A stretch of 64,000 nucleotides of DNA from a virus. The notes under the pieces were generated by a model. That model searched no databases, was not told the origin of the DNA, and saw only the letters and a list, made by a program, of their open reading frames with translations. The position numbers were made by a program, and so were the translations under genes. The stretch lies in IMG/VR virus record IMGVR_UViG_3300025929_000012, positions 1 to 64,000 of that record. The stretch is one strand, 5' to 3'. Shown one piece after another: positions 1 through 64,000 of the stretch (positions are counted from its first letter, which is position 1; the number at the start of each line of letters is the position of its first letter).

Positions 1-141
1 CGTGTCCCGTGCTGACGCGCTCTGCGCGCCCATGAGCATCACCGCGGAGCGCACCCGTGACGCCGCTCTCGTCCTCGCCGGGCACGCCCGCGACGCTACG
101 GAGCTACGCGACTGGCTTGAGGCCCTCGGGCTGGTGACGGC

Positions 142-450
142 ATGACCTGGACCTTCCTGGCTGTCCTGGCTGTCCTGGTCACGGTGTGGGCTGCCTGCCG
201 GTGCCGGGCATGGCGGGCGGAAGCACGGGAGAAGGCCGCCGCCAGGCAGGAGGAGGCCGCCCGGCTGAACGCCGTGCGACGGCACCCGTCCCGCGTCCCC
301 GGCCTCCCCAGAGACGGGGAGCCGCTCACCGACGCGGAACTGAGCGAGTACACGGGGATCATGTCCCGTCCCGTGCGGGATCCCAAGGCAAGAACAGACG
401 GCAGCCCCCCAGGCGGTCGCGGACAAGACAGCAGTGAGGAAGCACGATGA
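142..450 (+). CDS. Small membrane-anchored hypothetical protein
   Basis: N-terminal hydrophobic helix; ATGA overlap with next gene. Confidence 0.6.
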   Translation: MTWTFLAVLAVLVTVWAACRCRAWRAEAREKAAARQEEAARLNAVRRHPSRVPGLPRDGEPLTDAELSEYTGIMSRPVRDPKARTDGSPPGGRGQDSSEEAR

Positions 451-1508
451 GCACCACCACCGAAACCATCACTCCCGGCGTAGCGGCGCAAGCCCTGGCC
501 TCATTCCAGGCCAGCACCAGGAACCACGAGCTAGCGGTCCTCCGCGACGACGGGCTGTACCGGCACCTGCGGTTCCGCGGTACCGGCTCCTCCTACTGGT
601 TCGACCTGGTCACGTGGCCCGGCAACCTGGCGTTCACCGGCGACATGGGCAGCTACCTGTTCGGCCGGGTCGCCAGCGAGGACATGCTGGCGTTCTTCCG
701 CGGCCAGCGGATCAACCCCGGCTACTGGGCGGAGAAGGTCAAGGCCGCCGACCACGGTGGCGTCAAGCGCTACTCGCCGGAGGTTTTCCTCCAGTCGGTT
801 GCCGAGGAGGCCGCGGCGGGCGAGGAGGAGTTCCCCGGCCTGACCGACGCCGTCAACGCCGCGGTCATCGATGAGCTTTTCAACGCGGAAGACGAGGGGC
901 AGGCGCGGGAGTTCCTGAACGACTTCGAATACCGCCCCGCCGATGAGGATGCCCGCGATGACGCCCCGCTGGCGTTCCGGTTCGCGGACACGTGGGAGTG
1001 GGACCTGACCGACTTCGGCTTCCACTACCTGTGGTGCTGCCACGCCCTCGTGTGGGGCATCGCCCGCTACGACGCGGTCAAGGCCGCCGGGGAAAGCACG
1101 ATAACCGCCGAAACCCCCGGTTCCGCATCCCCCGAGCAGATGCTCCGGGAGTTCCATGCGGCCCTCAACGTCCACGGCGGACTCGCCCCCGCCACCCCGA
1201 CCGCCGATATCCCCGGCTGGGTCCGTGACCTCCGCCTCAAGCTCCTCGACGAGGAAGTCGCCGAGCTTCATGAGGCGATGGAAGCCGGGGACCTTGAGAA
1301 GATCGCGGACGGGATCGCGGACATCGTCTACGCGGCCGTGGGGACCGCCGTTCCGTATGGCATCCCGTTCGACGCGGTACTGCGGGCTGTCCACGAGTCC
1401 AACATGACCAAGGACAACGACCCGGACCTCGGGAAGCTCGTCAAGGGGCCCGGGTACCAGGCGCCCCGCATCGCGGAGATCCTCGCCGCCGCCGGGGACG
1501 CGGCATGA
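447..1508 (+). CDS. Fusion of conserved phage domain with C-terminal MazG/PRA-PH-like nucleotide pyrophosphohydrolase
   Basis: N-term LRDDGLYRHLRF..FDLVTWPG..GDMG; C-term LLDEEVAEL..ADGIADIVY..VHESNMTK..GKLVKGPGY. Confidence 0.8.
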   Translation: MSTTTETITPGVAAQALASFQASTRNHELAVLRDDGLYRHLRFRGTGSSYWFDLVTWPGNLAFTGDMGSYLFGRVASEDMLAFFRGQRINPGYWAEKVKAADHGGVKRYSPEVFLQSVAEEAAAGEEEFPGLTDAVNAAVIDELFNAEDEGQAREFLNDFEYRPADEDARDDAPLAFRFADTWEWDLTDFGFHYLWCCHALVWGIARYDAVKAAGESTITAETPGSASPEQMLREFHAALNVHGGLAPATPTADIPGWVRDLRLKLLDEEVAELHEAMEAGDLEKIADGIADIVYAAVGTAVPYGIPFDAVLRAVHESNMTKDNDPDLGKLVKGPGYQAPRIAEILAAAGDAA

Positions 1509-2134
1509 GCGCCGGGACCGCAGAGCAGCCCGCCTACGAGGCGCTGATCCGCTGCCGGTACGCCACCCCCGATGAGGACGGCGACTTCAACGGCTGCGAA
1601 CCGCACCCGGACGCCTGCGACTGGACCTGGTTCTGCAGCGTCTGCGACCGGGAGGTCAGCGACGGCGGGTGCCCCGACCACGCGCCGTCCGACGTGCCGG
1701 GGCTGCAGGTCGTCAGCTGTGACCAGCACCCGCGGACGCGGCTCCTCGCCGACGACGGGTATGAGCCGCCGTGCCCCTGGTGCGTCGCTGATGAAGCGAG
1801 CAAGGCCCACGAGGGATGCGCGCACGCCCGCCACGGCCGGTGGCGACGGTGGCGGGTCACTCACCGGGTGCTGTCGAGCCTGTACGGGGCCGGGGTGCTG
1901 CGCGGCTGGTGCAGTAGCTACGACTCCCGGTGCAAGGGCTGCGCGTCCGGGATCATGCGGGGCCGCAACCGGTACCTGCTGTGGTGGCCCCGGTGGAAGT
2001 GGTCCTGTCTCCTGGTCGCGCGGCACTGGCCCGGCGAGGAAGTCCTTGACGGCCTATGCGGGAAGTGCAACCCATGCGGCACCTGCGGATCGCAGCGGTT
2101 CGATCATGAGGCCGGCTGCGCGGTGGCAGCGTGA
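1505..2134 (+). CDS. Cys-rich hypothetical protein
   Basis: Multiple CxxC motifs; overlapping start/stop with neighbours. Confidence 0.65.
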   Translation: MSAGTAEQPAYEALIRCRYATPDEDGDFNGCEPHPDACDWTWFCSVCDREVSDGGCPDHAPSDVPGLQVVSCDQHPRTRLLADDGYEPPCPWCVADEASKAHEGCAHARHGRWRRWRVTHRVLSSLYGAGVLRGWCSSYDSRCKGCASGIMRGRNRYLLWWPRWKWSCLLVARHWPGEEVLDGLCGKCNPCGTCGSQRFDHEAGCAVAA

Positions 2135-2550
2135 CCGCCCGCACCGCCCGGCAGGCATTCGCCATCGCGAACCCCCTGAACCGCGCTGACGGCGACATCA
2201 CCCCGTACCGTGCCGCCCGCCAGCACGGCACCGGCCTGCTGATCATGACGATCCTGGCGGTGGACCGATGATCGCGGATCAACGCCGGCCTGCCCGTGTG
2301 GCACGTGTCGGTGAGCGCCTGGTCGAGGCGCACGGAGAAGCGGGTTGCCGTCCCGGACGTGTGCGAGCGGGAGTCGGCCAGGCTGCTGCGCGGCGCAGGC
2401 GGCGACCGCGAGTGGTGGCACTGGAGCACGGCCGCCCTGATCGGGCACCTGCGCGTCGGGCTGACCGAAGCCGAGTACGCGACGCTGCCGCCCATGCAGG
2501 CCATCGACGACGCCGGGGAAACCGGCCCGGAGAGGAAGCGGACACCGTGA
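2131..2550 (+). pseudogene. Hypothetical phage gene interrupted by in-frame TGA at 2269-2271
   Basis: GTG 2131 overlaps the previous stop; same frame continues after TGA into WHVSVS.. (ORF 2296-2550). Confidence 0.55.
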
Positions 2551-2670
2551 GCAGAAGCGACCCCGCGCCCATCCCCCTGCCCCCGCTGACTGTCGCCGCC
2601 GTGGACCCGGACGCGATGGAAGCCCTCGGGCAGGCCCTTGACGCCCTCATGGCCGAGGCGGAGGCCAGCG

Positions 2671-3240
2671 ATGCCTGACTACCCCGGCACGTGGATCACC
2701 ATCACCGCCCAGGCCGAGGGCAGCGACCATGACGGCTTCCGGGTCGCCCATTACTGGGACGGCCGCACGTTCGCCAGCAAGCCAGAAGCGGTGAGCAACG
2801 GCTTTGAGGCACGCGGGTCCGATGACTTCAACGTCGGCTACGTCAAGGGCGGCCGGCTGGAGTCCCTGTGGTGGATGGAGAACCGCCTCGCCGAGGATGA
2901 GCCCACCCTGGCAGGGATCGCCCGCGAGATCGGTATCGTGGCTTCCGCCCCTCCTCCTGAGCGCGCGGCCAGGCGGCTCCCCCCGCCCCGCCGCGCAGCC
3001 CCGCCCGCCCTCCCCGCATCCCCGGGCGGGCGGGGCCCCGAAGCCCCTGAGGCGCCGCCAGAGGGCAAGGCACCCGGGTACAGCGGGCAAGAGTGGCGCG
3101 ACAAGGTGAAAGCCGCTACCAGCGGCCTGCACGATGAGCAGAGGCGCGGGAAGGGCCGCTACCGGAAGAAGGGCACCGTGCGGCCCGTGCCCGGAATGAA
3201 CCGCAGGATGCCCCCGCAGCCGCCCGGCAGCGCGCCGTGA
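2671..3240 (+). CDS. Hypothetical protein
   Basis: ATG after GGAGG; GTGA overlap with MTase gene. Confidence 0.6.
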   Translation: MPDYPGTWITITAQAEGSDHDGFRVAHYWDGRTFASKPEAVSNGFEARGSDDFNVGYVKGGRLESLWWMENRLAEDEPTLAGIAREIGIVASAPPPERAARRLPPPRRAAPPALPASPGGRGPEAPEAPPEGKAPGYSGQEWRDKVKAATSGLHDEQRRGKGRYRKKGTVRPVPGMNRRMPPQPPGSAP

Positions 3241-4446
3241 GCGGCCTCCGCATCGGCTCGCTTTGCGCCGGGTACGGGGGTCTTGACCTAGCAGTTGAGG
3301 CGGTACTCGGCGGGGAACTGGCATGGGTCGCTGACAACGACCCCGGGGCCGCCGCCATCCTCGCCCACCGGTTCCCCGCGGTAAAGAACCAAGGAGACAT
3401 CACCAAGGTCGACTGGGCTTCGGCAGAGCCGGTAGAGATCCTGACCGCGGGGTTCCCGTGCACGGACATCTCCTGCGCCGGCCAGCGGAAGGGGCTGCGT
3501 GAGGGCAACCGGAGCGGCCTGTGGTTCCACGTTGCCCGCGTCATCGCCGAACTGAGGCCGCCGCTGGTGGTCATCGAGAACGTCAGGGAGCTGCTCAGTG
3601 AGCGAGCCGATAGCGACATGGAACAGTGCCCGTGGTGCCTGGGAGACCTCGGTGCCGAATCTGCTATGCGGGCACTTGGCGCCGTTCTTGCAGACCTGGC
3701 CGCGCTCGGGCTCGATGCGGAGTGGGTCAGTATTCCGGCGGCCGGAGTGGGAGCCTGCCACCTCCGCTGGCGAGTCTTCATCCTGGCCTGGCCTGCTGAA
3801 GACCCCGACAGCGCAACTCGCGGTGAACGGCGGGTCTCAGCACCCGGACAAGCGGAAGGCGGGGGGCCACGGGCCGACGCTCGCCGATCAGGTGGAGCAC
3901 ATGCCGCCCGCCCCCGGGGGCGCGGGACTGGAAGTCCGGGCAGTCGAACCTCATCGGGACGAACGCCCGGCCGCTGAGCGAGGTCGTGGAGATGCTCCTG
4001 CCGACGCCGGTAGCGCACGACGACGGGAAGTCCCCCGAGGCGCACATGGCGATGAAGGCCCGCATGCCCGGCGGCCCGCGGCACTCCATCACGAGCCTGG
4101 CGGTAGCGGCCCAGACGCTCCTCCCGATTGGCGGACTGCCGCAGCCTGGCGGCACCCGGGAGCCTTCGGACGCTACGAGCTCGCCGTGCGACGACACGAG
4201 CGAGCCTTCGGGCGGCCAGCCCCGGCGCCCGTTATGCCCGGCAGGAACGGTGATCCTCGCCTGTCTCCCGCCTTCACAGAGTGGATGATGGGCCTCCCTG
4301 CCGGCTGGGTGACCGATGTTCCCGGCTTGTCCCGCAACGCCCAGCTGAAGGCGCTCGGAAACGGGGTCGTGCCGGCCCAGGCGGAGATGGCGCTGCGGCT
4401 GCTGCTGGAACGCGCGGGCTTCTACGGCCGGGAGCGTGCCGCGTGA
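3237..4446 (+). CDS. C5 DNA cytosine methyltransferase with one +1 frameshift near 3905-3920
   Basis: Motif I SLCAGYGG, IV GFPC, VI ENV, VIII RWRVF in ORF 3237-3977; C-terminal EWMMGLP..LGNGVVP in ORF ending 4446. Confidence 0.85.
3598..4288 (+). CDS. Nested out-of-frame MTase-associated polypeptide (LL(K/P)TP repeats), same +1 frameshift
   Basis: TWPRSGSM..LLKTPTA..LADQV, then ARDWKS..LLPTP in the next frame. Confidence 0.55.
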
Positions 4447-4685
4447 CCGTCCCAGCGCCGGCGTGCGCCACGTCACTTACCGCGGCGGCGAGGGTCCGGG
4501 TCCTCCGCAAGGCAGCCGGCTGGTCACAGCGCCTCCTCGCCGAGGAGGCCGGGGTGTCCGGCTGCATGATCACGATGCTGGAGGGCGGTCAGCGGAACTT
4601 CACCCTCCCGGTCCTGGAGCGGGTCGCCAAGGCCCTAGGCACGGACGTGGCGACGCTGGTAGCCCCGGCCGGGAGAAGCCGGTGA
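4443..4685 (+). CDS. XRE-family HTH protein
   Basis: VRVLRKAAGWSQRLLAEEAGVS..ITMLEGG..LERVAKALG. Confidence 0.85.
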   Translation: MTVPAPACATSLTAAARVRVLRKAAGWSQRLLAEEAGVSGCMITMLEGGQRNFTLPVLERVAKALGTDVATLVAPAGRSR

Positions 4686-4897
4686 GCACCGCCCTGCCGC
4701 CACGGGGACGGCCTCGCATCCCCAGGGGGAAGTCCCGGCCGCTGCCCCCCGCGTGGACGGGCATCACCGGCCCCGACTGCCACCTGTGCGCATGGTCGTG
4801 GCACAACGGCGTCCGCGAGGTCAAGTTCCGCAGCGAGGCGTGCACCGTCCGCCAGGCACCGGCTAGCAGCGGCTCAGAGGGCGGTGAGGGGCCGTGA
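4682..4897 (+). CDS. Small Zn-binding hypothetical protein
   Basis: CHLC motif; GTGA overlaps. Confidence 0.5.
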   Translation: MSTALPPRGRPRIPRGKSRPLPPAWTGITGPDCHLCAWSWHNGVREVKFRSEACTVRQAPASSGSEGGEGP

Positions 4898-5091
4898 CGT
4901 TCCCCTGGTGGATGGCCTTCGCCGCGATCGGCGGGGTAGCCGCCGCGTTCCTGCTGTGGCTGCGGCGGGCGGGCCGCCGTTACTGGGTGCGGGGCGCGGG
5001 ATGCCCGGGGTGCGCTTACCGGAACCAAGGGCCTTGCACGTGCAAGCGCAAGTGCATCAACCCCGAGTGCGGGTGGAGGCGGAAGCGGTGA
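4894..5091 (+). CDS. Small membrane protein with Cys-rich tail
   Basis: Hydrophobic N-term; CPGC..CTC..C..C. Confidence 0.55.
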   Translation: MTFPWWMAFAAIGGVAAAFLLWLRRAGRRYWVRGAGCPGCAYRNQGPCTCKRKCINPECGWRRKR

Positions 5092-5209
5092 CCGTCATCC
5101 TGGCCGCCCTCTGGTGGACGCTCCCGGTCCTGCTGGTGCTAGCCCTGTCCAGGCTCACCCCGAGCCTCAGGGACGTAGGGCAGCCCGATAAGGACGGTGA
5201 ATGGTGAGG

Positions 5210-5458
5210 TCAGTCACCGTCGCGGCGGCGCGTCTTCTTCCGGAGCGGACCAACCTCGGGCGCGGTGAGGCGGCTGATCGTGGCCCGGTCAAGGTAGCGG
5301 TCCGTCAGCGCCTCCAGGTCGGCGGGGCCGAGCTCGTCGCCCTTTTCCCGGCGTGCCCGGATGAACATCTCCTTGGCGCGCTCGTGGTCGCGGTTGGCGA
5401 CAGCGCGGCTCGCCCGCGCGGTCCTGACCGCCTCCAGCAGCTCCTCCACCACGTCCAT
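5210..5458 (-). CDS. Small HTH-like DNA-binding protein, leaderless
   Basis: GATGAT-6nt-ATG; LGPADLEALT..DRATISRL helix-turn-helix-like. Confidence 0.55.
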   Translation of the reverse strand: MDVVEELLEAVRTARASRAVANRDHERAKEMFIRARREKGDELGPADLEALTDRYLDRATISRLTAPEVGPLRKKTRRRDGD

Positions 5459-5628
5459 GCCCCAATCATCGGTGATCTTGCGTCGCGTTGCCAAGTCACG
5501 CGACAACGTCACCTTAACACGACATGCGCTCTCAGCGCGACAAGTGGACATGACTCACGATCATGTATTACAGTCATGACTGCGTTACCGGACACGGCAC
5601 GCGAGCTACCACGGCAGGAGCCCAGACC

Positions 5629-5925
5629 TTGACCATCACCGACAGCCGGACCGTAGACGCTCATCAGTTCGCCGCCCTGTGCAACCTGTTCTGCCTCGCG
5701 CACTGCGACGGCGGCGAGGAACTGACCGCTGAGGAGATCGGCGACGTCCTGCTCCACCACGCCTACCCGGTGGTCTGCGACCACTCACGGCTGATGGCGC
5801 GCGCCGTGCTCGCCTACCTCGGGTTCCGCACCGGGGACGCCAGGGCCGACGAGCTGATCAGCGAGGTTCACGCCGCGATGCGCAACGGCAAGGGCTCGCT
5901 GCCCTGCGGCGACGACACGCCGTAA
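5629..5925 (+). CDS. Hypothetical protein
   Basis: TTG start after AGGAG; divergent from 5210-5458. Confidence 0.55.
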   Translation: MTITDSRTVDAHQFAALCNLFCLAHCDGGEELTAEEIGDVLLHHAYPVVCDHSRLMARAVLAYLGFRTGDARADELISEVHAAMRNGKGSLPCGDDTP

Positions 5926-6053
5926 TACCCCCCTGAAGACCGATGAGCGGGAAGGCGGCCGTGAGTGGCCATCAGCGCCTTGAGCAGCAAGGAGGCTCGC
6001 GCCGAGCGGTTCCGCGATGCTCAGCGCGCCTTGCCGGCAGAAGGGTGGTCCTA

Positions 6054-7067
6054 GTGCCCTGGGCTCGCATCGATGACGGGTTCGACGATCACCCGAAGGT
6101 GCTCGCGCTTCTTGAGCACGACGACGGGGCCACCGCCCTAGGCCTGTGGACCCTCTGCTTCACGTGGGCGAACCGGAACACCCGCAAGAAGGGGAAGGTC
6201 CCGGGGCACCTCCCGGCGAGCCTGCCCCGCCGCTACCTGGGAGTCCTCGGGCGGGACGCGGCGAAACTGCTGGTCGACGTCGGGCTGTGGGACCCGGACC
6301 TGGATGAGGGCGGCTGGCGTATCCACGACTTCGCGCAGCACCTCCCGACGGCGGAAACAAGCTCGGCGCGGGCGGAGGCAGGCAAGCGCGGCGCCGCTGC
6401 CCGGTGGGGCAAGCAGGCTGAAACCCCAGCATCCGATAGCAAATTGCCATCCGGCGATGGCAAACCCGATGGCAGTCGCATAGCTGGCCATATGGCAAAC
6501 GATGGCAAATCCACGGGCACGGCGGAGGAGAGCCCGGCGGCCCCCGGGACGGGCACGGCGGATGGCTCCATGCCATCCGGCGATGGCAATTTGCTATCCG
6601 AGGATGGCAAATCCGATGGCCAGGCGATGGCAAGCGATGGCTCGCGCGCGCGTACCCAGTCCCATACCCATAAGAAGGTCAAAGTCAAAGACTCTGTGCC
6701 GGCTCCGCCGCCACGCGAAGACGTCGAACGACTCTGTGATCACCTAGCCAGCCGCGTCGAAGCCGGAGGCAGCAAGCGACCGGCCATCACCAAGGCATGG
6801 CGCGACGCCGCCCGCCTGATGATCGACCTTGACGGCCGGACCGAGCAGCAGGTCCACGACGCCATCGACTGGTGCCAGAACGACCCGTTCTGGCACTCCC
6901 GCGTCATGGCGATGCCGAAGCTCCGCGAGAAGTACGACCAGCTCCGCTTGCAAGCGATCGAAGAGCGGAAGAAGGCACGCCCCGGCGGCGGCCTCCAGCC
7001 CGGGGCGGCCGGGCACCCGAGGCAGGTCAGCTACAGCGACGAGGAGTACACACGTGGATGGCAGTGA
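6054..7067 (+). CDS. Phage replication initiator (Rep/O-like)
   Basis: PWARIDDGFDDHPKV N-term; C-term WCQNDPFW..MPKLREKYDQLRL; lies upstream of loader and helicase. Confidence 0.8.
   Translation: MPWARIDDGFDDHPKVLALLEHDDGATALGLWTLCFTWANRNTRKKGKVPGHLPASLPRRYLGVLGRDAAKLLVDVGLWDPDLDEGGWRIHDFAQHLPTAETSSARAEAGKRGAAARWGKQAETPASDSKLPSGDGKPDGSRIAGHMANDGKSTGTAEESPAAPGTGTADGSMPSGDGNLLSEDGKSDGQAMASDGSRARTQSHTHKKVKVKDSVPAPPPREDVERLCDHLASRVEAGGSKRPAITKAWRDAARLMIDLDGRTEQQVHDAIDWCQNDPFWHSRVMAMPKLREKYDQLRLQAIEERKKARPGGGLQPGAAGHPRQVSYSDEEYTRGWQ
6435..6642 (+). repeat. Iteron cluster, likely replication origin within rep
   Basis: About 10 (G)ATGGC(AA) copies in both orientations, including TGCCATCCGGCGATGGCAA twice. 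Confidence 0.65.
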
Positions 7068-7767
7068 CGGGCACGGGGACGTGGCGCGGTTCTTCCCGGG
7101 CGCCGCTGAGGCCAGGTGCGACGGCTCGGGCGGCTGGGCGACCGTGGTGCACCCGGAGAACGGCCCGGCGTGGGCGCGCTGCCCGCTGTGCGCCGGGGAC
7201 AAGGCGATAGCAGCCGCTGACGAGGTCATCCCGCCCCGCTTCCGGGTGCCGGTCACCATCCCCGCCGCCGTGGAGGCGTGGGCCTCCTGCGGGCGCGACG
7301 CGCAGGGCCTGTACCTCACGGGGCCGGTCGGCACCGGCAAGACCCACGCGGCGTGGATGGCCGTGCGGAAGTGGTGCGCCGCGACGGGCGTCATCGCCCG
7401 CGGCATCCCGCAGGAGGCCCGCGGGGGCGCCGTGAGCGGGCCGGCCGTCATCTTCACCCGGATGACCGACCTGCTTGATGACCTGCGGCCCGGCGACGGG
7501 GCCCGCGCCCGGGTCCGCGACTGCCAGCGGGCCGCCCTGCTCGTCATCGACGACCTCGGCGCCGAGAAGGCGTCGGAGTGGACGCAGGAGCGGCTGTACT
7601 CGGTGATCGACCACCGGTACGCCGCCTGCCTGCCGCTGGTCGTCACGTCGAACCTGCCCCCGGCGAACGTCGGGGAGCAGGCCGGCGACCGCACCGCGAG
7701 CCGCCTCGCCGAGATGTGCACGGTCGTCCCCATGACCGGGACCGACCGCAGGAGGCCGCCGTCATGA
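7054..7767 (+). CDS. DnaC/IstB-like helicase loader ATPase
   Basis: Walker A GPVGTGKT, Walker B LLVIDDLG, TSN; RBS GAGGAG. Confidence 0.9.
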   Translation: MDGSDGHGDVARFFPGAAEARCDGSGGWATVVHPENGPAWARCPLCAGDKAIAAADEVIPPRFRVPVTIPAAVEAWASCGRDAQGLYLTGPVGTGKTHAAWMAVRKWCAATGVIARGIPQEARGGAVSGPAVIFTRMTDLLDDLRPGDGARARVRDCQRAALLVIDDLGAEKASEWTQERLYSVIDHRYAACLPLVVTSNLPPANVGEQAGDRTASRLAEMCTVVPMTGTDRRRPPS

Positions 7768-9176
7768 CTGAGAGCGCTAGCCGGCGCCTGGTCCCCGTGG
7801 ACCCGGACGACGATCCCGCTGACGGCCCGGAGGTCATCGCCGAGCAGGCGGTCCTCGGCGCGGCGGTCCGCTCCCCGGACGACGCGGCGCAGGCCCTGGC
7901 CCTGCTGCGGCCGGAGTACTTCTCCCGCAACGCCCACCGGGCGGTGTTCGAGGCCGTGGAGCGGCTGTCCGGCAAGGGCCTCGCAGTTGACCCGGAGGAC
8001 GGCCCGGGGACCGCGTGGCCGGCGGCGGTCCTCGGCGAGCTCGCCGCCGCGGGGATCATGCACAACGTCGGGGCGCCGGGGATGGGCACCGGGGGCGCGT
8101 TCCTGCACTCGCTGATGCAGCGGGCCGGGTCGGTCGCCTACCACGCCGCGGCGGTCACCACGGCGGCGCGGCAGCGGGGCATCCGGGCGGCGATCGCGTC
8201 GTGCGCGTCCCTCGCGGCGAGGCCCGGCTTCGACCCGGACGCGGACGGGGAGCAGGTCCGCAAGATCATCGACGACGCCATGGCGTTCGCCGCGCCCGTC
8301 CCGCTGCGGCCCAACTCCGAGGCCGTGCTGCGGGTCCTGGAGGCGATCGAGGCGGGCGCGGTCCCCGGCCTCCCGACCGGGTACCCGGACCTTGACGACG
8401 CGATCGGCGCCCTGCGGCCCGGTGAGCTGATCGTGATCGCGGCCCGCCCCGGGGTGGGCAAGACCCAGCTGGGCTTCTGCATCGCCGACCACGCCGGCAC
8501 CCGGCTGCAGGTGCCGGTGCTGTTCGCCAGCCTGGAGATGACCGAGGACGAGCTGACCCGGCGGCGGATCGCCGCGACCGCCCAGGTCAGCCTCCATGAC
8601 CTCGTGCGGCACCAGGTCAGCGACGCCCAGTGGCAGCAGATCGGCGGTGCCCGCGACCGGCTGCTGGACACGCGGCTCTACGTTGACGAGACCTCGCACG
8701 CGTCGCTCGGCCATATCCGCGGGCGGCTCCGCGCCATGGCCCGGGCGGGGGACGCGGCCCGGCTGCTGGTCATCGACTACCTCGGGTTCATGAGCGCGCC
8801 GAGGGCGGAGACCCGGCAGCAGGAGGTCGCCGCGCTCGCCCGCGGGGCGAAGATGCTCGCCCGCGAGCACTCCATCCCGGTGATCCTGCTCGCGCAGCTG
8901 AACCGGGGGCCGGAGTCCCGGGCGGACAAGGTGCCCGTCCTCGCCGACTTGAGGGAAAGCGGAGAGGTGGAGCAGACCGCGGACATCGTGATCCTCCTGC
9001 ACCGGGAGGACGCCTACGAGCCGGAGTCCCCGCGGGCGGGGGAGATCGACCTGCTCATCAGGAAGAACAGGCAGGGCCCGCAGACAACGCTGACGATGTG
9101 CCATCAGGGCCATTACGGGCGGATCGTCCCGATGGCCCCTGCCGCCTGGTCCCCGTCCGCGAAGGCGGCGCCATGA
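7764..9176 (+). CDS. dnaB: Replicative DNA helicase, DnaB family
   Basis: AARPGVGKT, SLEM, IDYL, LAQLNR, DLRESGEVEQTAD, KNRQG. Confidence 0.95.
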   Translation: MTESASRRLVPVDPDDDPADGPEVIAEQAVLGAAVRSPDDAAQALALLRPEYFSRNAHRAVFEAVERLSGKGLAVDPEDGPGTAWPAAVLGELAAAGIMHNVGAPGMGTGGAFLHSLMQRAGSVAYHAAAVTTAARQRGIRAAIASCASLAARPGFDPDADGEQVRKIIDDAMAFAAPVPLRPNSEAVLRVLEAIEAGAVPGLPTGYPDLDDAIGALRPGELIVIAARPGVGKTQLGFCIADHAGTRLQVPVLFASLEMTEDELTRRRIAATAQVSLHDLVRHQVSDAQWQQIGGARDRLLDTRLYVDETSHASLGHIRGRLRAMARAGDAARLLVIDYLGFMSAPRAETRQQEVAALARGAKMLAREHSIPVILLAQLNRGPESRADKVPVLADLRESGEVEQTADIVILLHREDAYEPESPRAGEIDLLIRKNRQGPQTTLTMCHQGHYGRIVPMAPAAWSPSAKAAP

Positions 9177-9382
9177 CCCGCTCCCCGCTCGGTGATTCCT
9201 GCCAGGGCCACGGCCCGGGGACTGCCCCTGTCGTCTTCCCGTGCGACGTGACCAGTGAGGGCGGTTCCCTGTGCGCCGTGTACCGCTGCCACTGCGGGAC
9301 GTCCTGGGCCTGCTGGTGGGACCTGCGGGCTGCGGGCTGGACACCGGGGGACGCGGCGGGCTTCGGGAGGGAAGCCGCATGA
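9173..9382 (+). CDS. Small Zn-ribbon protein
   Basis: DSC..YRCHCGTSW.CWW. Confidence 0.55.
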   Translation: MTRSPLGDSCQGHGPGTAPVVFPCDVTSEGGSLCAVYRCHCGTSWACWWDLRAAGWTPGDAAGFGREAA

Positions 9383-9708
9383 CCGCCGCCAGCCCCCCGG
9401 TCACCGGACGCGGCCTGCGGATGACCCACGCCGGGCTGCAGGAGGCCGTCACCGACCTGTGCGACTGGTACGGGATCTTCTGGTGGCATGACACGGACAG
9501 CCGGCGGAACAAGTCCGGGCTACCCGACTTGCTGATCATCGGCACCGCTGAGCTGTGGCGTGAGCTGAAGGTCCCCCCGGACGGCTTGCGCCCTAGGCAG
9601 CGTGAGGTGGGGCAGCGGATGCTCGCCGCCGGGCTCAACTGGGCCGTGTGGACGCCGGGCGACTGGCGGTCGGGGCGGATCCGGGCGGAACTGGAGGCGA
9701 TCCGGTGA
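9379..9708 (+). CDS. VRR-NUC (PD-D/ExK) nuclease
   Basis: HDTDSRR..GLPDLL..ELK..Q..WTPGDW. Confidence 0.85.
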   Translation: MTAASPPVTGRGLRMTHAGLQEAVTDLCDWYGIFWWHDTDSRRNKSGLPDLLIIGTAELWRELKVPPDGLRPRQREVGQRMLAAGLNWAVWTPGDWRSGRIRAELEAIR

Positions 9709-9879
9709 CCGCGGTCGTCCTGGGCTTGCTCGCCGCCCCTTTCAGGGCTGCGATCCGCTGGCTTGAGGAAAGCCCGCGCGCCGCCCGTAGCGCGAACGCG
9801 AAGGGCCGCCGCACCCCATCCCGGGCTGAGGCTGTCGCTGCCCGCCGTAAGCGCCGTGCCGTGGCTGAGAGGGCACGCC

Positions 9880-10122
9880 GTGGCTAGGCCCGCCGCCCGG
9901 AAGGCGGGCGGGAAGCTGGCGGCGGTCCACTACGCCGCGAGGGGCGGCGCGGCGTGCGTGCCGTTCGAGCGGCCCGGGGGCCGGCTGGTCACCGCGGAGC
10001 CGGGTGACGTGACATGCGGGCACTGCTGCAAGAGGCCCGGGTGGCGGGCCGCGGTCGCTGCCGCCGGACTGGACGAGCACGCGGGCGAGTCGCTGCGAGT
10101 CATCTCAGGCGGTGCCGCATGA
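9880..10122 (+). CDS. Small Zn-binding hypothetical protein
   Basis: VHY..AC..VTCGHC. Confidence 0.5.
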   Translation: MARPAARKAGGKLAAVHYAARGGAACVPFERPGGRLVTAEPGDVTCGHCCKRPGWRAAVAAAGLDEHAGESLRVISGGAA

Positions 10123-10409
10123 CCGATGCCGCGCTGGCCTTCCTGGTCGCCGACATCTTCGGGCTGTGCCGCCGCTGCACGCAGGCCCCGCGGAGGGGCA
10201 CCAGGGCCTTGTGCCGCCGCTGCTACGACCGGGCGTGCCATTACGGGCGCCTGGATGACTACCCGCCCCTGGCGGACCCCTGGGCGGCGTCCCATGAGGT
10301 CATGACCGCCCGGCACCGGGGCCGCCTTGAGGACTTCGAGTTCCTCGCCGGGCAAGCCCTGAACCCCCTGTTCAACGCGAACGACAACCCCCTAGGAGGA
10401 ACCCCGTGA
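10119..10409 (+). CDS. Zn-finger hypothetical protein
   Basis: CRRC..LCRRCY. Confidence 0.55.
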   Translation: MTDAALAFLVADIFGLCRRCTQAPRRGTRALCRRCYDRACHYGRLDDYPPLADPWAASHEVMTARHRGRLEDFEFLAGQALNPLFNANDNPLGGTP

Positions 10410-11324
10410 ACGACGACACCGCCGGCGCTGGCCCCGACCCCGGCGAGGTGCTAGACGCCCGGCTCGCCGCCCGGCTAGCCGCGCTCAGCGCAACCTACTC
10501 GCCGCGAGTGGAGGCGGACGCGGTTGCCGCTGAGCGGGAGCGCATCCTCGGCCTGTTCGGCAAGTGGATCACGGTCGCCCTGGCCGAGCCGAACGCGCAC
10601 CCGCCGGAGGCGTGGAAGGTGGCGTTCGCTGACCTGATCAGCGACAGGCCACAGTTCGCGATCACCGGAACCGATCCCAATCATGAGCCTGGCCTCTCCG
10701 AGTGCGGCTGCCGGATGTGCGACCCGCAACGGCACGGCGGATCGGCGTGGAACTGGGCGGACGGCCTGGCCGATGCCGGGCTGCGGTCAATCGCCCGGGA
10801 CGGCGCCGGCGACCTGAACGACGGTCGTCCTGTCACCTGGTCTGCTGCCTGCGCCCCCGGCGGGTACGTGTGCGCCGTACCCGATGACCTCACCGACGAT
10901 GGCATCTGCGGCAAACCCGGTCGAGAGCGAGCCGTGCAACCGCCACGGGGACGACGCCCCGTCACCCGCCATGGGGGGGCTGCAGGCACCGCGCCCGGTA
11001 GTGCGCGTCCTGCCGGACCAGGATGGGCAGCACGAGGCGACACCTGCGGTCACCCCGGGGCAGGCCGCCTACGAGGCCAGCATCGGCATCATCCGCGATG
11101 ACTTCGACGGGCCGCCGTGGGCGTGGGAGACGCTGCCGCCGAGGCACCGCAAGGCGTTCGACGTCGCAGGGGAGGCCGCGATCGAAGCCAGCGGACTGCG
11201 CGCCGAGCTGAACGATGCCCGCGCCGAGATGGCCGAGGTCCGCCGGATCACCTACCAGGGCGGCCAGGATGCCGCGTCCGTCCGTCACGAGCTCCTCGCC
11301 TACCTGGAGGGGCGTAATGCCTGA
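10406..11324 (+). CDS. Hypothetical protein with +1 frameshift near 10913-10920
   Basis: GYVCA..GICG continues as PVESEPC in the +1 frame. Confidence 0.5.
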
Positions 11325-11970
11325 GACCCTCGCCCCTGCCCCGGTGACCGCGGTCGCTGACGCGGCGGTGCGGCTCGCTGAGCTGGCGCTGGCGTTCGGC
11401 CGGATTGACAGGACCGCCTGCACCCACCCGGACGGCACCCCTGAGTCCGACAGTGATCACACGGTGATGCTCGGCTGGCTGGCCCCTGCGCTGGCCGCGA
11501 TCACCGAGCCTGCCCTTGACCCGTGCCTGATAGCCGCGTTCGCGCTGGTGCACGACGCTGTTGAGGTGTTCGCGGGGGACACCCCGACACTGCGGATCAC
11601 CAGCGACGGCCTGGCGGCGAAGGCGGCCCGGGAGCATGCCGCAGCCCGGAGGTGGCATGAGGAGCTCGGACATGCCCTGCCGTGGCTCCCGGGCATGATC
11701 ACCCGGTATGAGGCGCAGGACTGCCCTGAGGCCCGGTTCGTGCGGGCTGCGGACAAGGTCTGCCCCAGGCTCCTCCACATCCTCAGCGGTGCCGCCGACC
11801 TGGCCGCCTACGGCGTGACCGCCGGGGAACTGCGGGGGATCCTCACCCGGCAGCGGGCCGCCATCATGGGGTACGCCGGGGAGTTCACCGGGCTTCTCGC
11901 CCTGTGTGACGAGATGGCGGGCAGGACCGTCAGGGCGCTGAGCGACCGGGAGGCCCGCGATGCCGCCTGA
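11317..11970 (+). CDS. HD-domain hydrolase (YfbR/5'-deoxynucleotidase-like)
   Basis: ESDSDHT..LVHDAVE..GDTPT..EARFVRAADK. Confidence 0.85.
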   Translation: MPETLAPAPVTAVADAAVRLAELALAFGRIDRTACTHPDGTPESDSDHTVMLGWLAPALAAITEPALDPCLIAAFALVHDAVEVFAGDTPTLRITSDGLAAKAAREHAAARRWHEELGHALPWLPGMITRYEAQDCPEARFVRAADKVCPRLLHILSGAADLAAYGVTAGELRGILTRQRAAIMGYAGEFTGLLALCDEMAGRTVRALSDREARDAA

Positions 11971-12418
11971 GCAGATGACCCCGGAAGTCCTTGCCGTCAC
12001 CCTGGAGCAGACAGCCACGTGGATGGCTACCCGCCCTGCCGGGGTGACGTGGACCGGCGACGGGCTGGACGGCACCGTGGCGGGGCTGAGGGACGCGGCC
12101 AAGAGCATCCGCAAGAACCTCACTCCCGCGTGGGATGCCCTCACCCGCGAGCGGGACGCGGCGCAGGCTGCCAACGTGGCGCTCAAGAAGCAACTTCTAG
12201 AGGCCAAGGCGGATCAGGCTGATGCGATCCGCGAGCGGGACACCGGGCGGCAAGCGGACGTCCGGACTGACGCCGACGAGCCCGGCTGGCTTCACGTGAC
12301 CTGCGGTGGCTGCGGCGTGGAGTTCGGCACGAACTTCGCCGTCGAGGAGCTTGAGTGCCCCGAGTGCGAGGCGCGACGCTGCCCGGCATGCCATACGTGG
12401 TTCGGCGGTGAGTCATGA
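11960..12418 (+). CDS. Coiled-coil protein with C-terminal Zn ribbon
   Basis: CGGC..CPEC..CPAC. Confidence 0.6.
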   Translation: MPPEQMTPEVLAVTLEQTATWMATRPAGVTWTGDGLDGTVAGLRDAAKSIRKNLTPAWDALTRERDAAQAANVALKKQLLEAKADQADAIRERDTGRQADVRTDADEPGWLHVTCGGCGVEFGTNFAVEELECPECEARRCPACHTWFGGES

Positions 12419-12876
12419 CCTGCCCGCCCGCCCGTACCGAAGCTGAGGCCGCTGCTGCGGATAAGCTCGCCGCGCGGATGACGGAGCTTGGCCTGGACCT
12501 GGCGATGATGGTCCGCGAGCAGGGGTCGGAAGCCGTGGGGGAGTGGCTGGACGGGAACGTCTCCGGCCTCTCCGCCGCCGAGCTTCGGGCGCTGCTGGTG
12601 ATGCTGGCCGCGATGGTGGACGTGGACCGTCCTGTGCGGGACCTGCTCGGCTGGACGTCGGCTTTCACGTCGTGGCCGGGGGAACGGCGGCTGCGGCATC
12701 CCTGCGGGACGGAGGAAGCCTTCCAGGCGCATGCGTGGCGCAACCGGCAGCGGAAGGAAGCCGGGCTGCCGTGCGAGCTGATCGACCCGGTGTGCCGGGA
12801 GGCGCATGACGCCCGGGTGTCCGCTGCCCGCCAGGTGACGGGAAAGCGCGCCGAGCGGAAGCAGGCGGCAGCGTGA
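12415..12876 (+). CDS. Hypothetical protein
   Basis: Phage-type PCGT..AH..C.EA motif. Confidence 0.6.
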   Translation: MTCPPARTEAEAAAADKLAARMTELGLDLAMMVREQGSEAVGEWLDGNVSGLSAAELRALLVMLAAMVDVDRPVRDLLGWTSAFTSWPGERRLRHPCGTEEAFQAHAWRNRQRKEAGLPCELIDPVCREAHDARVSAARQVTGKRAERKQAAA

Positions 12877-12877
12877 C

Positions 12878-12906
12878 TTGCACACGGCGTCTTTACCTGG
12901 TAAAGT
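12878..12906 (+). promoter_or_regulatory. Sigma-70-type promoter with palindromic operator (copy 1)
   Basis: TTGCAC-17-TAAAGT; CTTTACCTGGTAAAG at 12891-12905. Confidence 0.75.
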
Positions 12907-12958
12907 AATGGCAAGCGGGAGGGAAGAGCCTCCCGGCCAGGGAAACAGGGAGCACGAC

Positions 12959-13222
12959 ATGACCGTGAAGATCCGCAAGTGCGACGCCGGCACCGACTAC
13001 GCCGAGGCGCTCGCCGTGCTAGATGAAGTCGGCCCGGCCAACGCCACCGACGCCCAGAACATGGCCGGGTTCTGCGAGGACGTCATGCAACTGACGGTCG
13101 GCGCGTTCTCCCCCCGGCTGGTCTGGGAAGGCGCGCAGAAGGCCGGCCTGACCACCCTGGAACTCCACGAGATCTGCCACCGCAAGGATCTTGACAGGCT
13201 AGACGACCTGCAGTGGAGCTAA
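12959..13222 (+). CDS. Hypothetical protein
   Basis: RBS GGGAG; first gene after promoter. Confidence 0.65.
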   Translation: MTVKIRKCDAGTDYAEALAVLDEVGPANATDAQNMAGFCEDVMQLTVGAFSPRLVWEGAQKAGLTTLELHEICHRKDLDRLDDLQWS

Positions 13223-13321
13223 GCCGTGGTGCTCACCGCACGCGACATCACCATGAACGCCGATGCGTTCCGAAGCGCGTACCCGGGATGGCCTCATCCT
13301 GAGCCTGAGAGGAGCACCATC

Positions 13322-13639
13322 ATGACGCTGGAAGAGGTTTCGCGGGCACTGCGCGACGCGGGATTCGCCGAGGCGGTCGTTGCCCCCACCGCCGGAGGCG
13401 TCCGTGTGAACGCCGCAGGCTTCCGCGCGTACGCCGACAAGGGCTACGCCGACAGGGGCACCGTCCGCCTGGGTTACTGGCCGGCCGAGGACGAGTTCCC
13501 CGGCGTCCACTTCGACGCGCCCGGCATCAGCGACCGCATGCGGGACATGGATGACGCCTACACGGCGGCGCTAGTGGCTGCCGGGTACGCGGTTGACCGC
13601 TCGTCCGGCGCTGTGATCGTCACGGGAAAGGAGTCCTGA
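13322..13639 (+). CDS. Hypothetical protein
   Basis: RBS GAGGAG. Confidence 0.6.
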   Translation: MTLEEVSRALRDAGFAEAVVAPTAGGVRVNAAGFRAYADKGYADRGTVRLGYWPAEDEFPGVHFDAPGISDRMRDMDDAYTAALVAAGYAVDRSSGAVIVTGKES

Positions 13640-13977
13640 TGGAAGACGACGGCTACCAGGCCGTGAGCCTCGGCTTCGTGAACGACTGCGAAGGCGAGAA
13701 GGTCGAGGTGCTCCGCAACCCGGACGGCAGCGTCCTGCTGGAGCGGCTCGCGACGCTGACGTTCATCGAGATACCGGCCAGTGAGCTGGCCACGCTCCGG
13801 GAGGCGATCGACCGCGCCGCGATGACGGGGCAGGAGGAGGCACCTTCTGCGTTCGAGTGCGGTCACTGCGGCGACCGAATCACCCTCCTGGGCGGCGCAT
13901 GGACCACTGAAGACGGGACGACCGCGTGCACGGACACGTCCGCCCCGTACGTCCCCCACAAGCCGAAGGAGGGCTGA
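13639..13977 (+). CDS. Hypothetical protein
   Basis: RBS AAGGAG; TGATG overlap. Confidence 0.6.
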   Translation: MEDDGYQAVSLGFVNDCEGEKVEVLRNPDGSVLLERLATLTFIEIPASELATLREAIDRAAMTGQEEAPSAFECGHCGDRITLLGGAWTTEDGTTACTDTSAPYVPHKPKEG

Positions 13978-13979
13978 CC

Positions 13980-14393
13980 ATGACCGCCCGCCTGTACCGC
14001 CTTACCCGGGACCTGAAGGCAGGCACCCCGGGGAACCAGTTCCCCCGTGACCTGATGGCCGGGGAACTGCTCTACCGGTGCACCGCCCCGTACGCGGCCA
14101 GCCTCGCCGGCGACGTCGGCGCGATGCTGACCGAGGATCCGGACGGCGGCTACCCGGGTTACGAGGTGCCGCGCAGCGCCGTGGAGGAAGCGCCGGCCGA
14201 AGCCGCCCCGGTGCCTGCCGCGCCGGCTTACGACGAGATGGCGCACAGGGTCTTCCATGACCGGCGCTGCCGTTGCGGCCACAAGAAGGGCGTCCACTCC
14301 GGGCGGGACGCTGACGGCCGGTGCGTGCTGCGCCGCTGCGGCTGCGGCCAGTTCGAGGATGCCGGGACTGAGCCGGCGGGCCGCCATGAGTGA
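13980..14393 (+). CDS. Hypothetical protein with Cys/His-rich C-terminus
   Basis: RBS GGAGG; CRCGH..H..C..CGC. Confidence 0.6.
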   Translation: MTARLYRLTRDLKAGTPGNQFPRDLMAGELLYRCTAPYAASLAGDVGAMLTEDPDGGYPGYEVPRSAVEEAPAEAAPVPAAPAYDEMAHRVFHDRRCRCGHKKGVHSGRDADGRCVLRRCGCGQFEDAGTEPAGRHE

Positions 14394-14808
14394 GCATCCC
14401 GCCGCGCTGATGCGCCGTGCCGTCGCCCGCCTGCTGAAGGCCAGCGCCACCGCCACCCCCGGCCCGTGGCGGGTGTCGTTCATCGACGGCGTGATTCCGG
14501 TGGTCGACGGCCCTGGCCCGGAGTCCAGCCTGGTAGCGGAGATGTACTGGCGCGGCCACTTTCCGCGCGACGGGCACCTGAAGGCGGACGCCACCCTGAT
14601 CGCGATCCTCCGCAACTCCGCTGAGGCGCTGGCCGGATGGCTGGAGGCGGAGGCGGAGCGGGCCAGCAGGGAGATTGGCGTCCCGTTCGTGCGGTCCCCG
14701 GATCTGCGGTGCCGCACCTGCGACGGCACGCCGGACGTTCCCGGTGGCTGTGAATGCTGGGACGAGGCACTGTCCGTGGCCCGCGCGATCCTCGGGGAGG
14801 GGCAGTGA
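14386..14808 (+). CDS. Hypothetical phage protein (ATPGPW family)
   Basis: ATPGPW..DATLIA..ALAGWLE..ALSVARAIL. Confidence 0.65.
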   Translation: MSEHPAALMRRAVARLLKASATATPGPWRVSFIDGVIPVVDGPGPESSLVAEMYWRGHFPRDGHLKADATLIAILRNSAEALAGWLEAEAERASREIGVPFVRSPDLRCRTCDGTPDVPGGCECWDEALSVARAILGEGQ

Positions 14809-15005
14809 AGGCGGAGCCGTGGATCGTGCATCACCGCGACGGCTGGTGTGCCCTGCCGCCCGGTGCCGTGCCTGACCCTGCCGCACTCAACGACCCGACC
14901 CTGTGCGGCTACGTGGTGACGATGCGCGGGGGGAGCAAGCACGGGCAGCCTGACTGCCCTGAGTGCCTTGCGCTGCTCGCCAGGGAGGCGGACGACAATG
15001 GCTGA
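14805..15005 (+). CDS. Small Zn-binding protein
   Basis: TLCG..PDCPEC. Confidence 0.55.
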   Translation: MKAEPWIVHHRDGWCALPPGAVPDPAALNDPTLCGYVVTMRGGSKHGQPDCPECLALLAREADDNG

Positions 15006-15255
15006 GCCGCTGACCTGCGACCGCTGCATGAGCGCACCTGCCTCGCTGCTCCTGGTGCTGGCGAAGGCTGTCCGCGACAACGGAAAGGCCGCTAAGGGCC
15101 TCCGGTCAGGCGAGAGGGTGCTCCTGCTGCGCTGCGAGGCGTGCCTCAGGGGCGAGTTGCCCGTGCTTGAGCGCGGCGGCCGGGCGTTCACGGTACTCGC
15201 GGTCACCAGCGCCGAGCACGCAGCGAGGGAGGCGTGTCGTGACCGTGTGGGCTGA
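14998..15255 (+). CDS. Small Zn-binding protein
   Basis: CDRC..CEAC. Confidence 0.5.
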   Translation: MAEPLTCDRCMSAPASLLLVLAKAVRDNGKAAKGLRSGERVLLLRCEACLRGELPVLERGGRAFTVLAVTSAEHAAREACRDRVG

Positions 15256-15502
15256 GGGCATGGCGTGCCGGGTCGTGGAGCACGACGACCAGACGCGGGA
15301 GCCGAAGCCGGGCGGCAGGGTGGAGGCCACGCTAGTGGAGCGGCTCACGGGACCCTACGTGCAGGTCCGGACGGGCAGGTGGGGGCGGATGAGCTTCTGG
15401 GCTGCCTCAGGCTGGGCGGCGTGGGATGGCCAGTTCCGGTGGCGGCTGTTGCCGGGGACCGGAGACGAGGCCGCCACGGCGGCAGGAACGGAGGCCCGGT
15501 GA
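15239..15502 (+). CDS. Hypothetical protein
   Basis: Fills the operon gap; GTGA overlap. Confidence 0.5.
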   Translation: MTVWAEGMACRVVEHDDQTREPKPGGRVEATLVERLTGPYVQVRTGRWGRMSFWAASGWAAWDGQFRWRLLPGTGDEAATAAGTEAR

Positions 15503-15948
15503 GCGACGCTGAGCGCATCCGCTGGGAGGAGAGTCCCCTCGGCATGACCGACGGCCACGTCGGCGGCGTTGAGGCGTGCCTCTTCTCGGTCTGGCAGCCC
15601 CCGCAGGCAAGCGGGGAGTGGGTGCTGACCACGGAGCTTCCCGGGATGGAGGGTACGCGCGTCTACGGGGATGACCCGGGGGAGCTGAAGGCGGAGGCGG
15701 AGCGGCTGCTGGCGAAGTTCACCGCTTCCCTCGCCGCGGTTTTCCCGGGTCACCTCACCGAGTCGCAGCGCTTCCAGGTGCAGGAGGCCCGCGACTGCCT
15801 CGGCACCTGGGACCTCGCCCGCGCCCCTGGCGTGATCAGCCGGGAGAGCGTCCTAGCGGACCAGGTGCGTAACCTGCTCGCCATCATCGATGAGGTCGTC
15901 CCGGCCGGGCCAACTGTTAACGATCATCACCAGGAGGGGAACCCATGA
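15499..15948 (+). CDS. Hypothetical protein
   Basis: RBS GGAGG; ATGA overlap with next gene. Confidence 0.6.
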   Translation: MSDAERIRWEESPLGMTDGHVGGVEACLFSVWQPPQASGEWVLTTELPGMEGTRVYGDDPGELKAEAERLLAKFTASLAAVFPGHLTESQRFQVQEARDCLGTWDLARAPGVISRESVLADQVRNLLAIIDEVVPAGPTVNDHHQEGNP

Positions 15949-16259
15949 GCGAGGCACGGATCGAGAGCGTCACCATCACTGCGGGGGACGATGAGCAGGT
16001 CTTCACCGTAGATCCTGAGGCCGGAGAGCCCCAGTCGGTCACGGTCACCATGGCCGGCGGCCGGAAGGTGACGGTGAACGCGGACGGGGGCCTTGGCCTG
16101 GAAGACGGCCGCACGGTCACCGTCGGCGCTGACGGGGCCATCCAGGTCGGGAGGCGCGCGAGGGCATCGGACCTGGGCGGAAAGTACGGCGTCAACCTCG
16201 GCCCCGGGGCGCGAGGCATCCAGATAGGCCCCGGCAACACCCAGGTCAACTCGTTCTAG
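15945..16259 (+). CDS. Protein with C-terminal RHIM/BASS3-like amyloid signalling motif
   Basis: Ends GKYGVNLGPGARGIQIGPGNTQVNSF; RHIM core IQIG; RBS AGGAGG. Confidence 0.75.
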   Translation: MSEARIESVTITAGDDEQVFTVDPEAGEPQSVTVTMAGGRKVTVNADGGLGLEDGRTVTVGADGAIQVGRRARASDLGGKYGVNLGPGARGIQIGPGNTQVNSF

Positions 16260-16276
16260 CGGAGAGGAGCCCCCCG

Positions 16277-16936
16277 ATGGAGCCTGACAAGACTAGCTAT
16301 CCGCCGTCACCGTTCCCGGTGGACTACTCGGCTTCCCCGTGCGGTGACTGCGGGGTGGCACCAGGCGTGCCTCACGAGGATGGCTGTGACGTTGCCCGGT
16401 GCCTGTTCACGGGAGGCCAGCGGATCACCTGCGGGTCGCTGGGGTTCCTCGGCGTCGAGGTGCCCGCTCACGATGACTGCGGCGATGAGGCCTGGACTGG
16501 CACGTGGCCAGGCGAGGCGGAGTGCCGTGAGTTCGGCTGGCATTCCGTGTTCATCCCCCCGAAGGCGGCCGAGGAGTACGGGAAGTGGCTGTGCTGCGAT
16601 AAGGACCACCCGGGCGCCGGGCCGGACCTGAACAGGCTCGTGACCGAGGCCCGCTGGGACCGGGAGCGCGGCCGGTGGGTGCTGCGGGCCGCCCCGGCGC
16701 CGGAGGTCATCCTCGTTCACGCCGTCCGGACATGCAACGCTTACCCGTGTCAGTGGGACGCGACTGACGCCTCCGGCGGCTACTGGTACCTGCGGTACGA
16801 AAGCGGCCGGGGGCGGATGGGCCGCGAGCCGCTGGACATACGGCTCTCTTTCACCGGGGCGAGCGACCCTGAGGTGATCACGATCGCCGAGTTCTGCGAG
16901 CGGATCGGCGTCGCCTGGTTGCCTGAGGGAGGCTAG
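16277..16936 (+). CDS. Cys-rich hypothetical phage protein
   Basis: CGDCGV.PG..H..GCDVARC..TGGQR; C-term TC.A.PCQWDA..YLRY. Confidence 0.7.
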   Translation: MEPDKTSYPPSPFPVDYSASPCGDCGVAPGVPHEDGCDVARCLFTGGQRITCGSLGFLGVEVPAHDDCGDEAWTGTWPGEAECREFGWHSVFIPPKAAEEYGKWLCCDKDHPGAGPDLNRLVTEARWDRERGRWVLRAAPAPEVILVHAVRTCNAYPCQWDATDASGGYWYLRYESGRGRMGREPLDIRLSFTGASDPEVITIAEFCERIGVAWLPEGG

Positions 16937-16938
16937 CC

Positions 16939-17148
16939 ATGGCTGAGCACGCGGAGGGCGAGGTCCTCGGATTCGTGGTCGTCACGTTCAATCAGGCGTC
17001 CGGCCAGCCGGACATTGATGCTCCCGGCCTTGACGACTGGGACACGGCGTGCCTGGAGCGGGACGACCGCCGGGCGAAGACGAAGGCAGCCGGGCGGGGA
17101 GAGCGGCATGAGGTAGCCGCCGTGATACGGCTAGAAGGGGATAGCTGA
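16939..17148 (+). CDS. Hypothetical protein
   Basis: RBS GGAGG; TGATG overlap. Confidence 0.55.
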   Translation: MAEHAEGEVLGFVVVTFNQASGQPDIDAPGLDDWDTACLERDDRRAKTKAAGRGERHEVAAVIRLEGDS

Positions 17149-17621
17149 TGGCTACCGGACGGCCGCTAAACTACACGACGACGATCGCGGCTAGCCGCAC
17201 TGCCGGGGAATGCCAGTCGATCCTCGCCGCCGCCGGGGCCGCCTCGGTCGCGACCCACTTCGAGGGAGGTCAGCCGTCCGGGCTGTCGTTCACCCTGAAG
17301 ACCCCGCACGGCGTCCGCGCGTTCACGCTCCCGGTGAATGTCGAAGGCGTCCAGCGGGTGCTCCGGAAGGCCGAGAAGGACGGAAAGTTCGCCGGGGCCA
17401 GGAAGGGGCCGGGGCACTTTTCCAGCCGGGAGCACGCCGCCCGCGTTGCATGGCGCGTGGCGAAGGACTGGCTTGAAGCGAACCTCGCGCTGATCGAAGC
17501 GGAAATGGCCTCGCTGGAGACCGTCATGCTGCCCTACTTGCACGTTGACGGGGAGCGGACGCTGTGGCAGGCGTACCAGGACAACGAGCGGGCAGCGATC
17601 GAGGCGGGCGGCGCGTCGTGA
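17148..17621 (+). CDS. Conserved hypothetical phage protein
   Basis: NYTT.I..FTLP..A.RVAWR..KDWLEA..LPY. Confidence 0.7.
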   Translation: MATGRPLNYTTTIAASRTAGECQSILAAAGAASVATHFEGGQPSGLSFTLKTPHGVRAFTLPVNVEGVQRVLRKAEKDGKFAGARKGPGHFSSREHAARVAWRVAKDWLEANLALIEAEMASLETVMLPYLHVDGERTLWQAYQDNERAAIEAGGAS

Positions 17622-18222
17622 TCGCGGTCCTCAACTGGCCCACTGGTTCCTCCTGTTCCTGCTGTCCGCCTTCGGCGTCTTCGAGGGCGTGCGGGACTTC
17701 TTCACGGGCATCGCGCAGGCGGTCTCCCTGGCCGGGGAGCGCAGGCACAAGCGGCGGATGAAGGAGCTCCGGCTCCGGGCCAGGATCGCGGAGGGCGCGG
17801 TCCTTCCCCGCCCAGCCGGCCAGGGTTCCGCGCCGGGGCCGTGCGTGCACCGCAACGTCGTTCCCGTCGTGTCCGCGGCCGAGGAGGTCGTCGCGTGGCT
17901 GTGCCGGTCCTGTGAGACGAGGCTCCCGGCTGACTGGGCAGTACGGGAGGAAGACCTGTGAGCCGGGTAATGCGGGCCGGTCCTTCTCCGCCACGGCGAA
18001 GACCCCCCGCCCGGTGACCGCGAACGCCCATCCCTCGGCGATCAGGACCTGGACGGCCTTAGTGGCGGTTCCCCTGGCGACTCCGTGTTCCTGGGTGAGG
18101 GCACGGTTGGAGGGGAGGGCGCGGCGGGGCGGTATCCGCCCGGCGCGGATGTCTTCACGCAGGAGGCCCGCGAGCTGCTCGTACAGCGGCTCGGGTGCCT
18201 CCGGGTCTATCGGCCCGGTCAC
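17524..18222 (-). CDS. GntR-family winged-helix regulator (HTH in first about 80 aa; 3' run-on uncertain)
   Basis: PLYEQLA..IRAG..LPS..L..EHGVARGT..KA..L..EG..GRGVF; CATGAT-6nt-GTG leaderless start. Confidence 0.8.
   Translation of the reverse strand: MTGPIDPEAPEPLYEQLAGLLREDIRAGRIPPRRALPSNRALTQEHGVARGTATKAVQVLIAEGWAFAVTGRGVFAVAEKDRPALPGSQVFLPYCPVSREPRLTGPAQPRDDLLGRGHDGNDVAVHARPRRGTLAGWAGKDRALRDPGPEPELLHPPLVPALPGQGDRLRDAREEVPHALEDAEGGQQEQEEPVGQLRTAITTRRPPRSLPARCPGTPATASAPRQRASRAA
17618..17961 (+). CDS. Membrane protein with Zn ribbon, apparent 1-nt deletion near 17640
   Basis: VIAVLNWP joins HWFLLFLL..WLCRSC in another frame. Confidence 0.5.
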
Positions 18223-18410
18223 GCGTACATCATGGGTTGCCTCGGGTAGCACGCCCCCCCCGGGGCTGCCCGTAGCATGCCATGGGACACTACGGGATGG
18301 TATGGACCAGCGTAGGGCACCCTGGTATGGTTGGTCACCTGCGCACGGTGCGCCGCGGCCCGGGCACCGTGCGCAGTCACGATCCAGGGCCGGGACCGGG
18401 AGGAACGGAA

Positions 18411-18656
18411 ATGCAGCCTCAGGGTGAAGGCGCCGGCCAGGGTGAAGGCGCCCGCTGGGTCAAGAGCTCGCGGAGTTTCTCCAACGGCGCCTGCGTTGAG
18501 GTGGCCGGCCTGCCCGGCGGCGTGGTCGGCGTCCGGCACAGCAAGGACCCGGGCGGGCCTGTCCTGCGGTTCACGCCGGCCGAGTGGCAGGCGTTCCTCG
18601 GCGGCGCGCGGGCCGGGGAGTTTGACGGCTTCGGCGCCACGCCTTCCGGACGCTGA
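18411..18656 (+). CDS. DUF397 family protein
   Basis: WVKSSRS..GACVEVA..VGVRHSKDP.GPVL.FTPAEW.AFL. Confidence 0.9.
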   Translation: MQPQGEGAGQGEGARWVKSSRSFSNGACVEVAGLPGGVVGVRHSKDPGGPVLRFTPAEWQAFLGGARAGEFDGFGATPSGR

Positions 18657-18871
18657 AGATGGGCAGGTCCCTGACCAACGTCCGCGGGCAGAGCAGCAAC
18701 CACGGCCCGGCGGCCCTGCCGCAGGAAGTCCGGGACACCCAGGTCACCTTCTGGCAGATGATCTGAGGATCCCCCGGCGCTTCTCCCCGCTCCCTTTAGC
18801 GCCGGGGGGTGAGCGGCCCAGGGGTGAACGGGCGCATGCGGCTCGCCCGGCCCCGGACTGCCGCTCACAGG

Positions 18872-18913
18872 GAAGGCCTCGCCCCCCGGTTCACCCGGAG
18901 GGGCGGGGCCTTC
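18872..18913. terminator. GC-rich hairpin
   Basis: GAAGGCCTCGCCC ... GGGCGGGGCCTTC inverted repeat. Confidence 0.5.
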
Positions 18914-18926
18914 GCCGTTGCCCCGG

Positions 18927-19165
18927 TGCTACGCTGGCCGGCGAGGGGGAAGCACGCTCAGAGGGGGGCCGTGACTGCCGTGACCGGTGACGTCGCTGAC
19001 GGGCTGCTGCCCGACGTCCGCGACATGGACATCGCCGACCTGGCCTTCGGCGGCGAGTCGGGCCTGGACCGGGCACTGGAGCGGATCCTCGCCTCTGCCG
19101 GCGAGTGCAACTTCAACAGCTTCGGCTCCAGCATCTGAGACCCGGCTGCTGCTACGCTGGCCGGC
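18927..19165 (+). repeat. 16-bp direct repeat TGCTACGCTGGCCGGC flanking the FxsA-like gene
   Basis: Exact copies at 18927-18942 and 19150-19165, each containing the -10-like TACGCT. Confidence 0.85.
18971..19138 (+). CDS. FxSxx-COOH family RiPP precursor (FxsA-like)
   Basis: 55 aa: LLPDVRDMDIADLA..SGLDRALERIL..NFNSFGSSI-COOH; RBS GAGGGG. Confidence 0.8.
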   Translation: MTAVTGDVADGLLPDVRDMDIADLAFGGESGLDRALERILASAGECNFNSFGSSI

Positions 19166-19356
19166 AGGATCCCACAGGGGGGCACGGTGAAGGATGGGCG
19201 TTCAGCCACCGCTCGCGGCGGATCCCGTGCTGGCCGGTTCCCGGAGACCGTAACCGGGCCTTGTGACCCCCCGCCCACCGCGAAGGGCGGCCCGGCGTAC
19301 CGCGACTGGCCGGGCTGCCCGCCCCCGCTCTCGCCCTTTGCGGCAGGATAAAGAGC

Positions 19357-19695
19357 GTGACCGCCGCCGTTCTCCCGCCCCTCATGCTTGAGGATCTCTT
19401 TCCCCTCATCCACCGCGGGACGCTGCCCTGCCTGGCCGCCCGTGACCTGGCTGACACCGGTGCCGCGATCGAGCGCCGCCGCCTGGATGAGGTCCACGGG
19501 TGCGCGCTGTGCGGCGAGCGGGCATGTTCGGCCTTCGCCTTCGGGCCGTCAGACCTGATCGGCTCCGCCCGGTGGCTTGACCTGTGCCCGCCGCACAGTC
19601 ACGCACTACGGCTGATGGCAGGCCGGCTGTCCTGTGCCTTCGTTACCGACGATGAGATAATCCGCCGCTATGAGGCATGGCTACGTACCCGGTGA
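19357..19695 (+). CDS. Zn-binding hypothetical protein, leaderless
   Basis: CALCG..RWLDLC..H; CAGGAT-7nt-GTG. Confidence 0.6.
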   Translation: MTAAVLPPLMLEDLFPLIHRGTLPCLAARDLADTGAAIERRRLDEVHGCALCGERACSAFAFGPSDLIGSARWLDLCPPHSHALRLMAGRLSCAFVTDDEIIRRYEAWLRTR

Positions 19696-19762
19696 CTGCC
19701 CAGCCTTCCCTGGGTCACCAAGCGGCGTGAGCTCCGGCCCGCCCTGGCGTGAGTTGAGCACC

Positions 19763-20203
19763 GTGACCCGTCCCCCTCGCCGCGCCGGCTCCCCGTGGCG
19801 CATCCTGGTCCACCAGTGGCTCGGCACCAGGAGCACGAGCGGCTTCCGCTACGGCACGGCGTACCACGTCGGCAACGACCCGGCAGCCCCCGCGCGGGGA
19901 GCGGAGACCACCCGTCAGCTGAACGCGATGCGCCCGGACCTGCAGCCGCTTCCCGGGGACGCTGAGGCGTACACGACGCTGGAGGGAACAGAGTTCGATG
20001 AGCTGGTCATCGGCCGCTGGATCCACCTGGAGCAGCAGGATTCAGGCCGCTGGTGGATGAGCATTGGCGGGGTAGTCATCAACGTGACCGCCGACAGGGA
20101 CGGGCGCCCGCGGAAGGTTGACGTCTACGGGCCGGACGATTATGACGGCCGGCAGGAAGGCTGCCGGTACGCCATCACGTGGTCAGGCGAGGAGAACCGC
20201 TGA
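19763..20203 (+). CDS. Hypothetical protein
   Basis: FDELVIGRWIHLEQ..WWMSIGG. Confidence 0.65.
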   Translation: MTRPPRRAGSPWRILVHQWLGTRSTSGFRYGTAYHVGNDPAAPARGAETTRQLNAMRPDLQPLPGDAEAYTTLEGTEFDELVIGRWIHLEQQDSGRWWMSIGGVVINVTADRDGRPRKVDVYGPDDYDGRQEGCRYAITWSGEENR

Positions 20204-20215
20204 GCGATCAACGCG

Positions 20216-20887
20216 TCATGCGGCCTCGCCGGAACTCGCGCGCCTGGCGCGCTCAGCTGCCTGCATGGCCAGTATCATCGCGCGGACCTCAGTGAAGGGG
20301 ACCTGCTCGGGAATCCGGGCATCCCCGGTGCCCTGGTACTTGCGCGCCCGCTGTATGTAGAGGAGCAGCGACTTGCCCGGGCGGAACCACTCCCCCTTCA
20401 CGCAGTGCGCGGCGAAGACCCCGTGAGCGTCGTTCTCTTCCTTCCGTCCTCCGGGCGTGGCCAGCAGGAGCCGCAGCGGGCCGTGCTCGCCGCGGAGCCT
20501 GCGCAGGCGCGGGCGGTAGCTGGCCGTGTAGCCGATCTTGATCAGCCCGTCTGACTCGCGCTGCAGGTAGTAGACGATGCTCCGGGCCTCGCGCTGGCCC
20601 TCCGCGATCACGCGGGCGCGCTCGGCCTGTTCTTTCCGGGCTGCCTCGTGGCGCTCAGGCGCTTCCGCGATGTGGCGCTTGTAGAACCAGTCGAGGGCAC
20701 GGTGGTAGTGGTGGAGGCAGAGGTCGATGTCGCCGAGGGACTCGGTTGCCCGGCGGTCGCACGGGTCGCCGGCGTCATGGGAGAGGTTCGCGGTCGCCCA
20801 CCGGGCTCCGCATGGCGGGGACGCGTCGTCCTCGCGGTCGCCGGGGACGCTCACCGGGTGGCCCGGATGCCCGCACATTGCCCGCAC
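20216..20887 (-). CDS. GIY-YIG/T5orf172-like protein
   Basis: IVYYLQ..LIKIGYT..RL..E..H..F..GEWF. Confidence 0.8.
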   Translation of the reverse strand: MRAMCGHPGHPVSVPGDREDDASPPCGARWATANLSHDAGDPCDRRATESLGDIDLCLHHYHRALDWFYKRHIAEAPERHEAARKEQAERARVIAEGQREARSIVYYLQRESDGLIKIGYTASYRPRLRRLRGEHGPLRLLLATPGGRKEENDAHGVFAAHCVKGEWFRPGKSLLLYIQRARKYQGTGDARIPEQVPFTEVRAMILAMQAAERARRASSGEAA

Positions 20888-20983
20888 GGACGCGCGAGAA
20901 TCACCCCGGTACAGTCAGGGACGGCCGGGGAAGTCAGTCTTTTCGAAAAAGGGCACATGACCTATCTAAACTCTCGATCGCCC

Positions 20984-21075
20984 GGAGGGTCGGGGACGCG
21001 CTAATCCGGTCGGGATCGCACTGCTAATGCGGTTAGGGGGTGACCCCTTCCGGGGTTCAAATCCCCGATCCTCCG
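20984..21075 (+). tRNA. tRNA-Ser(GCT) with atypical D arm; probable attP region
   Basis: Acceptor GGAGGGT/ATCCTCC; anticodon arm TCGCA-CTGCTAA-TGCGG; long variable arm; T arm CGGGG-TTCAAAT-CCCCG; TAAACT upstream; about 110 nt from integrase stop. Confidence 0.75.
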
Positions 21076-21183
21076 CTCCTGACCAGGACGTTTGCTAAAG
21101 GCCACCCGGGCCGGGAAGCCCGCACGGAGGCCCGAAAACCTGAAAGCCCGCACATTGCCCGCACGCCGGTCGGCGGGAGGCGC

Positions 21184-22626
21184 TCACCGGGCATCCCGGC
21201 CGGCCTGCGGGATGACCGCCGCCGCCTCCTCCGCCATCGCCGCCGCGATGTCCGGGAACAGGTGCACGTACACGTCCTCGGTGAACGACGCGCGACGGTG
21301 GCCGAGCATCCCCGAGATGTAACTGGTGTCCTGCCCGGCGGCCTTCCGGTAGCTGGCCGCCCCGTGCCGGAGGTCGTGGAACCGCACGGGGGGAAGGCCG
21401 ATCCGGAACGCCAGCGTCCGGAGCCGCCGGGACGCCCACTGCCCCAGCACGCCCGTGCCGTCCTCATGGGTGAACACCCGCCCGGTGTCGGTCCACGCCG
21501 GCCCCCACGCCAGCCGCTCCGCCGCCTGCACCCTCCGCCACGCCCTCAGCGCCTTCAGCGCCCGCGCCGGGATCGGCACCTCCCGCATTCCCGCCGCCGA
21601 CTTCGGGCCGTCCCCGGCCTCGGTGTCCCGCACGTACAGGACCCCGGCGTCCAGGTCCACCTCCGCCCACGTCAGGCCGACCTCCTCGCCGCGGCGCAGC
21701 CCGACGTAGACCACCAGGCACCACAGGGCGAACAGCCGCTCGCCCTCGACCGCGTCAAGGAACGCCCCGGCCTGGACCGGGGTCCACACCATCACCGGGC
21801 ACGGGCGCAGCGCCGGCGACGCCCACAGGGCTTCCCGCTCCACCGTCGTCAGCCGTTTCCCCTTCGCCTCCTCCGCCTCCGCCTCCCGGCGGGCGAGGGC
21901 CGCGCGGAACGCCGCCACTCGCGGGCCAGTCCAGGCGATTGGCTTCACCTTCACCGCGCGGGGCAGCTCCGCGCCCTGGCACGGGCTGACGATGAACATC
22001 GCTGGTATCGCGGCGTTCATCGCCGCCCGGAACGGGGCGAACATCCTCGCGACCCGGGCGGGGGACAGTGGCCGCGTGTACTTCTTGCGCCGCTCCTCCC
22101 CCTCCGGCAGGACACGGCGGTCATCATCGGCGCGGGCGGCGATCATCCGGCGCAGCATCTCCGACGGCCCGGCGCCGGGGAGGAGCGACTGGCCGATGAG
22201 CATCATCTCCCGCATGACCTCCTCGACGTGCCGGCGGCGGACGTCGGTGACCCGCATGTGGCCGAGGGCCGGAATCCAGTACAGGCGGAACGCCTCGTCG
22301 TCGGTTTCCCGGGTCCGCTTCTTCTGGTTGACCTTGCCCGCCTGGTAGGCCCGCAGGTAGTCGGCGACCTTCAGCGCCCGGTCCGGTGCCCCCGCCCCGC
22401 CGCCGACCCGGGCGAGGACCGCGGCCAGCTCGTCCTCGGCGTCCTTCTTCGTGGGGAACGGCCCGCCGACGGGCTGCCTGCGCTTCTCCCCTGGTGCCTT
22501 GGGTGCCTCGTACCGGTAGTACCAGGACCCGTGGCCCTTCTTCTTCAGGTCCGGGCAGGCGGTGTGCAGCTTCTTCCCGGTTTCCGGGTCGCGGCACCAG
22601 CACTGCCGGTAGACGGTTCCCCTCAT
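21184..22626 (-). CDS. int: Tyrosine integrase
   Basis: GLRRGE, PKS, RFHDLRH, MLGH, DVYVH catalytic motifs. Confidence 0.95.
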   Translation of the reverse strand: MRGTVYRQCWCRDPETGKKLHTACPDLKKKGHGSWYYRYEAPKAPGEKRRQPVGGPFPTKKDAEDELAAVLARVGGGAGAPDRALKVADYLRAYQAGKVNQKKRTRETDDEAFRLYWIPALGHMRVTDVRRRHVEEVMREMMLIGQSLLPGAGPSEMLRRMIAARADDDRRVLPEGEERRKKYTRPLSPARVARMFAPFRAAMNAAIPAMFIVSPCQGAELPRAVKVKPIAWTGPRVAAFRAALARREAEAEEAKGKRLTTVEREALWASPALRPCPVMVWTPVQAGAFLDAVEGERLFALWCLVVYVGLRRGEEVGLTWAEVDLDAGVLYVRDTEAGDGPKSAAGMREVPIPARALKALRAWRRVQAAERLAWGPAWTDTGRVFTHEDGTGVLGQWASRRLRTLAFRIGLPPVRFHDLRHGAASYRKAAGQDTSYISGMLGHRRASFTEDVYVHLFPDIAAAMAEEAAAVIPQAGRDAR

Positions 22627-23171
22627 CGCTTGTCTCCTTCTATGGCGGCGGCGGTCTGGTCGTCTTCCGCGGCGATCTCCCGGAGCCGGGCGGCCCTGTC
22701 GCGGTACCGGGCGGCGGCCATGGCCCGCTCGTCGGGCGCGGTGTCATCGGCGCCTGTCCACCGTGCGACGGCGGCGGCCCACTCGGGGCTGAGCCACCGG
22801 CCGGCGAGGGCGTTGAACCGGTCCCGGTACGCCTGCATGGCGGGGGCGTCGTCGTCGCTGTCGGGCATGACGAGCACGGTCATCAGCTCCGCGCGGTCGA
22901 GTGTCACGGGGCCTGCCTCATACCGGCCGTTGCCGTCGTCGGCGGGCGGGGGAAGGAACAGCGCGATGAGCGGGACGCCGAGCGCCCAGGCGATGGCGCC
23001 GAGCTCGGCGGCGTCGAACTCCCGCCGGGAGTTCTCAGCGTCTGACACGGACTGGCTGGACCAGCCGAGCCGCGCGCCGAGCTCCCGCTGGGTGAGCCCT
23101 GCCGTGCGCCGGTAGAAGGCGGTGTTCGCCCCCACGACCTCGTGGAGGGTTGACGGGGTGTCGTCTGCCAT
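22623..23171 (-). CDS. XRE-family immunity repressor
   Basis: N-term HTH GLTQRELGARLGWS..VSDAEN; leaderless TACTAT-7nt-ATG; overlaps int. Confidence 0.8.
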   Translation of the reverse strand: MADDTPSTLHEVVGANTAFYRRTAGLTQRELGARLGWSSQSVSDAENSRREFDAAELGAIAWALGVPLIALFLPPPADDGNGRYEAGPVTLDRAELMTVLVMPDSDDDAPAMQAYRDRFNALAGRWLSPEWAAAVARWTGADDTAPDERAMAAARYRDRAARLREIAAEDDQTAAAIEGDKR

Positions 23172-23319
23172 GCCAGTGATAGTACGGGACGGCTAAGGCC
23201 GGAGCCATAGTATCCGGGGAAAACTAGGGATGGCGCTTGACTATCGGGGACGGTCAGGTAAGTATGGACGGGGACGCACCTGGCTAATGCCGGGGCCATA
23301 CTCACCGGGACGGGAAGCG
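23172..23319. promoter_or_regulatory. Divergent repressor/xis switch region
   Basis: TTGACT at 23237; five GGGAYG repeats. Confidence 0.55.
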
Positions 23320-23589
23320 ATGCCAGTACCGAAGAACGGAATGTCGATGGAGGAGCTGCTTGACCTCCCCGTGAGCGTCGGCCTCCCGGTGGCGGCCAAG
23401 GCGCTCGGCATCGGCCGGAACAAGGCGTATGAGATGGCCGCCGCTGACGGGGCGCTGACGGCCGACGGGTTCCTGCCGTGCCCTGTCCGCAGGTACAAGC
23501 ACGAGTACCGGGTGACCCGCCCTGACCTGTTCCGGGCGGTCGGCCTGGAGCCGGACCTGGTGCGCCCTGCCGCGAAGCCCGCCGCCTGA
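23320..23589 (+). CDS. Excisionase/Cro-like DNA-binding protein
   Basis: ELLDLPVSV.L..AAKALGIGRNKAYEMA..PCPV.R..YRV. Confidence 0.8.
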   Translation: MPVPKNGMSMEELLDLPVSVGLPVAAKALGIGRNKAYEMAAADGALTADGFLPCPVRRYKHEYRVTRPDLFRAVGLEPDLVRPAAKPAA

Positions 23590-23601
23590 CCTTCCCCGAA
23601 C

Positions 23602-23630
23602 TTGCCCCCCACGTCTTTACCGGGTAAAGT
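23602..23630 (+). promoter_or_regulatory. Promoter with palindromic operator (copy 2)
   Basis: TTGCCC-17-TAAAGT; CTTTACCGGGTAAAG at 23615-23629. Confidence 0.75.
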
Positions 23631-23672
23631 AAAGGTAGCCGGGGGGAACCGCCCCCCGCGTGAAAGGCACAC

Positions 23673-23897
23673 ATGAGGATCCACGTCAGCGGCCCGTCAC
23701 TAGGCCCTGTCCATACAACCCTGTGGTCATCCGGCCGCAGGAAGCGCGGCAAGGGCACGGCCGGGCTGTGGGTGTTCACCATCCTCGCCTTGAGCATCTG
23801 GGCGTATGAGACGTCCCCGGTCCTCGGTGCCGGGTCAACGATCATCTTCGCGGCGATCACCGCGTGCAAGGCCCGCAAGGCATGGAAGGCACTGTAA
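23673..23897 (+). CDS. Small two-TM membrane protein
   Basis: Two hydrophobic segments; RBS GAAAGG. Confidence 0.6.
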   Translation: MRIHVSGPSLGPVHTTLWSSGRRKRGKGTAGLWVFTILALSIWAYETSPVLGAGSTIIFAAITACKARKAWKAL

Positions 23898-24045
23898 AAG
23901 CCATGGACCAGAGTGAGTTCGAGGTCACCATCGCGGTGCGCGTCCTCGCGGGCAGCGAGCAGGAGGCCCTGGAGAAGCTCAGCAAGCTAATCCGGGTCTC
24001 CTACCGGTTCAAGTACATCATCGAGGTGCAGGAAGACGGCGGCGA

Positions 24046-24234
24046 ATGACAATCGAGGAGTGCCGCGCGCACATCGGCCGGCGGGTGGCCTACCGTGCTG
24101 GCAGCCGCCTCGCCGAAGAGGGCGTGATCACCAGCGTGGCCACCACGTACGCGTTCATCCGGTATGGCAAGGCCAAGTTCTCCACAGCTACTAAGCCCGA
24201 AGACCTGACTCTCCTGGAGGCAGCTAGTGAATGA
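24046..24234 (+). CDS. Small SH3-like phage protein
   Basis: IGRRVAY..EEGVITSV..FIRY..T.PEDL. Confidence 0.6.
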   Translation: MTIEECRAHIGRRVAYRAGSRLAEEGVITSVATTYAFIRYGKAKFSTATKPEDLTLLEAASE

Positions 24235-24463
24235 GGCAGGCAAGCGGGGCCGGGAGTACCGGACCACGTTCATCCTGGAAGGCTACCCGCGCACGGTGAA
24301 GGGCCGGCAGATGCGCCGCGTGCTCGTCACTGACCCGCAGGGGCGGCAGTCGGTAGCCGCCGAGGTGCCCGATGAGTTCGCGCTGGACGTCCTCGAAGCC
24401 CTGCGAAAGGGGTACGAGCAGGGCCGGGAAGACCATGAGGAAGCATACAGGGAGCCATCATGA
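24227..24463 (+). CDS. Hypothetical protein
   Basis: Operon packing. Confidence 0.5.
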   Translation: MNEAGKRGREYRTTFILEGYPRTVKGRQMRRVLVTDPQGRQSVAAEVPDEFALDVLEALRKGYEQGREDHEEAYREPS

Positions 24464-24760
24464 GCGACACCGACGCGTGCTCCCGCTGCGGGGGCGACTG
24501 CCCGTTCAACCCGGGCTGGCCGTGAGTGCATGGGATGCGAGAACACCGGCCCGCAACCATGCCCGGCATGCCAGCCGCCCCCGCCCGGGGACCTCTCCGA
24601 AGGTGACTGGGACGACGAGCCTTGCAGCTTCGATGGCGACGACGAGGATTACGCCTACCACTACCACTGCATGAACTGCGGGGTGTGCGGCTGCCCCGGG
24701 TACTGCGACGACACGTCCACCTACAACCTTCGCCCGGCGGAGACGGGAGGGCCACAGTGA
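24460..24760 (+). CDS. Cys-rich protein with +1 frameshift near 24513
   Basis: CSRCGGDC joins ECMGC..CPAC..CMNCG in the +1 frame. Confidence 0.5.
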
Positions 24761-25011
24761 GCATGGTCACCGCCTACGACCGGGAGGTTCCCCCCGGCGC
24801 GTACCTGAAGTCATGCGACCTGGAGTACGCCGGCGGTCACGGGCTGGCGACGTGGACGGCCGACAAGTCGGAGGCCCTGGCGTTCGGCTCTTACCGGGAG
24901 GCGTTCGAGGCGTGGCGGGCTGTCCCGGAGTGCTGCCCGCTGCGCGATGACGGGGAGCCGAACAGGCCGCTGACCGCGTTCACCGTCGAGATCGAGGAAG
25001 GGCCGTCATGA
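24757..25011 (+). CDS. Conserved hypothetical phage protein
   Basis: WT.D..AL.F..A..W..P.R.DG.PNRPLTAFTVEI. Confidence 0.7.
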   Translation: MSMVTAYDREVPPGAYLKSCDLEYAGGHGLATWTADKSEALAFGSYREAFEAWRAVPECCPLRDDGEPNRPLTAFTVEIEEGPS

Positions 25012-25211
25012 GCCATCGATGCCCGGGACCGGGCTGCGGGGCGCAGGTGCCGGATCACCTGCTGATGTGCAAGCCGGACTGGCGCCGCGTACCGATCAAC
25101 CTGCGTGATGACGTGTGGGCGACGTGGCGGAACGGGCGCGGCCGGGGCATGGCCGATCATTCCGCCGCGATGCAGGCGGCCGTCAACTCGCTGAGGACGG
25201 CCTCACGGTGA
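25008..25211 (+). CDS. Small Zn-finger protein
   Basis: HRCP..GC..VP..LLMC..W..VP. Confidence 0.65.
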   Translation: MSHRCPGPGCGAQVPDHLLMCKPDWRRVPINLRDDVWATWRNGRGRGMADHSAAMQAAVNSLRTASR

Positions 25212-26518
25212 CCACTGTGACTGGCCTGGTGCCGCCGCTGGCCGCGTTCCTCCGCCCGGAACTGCCGCCCGCTGCCCTCTACGGCCTCCCCGGTGAGATC
25301 GCCACGGTCCTCGGGGAAGCCGCCGGAGCCGATCCCGCCGCGGTGCTGCTGGCGTTCCTGACGCTCCTCGGCAACGCCGCCGGCCCGCAGCCTCATGCCC
25401 GGTTCGGCGGCGCTGAGCATCCCGCCCGCCTGTTCACCGTCCTAGTGGGTGATGCGGCCACCGGGCGGAAGGGCACCGCGCTGTCGGCTGTGGAACCGCT
25501 GCTGGCGGAGGCGGACCCGGACTGGGCGGACAACCGGGTGATGTACGGATTGCAGTCTGGTGAGGCGATGATCGACCAGGTTGCTGATGGCGGCGGGGAC
25601 TGCCGGCTGATGGTGGTGGAAACGGAGTTCGCGCGGCTGGCGGAGACGATGGCCCGCACCGGCACCCTGTCCACTCACCTGCGGAACGCGTGGGATGGCC
25701 GGGTCCTGCAGCGGGCGGGGGCGAGGCAGGCGCAGCGGGCGTCACGCGCCCACGTGAGCGTCCTCGGGATGATCACCCCGGAGGAACTTTTGCGGCATCA
25801 CCGGCGGCTGTCCCAGGCCGGCGGCCTGGAGTCCCGCATCCTGTTCTGCTTCACCGCGCCCCTCCGTGACGTCAGCCCGTTCGCGGCGGCGGCCGACACC
25901 GCTTATCTCGCCGGGCGGGTCCGGCAGGTCCTGGCCGCGTCTCGTGAGACGGTGATGTCCGCGACTGACCCGGTGTCCCGGGTGCTGCTGACCTTGCGGG
26001 GCATCCAGCCCCGCACTGAGCTCCCCGTCTCCGCCGAGGTTGCGGGCGGGTGGCCGGTGACGGTGAAGCCCCGCCTCCCCGCGCACGGCGACGGCCCCCC
26101 CGGGCTGCATTCCCGCGCCGAGGCGCAAGTCATCAGGCTCGCCGCCGCCTATGCCCTCGCTGACATGTCCCCCCGGGTCACCGCCGCCCACGTTGAGGCG
26201 GCCCTGGCCGTCCAGTCGTACTGTGCCCGGTCGGCGGAGGTCGTGTTCGGGGTGCCCGTCGCGCAGCTGCCCCCGCGTGTTGACCCCCGATGCTCGGCGC
26301 GGATCGTCCGCTGCCTCCACGATGCTTACCCGGAGTGGGTGCCCCGGGATGAGATCGGCTCCGGTGTCCTCCACGGCAACGTCCCCGCTACCACCGTTGA
26401 CGCGGCCCTCAAGAGCCTCACCGGGCGCGGGCTCATCGAACGGCAGCAGGTCCCGACCGCGGGCAGGCCCCGCGAGGAGTACCGGCTCACCGCCCCCCAG
26501 CTGACCCTTTTCCCTTAA
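25208..26518 (+). CDS. DUF3987/YfjI-like P-loop protein
   Basis: ADPAA..LVG..TGRKGT..SGE..E.EF..AWDG..HVS..ITP..SRILF. Confidence 0.8.
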   Translation: MTTVTGLVPPLAAFLRPELPPAALYGLPGEIATVLGEAAGADPAAVLLAFLTLLGNAAGPQPHARFGGAEHPARLFTVLVGDAATGRKGTALSAVEPLLAEADPDWADNRVMYGLQSGEAMIDQVADGGGDCRLMVVETEFARLAETMARTGTLSTHLRNAWDGRVLQRAGARQAQRASRAHVSVLGMITPEELLRHHRRLSQAGGLESRILFCFTAPLRDVSPFAAAADTAYLAGRVRQVLAASRETVMSATDPVSRVLLTLRGIQPRTELPVSAEVAGGWPVTVKPRLPAHGDGPPGLHSRAEAQVIRLAAAYALADMSPRVTAAHVEAALAVQSYCARSAEVVFGVPVAQLPPRVDPRCSARIVRCLHDAYPEWVPRDEIGSGVLHGNVPATTVDAALKSLTGRGLIERQQVPTAGRPREEYRLTAPQLTLFP

Positions 26519-26543
26519 CCCCGTCCCCCCTAGGAGGCCCGTG

Positions 26544-26657
26544 ATGAACATCGGGGAAGAATCCGATCCGGTTGAGGTGCCGCTGCCGCTGCACCCCGGT
26601 CAGGTTCCGGCTGCTGAGCCGGTACCCGCGCCTGCGCCTGAGCTGGTGCCCGCATGA
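26544..26657 (+). CDS. 37-aa Pro-rich peptide MNIGEESDPVEVP.. (absent from ORF track)
   Basis: Strong RBS AGGAGG; ATGA overlap with next gene. Confidence 0.65.
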   Translation: MNIGEESDPVEVPLPLHPGQVPAAEPVPAPAPELVPA

Positions 26658-26965
26658 GCGAGAACCCCGCCGGGACTGTCCGCCGCGCCGCGAAGCTAAT
26701 GCGGGAACGGGCCGCGCTGGTGCCGCCGCCGCCGTGGTACTCAGCGGTGCATGACGTGACCACACATGACGGCCTTGACGTGATCGCGTCCTCCGGGCTG
26801 ACCGTGCGCGCCCAATATGTCGCGTCCATGCACCCGGGCGTCGCCCTGGCCGTCGCTGACTGGCTCGATGAGGTGGCGGCCGACCGTCACGCCGCCTTGC
26901 CCGCATGGGTTGAGGCTGCGGCGCTCACCGTCGCCAGCGCCTACCTAGGCGAGGTCCCGGCGTGA
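26654..26965 (+). CDS. Hypothetical phage protein (related to 14386-14808 family)
   Basis: RRAAKLMRERA..PPW..ASMHPGVALAVADWLD..AL.VA.AYL. Confidence 0.65.
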   Translation: MSENPAGTVRRAAKLMRERAALVPPPPWYSAVHDVTTHDGLDVIASSGLTVRAQYVASMHPGVALAVADWLDEVAADRHAALPAWVEAAALTVASAYLGEVPA

Positions 26966-27264
26966 GCACCCCGGAGGATCTCGCGCTCACGGCACTGCGC
27001 GCCGCTACTGACCAGCATGCCGCCGGGCTGCGGGACCTCGCGGACGTGACGCCCGGCCTTGCCGAGCTTTCCGGGGCGATGGCACGGATGATCCTGGAGC
27101 AGTGCCCGGATACGGACGGGCGTGCCGTCATCGCTGCCGCGCAGGCAGCGAACGGGGCTATCGCCCTGACCGAACGCGGAGGCGGGGCGCTAGATGCGAT
27201 CGGGGTGGTCAACCTGCTCATGCTCGCCGGGCGATCCATTGCCGAGGACGGAGCGCCATCATGA
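26962..27264 (+). CDS. Hypothetical protein
   Basis: Operon packing. Confidence 0.5.
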   Translation: MSTPEDLALTALRAATDQHAAGLRDLADVTPGLAELSGAMARMILEQCPDTDGRAVIAAAQAANGAIALTERGGGALDAIGVVNLLMLAGRSIAEDGAPS

Positions 27265-27863
27265 CGGACGAGGTTACGGGGAAACCCCCCGCCGACCCGC
27301 AGACCCGGCTCGCGCTGCGGTCCTGGCAGGTTGACCGGGCGGCGATGGCTGTCCGGTCGCTGAACGCCCCGCTGGGCAGGCGGCCCAACTGGATCGCGAA
27401 GGCGATGGCTGCCCCGGCCGGGAACTGGCCCCATGACCAGCCGATAACCGCGACGTGCGCGCTGCCGAAGCCACGCCGGAAGAAAGACGACGACGAGGAG
27501 CCGCACGGGCCGGTCCCTGAACCGCAGTGCAGTTGCGGGATCTACGCCACCACTGACCTTGAGGTCATCAACGGCTACCTGTCCCGGACGGCGCCGGTCC
27601 TGGGGATCGTGGAGCTGGGCGGGCGGCTGATCCCCGCTACCCAGGGGTACCGGGCTGCCTGTGCGAGGGTCGCGGTGATCCTCCTCATCGATGAGGCGCT
27701 GACGGAGCCATGGGGGGTGCTGCGGGACCTCGCCGCCGCCTACCGGGTCCCTGCTGTCGTGCCGCATTCAGCGTCAGCCGAGGATTACCGGGAGGTCGCG
27801 GGGCTTCCGACGCTGGCCGGTGAGGCGGAGGCGTGGCTGCGCCAAATGGACGGCATGACCTGA
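27261..27863 (+). CDS. Hypothetical protein with HxxxPxxxCxCGIYA motif
   Basis: ALRSW..ATC..HGPVPEPQCSCGIYA..VLGIVELGG..GYRA. Confidence 0.7.
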   Translation: MTDEVTGKPPADPQTRLALRSWQVDRAAMAVRSLNAPLGRRPNWIAKAMAAPAGNWPHDQPITATCALPKPRRKKDDDEEPHGPVPEPQCSCGIYATTDLEVINGYLSRTAPVLGIVELGGRLIPATQGYRAACARVAVILLIDEALTEPWGVLRDLAAAYRVPAVVPHSASAEDYREVAGLPTLAGEAEAWLRQMDGMT

Positions 27864-27915
27864 CTGGTCAGCGCTATGTTACTGACAGTGAAGAATCCGG
27901 GACGGGAGGGGATTG

Positions 27916-28122
27916 ATGACCGCCGAAGACAAGCCGGAGCCGTTGAACCGGGCCGCGCTGGACCGGGCCTACGTCGCCGTCTTCAAGGCCATCACGGAGG
28001 GCAGGAACCATGTTGCCGCCGCAGTGCTGCGGGACCTTGCCCCGGAGAACCTGACTGAGCTGGCCGTGATCTGCGGGGACGTCCGGACCATGGCCGAGGC
28101 CGCGCGGGAGGGCCGGAAGTGA
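27916..28122 (+). CDS. Hypothetical protein
   Basis: RBS GGAGG. Confidence 0.55.
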   Translation: MTAEDKPEPLNRAALDRAYVAVFKAITEGRNHVAAAVLRDLAPENLTELAVICGDVRTMAEAAREGRK

Positions 28123-28913
28123 CCGACGTTGAGACGCCGCGACCTGCGCCAGTGGCGGACGCCGACAAGGTGCTCGCGGACCTGGCCGCCTTCTGGGCGA
28201 ACCCGGAGCCAGCGCGGTTCACTGGCGAGGTCCCTGGGCGGATCGCGGGCGGCAAGTGGGACCAGCCGGTGCCCGACGGCACCGCGAACCCGTACTGGGA
28301 GATCATCCGGCAACTCCCCCTCGATGATTCGATGCTGTCATGGAAGGTCCGCCCGGAGCCGGTGACGCACCTGTTCACCGACGGCCCGGCCGGGTACCGG
28401 GAACTGGCGGACCGGTTCGCGCTGTGCGGCACGTTCGCGTGGTCGATCTGCTCCCCTGGTGACATCACCTGGATGAAGGGGATCCTCGGCGGGCGGGGCG
28501 TCGTGGAGCCGGGAGCGGGCAGCGGCTACTGGGCGTGGCAGCTGCGGCAGGCAGGCGTTGACGTCGCCGCCTGCGACCCGAACGAGGCCGGCGAGGGCAA
28601 CTGGTACGCCCGCCGCCGCGAGTGGACGACGGTCCTCCGCGACGACCACGACGCCCCAAAGCGCCACCCGGACAGGGCCCTGTTCCTCTGCTGGCCGTCC
28701 TACAACGAGCCGTGGGCAGCGCAGTCCCTCGCCTGCTACACCGGGGACCTCCTCATCTACGCCGGCGAGGGCGAGGGCGGCTGCACCGCTGACAGCGCGT
28801 TCTTCGAGCTCCGTGACGCCGAGTGGGAGGAGATCGGGGACTCCCCGGCGCACATCAGCTACTGGGGCATCCACTGCAACCTGACCGCCTACAGCCGCAA
28901 GGGCGCGTCGTAA
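28119..28913 (+). CDS. Class I SAM-dependent methyltransferase-like protein
   Basis: VVEPGAGSGYWA, ACD, LFLCWP, IYAGE..GCTA. Confidence 0.75.
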   Translation: MTDVETPRPAPVADADKVLADLAAFWANPEPARFTGEVPGRIAGGKWDQPVPDGTANPYWEIIRQLPLDDSMLSWKVRPEPVTHLFTDGPAGYRELADRFALCGTFAWSICSPGDITWMKGILGGRGVVEPGAGSGYWAWQLRQAGVDVAACDPNEAGEGNWYARRREWTTVLRDDHDAPKRHPDRALFLCWPSYNEPWAAQSLACYTGDLLIYAGEGEGGCTADSAFFELRDAEWEEIGDSPAHISYWGIHCNLTAYSRKGAS

Positions 28914-28922
28914 CGCAAAACA

Positions 28923-28962
28923 GGCCCGCCCTGCTCCCCCGTCAAGGGAAGCAGGGCGGGCC
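28923..28962. terminator. Intrinsic terminator at the early/late convergence point
   Basis: 13-bp stem GGCCCGCCCTGCT/AGCAGGGCGGGCC with T-run on the - strand. Confidence 0.8.
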
Positions 28963-28981
28963 GTTGCCGCTAAGTGAGGGT

Positions 28982-29359
28982 TTACGGCCCTGCGCGGGCC
29001 GGGGGAACTGGCGGCGGCGCGGGCGCGACCGGCGTCTGGTGGGCGCGGAGGACGATGGCGAGGACCGCGACGTCGGCGACGTTCACCGCGGACACGGTCG
29101 CTGCCGTGATGTGCGGGACCCCGAACGCGACGAGGCAGACGAGGATCGCGGTTAGACCGCCGGTCAGGATGGGGACGGAGACGGGCCGGGTAGCTGCGGC
29201 GACGATGATGGCCGCGACTCCCGCCGCCGCCGCCTCGAGCGCCCCCGTCTCCCCGGCGGTCAGGGTCAGCCCGAGGGCCAGCCCGATGCCGAGGCCAGCC
29301 TGGCAGAGGCCGGTAACCATCGCCGGCTCATTGCGGATGGTGCGGGTGATCGCGTCCAA
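28982..29359 (-). CDS. Holin
   Basis: Multi-TM small protein, NEPA..A.TRP..R..TP; near lysin. Confidence 0.75.
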   Translation of the reverse strand: MDAITRTIRNEPAMVTGLCQAGLGIGLALGLTLTAGETGALEAAAAGVAAIIVAAATRPVSVPILTGGLTAILVCLVAFGVPHITAATVSAVNVADVAVLAIVLRAHQTPVAPAPPPVPPARAGP

Positions 29360-29397
29360 CGGGGCACCCCCTATGACGGTGCACTACAATGACAGTC

Positions 29398-29694
29398 ATG
29401 CAGGACGTTGAGCTGACCCTGAAGGCGGCGCGGGTCCTCCGGGCGTTCCTTGAGGACCCCGCAAGGCCCCGGTACGGGCTGGAGCTGATGAAGGCCACGG
29501 GGATGGTCAGCGGCACCTTGTACCCGATCCTCGCGAGGCTCGAAAGAGCCGGGTGGCTGGCCGCGGAGAAGGAGGACGTCGACCCGCGCGTGGCAGGCCG
29601 GCCGCCCCGCATGCACTACGTGATCACTGATGAGGCGGTCCCGGTGGCCCGCGTGAGGCTGGCCTCGATCGCCGCCGAGCTCGGGGGGCGATGA
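29398..29694 (+). CDS. PadR-family regulator
   Basis: YGLELMKATG..SGTLYPILARLE.AGWL..GRPPR..Y.IT; TACAAT-7nt-ATG. Confidence 0.85.
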   Translation: MQDVELTLKAARVLRAFLEDPARPRYGLELMKATGMVSGTLYPILARLERAGWLAAEKEDVDPRVAGRPPRMHYVITDEAVPVARVRLASIAAELGGR

Positions 29695-29888
29695 TGTCAG
29701 CTGACACCGGGCCGAAGGGGATGGCGGTCATCCGCTGGATAGCTGAGCACCCGGGCTGCTCTAAAGCCGAGGCGGCCAAGGGGGCTAACGCAAGCTATGA
29801 CTCGGTTGAGAGGCTAATCCGGCGGGGCGTGGTGATCGCGGAGGAGACCTCTTACCGCTACCGGCTGTACCTGGCTGGCAGCGCTTAG
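29691..29888 (+). CDS. Small winged-helix-like protein
   Basis: IAEHPGCSKAEAA..VERLIRRG..YRLY. Confidence 0.6.
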   Translation: MMSADTGPKGMAVIRWIAEHPGCSKAEAAKGANASYDSVERLIRRGVVIAEETSYRYRLYLAGSA

Positions 29889-30841
29889 GCGCCGATCAAA
29901 ACTCCCCAGGTGAGGGGCCCGCAGACCCCATCGGGAGCGAGCCCGAAATGCCGTTGCACCGCTTGGAGCGTTATCTTGGTCGCCGGCCCGAACGTGCCGT
30001 CGATGACAGCCGGGTAGCCGCGCGCGGTGCATAGTGCCTGGAGGGTGCGGACGGCTGGCCCGGTGGCGCCCTGGGAGAGGACGGGGAGCCTCGTGACGGG
30101 CACGGGGACAGGCGGCGGCCGGCCGGGGACGGGGACTGGCTTCGCCGGCGGCACCGGGACGGGCTTCGGGGCGGGACCGGCGGCGGGCCAGCCGAGCGCG
30201 GCGAGCTCCCCGATCGTCCCCCGCCAGACGGAGCAGTCACAGGTGCCGACGCCGGGTACCGGGTAGGCATCGGTGAACTGCCACAGCAAGTGGTTCCCGC
30301 CCGGCTCGTTGTTCCGGTAGGCAGCGACCCAGTGCGGTGACATGCCGGCGGCCTGCCCGAATGACAGCCCTGAGTACAGCCACGGCATTGCCCGGGGCCC
30401 GTACGCGGCGGTGATGACCGCTGACCACTGCCGCCACCGGGCGTACTGCGCTGAGGCGGGGCCTTCCTCGATGTCGCAGATGAGCTTCTCGCCGGGGCGG
30501 AGGTTCCCGACGAGCCTGACGAGGGCGTGGGCCTGCTCGGCGGCGTCCTGCCCGGCGACCAGGTAGGCGTACATCCCTACGAAGGCCGCCCCGCCAGCGT
30601 GGAGGAAGTCCCTGCGCTGCCCGCCGTACCACGCCCGGTCAACCTGGGTTCCGTACATCGCGCGGAAAATGATGGCACGGGACCAGGCCAGGTAGGCACC
30701 CGTGATGTTCGGCTGCCAAACCGAAATGTCCGCTAGCAGCACGCGCGGCCCGGCGGCCTCGGGCACTGACGCCGCGAGGGTGCCGTCGCTGTCCTCATGC
30801 CCGGCGCGGAACATGACCGGCTGGCCTTCGGGGTCGCTCAC
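29885..30841 (-). CDS. Endolysin, GH25-like muramidase plus peptidoglycan-binding domain
   Basis: ADISVWQ..CDIEE..WVAAY..LWQFT; Pro linker; G.TG.AV..LQ..DGTFGP.T..DGVCGP.TW; RBS GAGGAG. Confidence 0.9.
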   Translation of the reverse strand: MSDPEGQPVMFRAGHEDSDGTLAASVPEAAGPRVLLADISVWQPNITGAYLAWSRAIIFRAMYGTQVDRAWYGGQRRDFLHAGGAAFVGMYAYLVAGQDAAEQAHALVRLVGNLRPGEKLICDIEEGPASAQYARWRQWSAVITAAYGPRAMPWLYSGLSFGQAAGMSPHWVAAYRNNEPGGNHLLWQFTDAYPVPGVGTCDCSVWRGTIGELAALGWPAAGPAPKPVPVPPAKPVPVPGRPPPVPVPVTRLPVLSQGATGPAVRTLQALCTARGYPAVIDGTFGPATKITLQAVQRHFGLAPDGVCGPLTWGVLIGA

Positions 30842-30999
30842 GGAAGCCTCCTCGCGTGGCATCAGGTGCCCGTCCCGGCCCTGGTCGTAGAGCCGCTCAC
30901 CGTGTCCGGGCGGGGCGGGGCGCGGACGGCGACGCCAGCGGGGCATGGCCTGCCTCCCCCGCTTTGCCGGTCTATCGAAAATCGTGGTACCGTGGACTC

Positions 31000-31326
31000 G
31001 TGACAGTTAGCTCAGCCCGCATCCGCGTGTCCATGGTCGTCCTGGACGTCCTGGACGCCATCGACAGTTCCCCGGCCGATGACCCTGCGTGGGGCTTGCG
31101 GCTGTGCGAGCAGACCGGTCACGGCCCGGGTACCGTCTACCCGGCGCTGGACAAGCTGCTGAAGGCCGGGTGGATCGCTGACCGGTGGGAGGACCCGCAG
31201 CCCGCAGACAGGCCCCGCAGGCGCTTCTACGCCCTCACTGACGGGGGCCGGGCCATGTACCGGGCCGCGCTAGCCAGCCGTGAGGCGCGGCGCGCGGTAT
31301 GGTCGCGCGCCGGGGAGGCCCGGTGA
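31000..31326 (+). CDS. PadR-family regulator
   Basis: WGLRLCEQTG..PGTVYPAL..L..GWI..WE..RPRRRFY.LT; TACCGT-6nt-GTG. Confidence 0.85.
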   Translation: MTVSSARIRVSMVVLDVLDAIDSSPADDPAWGLRLCEQTGHGPGTVYPALDKLLKAGWIADRWEDPQPADRPRRRFYALTDGGRAMYRAALASREARRAVWSRAGEAR

Positions 31327-31718
31327 TCTGCAAGGAATGCGGCACCGTGTTCTGCTGGGATGAGGCGGCCGAGGCGGGTGGAGAGCGCAGGGAGTACTGC
31401 TCCCGGAAGTGCAAGCGCACGAGCCAGGCCCGCAGGCGTGGTCACCGCCACCTCACGGAGGAGCAGAGAGCCAAGATGGCCGCATGCGCAGCCAACGGGA
31501 AGGTCGGCTACCCGGGTCCTGTGGCCGCGGCGCGGGCGGCAGCCGAGATAGCGGCGAGGAAAGGGCACGACTACAGGCCGCTGACGCCGTACAGGTGCCC
31601 GTGCGGGTGGTGGCACCTCACCAAGGCGAAGGCGAAGCTAAAGTACCTTGACCGCTTGGCGAAGATTCCCGGCGGGACCGAAGCGCTCCTGATACTACCT
31701 CCCGCCGCGTCCCGGTGA
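31323..31718 (+). CDS. Zn-binding hypothetical protein
   Basis: CKECG..YCS..C; C..KVGY..YRCP.CGWWHLT. Confidence 0.65.
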   Translation: MICKECGTVFCWDEAAEAGGERREYCSRKCKRTSQARRRGHRHLTEEQRAKMAACAANGKVGYPGPVAAARAAAEIAARKGHDYRPLTPYRCPCGWWHLTKAKAKLKYLDRLAKIPGGTEALLILPPAASR

Positions 31719-31753
31719 ACTGCGATCGGCCGCGGCGTCTCCCCTGGTAGCGG

Positions 31754-32089
31754 TCAGTAGCTCTCGAGCACGTCGGCGGCGGGGACGGTGATGGTCTCGC
31801 CGCCGCTGACCACGCGGACATAGGGTTGATAGAGACCCGGCGCGAGTGCCCCGGTGGCGCCCGATCCGACCTGGCAGCGGGCGCGGAAGGTGCCGTCAGC
31901 GGCGGCGACCCAGTCCGCTGCCAGCCACGTCGCGGCATCGGGGGAGTTGCCGACGAGGACGAACGCGACGGTGACGGGGACCGCTGCGGTGACCGGGTTG
32001 ACGGGGGTGCCGTCGTCGGCCTCCAGGGTGAGCATGGAGATGAGCACGTTGTGAACGGGGTCAGTGCTGACGATGCGCGCCAGGCCCAT
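31754..32089 (-). CDS. Small tail/baseplate-associated (BppU-like) protein
   Basis: Beta-rich; L..G.Y..YVRV..ET; follows tail fibre. Confidence 0.55.
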   Translation of the reverse strand: MGLARIVSTDPVHNVLISMLTLEADDGTPVNPVTAAVPVTVAFVLVGNSPDAATWLAADWVAAADGTFRARCQVGSGATGALAPGLYQPYVRVVSGGETITVPAADVLESY

Positions 32090-34494
32090 CAGGTGCTCAC
32101 TTCCCCCGTCGTGATCTCGGTGGCCACTGAGGAGGCGACTGCCTCGGCGGCGACTGCCCCGGCCTTGATCTCACTGGCGATCCCTGCTGCGGTGACCGGG
32201 GTGACGATGATCCCGGCGCGGACCCGGGGCACGATCCGCCCGGCGATCATGACCAGGAACGTGACGGTGAACGACCCGGTTGCGATGGTGACGGTGAACG
32301 CGGTGCCGGTGAGGAAGATCCCGGACAGGACCGCCCCGGCAGCCACCGTGACGGTGACCGAGGTCCCGGCGATCGCCAGCCGTGCCGTGAACGCGGCCGT
32401 AGCAGCCGTGCCGGACGACGCGCTGCCCGTGAGGACCGCTGTCCAGGTGAAGCCCCCGGCCGTCCCGGACGCGACAGTAGCCGCCCCGGACACGGTCATC
32501 GTGAGGGTGAGGGAGCCTGACGTGGTTCCCGTGGTGACGGCGGCCCCGGTGAGGCGCCCCGGCGCGGTGAGGTCGCCGGCCGCCGAGGACGCCGTGGACG
32601 CTGAGCCGGCGAGCAGCGCGGACCAGGCGAGGTTCCCCGCGGTAGCCGAGGCCGAGGCGGCGGTGCCCGTGACCGCCGCTGCCTGCGCCAGTGCCCCGGC
32701 GGCAGCGCTCGGGGTAGCGGCGGTTCCCGCGATAGCCCAGTTGACGGTGCCGGACGTGACGGTGAGGTCACCTGCGCCGGCGGACGCTGATACTGCGGTG
32801 CCCGTGAGGACCGCTGTCCATGCTAGTGCCCCGGACGTGGCGCTCGAGGTGGCCGCGGTGCCGGTGACCGGAGCCAGCCACGCGAGCGTGCCCGTAGCCG
32901 AGGACGCGGCTGCCGAGGTGCCGGAGACCACGGCGGACCAGGTCAGGCTGCCCGCGGTGGTTCCCGCGGTCGCAGAGGCCCCGCCGAGGGCCATCGCCTG
33001 CGTGAGCGCCCCGGAGGCGGCTGTGAGGGACGCCGCGGTGCCCGTGAGCGCCATCGCCTGGGCGAGGCTGCCTGCGGACGATGACGGTGATGCTGAGGAC
33101 CCGGCCAGGGCAGCGGACCACGCCAGTGACCCTGTGGTCGCGGAAGCGGATGATGCGGTGCCGGATACCAGGGCGAGCCACGCCAGCGTCCCGGAGGCGG
33201 ACGACAGCGCGGCGGAGGTCCCGGAGGCCGTCATCGCCTGGGTGAAGCCGCCGGCTGCCGCTGATGCCTTCGCCGCGGTACCTGAGAGGGCTGCCTGCCA
33301 TGCCAGCGCGCCCGCGCCCGCGGACGGCGCCGTCGCGGTGCCCGCAAGGACCATGGCCTGCGCGAGCGCCCCGGAGGCGGTCGCCGTGCCGGGAGCCGTC
33401 CCGGACAGGGCCATCGCCTGGGTGAGCGTGCCTGACGCGGAGCTGGCCGACGCCGCAGGCCCGGACACGGCCATCGCCTGCGTGAAGGCCCCGGACGCGG
33501 CGGAGGATGAGGCGGCAGGCCCGGACAGGGCAGCGGACCATGCGAGGCTGCCGGCGGAGGATGACAGCGAGGCCGAGGTCCCTGAGATGACCGCTGTCCA
33601 CGCGAGCGCCCCGGCGGTAGCCGCTGAGTCGGGCGCGGTCCCGGCCAGGACCGTTACCTGCGTGAAGCTACCTGCGGCGGTCGCTGAGTCCGGTGCGGTG
33701 CCCGCGAGGGCCATGGCCTGGGCGAGCGATCCTGAGGTCGTGGCGGCCTTCGACGCCGTCCCGGCCAGCGCTGCGGACCATGCCAGCGATCCCGTGGTCG
33801 TGCATGCCGCCGTCGCGGTCCCGGTGAGCGCCCAGGTGGTGGTGCCGAGCTTGAACGCGCCGAGCAGCGAGCCCCACTGGGCGGTGCCGGTGTACGCCCA
33901 TGACGTGGTCTCAGCACTGCCGGTGGACGACTTGTAATCAACGAACAGGGTGGAGAAGGAAGAGGCGTTGACGTTCTTGGCGTCGGCGGTCCACCCGGTG
34001 GAGTTGCCTATGGTGACGGCGTAGCCGGGGTCCCCGTAGATCCCCATCAGGTACTCGCCGGACACGGCGGCGGTGTAGGCGCCGCACGTCGCGGGGGACG
34101 TGACGCCGTGGCCGGGGGCGGGGACGCCGTCGCACATCGCGGTGGTGTTCCCGGCGAGGAGCCCGGAGACCTCTTGCACGAGGATCGACGCGCCGAAGTT
34201 CGTGGTGATCGTCGCGGTCAGGGTCGGCTTGGCCCCGACGTCGCCGGCGGGGGTGTCGAGGGCGTACAGGCCGGTGAAGCAGTTGGCGTTGGACGTGTAG
34301 CTCGTGATGAGCGTCCAGGTGTTCAGCGCGCCGTCCTTGACGGACGTGACCGGGTTGCCTCCGGTGCTGAAGGACACGACGACGACGACGATGACCTTGG
34401 TGCCGGCTGTGAGGTTCGCGGTGGTGAACGCTACGGCGACGTTCCCGGACCCGGCGTTGGTGGCCGAGTTGGACTGGATCCGCGTCCACGCCAT
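32089..34494 (-). CDS. Repeat-rich tail fibre/minor tail protein
   Basis: Many tandem repeats of about 20 aa (ALxGTAxxxSAxxGxL[AW/TQ]) after a beta-rich N-term domain. Confidence 0.75.
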   Translation of the reverse strand: MAWTRIQSNSATNAGSGNVAVAFTTANLTAGTKVIVVVVVSFSTGGNPVTSVKDGALNTWTLITSYTSNANCFTGLYALDTPAGDVGAKPTLTATITTNFGASILVQEVSGLLAGNTTAMCDGVPAPGHGVTSPATCGAYTAAVSGEYLMGIYGDPGYAVTIGNSTGWTADAKNVNASSFSTLFVDYKSSTGSAETTSWAYTGTAQWGSLLGAFKLGTTTWALTGTATAACTTTGSLAWSAALAGTASKAATTSGSLAQAMALAGTAPDSATAAGSFTQVTVLAGTAPDSAATAGALAWTAVISGTSASLSSSAGSLAWSAALSGPAASSSAASGAFTQAMAVSGPAASASSASGTLTQAMALSGTAPGTATASGALAQAMVLAGTATAPSAGAGALAWQAALSGTAAKASAAAGGFTQAMTASGTSAALSSASGTLAWLALVSGTASSASATTGSLAWSAALAGSSASPSSSAGSLAQAMALTGTAASLTAASGALTQAMALGGASATAGTTAGSLTWSAVVSGTSAAASSATGTLAWLAPVTGTAATSSATSGALAWTAVLTGTAVSASAGAGDLTVTSGTVNWAIAGTAATPSAAAGALAQAAAVTGTAASASATAGNLAWSALLAGSASTASSAAGDLTAPGRLTGAAVTTGTTSGSLTLTMTVSGAATVASGTAGGFTWTAVLTGSASSGTAATAAFTARLAIAGTSVTVTVAAGAVLSGIFLTGTAFTVTIATGSFTVTFLVMIAGRIVPRVRAGIIVTPVTAAGIASEIKAGAVAAEAVASSVATEITTGEVST

Positions 34495-34512
34495 AACGGC
34501 CTCTTCAGGGGA

Positions 34513-34818
34513 TCAGCGGTGCCCGGGGCGCGGGAGGCCCGTCACGGGGACGGCGATGACGGCGACGGGGCAGCGGTGCGCCCAGCGACCGAGATCAGCG
34601 CAGTCCCGGCAGGTGGCCATGCCCGCTGTTGCGGCGATGTCCTCGTGGGTGGCGCACAGGTGCAGGTCACGGGCGTGGCGGCAGGCGCAGATGCGGCGGA
34701 ACGGGGCTGCAGGGGTGGCTCCGCAGTCCTGCCCGGTGTGGTCAATAAACGCGGCGCACGGCCAGGCGCGGGGGACGCGCAGGTCAGGCGCGACCGGCTC
34801 AATCAGATGGACGGCCAC
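34513..34818 (-). CDS. Cys-rich small protein
   Basis: WPC..CGA..CAC.H..LC..H..TCRDC..HRC. Confidence 0.5.
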   Translation of the reverse strand: MAVHLIEPVAPDLRVPRAWPCAAFIDHTGQDCGATPAAPFRRICACRHARDLHLCATHEDIAATAGMATCRDCADLGRWAHRCPVAVIAVPVTGLPRPGHR

Positions 34819-34832
34819 GGTGGGCGACTCCC

Positions 34833-35261
34833 TTACAAGGTGCAAGTAAAGGCCGCTGCAGCCGCCGTCAAACTGTCCCCGACAAGAGGCGTCCGGGCGT
34901 TCGCCAAAAGGAAACTCGCGAGCACGAGGCTGGTCGTGCCCGACACGGCGTCGGTGAGGACCGCCCACGTGCAGGTTCCCGGCCCGGCGGTGGTGATCGG
35001 ACCGTAGGTGATCGTGCCCGCGTTGGAGATGACGGACGGGGACGCGGCGGTGGCGGCACCGGGGCCGAAGACCTGCCTCGCGTACCCGTCAGCGGTGCTG
35101 AACTCGGTCAGCGCCGCCATGGTCAGGTCGGTCGCGTTCGGCGCGGCAGTAATCAGCGCCAGCCAGATAGACCCGGCAGCGGCGCTCTGCGTCTTCCTGA
35201 AGATCGCTTCGAGCGCGATCTGCTCGCCGTGCTCGTTGAGCTGCCCGGATGCGAGCGCCAT
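34833..35261 (-). CDS. Minor tail protein
   Basis: WLAL.T..E..GYARQ..SN..IT.GP. Confidence 0.7.
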   Translation of the reverse strand: MALASGQLNEHGEQIALEAIFRKTQSAAAGSIWLALITAAPNATDLTMAALTEFSTADGYARQVFGPGAATAASPSVISNAGTITYGPITTAGPGTCTWAVLTDAVSGTTSLVLASFLLANARTPLVGDSLTAAAAAFTCTL

Positions 35262-35528
35262 TCAGATCGCCTCCCCGTCCGTGACCTCGGTGAAGTGGGT
35301 GGAGAGGAACTCCGGGCTGACCGCCGTGTTGCGCGGCACCCCGGTCTTGTCCTTCCACGCGACGATGACCGCGCCGGTCTCCTCGTCGGTGCCCGCGTGC
35401 TCCACTTCGGTGCCGTGGGGCATGTCGAGGTCGCGCATCTCAGCCGGCAGTTCCCGGCCGTGCTCAGTGGCGTGGTGCTCACCGAAGCCGAGCGACTCCG
35501 GGTGGTCGTAGACGTACTTCGCTGGCAT
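35262..35528 (-). CDS. Hypothetical virion-region protein
   Basis: RBS GAGAGG; abuts next gene. Confidence 0.6.
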   Translation of the reverse strand: MPAKYVYDHPESLGFGEHHATEHGRELPAEMRDLDMPHGTEVEHAGTDEETGAVIVAWKDKTGVPRNTAVSPEFLSTHFTEVTDGEAI

Positions 35529-35571
35529 CAGTGCCTCTCTCAGGGCCGGGATACGGGGAAAGGGCGGGAAC

Positions 35572-35600
35572 TTGCCTCCCACGTCTTTACCAGGTAAAGT
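35572..35600 (+). promoter_or_regulatory. Promoter with palindromic operator (copy 3), leaderless
   Basis: TTGCCT-17-TAAAGT; CTTTACCAGGTAAAG at 35585-35599; ATG 7 nt downstream. Confidence 0.75.
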
Positions 35601-35607
35601 AAATGGC

Positions 35608-35838
35608 ATGACTAGCGTCCACGTACTGCAGGCCGTTACGCCTGCGGAGCTCCTGGCGGCTGAGGATGTCCCGGCAGGCGCTGCCCTCGTGCTTGACTGC
35701 TCATGCGGCGCGGAGATCCCGTGTGGTGGAGACGACGCCGATGCGGTCGAAGCGGCGTTCCAGGGGCACGTTCCCGGCAGCACTCTGGTGCGGGCCGGGA
35801 TGAACCTGCACGGCTCATGGCTGGAAGCGCCACAGTGA
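35608..35838 (+). CDS. Hypothetical protein (antisense cassette)
   Basis: Leaderless start; DCSCG..F..H. Confidence 0.6.
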   Translation: MTSVHVLQAVTPAELLAAEDVPAGAALVLDCSCGAEIPCGGDDADAVEAAFQGHVPGSTLVRAGMNLHGSWLEAPQ

Positions 35839-36095
35839 GCGCCGGCGAGGTGACCACTGCGGGCCTCGAAGGGGCTAACGGCAATGAGCTGACCGTTGAC
35901 GAGGTCAAGGCCATCCGCAGTCTCCACCGGCTAGCCAAGCGCTGGCCGCAGACGCTCAAGCTCGTCAGCATGGGCGGCTCGCTCTACGTGATCCACACGG
36001 CCGATGAGCGGTTCAACGACCCGTTCGCCCTCGTGCGAGGCGAAGCGATCCTTGACACCATCTTCGGCATTCCGAACGACGGGGGCGACTGGTGA
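35835..36095 (+). CDS. Hypothetical protein (antisense cassette)
   Basis: GTGA overlap; RLAKRWP.TL..GIPNDGGDW. Confidence 0.65.
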   Translation: MSAGEVTTAGLEGANGNELTVDEVKAIRSLHRLAKRWPQTLKLVSMGGSLYVIHTADERFNDPFALVRGEAILDTIFGIPNDGGDW

Positions 36096-36136
36096 ACGTG
36101 CCGGGGCGCACGCCGTCCCGCCCTGCCCGGGCCATC

Positions 36137-36709
36137 TCAGGTTGCGGTGCCTGCCCCGGCGATTGACCCGAACACGCTGTTGCAAGCGAACTGGATGTCG
36201 CTGTCGGGGGGCTGCAGCTGGACGGTTCCGGTCGCCCCGCCTGCGATGGTCCCGGGAACGGGAATCGTGAACGTGTCCGCCCCGGTGACGGTGACCTGCC
36301 ACACGCCGTTGACGGCGTCGTTGACCTGGTGCCCGGCGATGGTGACCCACTGCCCGTCTGACAGGCCGTGCGCTGCGGTGGCCGTGATGGCGGCGGGGAA
36401 CGCGCCCGTGGTGGACGCGACCGGGATGAACGGCCCGACGTCGGCGGCGACGGACACGTTCGACGCGACCGCCCACGCGAACTGCGCAACCCACGGCACC
36501 CCGATAGCAGCGCCGGCGCCGGATGGCAGCCGGGACCCTTGCAGGATCGCGGCGGCGAGGTTGTGCCGCAACTGGTACGTGGTGAGGTCCATCGACCCGA
36601 CCGCCTCAGCGGCCACGTCGACCGCCGCGGTGACCATCGCGGCCTGAACCCTGGCCTGGAACAGCGGGTCGGTGGCGAGGAGCGCGGTGGCCTGGAGGCT
36701 GGCGGGCAT
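36137..36709 (-). CDS. Tail-associated protein with E1-FCCH-like beta domain
   Basis: IT.TAAHGL.DGQ.VTI.G..NG.W.VTV..TFTI. Confidence 0.65.
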   Translation of the reverse strand: MPASLQATALLATDPLFQARVQAAMVTAAVDVAAEAVGSMDLTTYQLRHNLAAAILQGSRLPSGAGAAIGVPWVAQFAWAVASNVSVAADVGPFIPVASTTGAFPAAITATAAHGLSDGQWVTIAGHQVNDAVNGVWQVTVTGADTFTIPVPGTIAGGATGTVQLQPPDSDIQFACNSVFGSIAGAGTAT

Positions 36710-36726
36710 CGGGGGTCCTTTCCGGG

Positions 36727-37197
36727 CTAGCCGAAGGCGGCGAGGAGGGCGTTGACCCGGTTGATGGTCGCCTGCGTGTCAGCGACGTGCGCGTTGTAGG
36801 TGGCCTGGAAGCTGTTGAGCCAGTTGGTGCCGTTCACGGTGAAGGTGCCGCCACCCGGGATGGTGGTGGTGAACTGGTCGCCCATGATGCTGCCCTGGCC
36901 GCCGTCCCCCGTGGTGCCGATCGCGGTCAGCGGCCCGCCGACCGCCCCGCCGCTGGCGACGAGGGCGACCGCGGGCGCGCAGGCGGCCACGTGGGCGTTG
37001 AGGCGGGTTTCGACGCTGTACGCCTTCGCGGCCGTCCTCGCCTGGACGGCGAGGTTCCCGATGGCGGCGACCGCGAGGATGCCGAGCGGCCCGCGGAGCA
37101 GTGCCTTCCCGGGCAGCCCCGTGACCCCCCAGGTGACCGCTGCCGCCATCCCCGCGGTGGCGGCACGGCGGGCCGCCCGCCTCTGCCCAGGCGTCAT
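36727..37197 (-). CDS. Hypothetical tail-region protein
   Basis: Same strand as tail genes; RBS present. Confidence 0.55.
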   Translation of the reverse strand: MTPGQRRAARRAATAGMAAAVTWGVTGLPGKALLRGPLGILAVAAIGNLAVQARTAAKAYSVETRLNAHVAACAPAVALVASGGAVGGPLTAIGTTGDGGQGSIMGDQFTTTIPGGGTFTVNGTNWLNSFQATYNAHVADTQATINRVNALLAAFG

Positions 37198-37219
37198 CAG
37201 GCTCCCCCCTTCTCCCTGC

Positions 37220-37876
37220 TCAGGCGGCGCGGAGGCGGTAGCCGATCCCGCGGACGGTCTCGATGCGGACGCTGGTGCCGGACAGCTTGACGCGGGCCCG
37301 CATCACGTGGACGGCGATGGCGTTCGACGCGGGCTCGTACTCCCACACGTGCCGGGCGACCTCAGCGCGGCTGACGACGGCGGGCGACCGGCGGATCAGC
37401 ACCTCGAGGATCCCCGCCTCGGTGAGGGTCAGGGGCAGTTCCCGGCCGGCGGCGCGGGCTTCCCGGACGGCAGGATCCCAGGTGACGTCCCCGGCGGCAA
37501 GGACCGGCGGGGCGGCGTCGCGGGGGCGGCGGTGCACCGCCCGGAGGCGGGCGGCGAGCTCGCCGGGGTCGGGTGGTGAGGGGAGGAAGTCGTCGGCGCC
37601 GGCGTCGAGGCCCGCTGCCCGTTCGGCGGCGGGGACGTCGCCGAGGAGGAGCACGGGGAGGCGGGCGTCACGGATCCGGATCCGGCGGGTCACGGTGATG
37701 CCGGGCAGGACAGGGAGCCGCCAGGCGATGACGGCGGCGCTGTAGCCGCAGCACCGAATGCAGGCCAGCGCTGCCTCGCCGTCGGCGGCGAGGTCGGTGA
37801 CGTACCCGTGGCCGCGGAGCGCGCGGGCGAGCTGCGCCCCCGCAAGCCTGTCACCCTCCGCTATCAGCAGTCGCAC
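37220..37876 (-). CDS. OmpR/PhoB-family response regulator with degenerate receiver domain
   Basis: GLDAGADDFL..ELAARLRA..LT.TE..LE.L..VW..V..R.KL..IETVRGIGYRL; TACATT-7nt-GTG. Confidence 0.85.
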   Translation of the reverse strand: MRLLIAEGDRLAGAQLARALRGHGYVTDLAADGEAALACIRCCGYSAAVIAWRLPVLPGITVTRRIRIRDARLPVLLLGDVPAAERAAGLDAGADDFLPSPPDPGELAARLRAVHRRPRDAAPPVLAAGDVTWDPAVREARAAGRELPLTLTEAGILEVLIRRSPAVVSRAEVARHVWEYEPASNAIAVHVMRARVKLSGTSVRIETVRGIGYRLRAA

Positions 37877-38062
37877 GCACCGTAATGTATCGCGGCTTGG
37901 GCGTGGCGGCGGGGGCTTCACGGCGCGCTGGCTGCCGCGGCCTGGCTAGCGGCACGGGGAACCGCCCGCCGGCCGCGCGGCAGCCAGCACGATGACGCCG
38001 GCGGCGTTCGCGCCGCCGCCGGCTGGCCCCATGATAGGACGCGGCGTGACGGTTCCGCCGCG

Positions 38063-39214
38063 TTAAGCCACGGTGACCGGGGTGAGTACCATGGACCGCT
38101 CGCTCAGAAGCCCCGTGAGCGATTGATCCAGTGACTGGAACGCGCTGACCTGCGCGGTCTGCGTCTGGTCATCGTAGGAGTAACCGCCCACGATGAACGA
38201 CACCGGTCCCGGGACTACCTCCCCGCCGTAGGACCCATCCGTGAGGATCAGCCGGCAGACCGTGCCCGCTTGCTCGCATCCCAGGTCGACGGGTTGCCCG
38301 CCAAGGTTGAGGAGCTGCCCGGGGCCGACCGTGAAGGGCCCGGCGAATGAGGCGCGCGTGTAAGCGGCCAATACGCTTGAGCCAACTCCCTGCGCCGCTG
38401 CGAGGGTCATCGTCCCGGCGCTGCTCAGGTCCACGTAGGTTTCCATCGTCCCGTGGGCGGCGACGGAGGCGGCGTTGGACACGTAGGTGAGCGAGAACGT
38501 CGCCGCGGCCCCGGTGGCGGCGTTGTCGGCCGCTGACTGGTACCGGATGTAGATGGCGTTGATGTCGCCGCCGAGCGTCCGCGGGACCGGCGTGTTGCAC
38601 ACCAGCAGCCGGTTGACGGTGGTGGGCAGCGGGAAGACGGACAGGTCGTTGCCGGGCACGCCGCCGGGCTGGCTGGAGACGTACCAGGTGAGGCCGCCCC
38701 TGGAGCACACGAGGTTGAGGAGGTCGGTGACGGTCCCGGCTGCCGGGTCGGGGGCCTGCCCGAGCCACATCCCGGCGGGGGTGCCGATGCCCGGGTTGAC
38801 CCATTGCAGGCCGCGGGACAGGGTCCGGTTCACTGCCTCGTCGGGGTTCCCCGTCGGCCAGGTGAGGGCGTAGTACGCCTGGAAGTCACTGCCCTGGTTG
38901 CCAACGCCGACTGCCGCGAGGTTCCAGCCGGAGGCGGTGGGGACCGGCTCGTCCAGCTTCCCCGCCCACACCTGGTGCCCGCCCCGGATCACGGACACGG
39001 TGCGGCCCGGGTTGATCGCCGGCACCCGCTCGGTGGCGGGGACCTGCAGCGTGCAGGTGAGCTGATCAGGGCCGCCCGGCATTACGGTCGACCAGTTCAA
39101 TCCCGTCACATGCCCGATGGAGCCGAGCCAGCGGGGATCGCCGCCGCCGGGGAGGCTGGTGACCACCTGGGAGCTATCGGGGACTGTGTAAGCCATCGGC
39201 TCCGCCACCGTCAC
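38063..39214 (-). CDS. Minor tail protein
   Basis: Follows large tail protein; VW.G.L.EP motif. Confidence 0.7.
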   Translation of the reverse strand: MTVAEPMAYTVPDSSQVVTSLPGGGDPRWLGSIGHVTGLNWSTVMPGGPDQLTCTLQVPATERVPAINPGRTVSVIRGGHQVWAGKLDEPVPTASGWNLAAVGVGNQGSDFQAYYALTWPTGNPDEAVNRTLSRGLQWVNPGIGTPAGMWLGQAPDPAAGTVTDLLNLVCSRGGLTWYVSSQPGGVPGNDLSVFPLPTTVNRLLVCNTPVPRTLGGDINAIYIRYQSAADNAATGAAATFSLTYVSNAASVAAHGTMETYVDLSSAGTMTLAAAQGVGSSVLAAYTRASFAGPFTVGPGQLLNLGGQPVDLGCEQAGTVCRLILTDGSYGGEVVPGPVSFIVGGYSYDDQTQTAQVSAFQSLDQSLTGLLSERSMVLTPVTVA

Positions 39215-42200
39215 CCAGTGCGGTCATACCACCACCTGCTGTAGTAGCTGAGGCCGATCGCGGGGGCCGAGGCGTCCGCCGAGTAGGTCAAGAGCATGCA
39301 GTCATTGGGAGGGATCGTCAGCGGTCCCCCGGAGATCGCCTGGCAGGCGTCCATCACCGATATGGCCTGCGGCCGGCCTGACTGGCTGCCCATGTGGAGG
39401 CCGAGGTCAAAGAGCGGGGTCGGCTCGTCCAGGTAGTACTGCACGTAGCCGGACCCGCTGGCCTCGTTGATGATCACGCTTTGGCCGGCCACGTCCAGCA
39501 TGAGCACGTCGTAGAACCGGTCTGACGTGTTCGTGTCGGTCACTGACACCGTGTAGTACCCGGCGGTGTTGTCCCCCGCTACCGCCTTCACGGGGAGGGT
39601 GAGGACCCCGGCGATGAGTATCCCGTTGTTGACCTGGTTCCCCGGCCCGATGATGCTGGCGACCCCGGGGGACACAGTGACCGGCACCGTCGACACCGAG
39701 TAGGAGGATCCGCCGGGTGCCTCGTACTGCTTCACGGTGACCGTGACATTCCTCGATGCCGTCGGGTTGTTCCACGATGACGCGATGAGGACGACGGTGT
39801 AGGTGCCGTCGAAGTCGGCGTTGACTGCCCCGGCTGAGGCGGGGACTGAGACGGCGCAGACGGCCCCGGTGGTGGCCGTGCCGATGTTAGAGACGGACAG
39901 CGCCGCGCCCGGCGAGGTGATGATCACGGGCGCCTGCGGGTAGGCGCCCGCCGCCCCCAGGTTGACTGACGTGGCGACGACGGTGGTGCCGATCTTCAGC
40001 TGGAAGTTGTTGACGTCGGCGGCCGAGAGGGTGCCGGACAGGGTGACGGTCCAGTTGACGGTGTAAGTACCGGGGGGCACCCAGGGGCCGGCGACGATGA
40101 CGTGCCCCGCCGCGGGTGAGGTGGATGACCCGGATGCGGCCTGCCACCCGGAGGCCATCGGCACCGCGTACTCGGTAGCCCCGTTGGGGACGTCAGACCC
40201 GCCGCCGACGGGGACGAGCGGCATCAGCGACGGGGTCGCGGCCGGGCCGGGCCGGTGCACGATGAGCGTCTTGAACGGCGGTGACGCGTACGGGGTGACG
40301 GTGAGCTGACCCGCTGCCCCGGCACCGCCGGCGACGGAGGTGCCGCTTGAGTCGGCGCCTCCGCCCGCGCCACCGGGCGCTGATCCGGCCGAGCCTGCCG
40401 TGCCCGCGGTGCCGCCGCCCGCTCCGCCTGCCCCGCCGCCTACTACGGCGACGGCCCCGTTGGACGTAGGCGCGCCGCCGGGGTAGGACAGGATGATGGT
40501 TCCCGCAGCGCCGTTGCCGCCTGCGTAGCCGCCGACGTAGGAGCCGCCTCCGCCGCCTCCGGGGACCTGCCCGTTGCTGCCCGTCCCCGACTGTGGCCCG
40601 GAGCCGTTGCCGCCGTTCCCGCCGCCGCCCGGCGCGATGCCGCCGACGCTGTAGCCACTGCCCGCGTTGCCGCCCGCCGCGGTGCCAGCGCTTGAGCCGC
40701 CGCCGCCCGCGTAGGGGGTGGCGTTGCCACCTGCGCCGCCGCGATGCGGGCCGACCGGGGCACCGGTCCCGCCCGCGCCTCCCGCCCCTGACCCGGTGTA
40801 GCAGGGGCCGCCGCCGCCGCCGTGCGCGGTCACCACCGCGGACGCGGTGAACGTGCTGTTGCCGCCCGCGGAGCCTGCGTGGCCGCCGCCGCCGGACCCC
40901 AGTCCCCCGGCCCCGCCTGCCGCGACCGAGTAGGCGTAGCCGGTGCCGGGGACGACGGTGACGGTCGTGGTGACGGACTCGCCGCCTCCGCCGCCGGACC
41001 CGTTGACGCTCGATGACCCTGACCCGCCGCCGCCGCCGCCGCCGACCGCGTACACGGTGACCTGGGTGACCCCCGCCGGGGCGGTCCACGTCCCGGCCCC
41101 GGTGAGGGTGACCGCTGAGGTGCCCATCGGGGTGTTCCCCGCGGACGCAGGCCCGGCTGAGCTGCCCCCGCCGCCTCCCACGGACCCGGACGCGGTGCGC
41201 CCCGCCCCGCCCGGGTAGGTGACGGCGTTCCCCGAGACGAGGCCGCCCGCGGCGCCTGCGGTGGAGTTCTGCGCGGCTGACGCGCCGCCGTTCGCGGTGA
41301 CGGCGAGGGTCCCGGACGGGCCGGGGCCGAACACGGTCGCCTGCCCGGGCAACGGGGTCGCGCCCGCGGTTCCCCCGGCGCCGACGCTGTACGGGATCAC
41401 CTGCCCTGGCACGGCGGGGAAGACGTTCTCCCGCGCGTACCCGGCCCCGCCGCCGCCTCCGCCGAACCCGGCCACGGTCTGGGATGCCCCGGCTCCGCCG
41501 CCGCCCCAGCACTCGACTTTCAGCCACGCCGTGCCGCCGGGCACCGTGTACGTCCCTGCCCCGGCGGCGGTGACCGTCGTCGGGGTGCCGGGCGCGGGAG
41601 GCTGCTGGAACTGCGCCGAGACAGGCGCCGGGGCTGAGCCTTGCGTGCCGTACAGGGTGTGGATGGCACCCCGGACCACTGGGACGGCGGAGGCGCTTGG
41701 AGGGTAGGCGGTGAGGTTGTCGAGGTAGCCGGTGACCCACCTCAGGCTCGCCGGGGAGAAGTCCTTGGAGGTGACGGTGATCTGGTAGGAGGCGACGTTG
41801 GCGTAGTTGAAGAACGCGCGGGCGGGGATGGTGGCGGTGACCCGGGTGAACATCGGCACGCCGGCGTCCTGGCTGGCGGGCAGCCGGACCCCTGTGCGGG
41901 CGAACGCCGCCGTGACCCCGTTCACGTCAGTCAGGGTGATGTAGAAGGAGCAGGTGACGTGCCCGGCCTTGGCCCGCAGGTTCCAGAACCACCGCGAGCC
42001 GAGGCCGAACCACCATTGCAGCGACGTCATCCCGGTCAGGTTCAGCGGCGCCGGGAACGTCGCCCCGTAATTCATCGGGCTGTTCTGGCCCCCCGGGTCC
42101 CCGAAGCCGTCCGGGTCCCAGCACGCCGACCACGGGCCGATGACGCATCGCGGCGACTGGAAGAACAAGTTGCTGCTGATGGTGGTGAAGTTGTCGAGGA

Positions 42201-42732
42201 CCACGGGGGGCAGCGGGGGAGGCGGGGACGCGGGGACCGGGGCGGCGAACGCGATCTGCACCTGCGTGTCTGACCGGCCGTACGGCAGTGCCTCAAATGA
42301 GATGGTGAGTGCCGCGATCTGGGCTTGCTTCTCCCACTGCGTGTTGTACACCGGGACCGTCGGGCGGGCGCGGAAGCAGTCCAGGACCAGCGGCAGCGCG
42401 GTACCGCCCGGCCCCGGGTCCCTCGTCCAGGTGAGTGACCACGCCTGCGCGTCGATGACCTCGGCGAGCACCTCACGCGCGCCCGCGAGGATCGCCCGCG
42501 TCGGCGCACGGATGATCAAAGGAAGCGTCAGGACCCTGTTGCTGGCCCGACGGCCGAAGGGCCGTTCCCCATCCAAGATCAACGACGCTACGTAGTCGGC
42601 AGTTGGCTGAGGGCTACCTAGGTCGAATCCGGGGGCGAGCATGAACTGCGCGCCGGGGCAGCGGGGGTCAGCCGAGACGGCCTGGTCTCCGAGTAGCTCG
42701 ACACGTCCGCCCAGGAGCAGGGAATCCGCCAT
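39211..42732 (-). CDS. Large glycine-rich minor tail protein
   Basis: First - strand gene after tape measure; YTVP.G..VECWGGGG glycine-rich domains. Confidence 0.8.
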   Translation of the reverse strand: MADSLLLGGRVELLGDQAVSADPRCPGAQFMLAPGFDLGSPQPTADYVASLILDGERPFGRRASNRVLTLPLIIRAPTRAILAGAREVLAEVIDAQAWSLTWTRDPGPGGTALPLVLDCFRARPTVPVYNTQWEKQAQIAALTISFEALPYGRSDTQVQIAFAAPVPASPPPPLPPVVLDNFTTISSNLFFQSPRCVIGPWSACWDPDGFGDPGGQNSPMNYGATFPAPLNLTGMTSLQWWFGLGSRWFWNLRAKAGHVTCSFYITLTDVNGVTAAFARTGVRLPASQDAGVPMFTRVTATIPARAFFNYANVASYQITVTSKDFSPASLRWVTGYLDNLTAYPPSASAVPVVRGAIHTLYGTQGSAPAPVSAQFQQPPAPGTPTTVTAAGAGTYTVPGGTAWLKVECWGGGGAGASQTVAGFGGGGGGAGYARENVFPAVPGQVIPYSVGAGGTAGATPLPGQATVFGPGPSGTLAVTANGGASAAQNSTAGAAGGLVSGNAVTYPGGAGRTASGSVGGGGGSSAGPASAGNTPMGTSAVTLTGAGTWTAPAGVTQVTVYAVGGGGGGGSGSSSVNGSGGGGGESVTTTVTVVPGTGYAYSVAAGGAGGLGSGGGGHAGSAGGNSTFTASAVVTAHGGGGGPCYTGSGAGGAGGTGAPVGPHRGGAGGNATPYAGGGGSSAGTAAGGNAGSGYSVGGIAPGGGGNGGNGSGPQSGTGSNGQVPGGGGGGSYVGGYAGGNGAAGTIILSYPGGAPTSNGAVAVVGGGAGGAGGGTAGTAGSAGSAPGGAGGGADSSGTSVAGGAGAAGQLTVTPYASPPFKTLIVHRPGPAATPSLMPLVPVGGGSDVPNGATEYAVPMASGWQAASGSSTSPAAGHVIVAGPWVPPGTYTVNWTVTLSGTLSAADVNNFQLKIGTTVVATSVNLGAAGAYPQAPVIITSPGAALSVSNIGTATTGAVCAVSVPASAGAVNADFDGTYTVVLIASSWNNPTASRNVTVTVKQYEAPGGSSYSVSTVPVTVSPGVASIIGPGNQVNNGILIAGVLTLPVKAVAGDNTAGYYTVSVTDTNTSDRFYDVLMLDVAGQSVIINEASGSGYVQYYLDEPTPLFDLGLHMGSQSGRPQAISVMDACQAISGGPLTIPPNDCMLLTYSADASAPAIGLSYYSRWWYDRTG

Positions 42733-42770
42733 CACCCTCCGTCGCGGGCGAGTGGTGGCAGGATGAGCGC

Positions 42771-43196
42771 GTGAACCTGACCGAGTTCCTGACGGCGCGG
42801 CTAGACGAGGACGAGGCCATGGCGAAGGCCGCGCCAGGCAACGCTTGGCAGGCATTCGGCGAGGCTGACGTTGCCGGCGCGGCGGTCTATGACGAGCAGT
42901 GGGTCCTGCTGAACCCGGTGCGCTACGACCATGACAACGCGCTGAGCAGCAAGCCGGGCGCGACCGGCCCGCAGTACATCCAGCGGAGCCGGGACGAGTT
43001 GTGCGCCCACATCGCCCGCCATGACCCGGCCCGCGTCCTGCGCGATGTAGCCGCCAAGCGGGCGATCCTGGCCGAATGTGCCCGCTCAATCGAGTGCGGA
43101 GACGATGGACGCGTCCTGGCCGAGGCTGTCATCGTGAACATGGCCGGCGCATGGGGTGACCACCCGGACTATGCCGAGGCAATGCAGTTCGCCTAG
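42771..43196 (+). CDS. DUF6221-like protein (antisense cassette)
   Basis: FL.ARLDEDE..HIARHDPARVLRDVAAKRAIL..DHPDY; CAGGAT-6nt-GTG. Confidence 0.8.
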   Translation: MNLTEFLTARLDEDEAMAKAAPGNAWQAFGEADVAGAAVYDEQWVLLNPVRYDHDNALSSKPGATGPQYIQRSRDELCAHIARHDPARVLRDVAAKRAILAECARSIECGDDGRVLAEAVIVNMAGAWGDHPDYAEAMQFA

Positions 43197-46100
43197 CTGT
43201 GCGGGTACCTTGCCCTGAGGCTGGCTGCCCTCGCGGTGCCGTTGATGACGTCACCGACCCCGGCCGCCGTCGCGTGGGGCAGGGAGGCGAGGATGCCGGC
43301 GATGCGGTCCAGCTTCGCGCACACGTCATTCCCCGCCACCGCTGACGTCAGCTTGTCCCACTGGCCGCCGGTCAGCACCGGCTCCGGCCGCCCGGTCCTG
43401 TTCATCACCATCGTCGCGCCGGGCTTCAGCCAGCCGCCCTCGTCATAACCATGACCGTGGCCGATTACCGATGCCATTCCCGCGCCGCCGTAACGCGCGG
43501 CGGCATAATGGATTCCGGCATAGATCTGGGCCATTGCGTTCTCGGATACGGGGCCACCGCCAAAATTCACCAATGGTGGCGTGTTCCGGTAAGGCCCAGC
43601 GTATGCGGCAAAAGTCGCAGGTATCAATTGCAATAGACCCACAGATGGATGACCAGCCTGGGCGTTAGAATCTGTGAGGTTCACTGCCGTCAGCGACCCG
43701 CCGCTTTCTGTCTGAATCTGTGATAGCCAATTGCCAACCAGGGTCAGCGGCAGGCCCATTGACCGCAATACCGTGGTAATGTCGGCGGCGTAATTCGATG
43801 ACCCGGGGCCGAGTGAGCCCGCGCCTGCCGTGACGAACCCGCCCTTGGGGACCCGGTAGCCGACAGCGTTGGAGATCGGCTGGACGATCGTGCCGACCGC
43901 GTGCCCGGACGCCGACACGTACGCGGACGGGTTCAGGGTGATGCCGACATGGCCCGGATTGGCGAAAATGCCGTCATTAAAAAATACCAATGCCCCGGTC
44001 TGATTGCCTGACGACTGGGTTAGCGGGTCAACAAACTGGGATTCCGACGTGCCATGCCTATTTCCCTGCTTCTCAGGGAAATAGCCGAAATGCTCATAAA
44101 CAAATGCAGAGAAGCCTGAGCAATCCCAGCCATTCGGCGATGCGCCGCCTAGGACATATGGATGGCCCAATCCGGTGGCGAATGTCTTCGCGTAGTTCGC
44201 GACGGACGCGCCGGATCCGCCGCCTACCCCGGCTCCGGGGTCCTTGGACTTGATGTAGCCGATGAGGTCGGTGACGAGGGCCCGGGGGACTGCCTCGATC
44301 ATGCCCTCGGCGCCACTGGCGGGCTTGGGCATGAGGCCCAGGAGCGCGTCGGCGGCGGGCGTGAACGTGGCCGCGAGCGCGCCGAGGGTGAGGTTCTTCG
44401 CCCAGTTGAGGGCGCCGGCGATCGTGCCGGTGACGTGGCCCCAGAGGCCGCCGAGGCCGCCCGGGTTGCCGCCCGCTGTCGCGGCGGGGGTGCCTGCCGC
44501 GTAGCCGGGGAACACCCCGGGCCCGGCGAGCCGCTGCGACAGCGGCGACGGCAGGACGACCTCGCCGCCCTTCATGTAGACAAGCTCAGGCCCTTCCTCC
44601 CCGGTCCACGCCCACCCGGGCGGCGCCCCGCCGGTGCCCCTGGCGAACCTTGGGACCTTCGGGATCTGCGGCAGGTGGACGAAGGAAAGGACGGCGTCGG
44701 CGTCGCCGATGAGGGGGTTGATGACGTTGTTGACCACGAACCGGGCGGGGCCGATGAAGGCGTTCTCGATCCCGGACCAGGCGCCCTTGACCCGCGCGAC
44801 GGCGGTGGCGAAGTAGCCGGGGATCGTCTGGGTGAGCCACCGGGCGATGGGGGTGCCGAAGTTGGCCATCAGCCAGTTCCAGGTGCCCCGGAACGCGGAC
44901 TCGAGGGGCGACACGAAGTTCGCCCTGAGGAACCTGATGGCGGCGTTGAAGTAGCCGGGCAGGGTAGAGGTGAAGAACCGGCTGAGGGGCACCGCGAAGT
45001 TCGCCACGAGCCAGTTCCAGGCGCCCCGGAGGCCGGCCTCGAACGGGCCGATGAGCCCGGACCGCAAATGGGCGATGGCGTCCTTGCCCATCCGGGTCAC
45101 GGTGCCGACCGTGTTGTTGTAGATGATTGCCCAGATGTGCGCGGTCTCCCGGCGCATCCCGTCGAAGATGACGGCGGCCTGGTGGCGGAGCGCGGCGAGG
45201 TCAGTGGCGGCGGCGTGGCGGATCCGGTCGAACCCGGACGCGGTGACGTGGAGGAGGTCATCGGTCCAGCGGGCGAAGTCGTGGCGGATCTCAGCGAAGT
45301 GGGCGGCGAAGTCATGCTCGACCCGCTGCCAGAACGCGCGGACGTGCGTTTCCACCGGCTTGACGAGGAGGTCTGACCAGCCGGACGCGGCGAGGGTCAG
45401 GATGCCGCCGACGCCGGACAGCGCCTTGGGGATGTCGCCGGCGATGGCATTCCAGCCGGCCTTCATGTCTTCGCGGATCTTCAGGATGAGCCCGGCGGCG
45501 ATCGCGGCGCCGCCGATGGCGATGCCTGACTTGCCGAGGATGCCGATCCCGCTGCTGACGACCCCGCCGCCGGCTGCCCCTGCGCCGGCGCCTGCGGCCT
45601 TCCCCCCGGCGCCCCCGGCTTTCCCCGCGCCGGCGTCAGCGCCGATCATCGTGTCGGCGGCCCGCTGCATCGCCGCCGCGGCGGTGACCATCGTGTCGGC
45701 CGCTACCTGCATCGCGGTCGCCGCCGTCTGCTGCGCGGTCGCGGCGACGGTGACGGTGGCACCGGACAGCAGCCTGCTGATCCACCCGGCTGCCGCGCCG
45801 ATGACCTTCACGCCGACGCTGACCACGCCGAGCTTGTTGAGGATCAGCAGCCACCCGGCTACCTCGGCGATGGGCTTCGCGAACGACGGCGGCAGCTTCG
45901 CGATGAGGTTGAAGAACCCGGTGAGCACCTGGATCTCGCCGGTCCCGCCGGCGGTGAGGCCGGGGGCGAGGGCCTTCAGCGCCCCGCCGATGGACTGCAG
46001 CAGCCCCCAGACCTTGGGTCCGTTCTGGCTGAACCACTGCATGAACCGCTGGATGTCGTCGGATGCCTTCTTCGACTGCGACCACTTCAGGACGGCGGGG

Positions 46101-47320
46101 CCGAGGTCGGCGATGTGGCCGACGGCCTCGCGGATCAGCGGGTCGAACTGGGGCAAGAGGGTGATGAACGACTTGACGAGGTCGATGATCGTGGAGCCTG
46201 CGGCGGAGACCGTCGCGGTGCCGGTGGAGGAGATAAAGTCCCGGAACCGCGTGAACGCCTGTGAGTTGACGAGGTCGCCGAACTGCTGGCCTAGCCCCTT
46301 GATGACCGGTGATACGGCCTGGATGATGGGCGGGAGGGCCTTGGTGAGGCTGGTGACGGACGTCAGCCATGGGACGAGCGCCCCGGCGATGACGGGGGCC
46401 TGGGCTGCCTTGAGGTCTTTCCAGCCTTGCGACATGGTGCCGAGCTGCCTGGACAGGTCGATTTGCGCCTGGGACATGCCCGCGTAGGCGGCCTTCACGG
46501 CCAGCGCCTGGTTGGATGCCGCGGTGGCGTCCGCCTTGCGGAGCGCGGACAGGGCGGCGACCTGCTGGGCGTGGGTTTTCGCGGCCCCGGACGCGACCTG
46601 GTACTGGGCAGCGGCCTTCCCGATCGCCGTGTTGTACGTCGTCTGCGCGGCGGCGGCGGCCTTCTGGGCTGCCTCCGCCCCGGCGAGGACCGGCTTGGCG
46701 ACGGCCCCGAACGCGGCGAGTGCCCCGGCGCCGGCGGTGAACGCCCCCGCGAGGCCCACCGCTGCGCCGGTCGCGACCCCGGCGGCGGTGCCGAGCGCCC
46801 CGACAGACAGCAGTGCGGGGCCGAGCCAGAACGGGCCGCCGGCGTTCCTCAGCTTGTCAGCGAGCCCCTGGACTTTCGCGGTCACCTTGTCCAGGTCGCT
46901 GTTCGCCTGCGCGGTGTCGGCCCTGACCCTGACCGTGGGGGACTTGCGGCCGAGCGCGTCCGCCTTGGCGGCGGCCTTGCCCAGCCCGGCGTCGGCCTCG
47001 GTGGTGTCGGCCTTGACCTTGACGACGGGGGCTTTCTTGCCGAGCTGGTCAGCTTTCGCGGCGGTCTTGTCGAAGTCGGCGAGCGCGTGGGTGCTGTCGC
47101 CCCGCACGCGGACGACGGCGGTCTTGCGGCCGAGGCTGTCGGCGTTCTTGCGGACGTCGGCGAAGGTTTTCCGGGCGTCTTCGGCGTCGGCCTTGACCTT
47201 GACGGTGACGGGCTTGCCGGAGAACTTGGCGGCGTCGGCTTTCGCTGCGTCGAGGTCCCGCGTGAACTCGTCGCGCTTCAGGACAAGCCTGGCCTCCACG
47301 CTGCCGGCGTCGAAGCTCAT
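43193..47320 (-). CDS. Tape measure protein with NlpC/P60 and lytic transglycosylase domains
   Basis: 1375 aa, Ala-rich; PYVLGG..DCSG..GHVG; ESGG..GLLQ..TF. Confidence 0.9.
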   Translation of the reverse strand: MSFDAGSVEARLVLKRDEFTRDLDAAKADAAKFSGKPVTVKVKADAEDARKTFADVRKNADSLGRKTAVVRVRGDSTHALADFDKTAAKADQLGKKAPVVKVKADTTEADAGLGKAAAKADALGRKSPTVRVRADTAQANSDLDKVTAKVQGLADKLRNAGGPFWLGPALLSVGALGTAAGVATGAAVGLAGAFTAGAGALAAFGAVAKPVLAGAEAAQKAAAAAQTTYNTAIGKAAAQYQVASGAAKTHAQQVAALSALRKADATAASNQALAVKAAYAGMSQAQIDLSRQLGTMSQGWKDLKAAQAPVIAGALVPWLTSVTSLTKALPPIIQAVSPVIKGLGQQFGDLVNSQAFTRFRDFISSTGTATVSAAGSTIIDLVKSFITLLPQFDPLIREAVGHIADLGPAVLKWSQSKKASDDIQRFMQWFSQNGPKVWGLLQSIGGALKALAPGLTAGGTGEIQVLTGFFNLIAKLPPSFAKPIAEVAGWLLILNKLGVVSVGVKVIGAAAGWISRLLSGATVTVAATAQQTAATAMQVAADTMVTAAAAMQRAADTMIGADAGAGKAGGAGGKAAGAGAGAAGGGVVSSGIGILGKSGIAIGGAAIAAGLILKIREDMKAGWNAIAGDIPKALSGVGGILTLAASGWSDLLVKPVETHVRAFWQRVEHDFAAHFAEIRHDFARWTDDLLHVTASGFDRIRHAAATDLAALRHQAAVIFDGMRRETAHIWAIIYNNTVGTVTRMGKDAIAHLRSGLIGPFEAGLRGAWNWLVANFAVPLSRFFTSTLPGYFNAAIRFLRANFVSPLESAFRGTWNWLMANFGTPIARWLTQTIPGYFATAVARVKGAWSGIENAFIGPARFVVNNVINPLIGDADAVLSFVHLPQIPKVPRFARGTGGAPPGWAWTGEEGPELVYMKGGEVVLPSPLSQRLAGPGVFPGYAAGTPAATAGGNPGGLGGLWGHVTGTIAGALNWAKNLTLGALAATFTPAADALLGLMPKPASGAEGMIEAVPRALVTDLIGYIKSKDPGAGVGGGSGASVANYAKTFATGLGHPYVLGGASPNGWDCSGFSAFVYEHFGYFPEKQGNRHGTSESQFVDPLTQSSGNQTGALVFFNDGIFANPGHVGITLNPSAYVSASGHAVGTIVQPISNAVGYRVPKGGFVTAGAGSLGPGSSNYAADITTVLRSMGLPLTLVGNWLSQIQTESGGSLTAVNLTDSNAQAGHPSVGLLQLIPATFAAYAGPYRNTPPLVNFGGGPVSENAMAQIYAGIHYAAARYGGAGMASVIGHGHGYDEGGWLKPGATMVMNRTGRPEPVLTGGQWDKLTSAVAGNDVCAKLDRIAGILASLPHATAAGVGDVINGTARAASLRARYPHS

Positions 47321-47361
47321 CCGCCATCACCGCCGCCACTCAAGGTGAGATGATGTGCGCC

Positions 47362-47526
47362 ATGAGTGACGAGAAGCGGGGCGCGCGGGTGAGGGCAGCC
47401 GTGAAGCGCTGCCCGGGCAAGGGGCTGCTCACCGTCCGGGGCGTCGTGTGCGCTACAGCAGGGCTAGCCGTCGCCGGGGCCGTGGCGTGGGCTGCCGTGA
47501 AGGTGGCGGGCCGCCGTGCCGGGTGA
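47362..47526 (+). CDS. Small membrane protein (antisense cassette)
   Basis: GATGAT-7nt-ATG; hydrophobic C-term; 54 aa. Confidence 0.5.
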   Translation: MSDEKRGARVRAAVKRCPGKGLLTVRGVVCATAGLAVAGAVAWAAVKVAGRRAG

Positions 47527-47707
47527 CGTCCTGCCGCCGCCGGACGAGTGGAACCGGGCCGTTGAGCACAGCCGCGCCTGCCCGGGGCACAGCCTCGGGC
47601 CCTACGAGGACGACGACGGCAACACGCACATGTCCTGCGACGGCAGCGGCGACCCGTATGAGCCGTCGAACTGCGGCTTCGACACCGCTACCGGGGCGCG
47701 GACATGA
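47516..47707 (+). CDS. Small Cys-containing protein
   Basis: ATGA overlap with next gene. Confidence 0.5.
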   Translation: MPGDVLPPPDEWNRAVEHSRACPGHSLGPYEDDDGNTHMSCDGSGDPYEPSNCGFDTATGART

Positions 47708-48066
47708 GCGAGGACGACAACGGGCGGCTAGAAGATGCCAACGCCCGTCTAGGCGAGGCGATCACCGGGGCAGCCGAGGCGGTAGCCCGGTCCCTCGGAT
47801 CACTGACCGGATGCGTCATCGCGGCGCTGCGGGTCCTCGCCGCTGACCCGGTGGTGCGGTTCGCGATGGAGCACCCGGAACTGCTCCGGGCAGAGCGGCC
47901 TAAGCCGTGCTGGTGCCTGTGCGCTAAGGCCCACCCGGGGCTAGCGGTCTGCGACGGCGAGGGCGTCGCCACCGGGACGGTCACCCTGGAGGGCTACGGG
48001 CCGGTGACGGTGCAGTACTGCGCCGCGTGCGCCGCCGCGCAGGCGAGCCGGAGGTTCCGCTCGTGA
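47704..48066 (+). CDS. Zn-binding hypothetical protein
   Basis: C.CLC..H..VC..CAAC. Confidence 0.6.
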   Translation: MSEDDNGRLEDANARLGEAITGAAEAVARSLGSLTGCVIAALRVLAADPVVRFAMEHPELLRAERPKPCWCLCAKAHPGLAVCDGEGVATGTVTLEGYGPVTVQYCAACAAAQASRRFRS

Positions 48067-48386
48067 CCGTGACCGCCCCGGCTAGCACGGCCGAGTCCCG
48101 GGCTGCCGCCCTCACCATGTTCGAGGGACGGGTTCCGTGCCTGTTCCATCTCGCGGACCCGGCATGCGCGGCGGTTGCCCGGTGGCTGGCGTGGTTCGCC
48201 CATGAGGAGAACACCGCACGCTGCGAGAGCGACGAGCCGTGGCCTGTCTGCGACCAGCACAAGCAGGTGATCCAGGCGAGCAGTGACCCGTTCTGGCGTA
48301 CCTGGCACAACATGCAGCCGGTTCTCTGCACGCGGTGCGGGACGCCGCTGCGGCTGGAGCGTTTCGAGCCGCTGTCATCGCCTTAG
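48063..48386 (+). CDS. Zn-binding hypothetical protein
   Basis: PC..C..VC..H..CTRCG. Confidence 0.6.
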   Translation: MTVTAPASTAESRAAALTMFEGRVPCLFHLADPACAAVARWLAWFAHEENTARCESDEPWPVCDQHKQVIQASSDPFWRTWHNMQPVLCTRCGTPLRLERFEPLSSP

Positions 48387-49083
48387 CGCCGCTGCCCTTC
48401 CAGGCTGGCGATCATCCCGGCGAGGTCGAACGCCTCCGCTTCAGCAGCTTCCACGGCCCGGTACCCGGACCCTGCGGCGGTGAGTGACCGAATGTCATCG
48501 GGGACGGTCATGTCCGCGTTCAGCGGCACCTCAGGCCGGGTCAGGAGCTCTTCGGCGTAGAAGCCTTCCAGGTACGCCTGCTGGTGCGCCCAGGGCAGTC
48601 CCGCCCATGCCTGCGGCGAGTAGCCCAGGTACCGGCGGGCCAGGTACAGGATGAGCCTGTTGTTGGCTAGCTGACGGACCTTAGCGCCGGCCTCGAAGCG
48701 GCGCCGCCTGCTTCCGGGTTCAGCTCACCGGCCAGCCAGCTGAAGAACGCGAGCCGCACCCTGGGGGGCAGCTTGGAGATCTGCGCGAGGGTCGGGGAGC
48801 CGCCGCACAGGTCCGCGTACGGCTTGGTCAGCACTGACAGCACTGATGGGAGCTGGCCTTCGGGGAGCGCGGCGATCGCGGTGAGGATCGCCTCCGGGTC
48901 GGTCCCGGCCGCCTCGACGCCTGCCATCGACGCCGCGTTCTTCGCCTGGCTGACGGCGAGGTCGGTGATGAACTTGTCGAGGCGCTTCTCGGACGGCTCG
49001 GGGACGGTGCCCTTCCCGCCGTTGTACGCGGTGAAGTCCCATTCGAGGGGCTCCACCACCGTGCCACTGTCGAAACCTGGCAT
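48383..49083 (-). CDS. Tail assembly chaperone G (48667-49083) and G-T product via -1 frameshift at CCCGGAA (48712-48718)
   Basis: Between major tail and tape measure; -1 frame is open (..LYLARRYLGYSP..W..LPW..) with no good start of its own. Confidence 0.75.
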
Positions 49084-49148
49084 GCAGGGGGTCCTTCCAT
49101 CAGCGTGTCGGCAACCTAGAGGACATTGAGATCCTGTAGGATTGGGGC

Positions 49149-49502
49149 ATGGATGAGATGAGCATCGAGCAGGCACGGCTGAAGCTCGGGGAGGTCGTTG
49201 ACCGGGCGCGGATCGCGGATCAGTTCACGACGATCACCCGCCAGGGGAAGCCCGCCGGCGTGGTCGTGTCACCGGGCTGGCTTGAGCGCACGCGGGCAGC
49301 GCTCGCCGCCTTCGCGGGCAGCGAAGACCCGCCAGTCTCGGCCAGTGAGGTACGCAAGCACGTCGTTCACCTGGGCGGCCTGCTGGACGGGATGCGCAAG
49401 ATCATGCTCACGGACGAGGTGCGGGACTACTGGAAGCACCTTCAGGACGAGGTCGTTGCCCTCGCCGCCTTGCTACCGGAGAACGCAGAGGGAGAGCAGT
49501 AA
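49149..49502 (+). CDS. Phd/YefM antitoxin-like protein
   Basis: MSIEQARLKLGEVVDRA..TITRQGKPAGVVV; TAGGAT-6nt-ATG. Confidence 0.8.
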   Translation: MDEMSIEQARLKLGEVVDRARIADQFTTITRQGKPAGVVVSPGWLERTRAALAAFAGSEDPPVSASEVRKHVVHLGGLLDGMRKIMLTDEVRDYWKHLQDEVVALAALLPENAEGEQ

Positions 49503-49592
49503 TGACGGAGCACGCGGACCACGACACCGGGGGCTACCCGGCTGGGGCGATCACCATTACGTGGAACTGGACGCGGAAGGGCGCGAGAAGCG

Positions 49593-50343
49593 ATGACCGC
49601 CGACTTCGACTGTGAGGCGTACGGCCCGGAAGGCCGGAAGATCGGCGCGCTGTGCTTCATCACCGCTGACCTGGGCGGCCGGATGTGCGCCACGGCGGCG
49701 GACTGCCACCGGGTGACCGGCGCCGAACGGCAGGAGATATTCCGCGACGCCCGCGAGAGGGCCGCCGCAGGTGACCCGGTAAGCGAGGAGTGCCTTGAGG
49801 ACGCGTTCCTGTGGCCCGGAGGCGGATCATGAGCGGGCTAGGCGTGCCAGCCGGGCAGGGAGTGTTCGCTGAGATCGGCTTCCTTGAGCCCTGGGGACGC
49901 GACGACATGTCCGAGGGCGTCACCGGCTGCCTGCTGCCCAGTTACCCGGAGGCTGAGATGTGGGTGATCGAGCAGAAGGGCCTGCACCGGAACTGGCTGG
50001 TCACGAGCGTGCAGATCACCGCCGAGGGGGAGGGCGGCGGGTGATGGCCAGGTTCAAGAGGCTGACTGACGCCGAGGCCCGCACCCTGACGCGCCGCGAG
50101 CTACTGGACCGGATCGAGGCCGAGCAAGCCTACTGGTTCCGCAAGAAGACCCGCACGGGCGCGGATGATGCCGCGTTCCGCGAGTTCACACGGATCATGT
50201 ACGCCTACCTGGACCCTGCCGCCGCGATGCAGGACACGATCGACCACATTGAGGGCCGCTCGGCCGGCGGCTACTGGAAGACCCGCCCGGGTGAGGATGT
50301 CGCTGAGGCGGCGGCCCTCCTCGGTGGTGGTGAGGGCTCGTGA
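49593..50343 (+). CDS. Three small hypothetical ORFs (49593-49832, 49829-50044, 50044-50343)
   Basis: Translationally coupled overlaps. Confidence 0.55.
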
Positions 50344-50648
50344 ACGCCGCCATCGTCTCGGGCTTCCTCGCCATCCTGGCCGGGATCATCGCGGAGAACG
50401 CCCACGTCTACTGGCATCGCAAGTGGCTGCGATGGCTGTCGCTAGGACTGAACATCCCCGGTGCCCTGCTGCTCACCTGGGGGGCGGACATGGCGCACAG
50501 GAGCATCCTGGCAGCCACGGCGGTCGTCGTCTGCGCGGCGTTCGTCCTAGCCGTAGGCGGGTCGCTGGCGTTCATCGCCTTCATGGCCGAGGTCAGGCAC
50601 CAGGGGTGGGCGCCGGTCGTGAGGCGCATGCGGAAGCCGCCCCGGTAG
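50340..50648 (+). CDS. Three-TM membrane protein
   Basis: Hydrophobic segments. Confidence 0.6.
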   Translation: MNAAIVSGFLAILAGIIAENAHVYWHRKWLRWLSLGLNIPGALLLTWGADMAHRSILAATAVVVCAAFVLAVGGSLAFIAFMAEVRHQGWAPVVRRMRKPPR

Positions 50649-50807
50649 CTCCCCCTACGAGTGCGACGCGCCGCCGCAAGGTGTCTCGTATGGCCACCTC
50701 TCGCAGCGAGGGCAGCGGCCCATGGTCGTCACCTTCGGAACGGACGCCTGCGGGTTCGCTGTCGTGTCACCTGGGATGGCAGCCATCAGGGGCACCTCTC
50801 GTTTCCT

Positions 50808-51461
50808 TTAGTGCTTCGCCACGTACAGGAGGGTGAAGATCACCAGGGACAGCAGGAACCCGGCGACGGCGAGGACGGTCCCGGTGTTCAGCCGCGTCTC
50901 ATTCCGCTGCCCCGACGCGCCCGCCTCGCTGCCCTCGCCCCGGTCAAGCCGGGACGTGAGCCTCAGCTCCAGCGCGGACAGCCGGTCAGTCAGCCCGGTC
51001 ACCCGCTCAGCCAGCGCGTCGTGGGCCGTGTCGTACTCGGGGCGGGGCAGGAACGTCGCCGTCTGGTCGGCGAGCGCCTTCCTGAACTCATTCACCGACT
51101 CGAACCGGGCGTTAGCCGCCAGCTCCGCTTTCGCGGTGGCCTTCTCCGCGTTCGCCAGCGCCACGGCCACGGCCTGCTCAGCGGCCTTGAACGCCGCGTC
51201 CAGGGCCTTCGTCTGCGTCGCGTACCGCTCATCGAGAAGCGCCCGCATGTCCGCGATCTGCTGCCGGTGGGCGGCCTGCTGGTCGGTGAACTGCAGCCGG
51301 GCGTACTCCCGGCTGTCGATGATCCTGCCGTTGAGGGTGTCCCGGTCGGCGGCGAGCTGCCGGGTTAGCGCCTCATGCTGCATCGTCATCTGCTGCGTGA
51401 AGTGCTCACGGAGGGTGTCTACCGTCCAGCCGCTGGCAGCCGCCTCAGTCTCGCCGCTCAA
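50808..51461 (-). CDS. Coiled-coil protein with C-terminal TM helix
   Basis: KALDAAF.AAEQAV..A..A..KAE..RFESVNEFR phage family. Confidence 0.7.
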   Translation of the reverse strand: MSGETEAAASGWTVDTLREHFTQQMTMQHEALTRQLAADRDTLNGRIIDSREYARLQFTDQQAAHRQQIADMRALLDERYATQTKALDAAFKAAEQAVAVALANAEKATAKAELAANARFESVNEFRKALADQTATFLPRPEYDTAHDALAERVTGLTDRLSALELRLTSRLDRGEGSEAGASGQRNETRLNTGTVLAVAGFLLSLVIFTLLYVAKH

Positions 51462-51476
51462 CCGCGCCCCCCGGGG

Positions 51477-52091
51477 CTAGAAGAGCATGCCCTCCGGTGG
51501 CGGGGGGACGGCTAGCGCGATGCGGCGGAAGGCGCGGGCCAACTGCGTCCGGCTAATCCCCGACTCGGCAGCCAGCGCCAGGACGGTTGCCCCGGCCCGC
51601 CAGCGCGCGTACAGGGCGGTGTACACCTCATCGTCGTACTTGGTGTTGACGCCGCGCTCCGCGTTGACCTTCTGGGGGACTGGCTCCAGATGATTCGGGT
51701 TGACGCACCGCCTGTGAAGGCACTGCCGCCCGCCGGGGCACGTCAGCCGCTCGCGGGTGTGGCACAGGTGGTCAAGTTGGAGGCCAGCCGGGACCGGCTT
51801 CACGAAGCGCTCATACGCCCAGCGATGCGGGCCGACTACCTTCCTAGCGCCGTTCCCGAACTCGCCGTAACCGTCGCGATTGACGCTAGCCGTCCACGTC
51901 CAGCACCCGCCGGGCTCCTTGCGGACATGAGAGAAGAACCGCTCCTCCATGTCTTCGATGACCGTGGAGCGTGCCCCGCCGAGGTTGCCGCTGTTGCGCT
52001 GCCGCAGGTAGTGCATGTTGCACAACCCGAGCGCGTAGTGAGGCTTGGGGCAACTGCCGTCACCGGCATAGCCGCAAGTACGCTGTTGCAT
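51477..52091 (-). CDS. Freestanding HNH homing endonuclease
   Basis: GCWTWT..GYG..HR..YE..LDHLC..CVNPNHLEPV..N. Confidence 0.9.
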   Translation of the reverse strand: MQQRTCGYAGDGSCPKPHYALGLCNMHYLRQRNSGNLGGARSTVIEDMEERFFSHVRKEPGGCWTWTASVNRDGYGEFGNGARKVVGPHRWAYERFVKPVPAGLQLDHLCHTRERLTCPGGRQCLHRRCVNPNHLEPVPQKVNAERGVNTKYDDEVYTALYARWRAGATVLALAAESGISRTQLARAFRRIALAVPPPPEGMLF

Positions 52092-52199
52092 GTCGATGCC
52101 TCTGACCAGGTGTCGGCGGTGCTCCGGGGTCTGCGTCTGGGAAGTCCAGACTCCGGAGCCTTATTCGTACAGTCTATCGCATTACCGCCATTATCCTGC

Positions 52200-52808
52200 C
52201 TATGAGGTCGCGATGGCGGTCAGGTCAATTAGAGAGACCGAGGACATGGGGCAGGTCGCTGAAAGGGTCACGGGATAGAGCCGCGCATTAGCGGCTCTCC
52301 GGAAATCTGTCTTCACGCTCCCGGCGCTCATGACGGTGGGCACCGACAGTACCCGGGCGAAGCCGAGCTGGTTCTTGCCGACGACCGCACAGGCAAGGCT
52401 CGCGAAACTTGTCGAAAGTACGAGCGTGGACTTGCCGGGCTGGCTGGCGCCGGGGGCGGTGACCGAGATCGAGCCACCGTTGCCGTACGCCAAGTTGACG
52501 TTCGCCAGCGTCTCCTCGGAGAGGCTCGTGGTTATCTGAAGGCTGACGTTGGTGACGATCACCGCGACCGGCGTCGTTTGCTCTTCGACATTGATGTCGT
52601 TAGTCGACGGAGCGTAGTTGACGGAAACACCCTGGTCGGTGGCCCCGACGTAGGACCAGCCGCCGGACACCCAGGAGGAGCCGACGCCGAGGTTCTGATC
52701 GGACGGGAGGGCGGTGCCGACGGGGGCGGTAAATAGAACACCAATTCCATACAAGACGTTGGTGCTCGTGTAGGCGGGAGGGGTGTAGAGCAGCGGCGCA
52801 CCAGGCAT
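52200..52808 (-). CDS. Major tail protein
   Basis: G.L.TAP.GT..P..W..VGAT..GV..I.VE..L.E.TL.N. Confidence 0.8.
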   Translation of the reverse strand: MPGAPLLYTPPAYTSTNVLYGIGVLFTAPVGTALPSDQNLGVGSSWVSGGWSYVGATDQGVSVNYAPSTNDINVEEQTTPVAVIVTNVSLQITTSLSEETLANVNLAYGNGGSISVTAPGASQPGKSTLVLSTSFASLACAVVGKNQLGFARVLSVPTVMSAGSVKTDFRRAANARLYPVTLSATCPMSSVSLIDLTAIATS

Positions 52809-52842
52809 GGGCGGGGGCCTCCTTCAGGCGGCGGGCATGGAG

Positions 52843-52870
52843 AAGGCCCGCGCCAGGACGGGCGGGCCGG
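52843..52870 (-). terminator. Hairpin upstream of major tail gene
   Basis: GGCCCGC..GCGGGCC followed by TTCTCCATGCCC. Confidence 0.55.
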
Positions 52871-52929
52871 GGTGGCGTACGGGGCGTTTAAGCGCGGCGG
52901 GATGCGGGAAGGGCGCTACGATTGGTGAC

Positions 52930-54260
52930 ATGGGCGACACGCTGACGAGGCCGGCGGCGGCATGCCGTGACGTGATGGGCACGCTCGCGGTCCGCCTGTG
53001 CACGCTGCAGGAGGCGCGGATGGCTTCCGGGGCGGTGCTGCTGCTCCCCGCCGGGACCTGCCCCGATGCCGGGGACCGCTACTGCGGCTGGCCCGTGGTC
53101 AGGTGCTGCTGCATCCGGGAGCCGATGATCGGACTGCCGGGTCGCGATCGGGGGCGCGTGGCGTGAGCAGCCCCTTGAAGCTGACCGTCATGACCGGGGC
53201 GGAGGGCGAGCCGACCGGGTTCGACTCCGCGATCGCATCCGTGCCCGGCCGCCTCTGGCACGTCACCGCGGACGGGGAGCGGATGCTGCTGCTGTCGGTG
53301 GCCCGCCGTGAGCTGCGGGAACTGTCGGAGAAGCTCGCCGCGGGCATCAGGGAAAGGCTTCATCACGCCGACTGGGTGATCACCGCCGACCCGGATGAGG
53401 TCGCCGCGCTGGGGCTGATGCATGACTGCGCGTCCTGCCGGGCCGGGGTTGACCAGGCGCTTGCGCGGATGCGGGAGAAGCCCGGCACGGACATGGCCGT
53501 CGGGCAGTTGTGGTGGGCGCGGCAGTGAGCGGCCGGTGGGAGCACGACGACGGCGAAGCCCGGTGGGAGCTGGTCGCCTACCGCGAGGACGTCCCCAGGA
53601 TGACCACGGACCGGATTGTCGGCGCATGGGTGACTGACGAGATGATCGCGTCGGTGGCCAGCCCGCAGAGGCTCGCCGTGAGCCTGTTCAATACGATCGG
53701 GTCGGTGCCGCCCCCGCTGGAGGAGCACCTTCCGCCGTGGGACCCGAACGTGGTCACCTGCGGGGCCGGATCGTGAGCGGCTTCAATAAGCCGGTGCCGA
53801 AGGTTGCCCGGGTGCTGCTGCGGGTTGAGTGGATGGACGGGCAGGTCCGGGAGTTCGACGCCGAGGAACCGCACGGGCTGGAGGTGGCCATCGGGCGGGA
53901 GCCGCCACCGCCGGACTTCGACGCGTGGGCGGAGGCGCTGGGGAATGAAGCGGGCCTGTGGAGGCCAGAGCACCTGCTGGGCCCGGAGGCGATCTACGAC
54001 GGGGGCGCGTTCGGCGTCGAGGTGAGGTTCAAGGCCAACTCGGACAGCAGCAGGCACCCGTTCACGATCCGGGAGCCGGAACTGTGACCGCGCCCGCGTT
54101 CACCTGCCCGTGCTGCGGCGCGGTGTCGCATCACCCTGCCGACGTTGAGTTCCGCTACTGCGGACGCTGCCACTGGTACACGGGTGATCCTGAGCTCGGC
54201 CCGGTGCACCTCGCGGATGCGTGCGAGGCCCGGACTGCGCCTACAGCTCGCGGAGGGTGA
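52930..54260 (+). CDS. Five-ORF antisense cassette (52930-53166, 53163-53528, 53525-53776, 53773-54087, 54084-54260)
   Basis: TACGAT-7nt-ATG; chained GTGA overlaps; last ORF is a Zn ribbon (FTCP.CG..SHHP.D..YCG.CH). Confidence 0.65.
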
Positions 54261-54621
54261 GCCCGGCTGCCTGCGCTGCCGCGTAAGCCCGTTCAGCGAC
54301 CGCGTCCGGTACCTCGGTGCCGTACACGTCGATGGTGACCGTCTCCCCGCCAGCCTCAAGGGGGGGCACGATCAGCTCGGTCATCGGGGGGACGGTGGCG
54401 AGGTTCACGTGCCCTTCGCGGGCGGGCTCCATCGGCTGGGGGAAGACGGCGGTGCCGGTGTCGGTGACCGCCACCCCGCCGGCCTGCGCGGTACCCTCCT
54501 CGGCAGGCGGGGGGAACCCGGTGGGGATCGGCGGCGGCACGGGCGGGTCCTCTACGGGCACCACGGGCGGGTCCGCGGCGTCCGCCGGCTCCGGCGCGTC
54601 TTGCTCGGGCGTGAAGGGCAC
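54241..54621 (-). CDS. Pro/acid-rich virion-region protein
   Basis: RBS AGGAGG. Confidence 0.6.
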   Translation of the reverse strand: MPFTPEQDAPEPADAADPPVVPVEDPPVPPPIPTGFPPPAEEGTAQAGGVAVTDTGTAVFPQPMEPAREGHVNLATVPPMTELIVPPLEAGGETVTIDVYGTEVPDAVAERAYAAAQAAGLTLREL

Positions 54622-54631
54622 TGCGAGCCTC

Positions 54632-55003
54632 CTAAGGGACGGGAACGCACTGATACAGCGTGACGCTGTTGCCGGTGACCACGGAGAAGTCGACGTAGGC
54701 CATGCCGGAGCCGTCGGCCTGGGTGAAGTCAGCGGCGGACCACGGGCCGAAGATGTAGTTGGTGGAGTTCGCCACCGCGGCCTGGATCGTGGACGCCGGG
54801 TACGCCTGGCCTTGCACCTTCCGGCCGATGTTCGACTGGACGTTCCCGGCCCCCGCAGCGCCGACGTACACGACGAGGAAGACCATCCCGTTGTTCGTGA
54901 ACTGGACGCCGGTGAAGGTCGCGAGAGACTGGGCGCCTGACGTGGGGAGGAGCAGGCCGGATGGCCCGGCGAGGTTGACCGGGGTGAGGGTGACGCGTGC
55001 CAT
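54632..55003 (-). CDS. Beta-sandwich virion protein
   Basis: F.NNG..L.V..IFGPW..F. Confidence 0.65.
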   Translation of the reverse strand: MARVTLTPVNLAGPSGLLLPTSGAQSLATFTGVQFTNNGMVFLVVYVGAAGAGNVQSNIGRKVQGQAYPASTIQAAVANSTNYIFGPWSAADFTQADGSGMAYVDFSVVTGNSVTLYQCVPVP

Positions 55004-55044
55004 CGCCGCCGCCTTCCGCTAGTGGGACTGGTAGGGCAGCCGGG

Positions 55045-55476
55045 TCACGTGGAGTCAGCCAGCCACTTCTGGAAATCGCCGTAGACGATGATCGGGCACG
55101 ACGTGACGGTGCTCCCGGCGGTGATGCCGAGGCGGATGTAGGAGCCGGGGAAGCCGCCGTTGACGGGGATGATGAAGCTCGCGCCCGTGACCGCGGTGAT
55201 CGCGGTGATGGTGGTGCCGACTCCGTTGAGGGGGTTGGTGATCAGCCCGGCGGCAGCTGCTCCGGAGGCGCCGATCCACGTGGTGCCGTTGTCGGGGCTT
55301 ACCTGGAGGAACGGCAGGATCGTGGGGGTGCCGGCGATGGTGCCGAAGATCCCGTACACGTAGCCGCGGACCCAGTCCGACGCGCTGAACGCGGGGCCGT
55401 AAGTGGTCGCCGCGGCGGCTAGGGTGGTCTGGGGGTAAAGCTTGACGACGTCGCTCTCGTACCCGATGGGACTCAA
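55045..55476 (-). CDS. Beta-sandwich virion protein (start uncertain)
   Basis: LQVSPDNGTTW..YIRL. Confidence 0.65.
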   Translation of the reverse strand: MSPIGYESDVVKLYPQTTLAAAATTYGPAFSASDWVRGYVYGIFGTIAGTPTILPFLQVSPDNGTTWIGASGAAAAGLITNPLNGVGTTITAITAVTGASFIIPVNGGFPGSYIRLGITAGSTVTSCPIIVYGDFQKWLADST

Positions 55477-55501
55477 CTCCTTGACACGGAGGCCAGCGGC
55501 C

Positions 55502-55936
55502 TCAGTTGCTCACTTCGATGAGGTACTGGCAAACAAAACTGAACCTGTCTGCGTCGTCAGGCTCCCCTGACAGCGGCGCTGGTGCCCCCGACAGCCGGTG
55601 CGCGGTCACGATCACCTGGCCGGACGGCAGCGTCACCGGGTAGGCCGCGGCGAAGATGAGGGCATCGAGGCGGTGGGCGAGCGCCTCAGCGGCGGACTGG
55701 GCGCCCGGGGAGCCGTCGCCGCCCTGCGGCCCCCGTACGCGGGCCTGGAAGCCGCACACGTCGGTGGCGCCCTCAAGGCGGTACCCGGCCCCGGGGGTCG
55801 GCGTGATCACGCACACCTGGTCAGGGCTATCGGGGATGTACGGGCCGAGGTAGAACGGGACGCCGGTCTCCTGGTTAGAGTCCCACCCGCCGAGGGTCGA
55901 AAGCCACGAGATCAACGCTGCGGACGGGACGGGCAT
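55502..55936 (-). CDS. Tail terminator/tail completion protein
   Basis: GP..PD..IT..PG.G..EGA.D..FQ.RVRG..AE.LA..LD. Confidence 0.75.
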   Translation of the reverse strand: MPVPSAALISWLSTLGGWDSNQETGVPFYLGPYIPDSPDQVCVITPTPGAGYRLEGATDVCGFQARVRGPQGGDGSPGAQSAAEALAHRLDALIFAAAYPVTLPSGQVIVTAHRLSGAPAPLSGEPDDADRFSFVCQYLIEVSN

Positions 55937-56465
55937 CGCTCACCCCGGGCGTGGTCTCGGAGCCGGAGCACTGCCCGTCAATGGCCTGATGGCAGCCGTT
56001 GTCCTGCCAGACTGCGGCCGGGCAGGAGCATTCCGGGCCTTGACTAGGGCGGACCGGGCACCCGGGATGGGAATACGCGCACCAGTGCAGTCCGGCGAAG
56101 GTGACGCCGCCCGGCTGGCAGGCGAGGACGGCGAGGCCCCGGGCGAGGTGGTTGAACACTTCCCCGGCGGACCAGGACGGCTCACCGCGCACGTGGCAGT
56201 AGCACTTCGGGCTGACACAGCCTTCACCGTGGCAGCGGCAGTCCCTCACCGTGCAGCGCGGCCCGGAAAGGTGCCCGGCCAGTTCTTTCGCCCCGTGGCC
56301 GAACCGGGGGCCGCCGCCGTACTGGAGGACGTCGCCCTGTGACCCGGTGACGCTGGCCGCCTCTTCCGCGATCCGGTGGCGTTCCGCGAACGGCAGGCCC
56401 CGCACCTCGGCGAGGTGCATCGGGACGGCGACTTCAAGGGTGATCGCGAGGACCCCGCTATCCAC
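55875..56465 (-). CDS. Hypothetical phage protein
   Basis: L..AVP..GD.LQY..FN.LARGLA.LA.QPGGVTFAG.HWC. Confidence 0.65.
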   Translation of the reverse strand: MDSGVLAITLEVAVPMHLAEVRGLPFAERHRIAEEAASVTGSQGDVLQYGGGPRFGHGAKELAGHLSGPRCTVRDCRCHGEGCVSPKCYCHVRGEPSWSAGEVFNHLARGLAVLACQPGGVTFAGLHWCAYSHPGCPVRPSQGPECSCPAAVWQDNGCHQAIDGQCSGSETTPGVSDARPVRSVDLVAFDPRRVGL

Positions 56466-57144
56466 GGGCTGCCCTCGCCTTGTCCCGTTCCCGGCGGCGC
56501 AGGACCCCCATGACGCTGTCGTTGCCGGAACGGCACACGTGAGCGCCCCGCCGGTCATTGCCCCACAGCCGCGACGGCTGCTCGCCCTCATGCCACAGGC
56601 GCAGGAACCGCAGCCGGGCCAGCCGGACGCGCCGGTAGTAGGCGCCCATCCGCAGCCCCAGCGCAGCCGCGGCCTTGCCGTACTCGTCATGCACCGCCAG
56701 CGCCAGCAGCGCTTCCCGGTCCACGTCGCGGAGCCGCGCCCACACCTGCCACAGCGCGAGCCGCTCCACGATGCCGTTCTCCGGCGAGGGAGTGACCCGC
56801 ACTGCCTCATTCCAGTACAGGGCGTAGCTGGGCCTCTCGCTGCCGTCCGGTTTCAGGCCCCAGTGGTGCCGCTCGTCGGTCAGGAACCCCGACAGTGCCT
56901 CCCACCCGGCATGCACTAGCTCAGACGGCTCAGGGCGGTCCTCAGCGGCGTACAGGGCCTCCGCGATGCCTGACCAGGCGAGGTGGTAGCGGAGCCGCCG
57001 GTCAGCGTTCCTCGCCCATCCCCGGGACAGCGCCGAGCGTGCCAGGACGTCCAGGTCGGCGAGGTTGTAGCCGTGGCGCAGCGCGTGAACGTCCTCGTAA
57101 GCGAGTTGCACCCTCACCCGCCCGCAGTGCTCGGAGCCGCTCAC
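56458..57144 (-). CDS. Sigma-70 region-4-like transcription factor
   Basis: L..V..RL..DREAL.A..Y..AAA.LG..RV..AR..F. Confidence 0.55.
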   Translation of the reverse strand: MSGSEHCGRVRVQLAYEDVHALRHGYNLADLDVLARSALSRGWARNADRRLRYHLAWSGIAEALYAAEDRPEPSELVHAGWEALSGFLTDERHHWGLKPDGSERPSYALYWNEAVRVTPSPENGIVERLALWQVWARLRDVDREALLALAVHDEYGKAAAALGLRMGAYYRRVRLARLRFLRLWHEGEQPSRLWGNDRRGAHVCRSGNDSVMGVLRRRERDKARAARG

Positions 57145-57322
57145 GGGCGGCGGGATCGGCGGGCAGCCCCCAGCGCCCCGACTTCTGCCGCGCCAGCCCT
57201 GCGTCTGCGGGGTCCTTGCACAGGACGGGTGGGACGCGCTTGCGGTCTACGTCGTGGTGGCGGTCGAACGCGGTCAGGCCGGTGAACCAGCGCAGGCAGG
57301 CGGCGCACTGGCAGGCGGGCAT
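57002..57322 (-). CDS. FDxHR-type Zn-binding protein
   Basis: QCAAC..FTG..AFDRHH..C.DP..GL..W. Confidence 0.65.
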   Translation of the reverse strand: MPACQCAACLRWFTGLTAFDRHHDVDRKRVPPVLCKDPADAGLARQKSGRWGLPADPAARERLRALRAGEGATRLRGRSRAAPRLQPRRPGRPGTLGAVPGMGEER

Positions 57323-57351
57323 CGCTCACCTCAACCGGCTACGGTGAGCGG

Positions 57352-57944
57352 ATGACACTTCACGATGAGCTAACAACCGAGGTCCGCCGTATCAACTGGG
57401 GCTGGTTCGGGGAGCCATGGCCGTCAGGCATCTGCTACGGCGACGACGGCCGGCTGCTGGAGGAGATGCGCAAGCCGTTCCCCGCAGGTGAGAACTGCCT
57501 GTACTGCGATGAGCCGTTCGACGAGGCCGCCGGTGATTCCGGGCAGGCGAGACCGCTCACCGGGCCGTCCGGCCGGTCAGAGATCCGCCATGTCCACAAG
57601 GAGTGCGGGCTCCGTGAGGTGACCGGTTCGGTTGCCTGCCTTGAAGGCCACCACCGGCACGACACGGGGCAGTCCCGGCGGCAGGAGGCGCTTGCAGCAT
57701 GGGCGTGGGTTCAGGAGCACGGGACGGCGGGCGGATGACCGGCGACACGGCGGCGCAGACTGAATCGCGGTCCGTGCCCGCCTTCCTGGTGCGGAACGTG
57801 CAGGAGCTAGCCTTCAGGATCGCGCAGGACCCGTACGCATGGCAGGTGGCCAGCGACCTGCGCAAGCTCGGGCTTGAGGTAGCGCTCCAGGTCCAGCCGC
57901 TCAGAAGCCCCGGCTCCACAGGAAGCGGAGCTGTTTCGCCGTGA
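57352..57944 (+). CDS. Two-ORF antisense cassette (57352-57738, 57735-57944)
   Basis: TACGGT-6nt-ATG; WFGEPW..CLYC.E..H.EC.LR. Confidence 0.65.
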
Positions 57945-58399
57945 ACCGTGACGGCACGGGGTGATGCAGCCGGTAAAGCGCCTTCAGTTCCTCTTCGGAC
58001 AGGCGATGCTGACGCGGGGGGCGGTCGTAGACGGTGACGCCGTCACTAGTCACGCTCGGGTGGCCGGAGGCCCGCAGGTTGGCGTACAAGACCGGAGCCC
58101 TGGTTGCGACCCCGCCCTCTTCGGCAAGGTTCTCCATGCTCTCAGCAAGCGACGCCTCGCCGCCATCCTTAAGCAGCCGGTCAGCGTACGCCTGAAGGTA
58201 GCGGGGGTGGTTGTCTAGCAGCGGCTGGGAGAGGTACAGCGCCTGCCCGCCCCTGGGATGCCTTAGGTCCAGGCCCTCGGGTAAGTGCTGGTAGCGCGCG
58301 TACATCTAAAATCTGGTCGACAACTACACTGCCGACCAGATCGCCGCTACCAACGATTTCCTTCAGGGCATCGATGCGCTCGCCAAAGGTGGAAGCCAT
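57901..58399 (-). CDS. HK97-gp10-like neck protein, frame broken near 58303-58312
   Basis: GSVVVDQ then YARYQH..EGL.L.HPRGGQA.YL..APV..LR.S in the +1 frame. Confidence 0.65.
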
Positions 58400-58667
58400 G
58401 ACCCCCTATCACCTCCCCTCAGCGACTGAGGCGAGCCGCGCGGACGCGGCGCTGGCCGTGATCTTCAGCAACCCGTGCGCCTGCCCGGAACGCCACGCGG
58501 GCAGCCCGGACGGCGCTTGTGGGCTCCGGGCTGCGAATACGATCAGTCACGCCGGAGCGGACCTCGCGGTGTGCATCCCCTGCGTGCGGTGCCTGCTTGA
58601 CGTAGAATTCGCGGTACCCCCGGGGCGCGCAAGCGGGTCAGCGAGCAGGCGCCTGCGGACTGGCTAG
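58398..58667 (+). CDS. Zn-binding protein (antisense cassette)
   Basis: AAAGGT-7nt-ATG; CAC..H..C..CIPC. Confidence 0.5.
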   Translation: MTPYHLPSATEASRADAALAVIFSNPCACPERHAGSPDGACGLRAANTISHAGADLAVCIPCVRCLLDVEFAVPPGRASGSASRRLRTG

Positions 58668-58766
58668 GGACCGTGATACTGCGCGGGGCACGAGCCTGCT
58701 CGATCGGCAGGCCGGTGCGGCGCAAGTCACGGGAACGGCCCCGGGGGGATCACAGGACGGGTGCGC

Positions 58767-59120
58767 TCACGGCGGGAAGCCGAGCCGCCGCATCGTGTCG
58801 GCCGCCTCGGGCAGCTTCATGCTCAGACCGTTCGGGGTGCTGGACCATCCGGGGTAGGCAGCCGAGTAGTCCCGGTCCAGCTGCACCGCTTCCTTCTCCA
58901 GGGCATCCCCGTACTCGGCCTGCGTGATGACGCCCTTGCTGACCAGCAGCCCGGTCAGCGCGGTCACCTCGGCGCGGAGCAGGATGGTGACCTCACGGTG
59001 ATCACGGACGGCCTTCGACTCCCCGTCGCTGTCGGGGCGGGTGCCGAGCTGCCAGCCGGTGAAGAACTTCCGCCACTTGGCCAGCTTCTCCAGCGCCGCC
59101 ATCAGGCTCTCGTCACTCAT
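58767..59120 (-). CDS. Conserved hypothetical phage protein
   Basis: KLAKWR..GWQLGTR..D.E..AVRDHRE.TILLRAE. Confidence 0.7.
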   Translation of the reverse strand: MSDESLMAALEKLAKWRKFFTGWQLGTRPDSDGESKAVRDHREVTILLRAEVTALTGLLVSKGVITQAEYGDALEKEAVQLDRDYSAAYPGWSSTPNGLSMKLPEAADTMRRLGFPP

Positions 59121-59162
59121 GGTGAGTCACCGTATCGCCTGCGCTGAGGCGATGACGGCCAT

Positions 59163-59672
59163 TCACCGCCACCCGTCAGCGAGCCGTGAACCCGGTGCCC
59201 CGGCTGGCATGATGCCGCCCCGGCCGTCGGGTTCGGTGCCGCTGTCTTCCCAGGTGAAGATCCTCGGCAGCCGGTTGACGACCTTCCCTGGACGGTCAAC
59301 GGGGTCAGCGGGGCCGGTGGGCGCGACGTCGATCCTTCCCGCCGCCACGTCCTTGAGCGTCGAGATGGCGTCAAGATAACCCAGGTAGACCGGGTCCATT
59401 GGCGAAAGGTCTTTGCCTTTCCTGTACGTTAGCGTTCCGTAAAACGTGCCGATCTGGATGGTGCACGTTTTTACGAGGTCGGGGACCGTCACCGTGGGGT
59501 TGGCGGCATCCACGGCGTAACTCGTGCCGACGTAACTCGAAACCTTGGCGCTGGCCTGGGCGATCGCCGCCGAGAGCTGGTCATCGCCGAGCTGCGCGCA
59601 AGTCCCGGTTCCGGCGTCGGTACCTGCGACGTTGGCCCGGATGTCGCTTGGCAGACAATACATGGCGGCCAT
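59163..59672 (-). CDS. Head-tail adaptor (Mu gp36/DUF1320-like)
   Basis: YC..DI..AI..AS..V.SY..Y..P..V..I..Y.DA..L..VA.G. Confidence 0.75.
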   Translation of the reverse strand: MAAMYCLPSDIRANVAGTDAGTGTCAQLGDDQLSAAIAQASAKVSSYVGTSYAVDAANPTVTVPDLVKTCTIQIGTFYGTLTYRKGKDLSPMDPVYLGYLDAISTLKDVAAGRIDVAPTGPADPVDRPGKVVNRLPRIFTWEDSGTEPDGRGGIMPAGAPGSRLADGWR

Positions 59673-59851
59673 CAGGGCACCGGCCTCTCGCTCGCCTCAC
59701 GGCCGTCGAGGCTGTGGTGTACCAGCAGCCATCCGTCTGAGCCGTCAGCGAGCGCCACGAGCCGCGCCTGGGGCACGCAGGCGCATTCCTCGCTGACCTC
59801 ATGCTCAATCAGGTCGCCCAGGGGGATGACGTGGGCCTCGTTGCCGCTCAT
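59672..59851 (-). CDS. 59-aa hypothetical protein (absent from ORF track)
   Basis: HVIP.GDLIEH..C.C.P..GW..HHSLDGRE. Confidence 0.65.
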   Translation of the reverse strand: MSGNEAHVIPLGDLIEHEVSEECACVPQARLVALADGSDGWLLVHHSLDGREASERPVP

Positions 59852-59856
59852 GACCG

Positions 59857-60024
59857 TCAGGCCGGGTCGTCTGGTGCGCCGGCACAGCAGCAGCAGTCCC
59901 GGTCAGTGCAGCGGTCGCAGCGGCCACGCTTGCACGGGGGGCACACCCAGTCGCCGTCCAGGTCCGCGTCCGCCGGCTCCCCTGGGGCCGTCTCAGCGGC
60001 GGGAAGGCTGCCCTGCGCGGTCAC
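59857..60024 (-). CDS. 55-aa Cys-rich mini-protein
   Basis: CPPC..CDRC..CCCC; GTGA overlap. Confidence 0.5.
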   Translation of the reverse strand: MTAQGSLPAAETAPGEPADADLDGDWVCPPCKRGRCDRCTDRDCCCCAGAPDDPA

Positions 60025-60257
60025 GGCACGAGGTCCCCGTCGTCATCGCCGTCGTCCCCGGCCGGCTGCCGCGCTCCCAGGTCACGGAGGGCTGACATGA
60101 GCTCGGCGATGCCCTCCGCCACGCACCCCGGCAGCCCCGCCGCCTCAGCCGGGGTCATCCCCGAGATCAGCGCACTGGCCGCGTGGGCACGGGCGATGAA
60201 CGACGCCACCGGCTCCACGTCGGCGACAGTGACCTTGACGACGGCGTAACGGGCCAC
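60021..60257 (-). CDS. Hypothetical protein
   Basis: Operon packing. Confidence 0.5.
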   Translation of the reverse strand: MARYAVVKVTVADVEPVASFIARAHAASALISGMTPAEAAGLPGCVAEGIAELMSALRDLGARQPAGDDGDDDGDLVP

Positions 60258-60266
60258 GGCCAGCCC

Positions 60267-60731
60267 TTACCTGTCCTTCGCCGCGTCCGGGTCAACCGAG
60301 AAATCGGTCTTCGGGTCGGTGGCCTCCGGGGCGTTCCTCGGGTCCGCCGGGTCGGTGACCTCCACCCGGGACGCGCCGGGCGGGTCGGGGCGGGCGCCGA
60401 ACTGCTCAGCCTTAGGCCGCTCCCCGAACAGGTCTCGTGCCCGGATCGCCGCCGCCGGGTCGTTCTGGTCCTTCGCGGGGCGGATCACCGGGACACGGTG
60501 GCGGGTCAGGAACCCGCGGGCGGTGTCCTCGTCCAGGACGACTGTCTCGCCCTTGTGGACGATGTCGGCCATCTTCTCCCCGCTCTTGGGGTCCGTGATG
60601 GTCCTGCTGATCGACAGGTTCGTGAGGGCTTCCCACAGGCGCGTGGTGACCTTCGGCTTCGGGTCGGCCTCTGCGGTCGCCGGCCTGGCCTCGGGCGGCG
60701 CAGCGGGCTCTGCGGGCTTTGCTGGGGGCAT
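60267..60731 (-). CDS. Hypothetical head-region protein
   Basis: RBS GGAGG; V.KGE.V.L.E..A..F. Confidence 0.65.
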   Translation of the reverse strand: MPPAKPAEPAAPPEARPATAEADPKPKVTTRLWEALTNLSISRTITDPKSGEKMADIVHKGETVVLDEDTARGFLTRHRVPVIRPAKDQNDPAAAIRARDLFGERPKAEQFGARPDPPGASRVEVTDPADPRNAPEATDPKTDFSVDPDAAKDR

Positions 60732-60782
60732 GGGTGACGTACCTCCATGGCGGTAGGGGAAATGCCCGCCACGGAGGGCGGG

Positions 60783-62087
60783 TCAGGTCAGGGTGGGGAC
60801 GGGCTGGCTAAGGACCGGCTCTGGCGGCAGGAACGGCTTCCATGTGCCCTTGCCGAGCATGAACGCCGTGCCGCACATCGAGTGCTTGCCGCCAACCCCG
60901 TGGTTGCACGCGGCGCACGCTGGCAAGATGTTCGCCCACGCGTCCGTCCCGCCCTTGCACAGCGGGAAGTAGTGCTCAACTTCCTCGGATGGGGCACCGC
61001 AGTAGAAGCACGGGTCCCCGGTCATCTCGATGCACCGGGCCAGCGACAGCAGCCGCTCCAGGTCGGTCAGGCCCTCTTCGGCGCGCATCCGCCGGCGCAT
61101 CCTCGCCGCTGAGCGCAGGCCGGGGTTCTCACGCGCCCAGCGGCGCGCGTTCTCCCGGTGCTCCTCCACGTAGACCGCGCGGTACAGCCGGGCGTATTCG
61201 AGGCGCGCCGCCTGCGTGTCCCGGTAGTACTCGCGGTTGTACTCCTTGCGTGACGGCGACAGGTACCTGTGCTCGCGGCAGAAGCCGATCGCGTTGTCGG
61301 CGTTGATCGTCTTCCCGCATCCGCCCTTGGCGCACTTGCGGGCGTCCGGTGCCCAGTACTCGCCCCGGTGCTCGATGCAGCGGCCGAGGGTATTGGTCGT
61401 CGTCATGCGGTTATCGCAGCCGCCGACCGTGCACTCCGGCAGTTCCAGCGGGATATAGCGGTGCTCCGCAGTGCAGCGGCCGGTCATGTTGTCTGAGCGC
61501 AGCCGGTTGTAGCAGCCCTCCTGCGAGCACTCGGCGCGCTCATCGGGGCGCAGCCTTGTCAGCTCCCGCTGCCTTGCGTTCTCCCGGTCCTTGTACACCC
61601 GCATCAAGGGAGACTCCGCGAAGTGCTCCGGGCAGTAGCCGCACGTGTTGTCCACCCGGAGTTGCCGGTCGCAGCCCCGGGCGCTGGCGCAGAACCGGGC
61701 CGGAGCGCGGGCGGTCGCGTACTTGTGCTCCTCGCAGTACCCGCTCTGGTTGTCGCGCCGGACGGCCTTCCCGCAGTGGGCGCATGCGCCCATGCCCTCG
61801 CCGATGTAGCGGTGCTCCTGGCAGCGGCCGATGCTGTTGTTCCTGCGGAGGGGAGCGCCGCACTCGGTGCAGCCGGGGCGCGCTAGCCGTGCTGCCGCAC
61901 GGTCGGCCTTGCGCTTGGCCAGCTTCCGCAGGTGGGCTTCATGGGCCACGATCGCGGCGCGCACTTCCTGGCAGTCCGGGCAGCGGACCTGCTTAGTGGA
62001 TGCGCGGGCGAATGAGACCTGGCAATCTGCGCACGTGCCCGGCTTGAAGACTCGCGGAGACCTGCGCGCGGGGGTTATATCATGCAT
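60783..62087 (-). CDS. HNH endonuclease with tandem Zn-finger-like repeats
   Basis: C-term CFYCG..EH..P..GG..NI..AC..CN..K; six CxxC-x5-N-xx-G-x-C-x-EH units. Confidence 0.9.
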   Translation of the reverse strand: MHDITPARRSPRVFKPGTCADCQVSFARASTKQVRCPDCQEVRAAIVAHEAHLRKLAKRKADRAAARLARPGCTECGAPLRRNNSIGRCQEHRYIGEGMGACAHCGKAVRRDNQSGYCEEHKYATARAPARFCASARGCDRQLRVDNTCGYCPEHFAESPLMRVYKDRENARQRELTRLRPDERAECSQEGCYNRLRSDNMTGRCTAEHRYIPLELPECTVGGCDNRMTTTNTLGRCIEHRGEYWAPDARKCAKGGCGKTINADNAIGFCREHRYLSPSRKEYNREYYRDTQAARLEYARLYRAVYVEEHRENARRWARENPGLRSAARMRRRMRAEEGLTDLERLLSLARCIEMTGDPCFYCGAPSEEVEHYFPLCKGGTDAWANILPACAACNHGVGGKHSMCGTAFMLGKGTWKPFLPPEPVLSQPVPTLT

Positions 62088-62213
62088 GCGTGTTGCACCG
62101 CCGTAATCGGTGTGGCCACGTCCCGGTGCCTGTTAGCGCAGGTGCCGGGACCTTTACGTACACGAGTCTATCAGACTTTCTAAGCCCGATAACCGGCCCA
62201 TGCACGTGTTCGA

Positions 62214-63128
62214 TTATACCCCGCTGAGCAGCACAATTGCGCTTGGCTGATCTAGACCTACGGCTGACGCCCTTTGCACGTCGCTCCTCGAAGCCTTGCG
62301 GCTCTCATCCCGATAGAGCGGAGAAGCCTGGTACGGCAATTCGTCGGCAATGAAGCCGCACCTATTGCGCTGCATGATAATGGCATTCCCGGCCGGTATT
62401 TGCCTCGATACCATAACATCGAGGTTAAATATCCGATTGGGAAGCACCCCCGTATACTGTAGCGATTCCGATGCGATATCGCCAATATAGGGCGCGGCGA
62501 ATGAGGATGACTGAAGAAGGGTATTCTTCGTTCCGTGATTGATTATCATGGTGTCTGCCTCGAATCCGAGGAAAGACGAAAGGCCGGTGATCGGGCTTGC
62601 TATTGAGGCGTTTTCGATCAAATACACGCCATTGGCGATGTCCGCGCGGATGGTGGCGTTGCTTGACGCCCACGCGTTGGACACCGCCAGGGTCTGGATG
62701 CCCGCGTTAGCTACTACAGCGCTGTAGAAGGCCGCGTTCCACGAGTACACCATCGTGTTCTTGACCTGCGTCAACTGCCGCGTGACCGGGTCGACGGACT
62801 GCCGGCGCCGCATCTCGTCGGAGACCATGATGGCCATCGCCCGCTCATGCGAGAACACGACCCGGGGAATGCCGACGGACGTCGGGACGACAGGGACCTC
62901 GGCGAACTCAGCGCGGATTTCCGGCACGTCATCCGCATATAGCGGAGTGCTCTCGGAATAGCGGACGGCACCGGACTCGGCGAGGCCACCGGAGCGCAAG
63001 ACGGCGTCTACGATGAACTCGTTCTTCGTCATGTCGAGGATCAGCGCGGGGATCGTCAGGGGGTCCTTGAGGAGGGCATCAACGGTAATCCGCGGGCCGT
63101 CCATGCTGGTGTACGCGGGCGTGGGCAT
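62214..63128 (-). CDS. Major capsid protein
   Basis: 304 aa after decoration gene; ITVD.LL.DP..IP..AEF.E.P..DQP.A..L.G. Confidence 0.85.
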   Translation of the reverse strand: MPTPAYTSMDGPRITVDALLKDPLTIPALILDMTKNEFIVDAVLRSGGLAESGAVRYSESTPLYADDVPEIRAEFAEVPVVPTSVGIPRVVFSHERAMAIMVSDEMRRRQSVDPVTRQLTQVKNTMVYSWNAAFYSAVVANAGIQTLAVSNAWASSNATIRADIANGVYLIENASIASPITGLSSFLGFEADTMIINHGTKNTLLQSSSFAAPYIGDIASESLQYTGVLPNRIFNLDVMVSRQIPAGNAIIMQRNRCGFIADELPYQASPLYRDESRKASRSDVQRASAVGLDQPSAIVLLSGV

Positions 63129-63238
63129 GTCTGTGTCCTTCCGGGGTCGCTCAGTGCACCCGGCGCGGCAGGGCTGCCCAGGGCATGTCGTTCACGGGTG
63201 ATGGCCCCGGGGGAGTCAGCAGGGCGGGAAGGGGGCGG

Positions 63239-63697
63239 TTAACCGAAGATGCGGGCGCGGCCGACGGCGTTGGTGGCGACGACGACGCCGCCGGGCTGGG
63301 TGCAGCGCCCGACGATGGTCGCGGGGAGGGTGTCGGTGCCGGACACCCACGGGGTCACCTGGCCGTTCGCGGCGGCCTTCAGGAGGGTGCCGAACGCGCA
63401 GTTCGCGGCGAAGACGACGTGCATGTCCTCCCCGTGGTGGACGGAGACGTAGTCGCTGACCACGCTCACGTCCAGCAGCGGTGCCCCGCCGGCGAGGGTG
63501 TCGGTCGCGCCGGCCTGGGTGGGGATCGGGGCGGCGTCGTTCCCGGCGACGCCGAGCACGAGGATCGAGCCTGCGCCCGCGGTGGAGACCGTCGTGGCTG
63601 CAGCGCCGTCAGCGGCGACGAGGGTTCCGCCTGCGACGGCCGCGCTGACCTGGTAGGAATCGGGGCCGGACTTAAAATGCGGTAGCGAGCCGGGCAC
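63239..63697 (-). CDS. Capsid decoration/cement protein
   Basis: V.GG.LV..VLGVA..DA..G.LL.AAANG.V..IVGRC. Confidence 0.7.
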   Translation of the reverse strand: MPGSLPHFKSGPDSYQVSAAVAGGTLVAADGAAATTVSTAGAGSILVLGVAGNDAAPIPTQAGATDTLAGGAPLLDVSVVSDYVSVHHGEDMHVVFAANCAFGTLLKAAANGQVTPWVSGTDTLPATIVGRCTQPGGVVVATNAVGRARIFG

Positions 63698-63727
63698 TGT
63701 GAGTCACCATCCTGTTCGTGGGGCATG

Positions 63728-63750
63728 AAAAAACCCGCACGCGGCGGGTG
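63728..63750 (-). terminator. Intrinsic terminator after scaffold gene
   Basis: ACCCGC-CGCGT-GCGGGT followed by T-run and CATGCCC. Confidence 0.7.
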
Positions 63751-63774
63751 AGTGAACTGCGGGGGCGAGGCGGG

Positions 63775-64000
63775 CTAGATGCCAGTGCGGCGGCGGAACT
63801 CCGAGACGAGCGCGGCACGGTCCTGCGCGGCCTTCTCCTCCGCCTGGCGCTCCGCGTCCGCGCTGAAGTCCAGGGGGGTGCCGAGCTCGCCGGACAGGTC
63901 CAGCATCCTGACTGTCTGCCCGACCTCCTTCAGTACCTTCCGCACGATCGCCCCGGCGTCGATGGAGGAGCCGTTGGACAGTTCCACGACGTGGCCCTCA
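63775..64000 (-). CDS. C-terminus of capsid scaffolding/protease protein (truncated by window edge)
   Basis: Position upstream of decoration and MCP genes; VELSNG..DAG.I.RKVL..LDLS.ELG. Confidence 0.6.
   Translation of the reverse strand, partial: EGHVVELSNGSSIDAGAIVRKVLKEVGQTVRMLDLSGELGTPLDFSADAERQAEEKAAQDRAALVSEFRRRTGI

Follow-up and report, generated by a model that had tools for sequence, protein, structure and literature searches.

A small phage protein ending in a BASS3-type (RHIM-like) motif, a candidate decoy of bacterial NLR amyloid signalling

In actinobacteria, BASS3 amyloid motifs are located at the C-termini of Bell effectors and at the N-termini of their partner NLRs (Dyrka et al. 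2020, doi 10.1101/2020.01.06.895854), with the consensus V-D-x-R-x-A-x-G-V-Q-[IV]-G-D-x-N-T-Q-x-N-x-F (Table S2 of the same study). The BASS3 motif of Nocardia fusca forms fibrils and behaves as a prion-forming domain, NLR-side motifs convert Bell-side counterparts to which they are 43-56% identical, and hydrolase, TIR2, CHAT and cyclase proteins are listed there as other effector types (Dyrka et al., doi 10.1101/2020.01.06.895854). The role of the Bell/NLR amyloid pairs of filamentous bacteria, in which the motif relays a death signal from the immune sensor to a membrane-killing partner, is still unproven, and only Bab/Agp of E. coli has been tied to phage defence, the BASS11 amyloid motif mediating antiphage abortive infection (Ibarlosa et al., doi 10.1101/2024.11.07.622273). 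In Bab/Agp a motif of about 20 residues is common to the sensor and the Bell-type effector, and this is the kind of pathway that the phage protein described here would meet, although motif, host and sensor type differ from the phage case and Ibarlosa et al. describe no phage-encoded carrier of the motif. In the HET-s/HET-S/NWD2 system of Podospora anserina the C-terminal amyloid motif of the effector is templated by the N-terminus of the NLR, and HET-s is a natural variant with a non-killing head; the system differs from the phage case in being fungal and non-viral and in using an unrelated motif with a two-repeat beta-solenoid. Among viruses, the RHIM proteins of herpesviruses (MCMV M45, HSV-1 ICP6 / HSV-2 ICP10 and VZV ORF20) form decoy amyloids with host RHIM proteins (PMC13506858). 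Virus-encoded mimicry of an amyloid motif is therefore already known, and what the sequence described here would add is a phage as the virus and BASS3 as the motif. Full-text searches, together with the papers on BASS and Bab/Agp and reviews of signalling amyloids (2026) and of fungal cell death (2025), revealed no description of a phage-encoded BASS or RHIM-like protein.

The protein is encoded by a 110,328-bp IMG/VR virus (CheckV 100% complete, GC 70.7%), whose first 64 kb constitute the window, the whole stretch of DNA covered by the initial annotation. The initial annotation had reported a 104-amino-acid protein at 15945-16259 and given its last 26 residues, and both are exact in the sequence. 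The gene and its parts are arranged as follows.

15932..15937, + strand: Shine-Dalgarno sequence AGGAGG, 7 nt upstream of the ATG, read directly from the sequence
15945..16259, + strand: CDS of 104 amino acids, stop codon included, with an ATG start (ORF list and sequence; the homologues share the start Met)
15954..16151, + strand: N-terminal domain, residues 4-69, with predicted beta-hairpin-like repeats (D/G)G..V.V (AlphaFold2, low confidence; mean column conservation 0.68)
16152..16178, + strand: linker, residues 70-78, basic and weakly conserved (mean column conservation 0.39, indels across homologues, pLDDT below 50)
16179..16256, + strand: BASS3-type (RHIM-like) tail, residues 79-104, comprising a GKY.V element, a Gly/Pro loop and the core (cellular-tail profile, flank score and hhalign)
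16215..16256, + strand: motif core, residues 91-104, its final residue directly preceding the stop codon, with a match to G-[VIL]-Q-[VI]-G-x-x-N-x-Q-x-N-x-F (mean conservation 0.77, above that of every other region)

The ORF is a real gene, with a strong ribosome-binding site and a coding-type codon bias. The GC content at codon positions 1, 2 and 3 is 0.69, 0.51 and 0.87, a pattern different from that of the antisense ORF (0.54, 0.70 and 0.80), and hence the + frame is taken as the coding one. Its start codon and the TGA of the upstream ORF (15265-15948) are merged in ATGA, an overlap suggestive of translational coupling between the two. Neighbouring small + strand genes matched no Pfam or PHROG family, and a scan of positions 9-21.5 kb yielded no promoter or terminator above the level of shuffled sequences. 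The assignment of the gene to an early region, made in the initial annotation, would follow solely from where it lies, amid small + strand genes close to those for replication.

Cellular sequences for comparison were collected by running a DNA pattern for G-[VIL]-Q-[VI]-G-x-x-N-x-Q-x-N-x-F over 185,579 species genomes, which returned at least 120 loci. Among the matches listed almost all belong to filamentous Actinobacteria or filamentous Cyanobacteria (Nostocales), as in the published BASS3 range, and the genera include Actinoplanes, Micromonospora, Streptomyces, Amycolatopsis, Nocardia and Nonomuraea, among others; Saccharothrix carnea, present in Table S2, and Nocardia fusca are both among the reference loci. 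The motif is C-terminal in 99 of the 135 instances among these listed matches, most of them finishing 0-2 residues before the stop, and most of the corresponding ORFs have about 120-145 amino acids and a Bell-type 'MEPIS'-like N-terminus. At 12 of the listed loci the next long ORF begins with a second copy of the motif, at a distance of about 100 bp, and these are considered candidate pairs. Domains were searched in seven long ORFs that carry the motif at the N-terminus, five from paired loci together with L063 and L088. NACHT or NB-ARC domains accompanied by TPR or WD40 repeats were found in L048, L060, L063 and L082 (the unpaired L063 being NB-ARC-TPR), the related P-loop domain NPHP3_N in L021, TPR repeats only in L089, and no domain match in L088. 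BASS3 tails also exist in cells on proteins that are not Bell effectors, for instance on proteins of about 420 amino acids of Micromonosporaceae.

From 98 distinct cellular C-terminal tails a profile HMM of 30 columns was built here. Against this profile the phage protein scored 29.7 bits (E 2.8e-5 for a nominal million sequences), the runner-up among the 1982 stop-to-stop ORFs of the phage 7.9 bits, and 12 relatives of the protein between 10.8 and 30.6 bits, 11 of them reaching at least 14.8. The reference tails had been gathered with a pattern derived from the motif, and for this reason the tail was rescored on the 21 columns free of the pattern; this flank test and the published table are the only evidence that does not depend on the pattern. 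On these columns it obtained 22.1 bits, the maximum in 92,116 control windows from the long ORFs of the phage itself being 17.8; true cellular tails have a 5th percentile of 19.4 and a median of 32.9, and the value of the phage tail lies inside their range. The flank signal arises mostly from a G-[KR]-[YF] element that is absent from the search pattern. Among the matches listed, G[KR][YF] is located 11-12 residues upstream of the core in 46 of the 98 cellular C-terminal tails and in none of the 24 motifs of the NLR class, which are not C-terminal; in the phage tail G-K-Y lies 12 residues upstream of the core. The phage tail is also close to the consensus of the published BASS3 instances (Dyrka et al. 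Table S2), and its motif stops at the last residue before the stop codon. In an hhalign comparison of the phage family with 28 Bell-BASS3 proteins (97.4%, E 1e-11) about 45 C-terminal columns align and the heads do not. The profile, the flank score and this alignment bear out the initial assignment of the tail to the motif type shared by Bell C-termini and NLR N-termini. It is to be noted that profiles of effector-side and NLR-side motifs did not discriminate the phage family, that a word-index search with the tail alone recovered near-identical proteins only, and that nothing was found at DNA level to show that the tail had recently been taken over from a cellular Bell gene.

A match to Pfam RHIM had been proposed as a check, and it was not obtained: PF12721 (20-bit gathering cut-off) gave nothing at E <=10 for the phage protein and one match, at E 0.2, among the 13 members of the family. 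The test is a weak one, because only 17 of the 28 bona fide Bell-BASS3 proteins are themselves detected at E <=1; hence the direct comparison with real BASS3 sequences described above. The failure of Pfam RHIM and the shortness of the motif would agree with a chance or compositional likeness of a Gly/Asn/Gln-rich C-terminus devoid of amyloid-signalling meaning, but this explanation is hardly credible in view of the distance between 29.7 bits and the 7.9 of any other phage ORF, the flank-only score above all 92,116 controls, the retention of the tail in homologues down to 42% identity, and the seven viral matches to a strict pattern (see below), four of them within 0-2 residues of the stop, where far fewer than one would be expected by chance, as estimated from the information content of the pattern and the rough size of the collection. 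Taken at sequence level, these comparisons show that the C-terminus is a genuine BASS3 (RHIM-like) motif in an effector-side layout and no chance look-alike. A second IQVG, at residues 66-69, was considered as a second repeat and dropped, as it is not kept as a RHIM tetrad in the homologues.

About 17 homologues were found, the metagenomic ones being P0002-P0017; all of them are small and keep the motif, and those that could be located sit on viral contigs. Word-index and exhaustive phmmer searches returned a dozen homologues of 94-112 amino acids, with 42-88% identity, and a 55-residue fragment. Four IMG/VR contigs carry a copy 61% identical to the phage protein, and a fifth viral contig (L126) encodes a shorter, distant member of 68 amino acids (hhalign 96%). 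The tail is kept in all full-length homologues across that range of identity, as the annotation would have predicted. Seven columns are invariant in the family, and four of them (Q93, G95, Q100 and N102) fall within the last 12 residues. The retention of the tail, with a mean conservation that is higher in the core than in the head and lowest in the linker, indicates that the tail is under selection. The search for homologues in phage databases had a divided outcome, since copies were found on viral contigs and no genuine one among 50,697 isolated-phage records; the sole match in the latter, gp92 of Mycobacterium phage Shandong1, lacks the BASS3 tail and is considered spurious. No relative of the 104-residue protein was found in the 185,579 species genomes, prophages included, or in a scan of metagenome contigs. 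The protein family is thus found on viral or metagenomic DNA only. Long cadherin/Ig-repeat proteins returned by phmmer resemble the head in beta-strand repeats only and were set aside. Within about 6 kb of the four related viral loci, the 104-residue gene is the only one in common with the ORFs of our phage, and hence it has the behaviour of a mobile accessory gene carried by phages that differ in other respects; our capsid gave no match in the two of the four related records in which it was searched, in what was a coarse first look.

The head of the protein is not related to the Bell domain. The AlphaFold2 model, computed from 13 sequences, contains seven short strands, no helix and an unstructured tail, with a pLDDT of 48.7 that denotes low confidence and was too poor for a fold search. 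Sub-threshold Pfam matches of the head were to Tcp10_C in 6 of the 13 members (best E 8e-6) and to the SH3-like Myosin_N in 10 of the 13; PHROGs gave no usable match for the protein, and neither a sequence profile search of the PDB nor the ESM Atlas was informative on the head. The protein has no hydrophobic segment and should therefore be cytoplasmic. The earlier description of the N-terminal part as beta-rich and non-Bell is maintained in that only strands are predicted and the heads do not align with Bell domains, and weakened in that the model is of low confidence. Accordingly worded, the head is predicted to be beta-rich and, by its sequence, is not a Bell domain.

Compared with the actinobacterial Bell/NLR BASS3 proteins, the phage protein has in common the core consensus, the C-terminal end at the stop and the upstream GKY.V element present in many Bell-side tails. 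It is identical to the best cellular tails at 15-16 of 29 positions, about 52-55%, which falls within the range of natural cognate Bell/NLR pairs (10-17 of 22 positions). The differences are that the head is apparently beta-rich instead of a helical Bell domain with a MEPIS-type N-terminus, that the protein is phage-encoded, with a single motif copy and no adjacent NLR, and that the loop separating GKY from the core has one extra residue and is rich in Gly and Pro. With the herpesvirus decoys it shares the trait of a virus-encoded protein in which a motif of host type is carried by an unrelated domain, and it would share the proposed principle of a hetero-amyloid that diverts death signalling; it differs from them in motif family, host domain, protein size and the missing Pfam RHIM match, and in that the decoy function is proposed here by analogy.

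Because the identity to cellular tails compares with that of natural pairs, the phage tail would be a substrate for an activated BASS3 NLR. In an infected cell with such an NLR, the activated and oligomerised receptor would act as a template on which the phage tail takes up the same cross-beta fold. The head of the phage protein would be harmless, standing in place of a pore-forming Bell domain, and the protein would for that reason soak up or cap the template, so that the Bell effector would not be converted and abortive infection would be blocked. That the protein is a decoy of this kind, templated by a BASS3 NLR and diverting Bell killing, is put forward tentatively, on the analogy with the systems above, with a likelihood approaching an even one. 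An effector-side BASS3 tag on a harmless head in a phage family would be a footprint of the kind expected from an arms race. A complex prediction with NLR N-termini and the phage tail, two copies each, gave a score of 0.02, in runs without controls, and carries no weight for or against templating. The opposite effect, a deliberate triggering of host death, was also offered in the initial annotation. In this case the phage tail could nucleate the conversion of host Bell late in infection, aiding lysis or killing competitors, and as far as the sequence goes templating could run either way. Such a trigger is quite improbable, since the gene sits with early-type small genes, apart from those for lysis and structure, premature death of the host would harm the phage, and an effector-side mimic corresponds in known systems to the templated party and not to the nucleator.

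A decoy would require a suitable NLR in the host. The window encodes DnaB, a DUF3987 protein, a capsid, HNH nucleases and large tail proteins, and the statement that it contains no NLR can be extended, as no NB-ARC or NACHT gene was matched in the whole 110-kb genome. The core motif pattern has a single match across the six frames of that genome; the BASS3 tail is thus an orphan in the phage, with one copy of the motif and no NB-ARC/NACHT gene. The capsid is 35-41% identical to capsids of Rhodococcus, Gordonia and Mycobacterium phages and to that of one Microcystis phage. Megablast of the region against phage records gave no match, and a search of sequencing runs found the full stretch in a single sample, a microbial fuel cell metagenome that is the probable source, and small shares of it in other runs. 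Two further features bear on the host and on the life cycle.

20984-21076: tRNA-Ser gene, beside a tyrosine integrase gene
21256-21753, - strand: tyrosine integrase, adjoining the tRNA-Ser gene

The FtsK-like motor of the phage is 78-79% identical to the chromosomal FtsK of 7-11-Mb genomes of one actinomycete family, 76-77% to that of a Streptosporangiaceae MAG and Nonomuraea, 73% to that of Kitasatospora, and 67-70% to those of Micromonospora, Actinoplanes, Dactylosporangium, Amycolatopsis, Pseudonocardia and Nocardia, the Streptomyces match being well below the top cluster (E 8.5e-163 versus about 1e-185). This similarity points weakly to the first family as host. The tRNA-Ser gives the same weak hint; among the samples searched there was no identical copy, and the best match was 93% over 57 nt. 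The genomes compared for FtsK also included ten unpublished ones, on which no conclusion drawn here depends. Of 151 genomes sampled from the family with the best FtsK, 2 contain the strict BASS3 pattern (one of the two unpublished), as do 15 of 101 genomes of Micromonosporaceae, and the five genomes with the closest FtsK contained no convincing BASS3. That the host uses BASS3 is nevertheless plausible, because BASS3 pairs are present in Nonomuraea (L060, L082) and in Streptosporangiaceae MAGs. The rarity of BASS3 in the family favoured by the host hints would be easier to understand if the tail were a self-assembly module unlinked to host BASS3, a homotypic cross-beta polymer displaying the beta-hairpin head for scaffolding or for sequestering a host factor; BASS3 motifs do make fibrils alone, and no partner of the phage protein is known. 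Such a module is nonetheless unlikely, because the match is not limited to a generic amyloid core but takes in the terminal position and the GKY.V flank, which is specific to effectors, and because this type of motif is otherwise confined to NLR-linked signalling, in the bacterial groups that high-GC actinophages of this sort infect.

Tails of the same type were found elsewhere among viruses. The seven matches to the strict DNA pattern come from 2.9 million viral contigs, and the four that are C-termini of small proteins are L126, L127, L128 and L130. Of these, L126 is the distant member of the family mentioned above and the other three look unrelated to it; in L132 the motif is followed by 28 residues. 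A relaxed pattern adds L135 and L138, both of them low-GC viral contigs, where a BASS3-like tail forms the end of an Rv2179c-like 3'-5' exoribonuclease. Five other viral records with such a tail have one strong copy each, and two of the proteins matched by the strict pattern gave sub-threshold Pfam RHIM matches. The neighbours of the viral matches are small uncharacterised genes, an integrase (beside L127) and a SLOG-domain gene, with no NLR seen.

Since its tyrosine integrase adjoins the tRNA-Ser gene, our phage is probably temperate, and this lifestyle opens a reading on the side of defence, absent from the initial annotation, for a role that serves the lysogen would be as natural as counter-defence. 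The phage could supply an extra effector-side partner for a BASS3 NLR of the host or prophage; on activation of the NLR by a competing phage the tail would be templated and the head would gain an activity or a localisation that excludes the intruder. Cellular effectors have this same arrangement, a domain and then a C-terminal BASS3 that reaches the stop, and they likewise include non-Bell proteins (those of about 420 residues of Micromonosporaceae and the hydrolase, TIR2, CHAT and cyclase types), and viral tails occur beside an integrase (L127) and on the exoribonucleases of L135 and L138. This role, though a serious rival of the decoy, is somewhat unlikely given a head of about 70 residues in which nothing enzymatic, membrane-related or toxic was recognised, the finding of no prophage relative in the 185,579 species genomes, and the position of the gene among small genes near the replication genes, outside any recognisable defence cassette. 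In the decoy reading, which is preferred, the protein would be a reagent for asking whether these NLR systems are antiphage, whether templating can be blocked by a competing substrate, and whether bacteria have an independent counterpart of the herpesvirus decoy amyloid. The protein is small and easily expressed, and validated BASS3 peptides of Nocardia fusca, Streptomyces atratus and Nostoc punctiforme and the Podospora prion assay exist, so that the hypothesis is directly testable.

Taken together with the viral tails, it is possible, with a probability below that of the decoy itself, that phages of filamentous Actinobacteria, and perhaps also of filamentous Cyanobacteria, repeatedly fused effector-type BASS3 tails to unrelated heads, as 'amyloid plug-ins' that intercept or exploit the NLR amyloid signalling of the host. 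Such a class, if true, would be the first counter-measure of a prokaryotic virus against amyloid-based immunity, and would provide indirect evidence for the actinobacterial Bell/NLR BASS3 pairs as antiphage systems. The heads seen in this putative class are the beta-rich family described here, several uncharacterised small proteins and the Rv2179c-like exoribonuclease.

BASS3-like motifs are located at or toward the C-terminus of small proteins encoded on other IMG/VR contigs, with a GC content of 0.54-0.64, and these proteins appear to have no kinship to the family of the 104-aa phage protein:

L127:987-1445, + strand, small protein with terminal BASS3-like motif
L128:11045-11404, - strand, small protein with terminal BASS3-like motif
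L130:77-853, - strand, small protein with terminal BASS3-like motif
L132:5431-5886, + strand, small protein with BASS3-like motif toward the C-terminus

The stop codon follows the motif after 0-2 residues in L127, L128 and L130, and 28 more residues follow it in L132. The gene is adjoined by an integrase in L127 and by a SLOG-domain gene in L128; no NLR was found near any of the four. Two further low-GC viral contigs (GC 0.41-0.43; lengths 77 and 105 kb) carry an enzyme in which only two residues separate the BASS3-like tail from the stop, and may belong to phages of filamentous cyanobacteria:

L135:2644-3249, - strand, Rv2179c-like 3'-5' exoribonuclease with BASS3-like tail
L138:275-850, - strand, Rv2179c-like 3'-5' exoribonuclease with BASS3-like tail

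A different arrangement is seen in an identical 177-aa protein common to viral contigs L136, L137, L139 and L143 (GC ~0.35):

L136:4218-4751, - strand, 177-aa ORF, example copy

Here the core-like stretch, GIQFG..NTQ.N, is positioned at residues 8-19, with His-rich repeats downstream. The protein may be of the tail-fibre type, and its match to the BASS3 core may be a coincidence.

Cellular BASS3 carriers outside Bell and NLR proteins exist in Micromonosporaceae, where the core is found at the end of ~420-aa non-Bell proteins sharing a conserved tail and, additionally, in the middle of ~450-aa proteins (loci L026, L030, L038 (6451-6849, - strand), L043 and L077; also L016, L017, L036 and L075). 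Separately, Pfam EAD10 (Effector-associated domain 10) gave sub-threshold matches to the C-terminal part of 10 of the 28 Bell-BASS3 proteins, at residues ~76-121, and the BASS3 region and this family seem to overlap.

In the phage itself, two window genes are direct neighbours, and a third gene lies outside the window:

Window 20984-21076, + strand, tRNA-Ser(GCT) gene, complete
Window 21184-22626, - strand, tyrosine integrase gene
G000:C1:86529-88838 (whole phage genome; = L133:940-3249), - strand, 769-aa FtsK-like protein

Because the 3' 57-60 nt of the tRNA gene resemble actinomycete tRNA-Ser genes (87-93% identity), the tRNA-Ser/integrase stretch is suggested to be an attP region; none of the genomes sampled contained an exact host counterpart. 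Between the motor domain of the FtsK-like protein and the chromosomal FtsK of a single actinomycete family, identity is 78-79%. Phage genes seldom show values this high, and the match may hint at the lineage of the host.

What the first reader, a model, noticed from the sequence alone, without database searches (positions are those of the whole stretch)
18971..19138. Orphan FxSxx-COOH (FxsA-like) RiPP precursor encoded by a phage
Seen: a 55-aa ORF hidden at the end of a longer predicted ORF, with its own RBS, leader LLPDVRDMDIADLA..SGLDRALERIL and tail CNFNSFGSSI (two FxS motifs, the last in FxSxx-COOH register). Known: FxsA precursors are normally encoded beside the cyclophane-forming radical SAM/SPASM maturase FxsB and FxsC/FxsT proteins in actinomycete chromosomes. 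No radical SAM gene is in this window. Inference: the phage hijacks the host maturase to make a modified peptide, or titrates and decoys the host Fxs system, which would suggest an antiphage or signalling role for that system.
Basis: partly seen in the sequence, partly recalled or inferred. Interest (0 to 1): 0.82.

Follow-up and report, generated by a model that had tools for sequence, protein, structure and literature searches.

The report
Phage-borne orphan FxsA peptide precursor
A 110-kb temperate phage of soil actinomycetes carries a stand-alone copy of a small peptide gene that its likely hosts keep beside a ring-forming radical-SAM enzyme. The phage probably depends on the host enzyme to process its peptide, an arrangement I did not find in the open-access papers I searched.

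Summary
Window 18971-19138 (+) holds a conserved 55-aa gene (52 aa if it starts at GTG 18980). It has a coding-like base composition and its own Shine-Dalgarno site, and GC-rich hairpins separate it from its neighbours. The peptide ends in two adjacent Phe-x-Ser motifs, the second in FxSxx-COOH register.

It scores below the curated TIGR04268 cut-off (14.1 vs 28 bits). However, wherever enough flanking DNA was available, its homologues in genome and metagenome scans lie in canonical fxs clusters: FxsB, an HExxH hydroxylase and the FxSxx TPR protein.

The complete 110,328-bp phage record has no FxsB, FxsC or FxsT. The gene sits 1.8 kb from an apparently intact attP (tRNA-Ser-like core plus tyrosine integrase).

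attP, a 95%-identical DUF397 gene and 82-85% nucleotide identity of the peptide gene all point to a Streptosporangiaceae host that has several FxsB genes.

The phage copy keeps every conserved leader and core position but has replaced the host upstream region.

Most likely it is a moron-type precursor matured by host FxsB. A decoy role or neutral carriage remain possible. An antiphage role for Fxs is untested.

Unchecked notes from this scan describe orphan FxsA genes in other phages. I independently found a complete 130-kb phage carrying its own FxsA-FxsB-like pair.

The parts
18971..19138 (+). FxsA-like precursor gene, 55 aa. The alternative start GTG 18980 gives 52 aa and is where homology to the host genes begins.
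19112..19129 (+). Core: two adjacent Phe-x-Ser motifs (F48-N-S50, F51-G-S53). The C-terminus F-G-S-S-I is in FxSxx-COOH register.
   Evidence: MscB/FxsB-family chemistry (Phe C4 to Ser C-beta, residues i and i+2) as described in PMC11002830.
18998..19093 (+). Leader with the blocks that are invariant in the phage-type variants (DGLLPDVR, LDRALERILA). It aligns to the leader of a canonical FxsA.
18960..18968 (+). Shine-Dalgarno-like purine/G run upstream of the start codon.
   Evidence: sequence
18927..18942 (+). Copy 1 of an exact 16-nt direct repeat. It contains an extended -10-like TGC-TACGCT and is a putative phage-specific promoter. It is unrelated to the host precursor upstream regions.
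19150..19165 (+). Copy 2 of the same 16-nt repeat, again followed by a G-run and a GTG. This duplicated promoter/RBS module flanks the gene. The ORF behind it (19187-19351) does not look coding.
18769..18811 (+). GC-rich hairpin, terminator-like, after the DUF397 gene.
18870..18916 (+). Very stable hairpin (about 20 bp) just upstream of the promoter-like repeat.
19285..19321 (+). 12-bp GC hairpin about 150 nt after the stop codon. Weak statistics (z -1.4).
18411..18656 (+). Upstream neighbour: DUF397 gene, 95% nucleotide identity to a gene of the candidate host MAG.
17950..18252 (-). GntR-type HTH, at the N-terminal part of the minus-strand ORF 17524-18252.
20984..21076 (+). tRNA-Ser(GCT)-like element, taken as the attP core. 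Its 3' 60 nt are nearly identical to host tRNA-Ser and its 5' half is degenerate. GCCCGCAC repeats lie on both sides.
21184..22626 (-). Tyrosine integrase.
22623..23171 (-). XRE-type HTH, a candidate prophage repressor.

Best explanation
The gene is a host-derived FxsA-type (triceptide) precursor. A ~110-kb temperate actinophage carries it as a self-contained moron in the accessory region next to attP.

Shown:
- The phage has no maturase of its own.
- The peptide keeps the conserved leader blocks and both Phe-x-Ser core motifs of precursors found in fxsB / HExxH / FxSxx-TPR clusters of Streptosporangiaceae.
- Its last 11 residues are identical to one of three tandem precursors in the closest host cluster.
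- The host-type upstream region has been replaced by a phage-specific upstream sequence and ribosome-binding site.

Inferred:
- In a lysogen or an infected cell the peptide is translated from its own promoter.
- Its leader is recognised by the host FxsB-family radical SAM/SPASM enzyme.
- FxsB cross-links Phe to the C-beta of the residue two positions on, at F48/S50 and F51/S53. The host HExxH hydroxylase may modify it further.
- The phage thereby controls the supply of a host-type cyclophane peptide independently of host regulation.

What that peptide does is not known, for the host or for the phage.
For: Real gene and family:
- 25 homologues, with an invariant ALERIL block and a conserved NFNSF-x-SSI tail.
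- Coding-like GC3.
- Leader aligns to a TIGR04268-passing precursor, E 2.4e-5.

Context of homologues:
- All 8 genome loci have an FxsB-family match about 4.3 kb upstream on the same strand. It scores above the curated cut-off in 6 and is fragmented in L002 and L004.
- In L001 the cluster is FxsB (482 bits), HExxH hydroxylase, FxSxx_TPR (925 bits) and three precursors.
- 32 of 41 metagenome loci show the TPR gene. Apart from the phage-type contig L029, all but one of the rest (L066) are cut too close to the peptide to tell.

Phage setting:
- DnaB, integrase, endolysin and tape measure are present.
- attP looks intact, with the same repeats on both sides of the core.
- CheckV completeness is 100%.
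- A second assembly of 110,489 bp carries the same peptide and the same DnaB.

Orphan status: no FxsB, FxsC or FxsT in the record.

Host link:
- The attP core and tRNA variable arm match the G001 MAG best.
- The DUF397 gene is 95% identical to one in G001.
- The peptide gene is 82-85% identical in nucleotides to G001's precursors.
- Phage-type contig L029 and host cluster L031 come from the same metagenome.
- G001 has four FxsB genes above the cut-off.

Maintenance in the phage lineage:
- 12 phage-type protein variants, 73-100% identical, change only in the linker positions.
- dN/dS against the close host-type copies (G001-like lineage) is 0.10-0.56.

Own expression signals: the upstream region is unrelated to the host's.

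Complex prediction of host FxsB with the phage peptide gave weak support. The ipSAE score was 0.50 and the best control 0.00. That mark was reached by 58 of 80 solved complexes and 2 of 110 mismatched pairs. Scores of 0.60 or below were seen in only 7 of those solved complexes and in both mismatches that passed. The runs agreed on at least 52% of contacts, and the partner pLDDT was at least 52.
Against: - There is no expression or mass-spectrometry data.
- The curated TIGR04268 cut-off is not reached.
- Between the two closest phage variants, 3 of 4 changed codons are non-synonymous. Selection within the phage lineage is therefore shown only by where the changes fall.
- Phage context is verified for only four variants: G000, the 110,489-bp contig, L029 and P0012.
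- The actual host genome is not in hand, so the presence of a compatible FxsB rests on a related MAG.
- The complex score is in the weak band.
Confidence: 0.5

Rival explanations
1. Decoy or competitor. The phage peptide binds host FxsB (or the NB-ARC/TPR protein) through its conserved leader and blocks or diverts the host Fxs pathway rather than yielding a useful product. This would be a counter-measure if Fxs acts against phages.
For: - Orphan status.
- The leader blocks are invariant in the phage lineage.
- Its own promoter uncouples it from host control.
- The gene lies beside other host-derived single components, such as DUF397.
- Fxs clusters encode a STAND-like NB-ARC/TPR ATPase.
- Intracellular anti-phage RiPPs exist in actinomycetes, namely lanthipeptides (review PMC12360287).
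Against: - The core is as conserved as the leader and is identical to a host core. A pure decoy would not need that.
- The Fxs proteins have no PADLOC match beyond a generic radical-SAM resemblance to viperins.
- Nothing links Fxs to defence experimentally.
Confidence: 0.17
2. Neutral passenger. The gene was picked up from a host fxs cluster by illegitimate recombination into the attP-proximal accessory region and has no function for the phage.
For: - Found in one phage lineage only. The pattern scan of IMG/VR and the tblastn of GenBank phages found no relative of this subfamily.
- The neighbouring region is mosaic between variants.
- The closest pair of variants shows 3 non-synonymous and 1 synonymous codon change.
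Against: - The ORF is intact in 12 sequence variants on about 27 contigs, with changes confined to the linker positions.
- It is 15-18% diverged in nucleotides from the nearest host copies while staying in frame.
- It has acquired phage-specific upstream signals and an SD site.
Confidence: 0.23
3. The real gene is the longer 109-aa ORF (18809-19138) or the antisense ORF (18958-19497), and the peptide-like tail is incidental.
For: Both ORFs exist mechanically.
Against: - Two strong hairpins and a non-coding GC2 lie in the 5' extension.
- The antisense frame has a poorer codon-position GC pattern.
- Homologues share only the 52-55 aa part, and host upstream regions are unrelated.
Confidence: 0.03

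Closest known systems
FxsA/FxsB (MscA/MscB) triceptide system of Actinomycetota (NCBIfam TIGR04268, TIGR04269, TIGR04267, NF040586)
   Same: - Small precursor with a leader of the pattern L-x-D-(L/V)...AL-x-R-x-L.
- C-terminal Phe-x-Ser motifs and an FxSxx-COOH end.
- Close homologues lie in clusters with FxsB, an HExxH hydroxylase and the TPR protein.
- MscB makes a Phe C4 to Ser C-beta cyclophane between residues i and i+2 (PMC11002830).
   Different: - Encoded by a phage with none of the enzymes.
- Below the TIGR04268 cut-off.
- Belongs to a CNFNSF-x-SSI subfamily with two adjacent FxS motifs.
- The host-type upstream region is replaced.
Phage morons / lysogenic-conversion genes next to attP
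   Same: - A single host-derived gene with its own upstream sequence and flanking hairpins.
- Lies in the accessory region 1.8 kb from attP and the integrase.
- Neighbouring gene content varies between variants.
   Different: The product is not a finished protein. It is a substrate that needs a host enzyme.
Phage-encoded FxsA-FxsB-like cassette in IMGVR_UViG_3300036820_000003 (129,940 bp, direct terminal repeats)
   Same: A phage carrying an FxSxx-COOH peptide gene. The 57-aa ORF ends in FNSDI and has three Phe-x-(Ser/Asn) motifs.
   Different: - That phage brings its own FxsB-like enzyme (TIGR04269 318 bits, below the 370 cut-off).
- Its leader is unrelated.
- It has no G000-type DnaB.
Arbitrium AimP and other phage peptides finished by host machinery
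   Same: A short phage-encoded peptide that depends on host processing (PMC12360287).
   Different: AimP needs only host proteases and transport, and it has a phage receptor. No phage receptor is evident here, and the host step needed is radical-SAM cross-linking.

Membership tests
FxSxx-COOH precursor, NCBIfam TIGR04268 (curated equivalog) | Whole-protein score at or above the 28-bit cut-off | tested here: not met
   14.1 bits, E 0.042, profile positions 1-31 of 44 only. Phage-type variant P0012 scores 25.1 bits and P0009 scores 20.8 bits. The in-cluster precursors of L001 score nothing, and only 1 precursor in 5 host genomes passes, so the model is insensitive for this subfamily.
FxsA-type precursors (broad sense) | C-terminus in F-x-S-x-x-COOH register with a Phe-x-Ser cross-link motif | tested here: met
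   The peptide ends F-G-S-S-I and is preceded by F-N-S.
FxsA-type precursors (broad sense) | Leader homologous to that of accepted FxsA peptides | tested here: met
   hhalign of A1 against a TIGR04268-passing precursor of G001 (32.2 bits): probability 76%, E 2.4e-5, 35 columns.
FxsA-type precursors (broad sense) | Encoded beside an FxsB-family radical SAM/SPASM maturase | tested here: not met
   None in the 110,328-bp record. It is met for all 8 genome homologues, and for every metagenome homologue whose contig reaches far enough upstream.
FxsA-type precursors (broad sense) | Cyclophane formation by FxsB on the FxS motifs | not testable with these tools
   Only a weak complex prediction is available (ipSAE 0.50, best control 0.00).
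Temperate phage accessory gene (moron) | Lies inside a phage genome near attP/integrase, with its own expression signals and a host-derived sequence | tested here: met
   Promoter activity itself is inferred.
Known anti-phage defence or anti-defence systems (PADLOC) | Match of the peptide or of host Fxs proteins to a defence model | tested here: not met
   No match for the peptide, the FxSxx_TPR protein or the HExxH protein. FxsB matches only the generic radical-SAM part of the viperin models.

The most novel reading that the evidence does not exclude
The Fxs locus (cyclophane peptide plus an NB-ARC/TPR STAND-like ATPase) is a peptide-gated sensing or immune module of filamentous actinomycetes. 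Phages have repeatedly captured its precursor, and in one case also the maturase, to mimic, saturate or pre-empt that signal. That would make orphan fxsA a new type of substrate-mimic counter-defence gene.
Probability: 0.12. Interest if true: 0.9.

Novelty: new variant of a known kind. Interest (0 to 1): 0.66.

Why it matters
RiPP precursors are normally found beside their enzymes. A virus that carries only the substrate and relies on the host's radical-SAM maturase would be an unusual kind of auxiliary gene.

It would also offer a way to study the Fxs/triceptide systems, which are widespread in actinomycetes. As far as I know their biological role is undescribed, and the open-access papers I searched describe only the enzymology.

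If the phage copy is matured, it shows that a phage can control the supply of a host peptide. If it blocks maturation, it suggests that Fxs takes part in phage-host conflict. Either outcome can be tested with a two-gene co-expression and a lysogen knockout.

Tried and rejected

Searches that found nothing:
- The IMG/VR scan with the peptide alignment found no other viral contig.
- tblastn of the peptide against 50,697 GenBank phage records gave only chance hits.
- Megablast of the locus against phages found nothing.
- An FxsB-like protein searched against GenBank phages gave only distant radical SAM proteins.
- An integrase-based search for related phages gave two distant loci with too little flank.
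- PF05065 capsid search found nothing in G000, G207 or G208. This is uninformative.

Ideas rejected:
- I suspected that homologues whose longest contigs are 101-113 kb (P0008, P0009, P0023) sit on sister phages. The list of DnaB relatives shows no contig of those lengths, so this is unsupported.
- I considered that the tRNA next to the integrase marks a prophage/host junction, which would put the peptide in host DNA. I rejected this because the tRNA's 5' half is degenerate, the same repeats flank it on both sides, no second tRNA fragment exists in the 110 kb, and phage genes lie on both sides.

Other points:
- The sigma-70 consensus scan found no promoter. The promoter assignment rests on the repeated TGC-TACGCT element only.
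- The PADLOC query for DUF397 was one base out of frame and should be ignored.

Full report
**1. What is in the sequence**

Window 18971-19138 (+) encodes 55 aa and forms the 3' end of a longer mechanical ORF that starts at 18809.

The short form is the gene.
- Its GC by codon position is 0.68/0.48/0.89, the pattern of coding DNA in a 70.7% GC genome. The 5' extension has GC2 0.70.
- The extension holds two stable hairpins: 18769-18811 (-27.8 kcal/mol, z -2.1) and 18870-18916 (-42.7 kcal/mol, z -5.1; none of 200 shuffles folds as well).
- A G-rich Shine-Dalgarno site lies at 18960-18968.

Nucleotide homology to the host genes starts at GTG 18980, and host genes start at the equivalent GTG after GGAGGA. 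The product may therefore be 52 rather than 55 aa.

The peptide ends in CNFNSFGSSI. This contains two adjacent Phe-x-Ser motifs, the second in FxSxx-COOH register.

**2. Is it a real, conserved gene?**

A search of 5.8 billion proteins found 25 homologues, with E-values from 2.6e-24 to 3e-6. In the alignment the ALERIL block, NFN, S53 and I55 are invariant. D10, G11, L12, V16, C46, S50, F51 and S54 are at least 90% conserved.

The 90%-identity cluster around the window's own protein holds 10 distinct sequences on about 24 contigs. One of these is a 110,489-bp Logan/ENA contig. A 100%-identical DnaB is also recorded on a contig of that length, so the ~110-kb genome has been assembled twice independently.

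**3. Family**

The curated model TIGR04268 gives 14.1 bits (E 0.042) against a cut-off of 28, and aligns only the leader. By that criterion it is not a member.

The model is insensitive for this subfamily, however. The precursors inside a bona fide cluster (L001) score nothing. Only one precursor passes in five host genomes that together hold many FxsB genes.

Two other lines place the peptide among FxsA-type precursors.
- Its family profile aligns to the leader of the one passing precursor (hhalign E 2.4e-5, 35 columns).
- All 8 homologous loci from species-representative genomes have an FxsB-family match about 4.3 kb upstream on the same strand. It scores above the curated cut-off in 6 and is fragmented in L002 and L004. 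Seven records are titled Streptosporangiaceae, Nocardiopsaceae or uncultured Actinomycetota MAGs. The eighth (L004) is titled a Chitinophagaceae MAG.

In L001 the cluster runs in this order:
- FxsB (482 bits; cut-off 370);
- an aKG-HExxH hydroxylase (TIGR04267, 160 bits);
- the FxSxx-COOH-system TPR protein on the opposite strand (NF040586, 925 bits);
- three tandem precursors.

Of 41 metagenome loci, 32 show the TPR gene upstream. The phage-type contig L029 does not. Seven others are cut within about 375 nt of the peptide, and one (L066) has a different neighbour.

MscB, the characterised FxsB-family enzyme, links Phe C4 to Ser C-beta between residues i and i+2 (PMC11002830). That is the motif present twice in this peptide.

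**4. Is it in a phage, and is it orphan?**

The window is the first 64 kb of a 110,328-bp IMG/VR record that CheckV rates 100% complete. It encodes:
- a DnaB-like helicase, a MazG-like protein, a tyrosine integrase, a GH25 endolysin, a 1375-aa tape measure and HNH nucleases;
- beyond the window, a zeta toxin, a methylase, FtsK/SpoIIIE and a Gp3-like directionality factor.

A tRNA-Ser(GCT)-like element (20984-21076) lies between the accessory genes and the integrase. Its 3' 60 nt are almost identical to real tRNA-Ser genes, but its 5' half is degenerate. GCCCGCAC repeats, including an exact 20-mer, flank it on both sides, and no second tRNA fragment exists in the record. This looks like an intact attP of a free phage genome, not a prophage/host junction.

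The peptide gene lies 1.8 kb from this element, so it would sit at the attR end of the prophage.

The FxsB model finds nothing in the whole record. tblastn with the FxsB, HExxH and TPR proteins also finds nothing.

**5. Host and origin**

Four observations point to a host close to MAG G001 (a Streptosporangiaceae bacterium, JAICUO01).
- The variable arm of the attP tRNA is identical only to that of G001.
- The phage's DUF397 gene is 95% identical in nucleotides to a G001 gene.
- The peptide gene is 82-85% identical in nucleotides to G001's three precursors. Peptide identity to loci from other lineages is at most 71%.
- A 93%-identical phage-type contig (L029) and the G001-type cluster (L031) come from the same metagenome.

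G001 has four FxsB genes above the cut-off. The likely donor and host lineage therefore owns the maturase.

**6. What changed in the phage**

Host precursor copies share a conserved upstream region. The phage copy does not share it.

Instead, an exact 16-nt repeat (TGCTACGCTGGCCGGC, containing an extended -10-like element) stands 28 nt before the gene and again 11 nt after it. Each copy is followed by a G-run and a GTG. In L029 the second copy reads TAAGCT, which still fits TAnnnT. I read this as a duplicated phage promoter/RBS module, but promoter activity is inferred.

Across 12 phage-type variants (73-100% identical), DGLLPDVR, LDRALERILA and NFNSF-x-SSI never change. These variants include P0012, whose N-terminal extension is a translation of the phage-type upstream region.

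dN/dS against the close host-type copies (G001-like lineage) is 0.10-0.56. The closest phage pair differs at only 4 codons, 3 of them non-synonymous and all in variable positions.

**7. Mechanism**

The peptide looks like a competent substrate, not a truncated bait. Leader and core are both intact, and the last 11 residues equal those of host copy 3.

A complex prediction of G001 FxsB with the phage peptide gave weak support.
- The ipSAE score was 0.50 and the best of three controls 0.00.
- That mark was reached by 58 of 80 solved complexes and 2 of 110 mismatched pairs.
- Scores of 0.60 or below occurred in only 7 of those solved complexes and in both mismatches that passed.
- The runs agreed on at least 52% of contacts, and the partner pLDDT was at least 52.

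My best reading (0.5) is that the phage peptide is matured by host FxsB, and perhaps by the hydroxylase, under phage rather than host regulation. The rivals are a leader-mediated decoy (0.17), a neutral passenger (0.23) and a mis-called ORF (0.03).

**8. Is Fxs a defence system?**

This is untested. The TPR protein is NB-ARC (weak) + DUF7779 + TPR with no effector domain.

PADLOC has no model matching it, the hydroxylase or the peptide. FxsB matches only the generic radical-SAM part of the viperin models.

Two short contigs (L030, L066) encode a protein starting with a motif I recognise as typical of STAND-type NTPases just after the precursor. This was read by eye and not followed up.

Anti-phage intracellular lanthipeptides in actinomycetes show that such a role is conceivable for a RiPP (PMC12360287).

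**9. Other phages**

This subfamily was not found in other IMG/VR contigs or in GenBank phages.

Scanning IMG/VR with the FxsB alignment gave two relevant contigs.
- A complete 129,940-bp genome with direct terminal repeats. A 57-aa ORF with three Phe-x-(Ser/Asn) motifs, ending in FNSDI, directly precedes an FxsB-like enzyme (318 bits).
- A provirus record with a similar pair at its edge.

After that, the scan's own notes showed the same cassette, and also orphan FxsA genes in several other phages. None of those resembles this peptide by sequence. I did not check those orphan cases.

**10. Verdict**

This is a new variant of a known kind: a known RiPP precursor family in an undescribed setting. 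I found no open-access paper reporting a phage-borne FxsA.

Noticed in passing
L095:7832-9104 (IMGVR_UViG_3300036820_000003, 129,940 bp, direct terminal repeats, CheckV 100%): A complete phage genome carries a 57-aa ORF with three Phe-x-(Ser/Asn) motifs, ending in FNSDI. It lies directly in front of an FxsB-like radical SAM/SPASM gene (TIGR04269 318 bits, cut-off 370). The leader is unrelated to the window's peptide.
   Followed up: partly
L094:946-2509 (IMGVR_UViG_3300027795_000039, provirus, GC 51%): An FxsB-like gene (337 bits) preceded by a 146-aa ORF that contains two repeated precursor-like modules rich in aromatic-x-x motifs. It lies 1.4 kb from the record edge, so it may be host flank.
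   Followed up: partly
window 18411-18656: The DUF397 gene is 95% identical in nucleotides over 203 bp to a gene of the candidate host MAG (G001:C423), while its flanks are unrelated. This looks like a second recent host-derived gene in the same accessory region.
   Followed up: partly
window 20869-21165: The attP-like region is a tRNA-Ser(GCT)-like element with a degenerate 5' half. It is flanked by an exact 20-nt direct repeat (20869-20888 and 21146-21165) and further GCCCGCAC copies, which are candidate integrase arm sites.
   Followed up: partly
window 18927-18942 and 19150-19165: An exact 16-nt direct repeat brackets the peptide gene. The similarity extends to a G-run and a GTG after each copy. 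The ORF behind the second copy (19187-19351) has a non-coding GC pattern. The origin of the repeat is unexplained: a duplicated promoter, or a scar from cassette insertion.
   Followed up: partly
L001:10001-11709: The closest host cluster has three tandem precursor genes with slightly different cores (…NFNSFNSSI, …NFNTYSSSI, …NFNSFGSSI). They share a conserved upstream element that may be a regulatory site.
   Followed up: partly
L030:~590-1300 and L066:~1632-1967: In two short metagenome contigs the precursor is followed by a gene whose product starts with a P-Y-x-G-x-R-A-F...F-F-G-R motif, which I recognise as typical of STAND-type NTPases.
   Followed up: no
window 17524-18252 (-) versus 17545-17961 (+): The GntR-type HTH matches only the first ~85 residues of the minus-strand ORF. 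The rest overlaps a plus-strand ORF with better GC3, so the regulator may be short or the annotation ambiguous.
   Followed up: no
G000 64001-110328 (L070-L072): The rest of the record encodes DUF3560, a zeta-toxin-domain protein, a DNA methylase, a 769-aa FtsK/SpoIIIE with a gamma domain, and a Gp3-like directionality factor. This is an unusually large and plasmid-like accessory load for a temperate phage.
   Followed up: partly
L004 (CAWFFT010000056.1): A contig bearing an fxs cluster, with TGA-interrupted FxsB, is binned in a Chitinophagaceae MAG. Mis-binning seems likely.
   Followed up: no

What the first reader, a model, noticed from the sequence alone, without database searches (positions are those of the whole stretch)
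29359..58767. Late operon systematically interleaved with nine antisense, leaderless cassettes
Seen: + strand cassettes sit between - strand virion/lysis genes at 29398-29888, 31000-31718, 35608-36095, 42771-43196, 47362-48386, 49149-50648, 52930-54260, 57352-57944 and 58398-58667. Each first start codon has a -10-like hexamer 6-7 nt upstream and no clear RBS (TACAAT, TACCGT, TAAAGT, CAGGAT, GATGAT, TAGGAT, TACGAT, TACGGT, AAAGGT). Each begins within about 160 nt of the start of a divergent late gene. Cassettes even split normally adjacent pairs (chaperone/tape measure, tape measure/tail, lysin/holin). Inference: this exceeds occasional morons and suggests an excludon-like design, in which early or lysogenic antisense transcription silences the late operon at many points and late read-through shuts the cassettes off.
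Basis: partly seen in the sequence, partly recalled or inferred. Interest (0 to 1): 0.8.

Follow-up and report, generated by a model that had tools for sequence, protein, structure and literature searches.

The report
Backward gene cassettes interrupting phage late operon
A 110-kb temperate soil actinobacterial phage has nine small backward-facing groups of accessory genes, most with their own promoter, between its tail, head-tail and lysis genes; this is an extreme case of known accessory-gene ("moron") insertion hot spots, not a demonstrated silencing device.

Summary
At all nine places the + strand ORFs score best of the six frames. Eight of the nine cassettes have Pfam, PHROG or homologue support: two PadR paralogues, DUF6221, a Phd/YefM-like protein and a gene with 233 homologues. 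A TANNNT hexamer lies 6-7 nt before the first start codon in six of nine cassettes (chance about 1e-10). C4 and C5 have weaker NANGAT hexamers. C9 has an ordinary Shine-Dalgarno site.

Six of the nine convergent ends overlap the late gene or lie within 6 nt of it, leaving no room for a terminator. No late block downstream of a cassette has a recognisable promoter. So the sequence allows, and probably forces, overlapping sense and antisense transcription.

The "excludon-like design" reading is only partly supported.
- Related phages (capsid 78-90% identical) carry 0-6 such cassettes.
- 15 of 29 relatives have no antisense gene between capsid and major tail gene.
- The same junctions hold inserts in both orientations in relatives (33 sense, 25 antisense genes).
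- The nine promoters share no common operator.

The best reading is accessory-gene hot spots in a multiply interrupted "noncontiguous operon", a layout already reported for Staphylococcus phages. The new points are the number of interruptions (nine here, 13 in the whole leftward unit) and one junction whose leaderless promoter is conserved while its cargo varies. This scan noted a similar, unchecked pattern on another genome (e1-5892203). No RNA data exist.

The parts
29398..29888 (+). C1: PadR-like regulator (29398-29694) and a 65-aa winged-helix-like protein (29691-29888). Lies between the holin-like gene and the endolysin. TACAAT sits 7 nt before the ATG.
   Evidence: 4-nt TTAG stop overlap with the endolysin.
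31000..31718 (+). C2: second PadR-like regulator (31000-31326), 40% identical to C1a, and a Cys-rich 139-aa protein (31299-31718). TACCGT sits 6 nt before the GTG.
   Evidence: Hairpin at 31768-31813 just downstream.
35572..36095 (+). C3: promoter/operator (35572-35600; TTGCCT, 17-nt spacer, TAAAGT, with the palindrome CTTTACCnGGTAAAG). It drives a 76-aa ORFan (35608-35838) and a gene of about 92 aa (35817-36095).
   Evidence: Weakest coding signal of the nine.
42771..43196 (+). C4: a single DUF6221 gene between the tape measure and minor tail genes. CAGGAT sits 6 nt before the GTG and could also act as an SD.
   Evidence: CTAG stop overlap with the tape measure gene. Minor tail start refined to 42732.
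47362..48386 (+). C5: four small genes, two with a TM helix, between the chaperone frameshift extension and the tape measure gene. GATGAT sits 7 nt before the ATG.
   Evidence: A homologue of C5c with the same GATGAT-N6-ATG lies at the same junction in G003.
49149..50648 (+). C6: five genes. The first is Phd/YefM-like and the last is a multi-TM membrane protein. TAGGAT sits 6 nt before the ATG.
   Evidence: The first gene (71% aa identity) and its promoter are conserved in G002. C6b and C6d have homologues in a non-structural region of G003.
52930..54260 (+). C7: five small genes, the last a CxxC zinc-ribbon protein (54084-54260), upstream of the major tail gene. TACGAT sits 7 nt before the ATG.
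   Evidence: Absent from G002 at this junction.
57324..57944 (+). C8: promoter GCTCACC-N12-TACGGTGAGCGG-ATG (57324-57351) driving two genes (57352-57738, 57699-57944).
   Evidence: The promoter is conserved at this junction in at least five relatives with unrelated cargo. C8a has 233 homologues.
58398..58667 (+). C9: a single 89-aa gene with an AAGGTGGA Shine-Dalgarno site, so probably not leaderless.
   Evidence: Hairpin at 58680-58725 after it.
28982..29359 (-). Holin-like multi-TM protein, the last gene of the leftward late unit.
   Evidence: Followed by the only strong terminator.
28923..28962 (-). 18-bp-stem terminator that closes the late unit. It faces the convergent + early unit.
29885..30946 (-). 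Endolysin.
39211..42732 (-). Minor tail protein, with its start refined from 43089 to ATG 42732.
43193..47320 (-). Tape measure protein.
48383..49083 (-). Tail assembly chaperone (48667-49083) and its downstream extension ORF (48383-48529).
50655..50795 (-). Conserved 46-aa CxxC ORF of the backbone, between the major tail and chaperone genes.
51477..52091 (-). HNH endonuclease with its own TAGACT promoter-like site (52176) and leader hairpin (52116-52161).
52200..52808 (-). Major tail protein.
54241..59120 (-). Head-tail connector block: 54241-54621, 54632-55003, 55045-55476, 55502-55936, 56458-57144, 57901-58305 and 58767-59120. C8 and C9 interrupt it.

Best explanation
The nine + strand groups are real accessory-gene cassettes, morons in the broad sense. 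They sit backwards at recurrent insertion hot spots between conserved genes of the leftward late unit of a temperate actinobacterial siphophage.

Most start with a -10-only promoter placed 6-7 nt before the start codon. That would give a leaderless mRNA, which is a normal mode of expression in Actinobacteria. The cassettes can therefore be expressed independently of late transcription, in lysogeny or early infection.

They carry no terminators and abut or overlap the 3' end of the upstream late gene. Late transcription can therefore read through them (inferred). This makes the region a multiply interrupted noncontiguous operon.

Collisions between polymerases and pairing of sense and antisense RNA are then unavoidable whenever both programmes are active. 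I take this as a consequence of the architecture that may sharpen the switch, not as the selected purpose.

Shown here: gene reality, promoter motifs, missing terminators, and hot-spot behaviour in relatives. Inferred: transcription start sites, read-through, timing and interference.
For: - Coding and homology support for the cassettes.
- TANNNT-N6/7-start in six of nine cassettes, against a frequency of 0.0011 per position. Internal genes are SD-led.
- Temperate lifestyle: tyrosine integrase and an HTH_3 repressor.
- Every cassette is an indel relative to G002, G003, G006 or G001, whose virion genes are 33-89% identical.
- Junction gap lengths vary across 48 related loci, and inserts occur in both orientations.
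- Cargo homologues lie in non-structural regions of relatives.
- G+C of the cassettes (0.695) is close to that of the late genes (0.706), so the genes come from the same pool.
- Tight convergent ends without terminators. G002 shows the same tight packing (coordinates).
- No promoter signal upstream of late blocks that follow cassettes.
- Noncontiguous operons are already reported in Staphylococcus phages (PMC7154746).
- Non-structural interruptions of actinophage virion operons are known (PMC3706429; PMC7302621).
Against: - There are no transcript data. TSS positions, read-through and timing are all inferred from motifs.
- Several hexamers (TAGGAT, CAGGAT, TACGGTGAG) could equally act as SD sites.
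- About 6.8 kb of untranslated antisense stretches in one late mRNA should provoke Rho-dependent polarity unless an unidentified antitermination system exists.
- This genome has about 24 antisense against 8-10 sense accessory genes, a bias the hot-spot model does not itself explain.
- Moron terminators, part of the classic definition, are absent.
Confidence: 0.6

Rival explanations
1. Excludon-like design. The selected function of the antisense promoters is to hold down the late and lysis genes at many points during lysogeny or early infection. Late read-through in turn shuts the cassettes off.
For: - No terminators and overlapping stops at the convergent ends.
- Promoter DNA of C1, C4 and C5 lies within about 40 nt of the next late gene's start.
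- The C8 promoter is conserved at one junction in at least five relatives while the cargo changes.
- Operator-bearing promoter families all point against the late genes: six copies here, four copies of a second type in G002.
- This genome shows an antisense bias.
Against: - Relatives with the same virion genes have 0-6 cassettes, and 15 of 29 have none between capsid and major tail gene.
- Sense inserts are as common as antisense inserts at the same junctions.
- Cargo is conserved as protein.
- The nine promoters share no operator.
- A prophage's late operon is normally silent anyway for lack of early activators (general phage biology).
Confidence: 0.15
2. The region is not one operon. Each late block has its own promoter of a type not recognisable here, for example one dependent on a phage-encoded activator. 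Sense and antisense transcripts then barely overlap, and the cassettes are simply independent neighbours.
For: - Internal - strand promoter-like sites exist: TAGACT plus a leader hairpin before both HNH genes, TACGGT 8 nt before 59120, and TACATT 7 nt before 37876.
- Rho polarity would argue against reading through 0.3-1.5 kb untranslated stretches (general knowledge).
Against: - No TANNNT within 250 nt upstream of the nine late blocks that follow cassettes, and no shared k-mer there.
- Divergent gaps of 38-65 nt leave no room for a separate promoter outside the cassette.
- In relatives without the cassettes the same genes are contiguous and co-directional.
Confidence: 0.15
3. Protein-level gating of lysis. 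The two paralogous PadR regulators that head C1 and C2 bind their own promoters, which lie 38 and 53 nt from the holin-like and endolysin starts. Bound there, they block late polymerases, so that lysis genes are controlled by repressors and not by antisense RNA. This applies only to C1 and C2 and is compatible with the best explanation.
For: PadR domains above the Pfam cut-off, 40% identity between the two paralogues, and their placement flanking the endolysin.
Against: No PadR-type operator (ATGT-N8-ACAT-like palindrome) was found by eye in either promoter. The relatives examined have different lysis regions.
Confidence: 0.08
4. Artefact: the + ORFs are chance open frames or shadows of - strand genes in 70% G+C DNA.
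For: High-GC DNA gives 237 ORFs of at least 50 aa in this stretch. C3a is an ORFan with weak coding signal.
Against: The + frames have GC1 above GC2 and the best codon scores, while the - alternatives score about zero or below. Pfam, PHROG and homologue support exists for eight of nine cassettes.
Confidence: 0.02

Closest known systems
Noncontiguous operon (Saenz-Lahoya et al. 2019), reviewed as excludon type (d) in PMC7154746. The review says this layout also occurs in Staphylococcus aureus phages.
   Same: A co-directional operon contains genes on the opposite strand. The opposite-strand mRNA would be fully complementary to an untranslated internal stretch of the polycistronic mRNA. No terminators separate the two.
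   Different: Known cases have one interspersed gene or group. Here there are nine in 30 kb and 13 in the whole unit. Co-transcription across the inserts and reciprocal regulation have not been shown here.
Phage morons (Juhala et al. 2000, HK97/HK022; own knowledge). Lambda bor is an example: an opposite-strand gene expressed in the lysogen, next to the late and lysis genes.
   Same: Extra genes lie between conserved neighbours, are absent from relatives, have their own promoter, and could be expressed when the late genes are off.
   Different: Classic morons carry their own terminator and often differ in base composition. These have neither. Their number and the leaderless layout are also unusual.
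Non-structural interruptions of virion operons in large actinobacteriophages: Cluster J mycobacteriophages (PMC3706429) and Microbacterium Cluster EJ, which has four leftwards genes inside the structural operon (PMC7302621).
   Same: Large (about 110 kb) temperate siphophages of Actinobacteria whose virion operon holds many inserted non-structural genes, HNH genes included.
   Different: The described interruptions are mostly co-directional, or form a single reversed group. These phages are unrelated in sequence (capsid at most 41% identical to any isolate).
Convergent-promoter transcriptional interference in temperate phages, such as coliphage 186 pR/pL (own knowledge).
   Same: Face-to-face transcription units without an intervening terminator, belonging to opposed developmental programmes.
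   Different: In 186 a single promoter pair forms the lysis-lysogeny switch. Here many weak, heterogeneous promoters are scattered through structural genes.
Accessory and defence hot spots at fixed positions in P2/P4-like phages (own knowledge).
   Same: Conserved junctions with variable cargo across relatives.
   Different: None of the ten cassette proteins searched matched PADLOC. The cargo consists of small regulators, membrane proteins and zinc-ribbon proteins of unknown role.

Membership tests
Moron (accessory transcription unit in a phage late region) | Present between genes that are adjacent in related phages | tested here: met
   All nine are indels relative to G001, G002, G003 or G006. 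Major tail, chaperone and tape measure genes are contiguous in G001 and G006.
Moron (accessory transcription unit in a phage late region) | Own promoter | tested here: inconclusive
   Sequence motifs only: TANNNT 6-7 nt before the start in six of nine cassettes. No TSS data.
Moron (accessory transcription unit in a phage late region) | Own terminator | tested here: not met
   Only C2 and C9 have a nearby hairpin. Six of nine ends overlap the late gene or lie within 6 nt of it.
Moron (accessory transcription unit in a phage late region) | Base composition different from the flanks | tested here: not met
   G+C 0.695 in the cassettes against 0.706 in the late genes.
Noncontiguous operon / excludon | Opposite-strand gene(s) embedded among co-directional genes of one functional unit | tested here: met
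   Gene map and annotation.
Noncontiguous operon / excludon | One polycistronic transcript spans the embedded gene in antisense | not testable with these tools
   Indirect evidence only: no promoter motif before the downstream late blocks and no terminators.
Noncontiguous operon / excludon | Reciprocal, mutually exclusive expression of the overlapping mRNAs | not testable with these tools
   Needs strand-specific RNA-seq.
Leaderless mRNA | Transcription starts at or within a few nt of the start codon, with no SD | tested here: inconclusive
   The spacing of -10 to start fits in six to eight cassettes. C9 has a clear SD. TAGGAT, CAGGAT and GGTGAG could also serve as SD sites.
Type II toxin-antitoxin pair (C6) | Antitoxin gene adjacent to a recognisable toxin gene | tested here: not met
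   C6a matches the Phd/YefM N-terminal domain only. No neighbour matches a toxin family in Pfam, PHROG or PADLOC.

The most novel reading that the evidence does not exclude
The backward promoters form a distributed brake on the late genes. Operator-controlled, leaderless antisense promoters are kept at fixed junctions of the late operon whatever cargo they drive, as at the C8 junction. Together with the PadR pair around the endolysin, they set the timing of tail and lysis gene expression through polymerase collision and RNA pairing. This would be a multi-site noncontiguous operon used as a developmental timer in a phage.
Probability: 0.15. Interest if true: 0.8.

Novelty: new variant of a known kind. 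Interest (0 to 1): 0.45.

Why it matters
If late transcripts really cross nine (13 in the whole unit) antisense cassettes, this phage is a natural test bed for three questions. How does a long operon tolerate repeated head-on transcription and long untranslated stretches? Does it need processive antitermination? Does antisense placement insulate lysogenic or early genes from late expression?

The conserved leaderless promoter with swappable cargo at one junction also suggests how accessory genes are exchanged in an abundant, uncultured lineage of 100-130 kb soil actinophages. For annotation, it shows that opposite-strand small genes in high-GC phage late operons should not be dismissed as shadow ORFs.

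Tried and rejected
- Megablast of 25 kb against isolated phages gave no match. The closest isolate capsid is 41% identical, so no published annotation is available.
- Relatives could not be drawn for a virus record. The search for related loci with 37220-37921 found nothing.
- Rfam at gathering threshold over 28-64 kb gave no family, so the cassettes are not known RNA elements.
- PADLOC on ten cassette proteins gave no hit.
- PHROGs found nothing for any C6 or C7 ORF or for C5a-c.
- The Atlas search for C7d was uninformative. The PDB sequence search for C6a found nothing.
- The consensus sigma-70 promoter scan found nothing useful in this high-GC DNA.
- A shared-k-mer search across the 14 antisense promoters found only the known six-copy family. 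The same search upstream of the late blocks found nothing. A single regulon covering all cassettes, and a common late promoter, were therefore both rejected.
- The 116-nt conserved "non-coding" element in the C6 convergent gap turned out to be a small conserved - strand ORF.
- The spurious-ORF explanation was rejected.

Full report
**What the DNA is.** The window is the first 64 kb of a single-contig virus record of 110,328 bp with about 70% G+C.
- PHROG and Pfam searches identify on the - strand an endolysin (29885-30946), a minor tail protein, a tape measure protein (43193-47320), two HNH endonucleases and a major tail protein (52200-52808).
- A tyrosine integrase (21184-22626) and an HTH_3 repressor-like gene (22623-23171) show the phage is temperate. 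DnaB and other replication genes are on the + strand.
- The - strand late unit runs from about 95 kb down to 28,982 and ends at the only strong terminator in the region (28923-28962, 18-bp stem).
- No isolated phage is close: megablast finds nothing and the best isolate capsid is 41% identical. At least 170 IMG/VR contigs share a capsid 78-90% identical. This is an abundant, uncultured lineage of soil actinophages. One C8a homologue comes from a Streptosporangiaceae metagenome bin.

**Are the cassettes real?** At 70% G+C every frame is full of ORFs: 237 of at least 50 aa in this stretch. I trained a codon log-likelihood model on the genome's long ORFs and used GC1/GC2/GC3 to tell genes from their antisense shadows.
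- In all nine intervals the + strand ORFs are the best frame. The - strand alternatives score about zero or below, or show the shadow signature (GC1 below GC2).
- Independent support: C1a and C2a are PadR-family and 40% identical to each other. C4 is DUF6221 (E 5e-24) and C6a is Phd/YefM-like. C8a has 233 homologues at 55-89% identity.
- C5c, C6a, C6b, C6d, C7b, C7e and C9 have homologues in related phages.
- Only C3a is an ORFan with weak coding signal.
I refined some internal starts and three late-gene starts: minor tail ATG 42732, 35262-35528, and chaperone ATG 49083.
- The cassettes total 6,843 nt, which is 23% of 28982-59120.

**Promoters.**
- Six fit the actinobacterial -10 pattern TANNNT at 6-7 nt from the first start codon. 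TANNNT occurs at only 0.0011 per position in this genome. Six of nine is therefore far beyond chance, about 1e-10 even with five candidate starts per cassette.
- The same layout marks the starts of other transcription units: repressor 23171, then 66960, 73144, 77979 and 95147.
- C4 (CAGGAT) and C5 (GATGAT) keep only the A2 and T6 positions. GATGAT-N6-ATG recurs at the same junction in G003.
- C9 has an ordinary AAGGTGGA Shine-Dalgarno site.
- Internal cassette genes are mostly SD-led, which fits a leaderless first gene. Leaderless mRNAs are common in Actinobacteria (own knowledge), so this feature is normal for the host clade.
- The nine promoters are heterogeneous. C3 belongs to a six-copy, all + strand family: TTGCCN, a 17-nt spacer and TAAAGT, with the palindrome CTTTACCnGGTAAAG over the -10. 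C8 carries GCTCACC-N12-TACGGTGAGCGG-ATG, an inverted repeat around the -10.

**Ends and the late strand.**
- Three cassettes share a 4-nt TTAG or CTAG stop overlap with the upstream late gene (C1 with the endolysin, C4 with the tape measure gene, C5 with the chaperone extension).
- C7 and C8 overlap by 20 and 44 nt. C6 ends 6 nt from a conserved 46-aa - strand ORF. Only C2 and C9 have a nearby hairpin. The + transcripts must therefore run into late genes.
- Late genes that follow a cassette have SD-led starts. None has a TANNNT within 250 nt upstream, and they share no motif. Divergent gaps of 38-65 nt leave no room for a separate promoter. Read-through across the cassettes is the simplest inference but is not shown.
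- The late region is not promoter-free. Both HNH genes have a TAGACT site plus leader hairpin, and 58767-59120 and the OmpR-like 37220-37921 have leaderless-type -10s.

**Comparison with relatives.** I fetched four complete or near-complete relatives.
- Antisense runs inside the late operon: nine here (13 in the whole unit), at least six in G002 (capsid 89%), two to three in G003 (86%), one in G006 and two in G001 (79%).
- In G001 and G006 the major tail, chaperone and tape measure genes are contiguous.
- Of 29 relatives that hold both capsid and major tail genes, 15 have no antisense gene between them and the maximum is three. This phage has seven to eight.
- Gap lengths at the C9, C8, C7 and C6 junctions vary from a few nt to 2.7 kb across 48 loci. 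The inserted genes are sense-oriented about as often as antisense (33 against 25).
- Cargo differs between phages at the same junction. The exception is C6a, which is conserved with its TAGGAT promoter in G002.
- Several cargo genes have homologues in non-structural regions of relatives.
- At the C8 junction the leaderless promoter is conserved in at least five relatives while the cargo is unrelated.
- G002 shows the same tight convergent packing (coordinates).

**Interpretation.** The junctions are accessory-gene hot spots, and this genome is the most heavily loaded member seen.
- The backward orientation, own promoter and lack of terminators together allow expression outside the late programme without blocking late read-through.
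- The resulting layout matches the noncontiguous operon, a sub-type of the excludon concept already noted in Staphylococcus phages (PMC7154746). It differs in having many interruptions.
- Non-structural interruptions of actinophage virion operons are also known (PMC3706429; PMC7302621).
It is weakened by the relatives that lack cassettes, the mixed orientation of inserts, the protein-level conservation of cargo and the heterogeneous promoters.
- It is not excluded. The conserved promoter with variable cargo, the operator-bearing promoter families that all point against the late genes, and the antisense bias in this genome keep it alive at about 15%.
- One open problem for any read-through model is Rho polarity over 6.8 kb of untranslated late-sense RNA.

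**Limits.**
- There are no RNA data. All promoter, TSS and read-through statements rest on motifs.
- Gene calls in relatives come from my own simple caller.
- Earlier unchecked notes of this scan describe the palindromic operator, the HNH promoter-hairpin modules and the OmpR-like gene on this genome, and a similar eight-cassette pattern on another genome.

Noticed in passing
window 12878-12906, 23602-23630, 35572-35600; genome 65160-65190, 65483-65513, 66925-66955: A six-copy promoter/operator family, all on the + strand: TTGCCN, 17-nt spacer, TAAAGT, with the perfect palindrome CTTTACCnGGTAAAG over the -10. Four copies are followed by a G-rich 5' hairpin and two by a leaderless ATG. The regulator is unknown.
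   Followed up: partly
window 52116-52176 and 62108-62218 (- strand): Both HNH genes sit directly after the major tail and capsid genes. Each is preceded by GATAGACT and then a strong leader hairpin. The major tail plus HNH block is 74% identical in G002.
   Followed up: partly
window 50655-50795 (-): A conserved 46-aa CxxC small ORF between the major tail and chaperone genes. It is shared at DNA level with G002, G003, L113 and L124, and at first looked like a non-coding element.
   Followed up: partly
window 57901-58425 (-): DNA similarity to G002 continues about 120 nt upstream of the called start (58305) of the connector-like gene, and the G003 homologue is 47 aa longer. The gene may be frameshifted or have an N-terminal extension reaching the C9 start.
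   Followed up: no
window 37220-37921 (-): An OmpR-type response regulator (receiver domain plus Trans_reg_C) lies among the tail genes, with TACATT 7 nt before an internal GTG at 37876. G002 and G003 have nothing at this position.
   Followed up: partly
window 29398-29694 and 31000-31326 (+): Two paralogous PadR regulators (40% identity) flank the endolysin gene, each heading its own backward cassette.
   Followed up: partly
L168 (G002 48588, 49330, 57986, 61115; strand antisense to the late genes): Four copies in G002 of the promoter type G(C/G/T)TCACC-N8-14-TACG(G/A)T(G/A)AGCGG. Three are directly followed by ATG or GTG, and all point against the late operon.
   Followed up: partly
window 50808-51461 (-): A 217-aa protein with no Pfam or PHROG hit but relatives in at least 95 IMG/VR contigs. 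It sits in the late region here but in a different place in G001.
   Followed up: no
window 20984-21076 (+): A tRNA-Ser (GCT) lies immediately beside the integrase gene. It could be a phage tRNA or part of the attachment site.
   Followed up: no
genome 65559-68530, 73129-74594, 77979-78263, 88947-89264 (+): Four more + strand groups interrupt the same leftward unit beyond the window. One of them (65559-68530) carries three copies of the palindromic promoter and a DUF3560 gene.
   Followed up: partly
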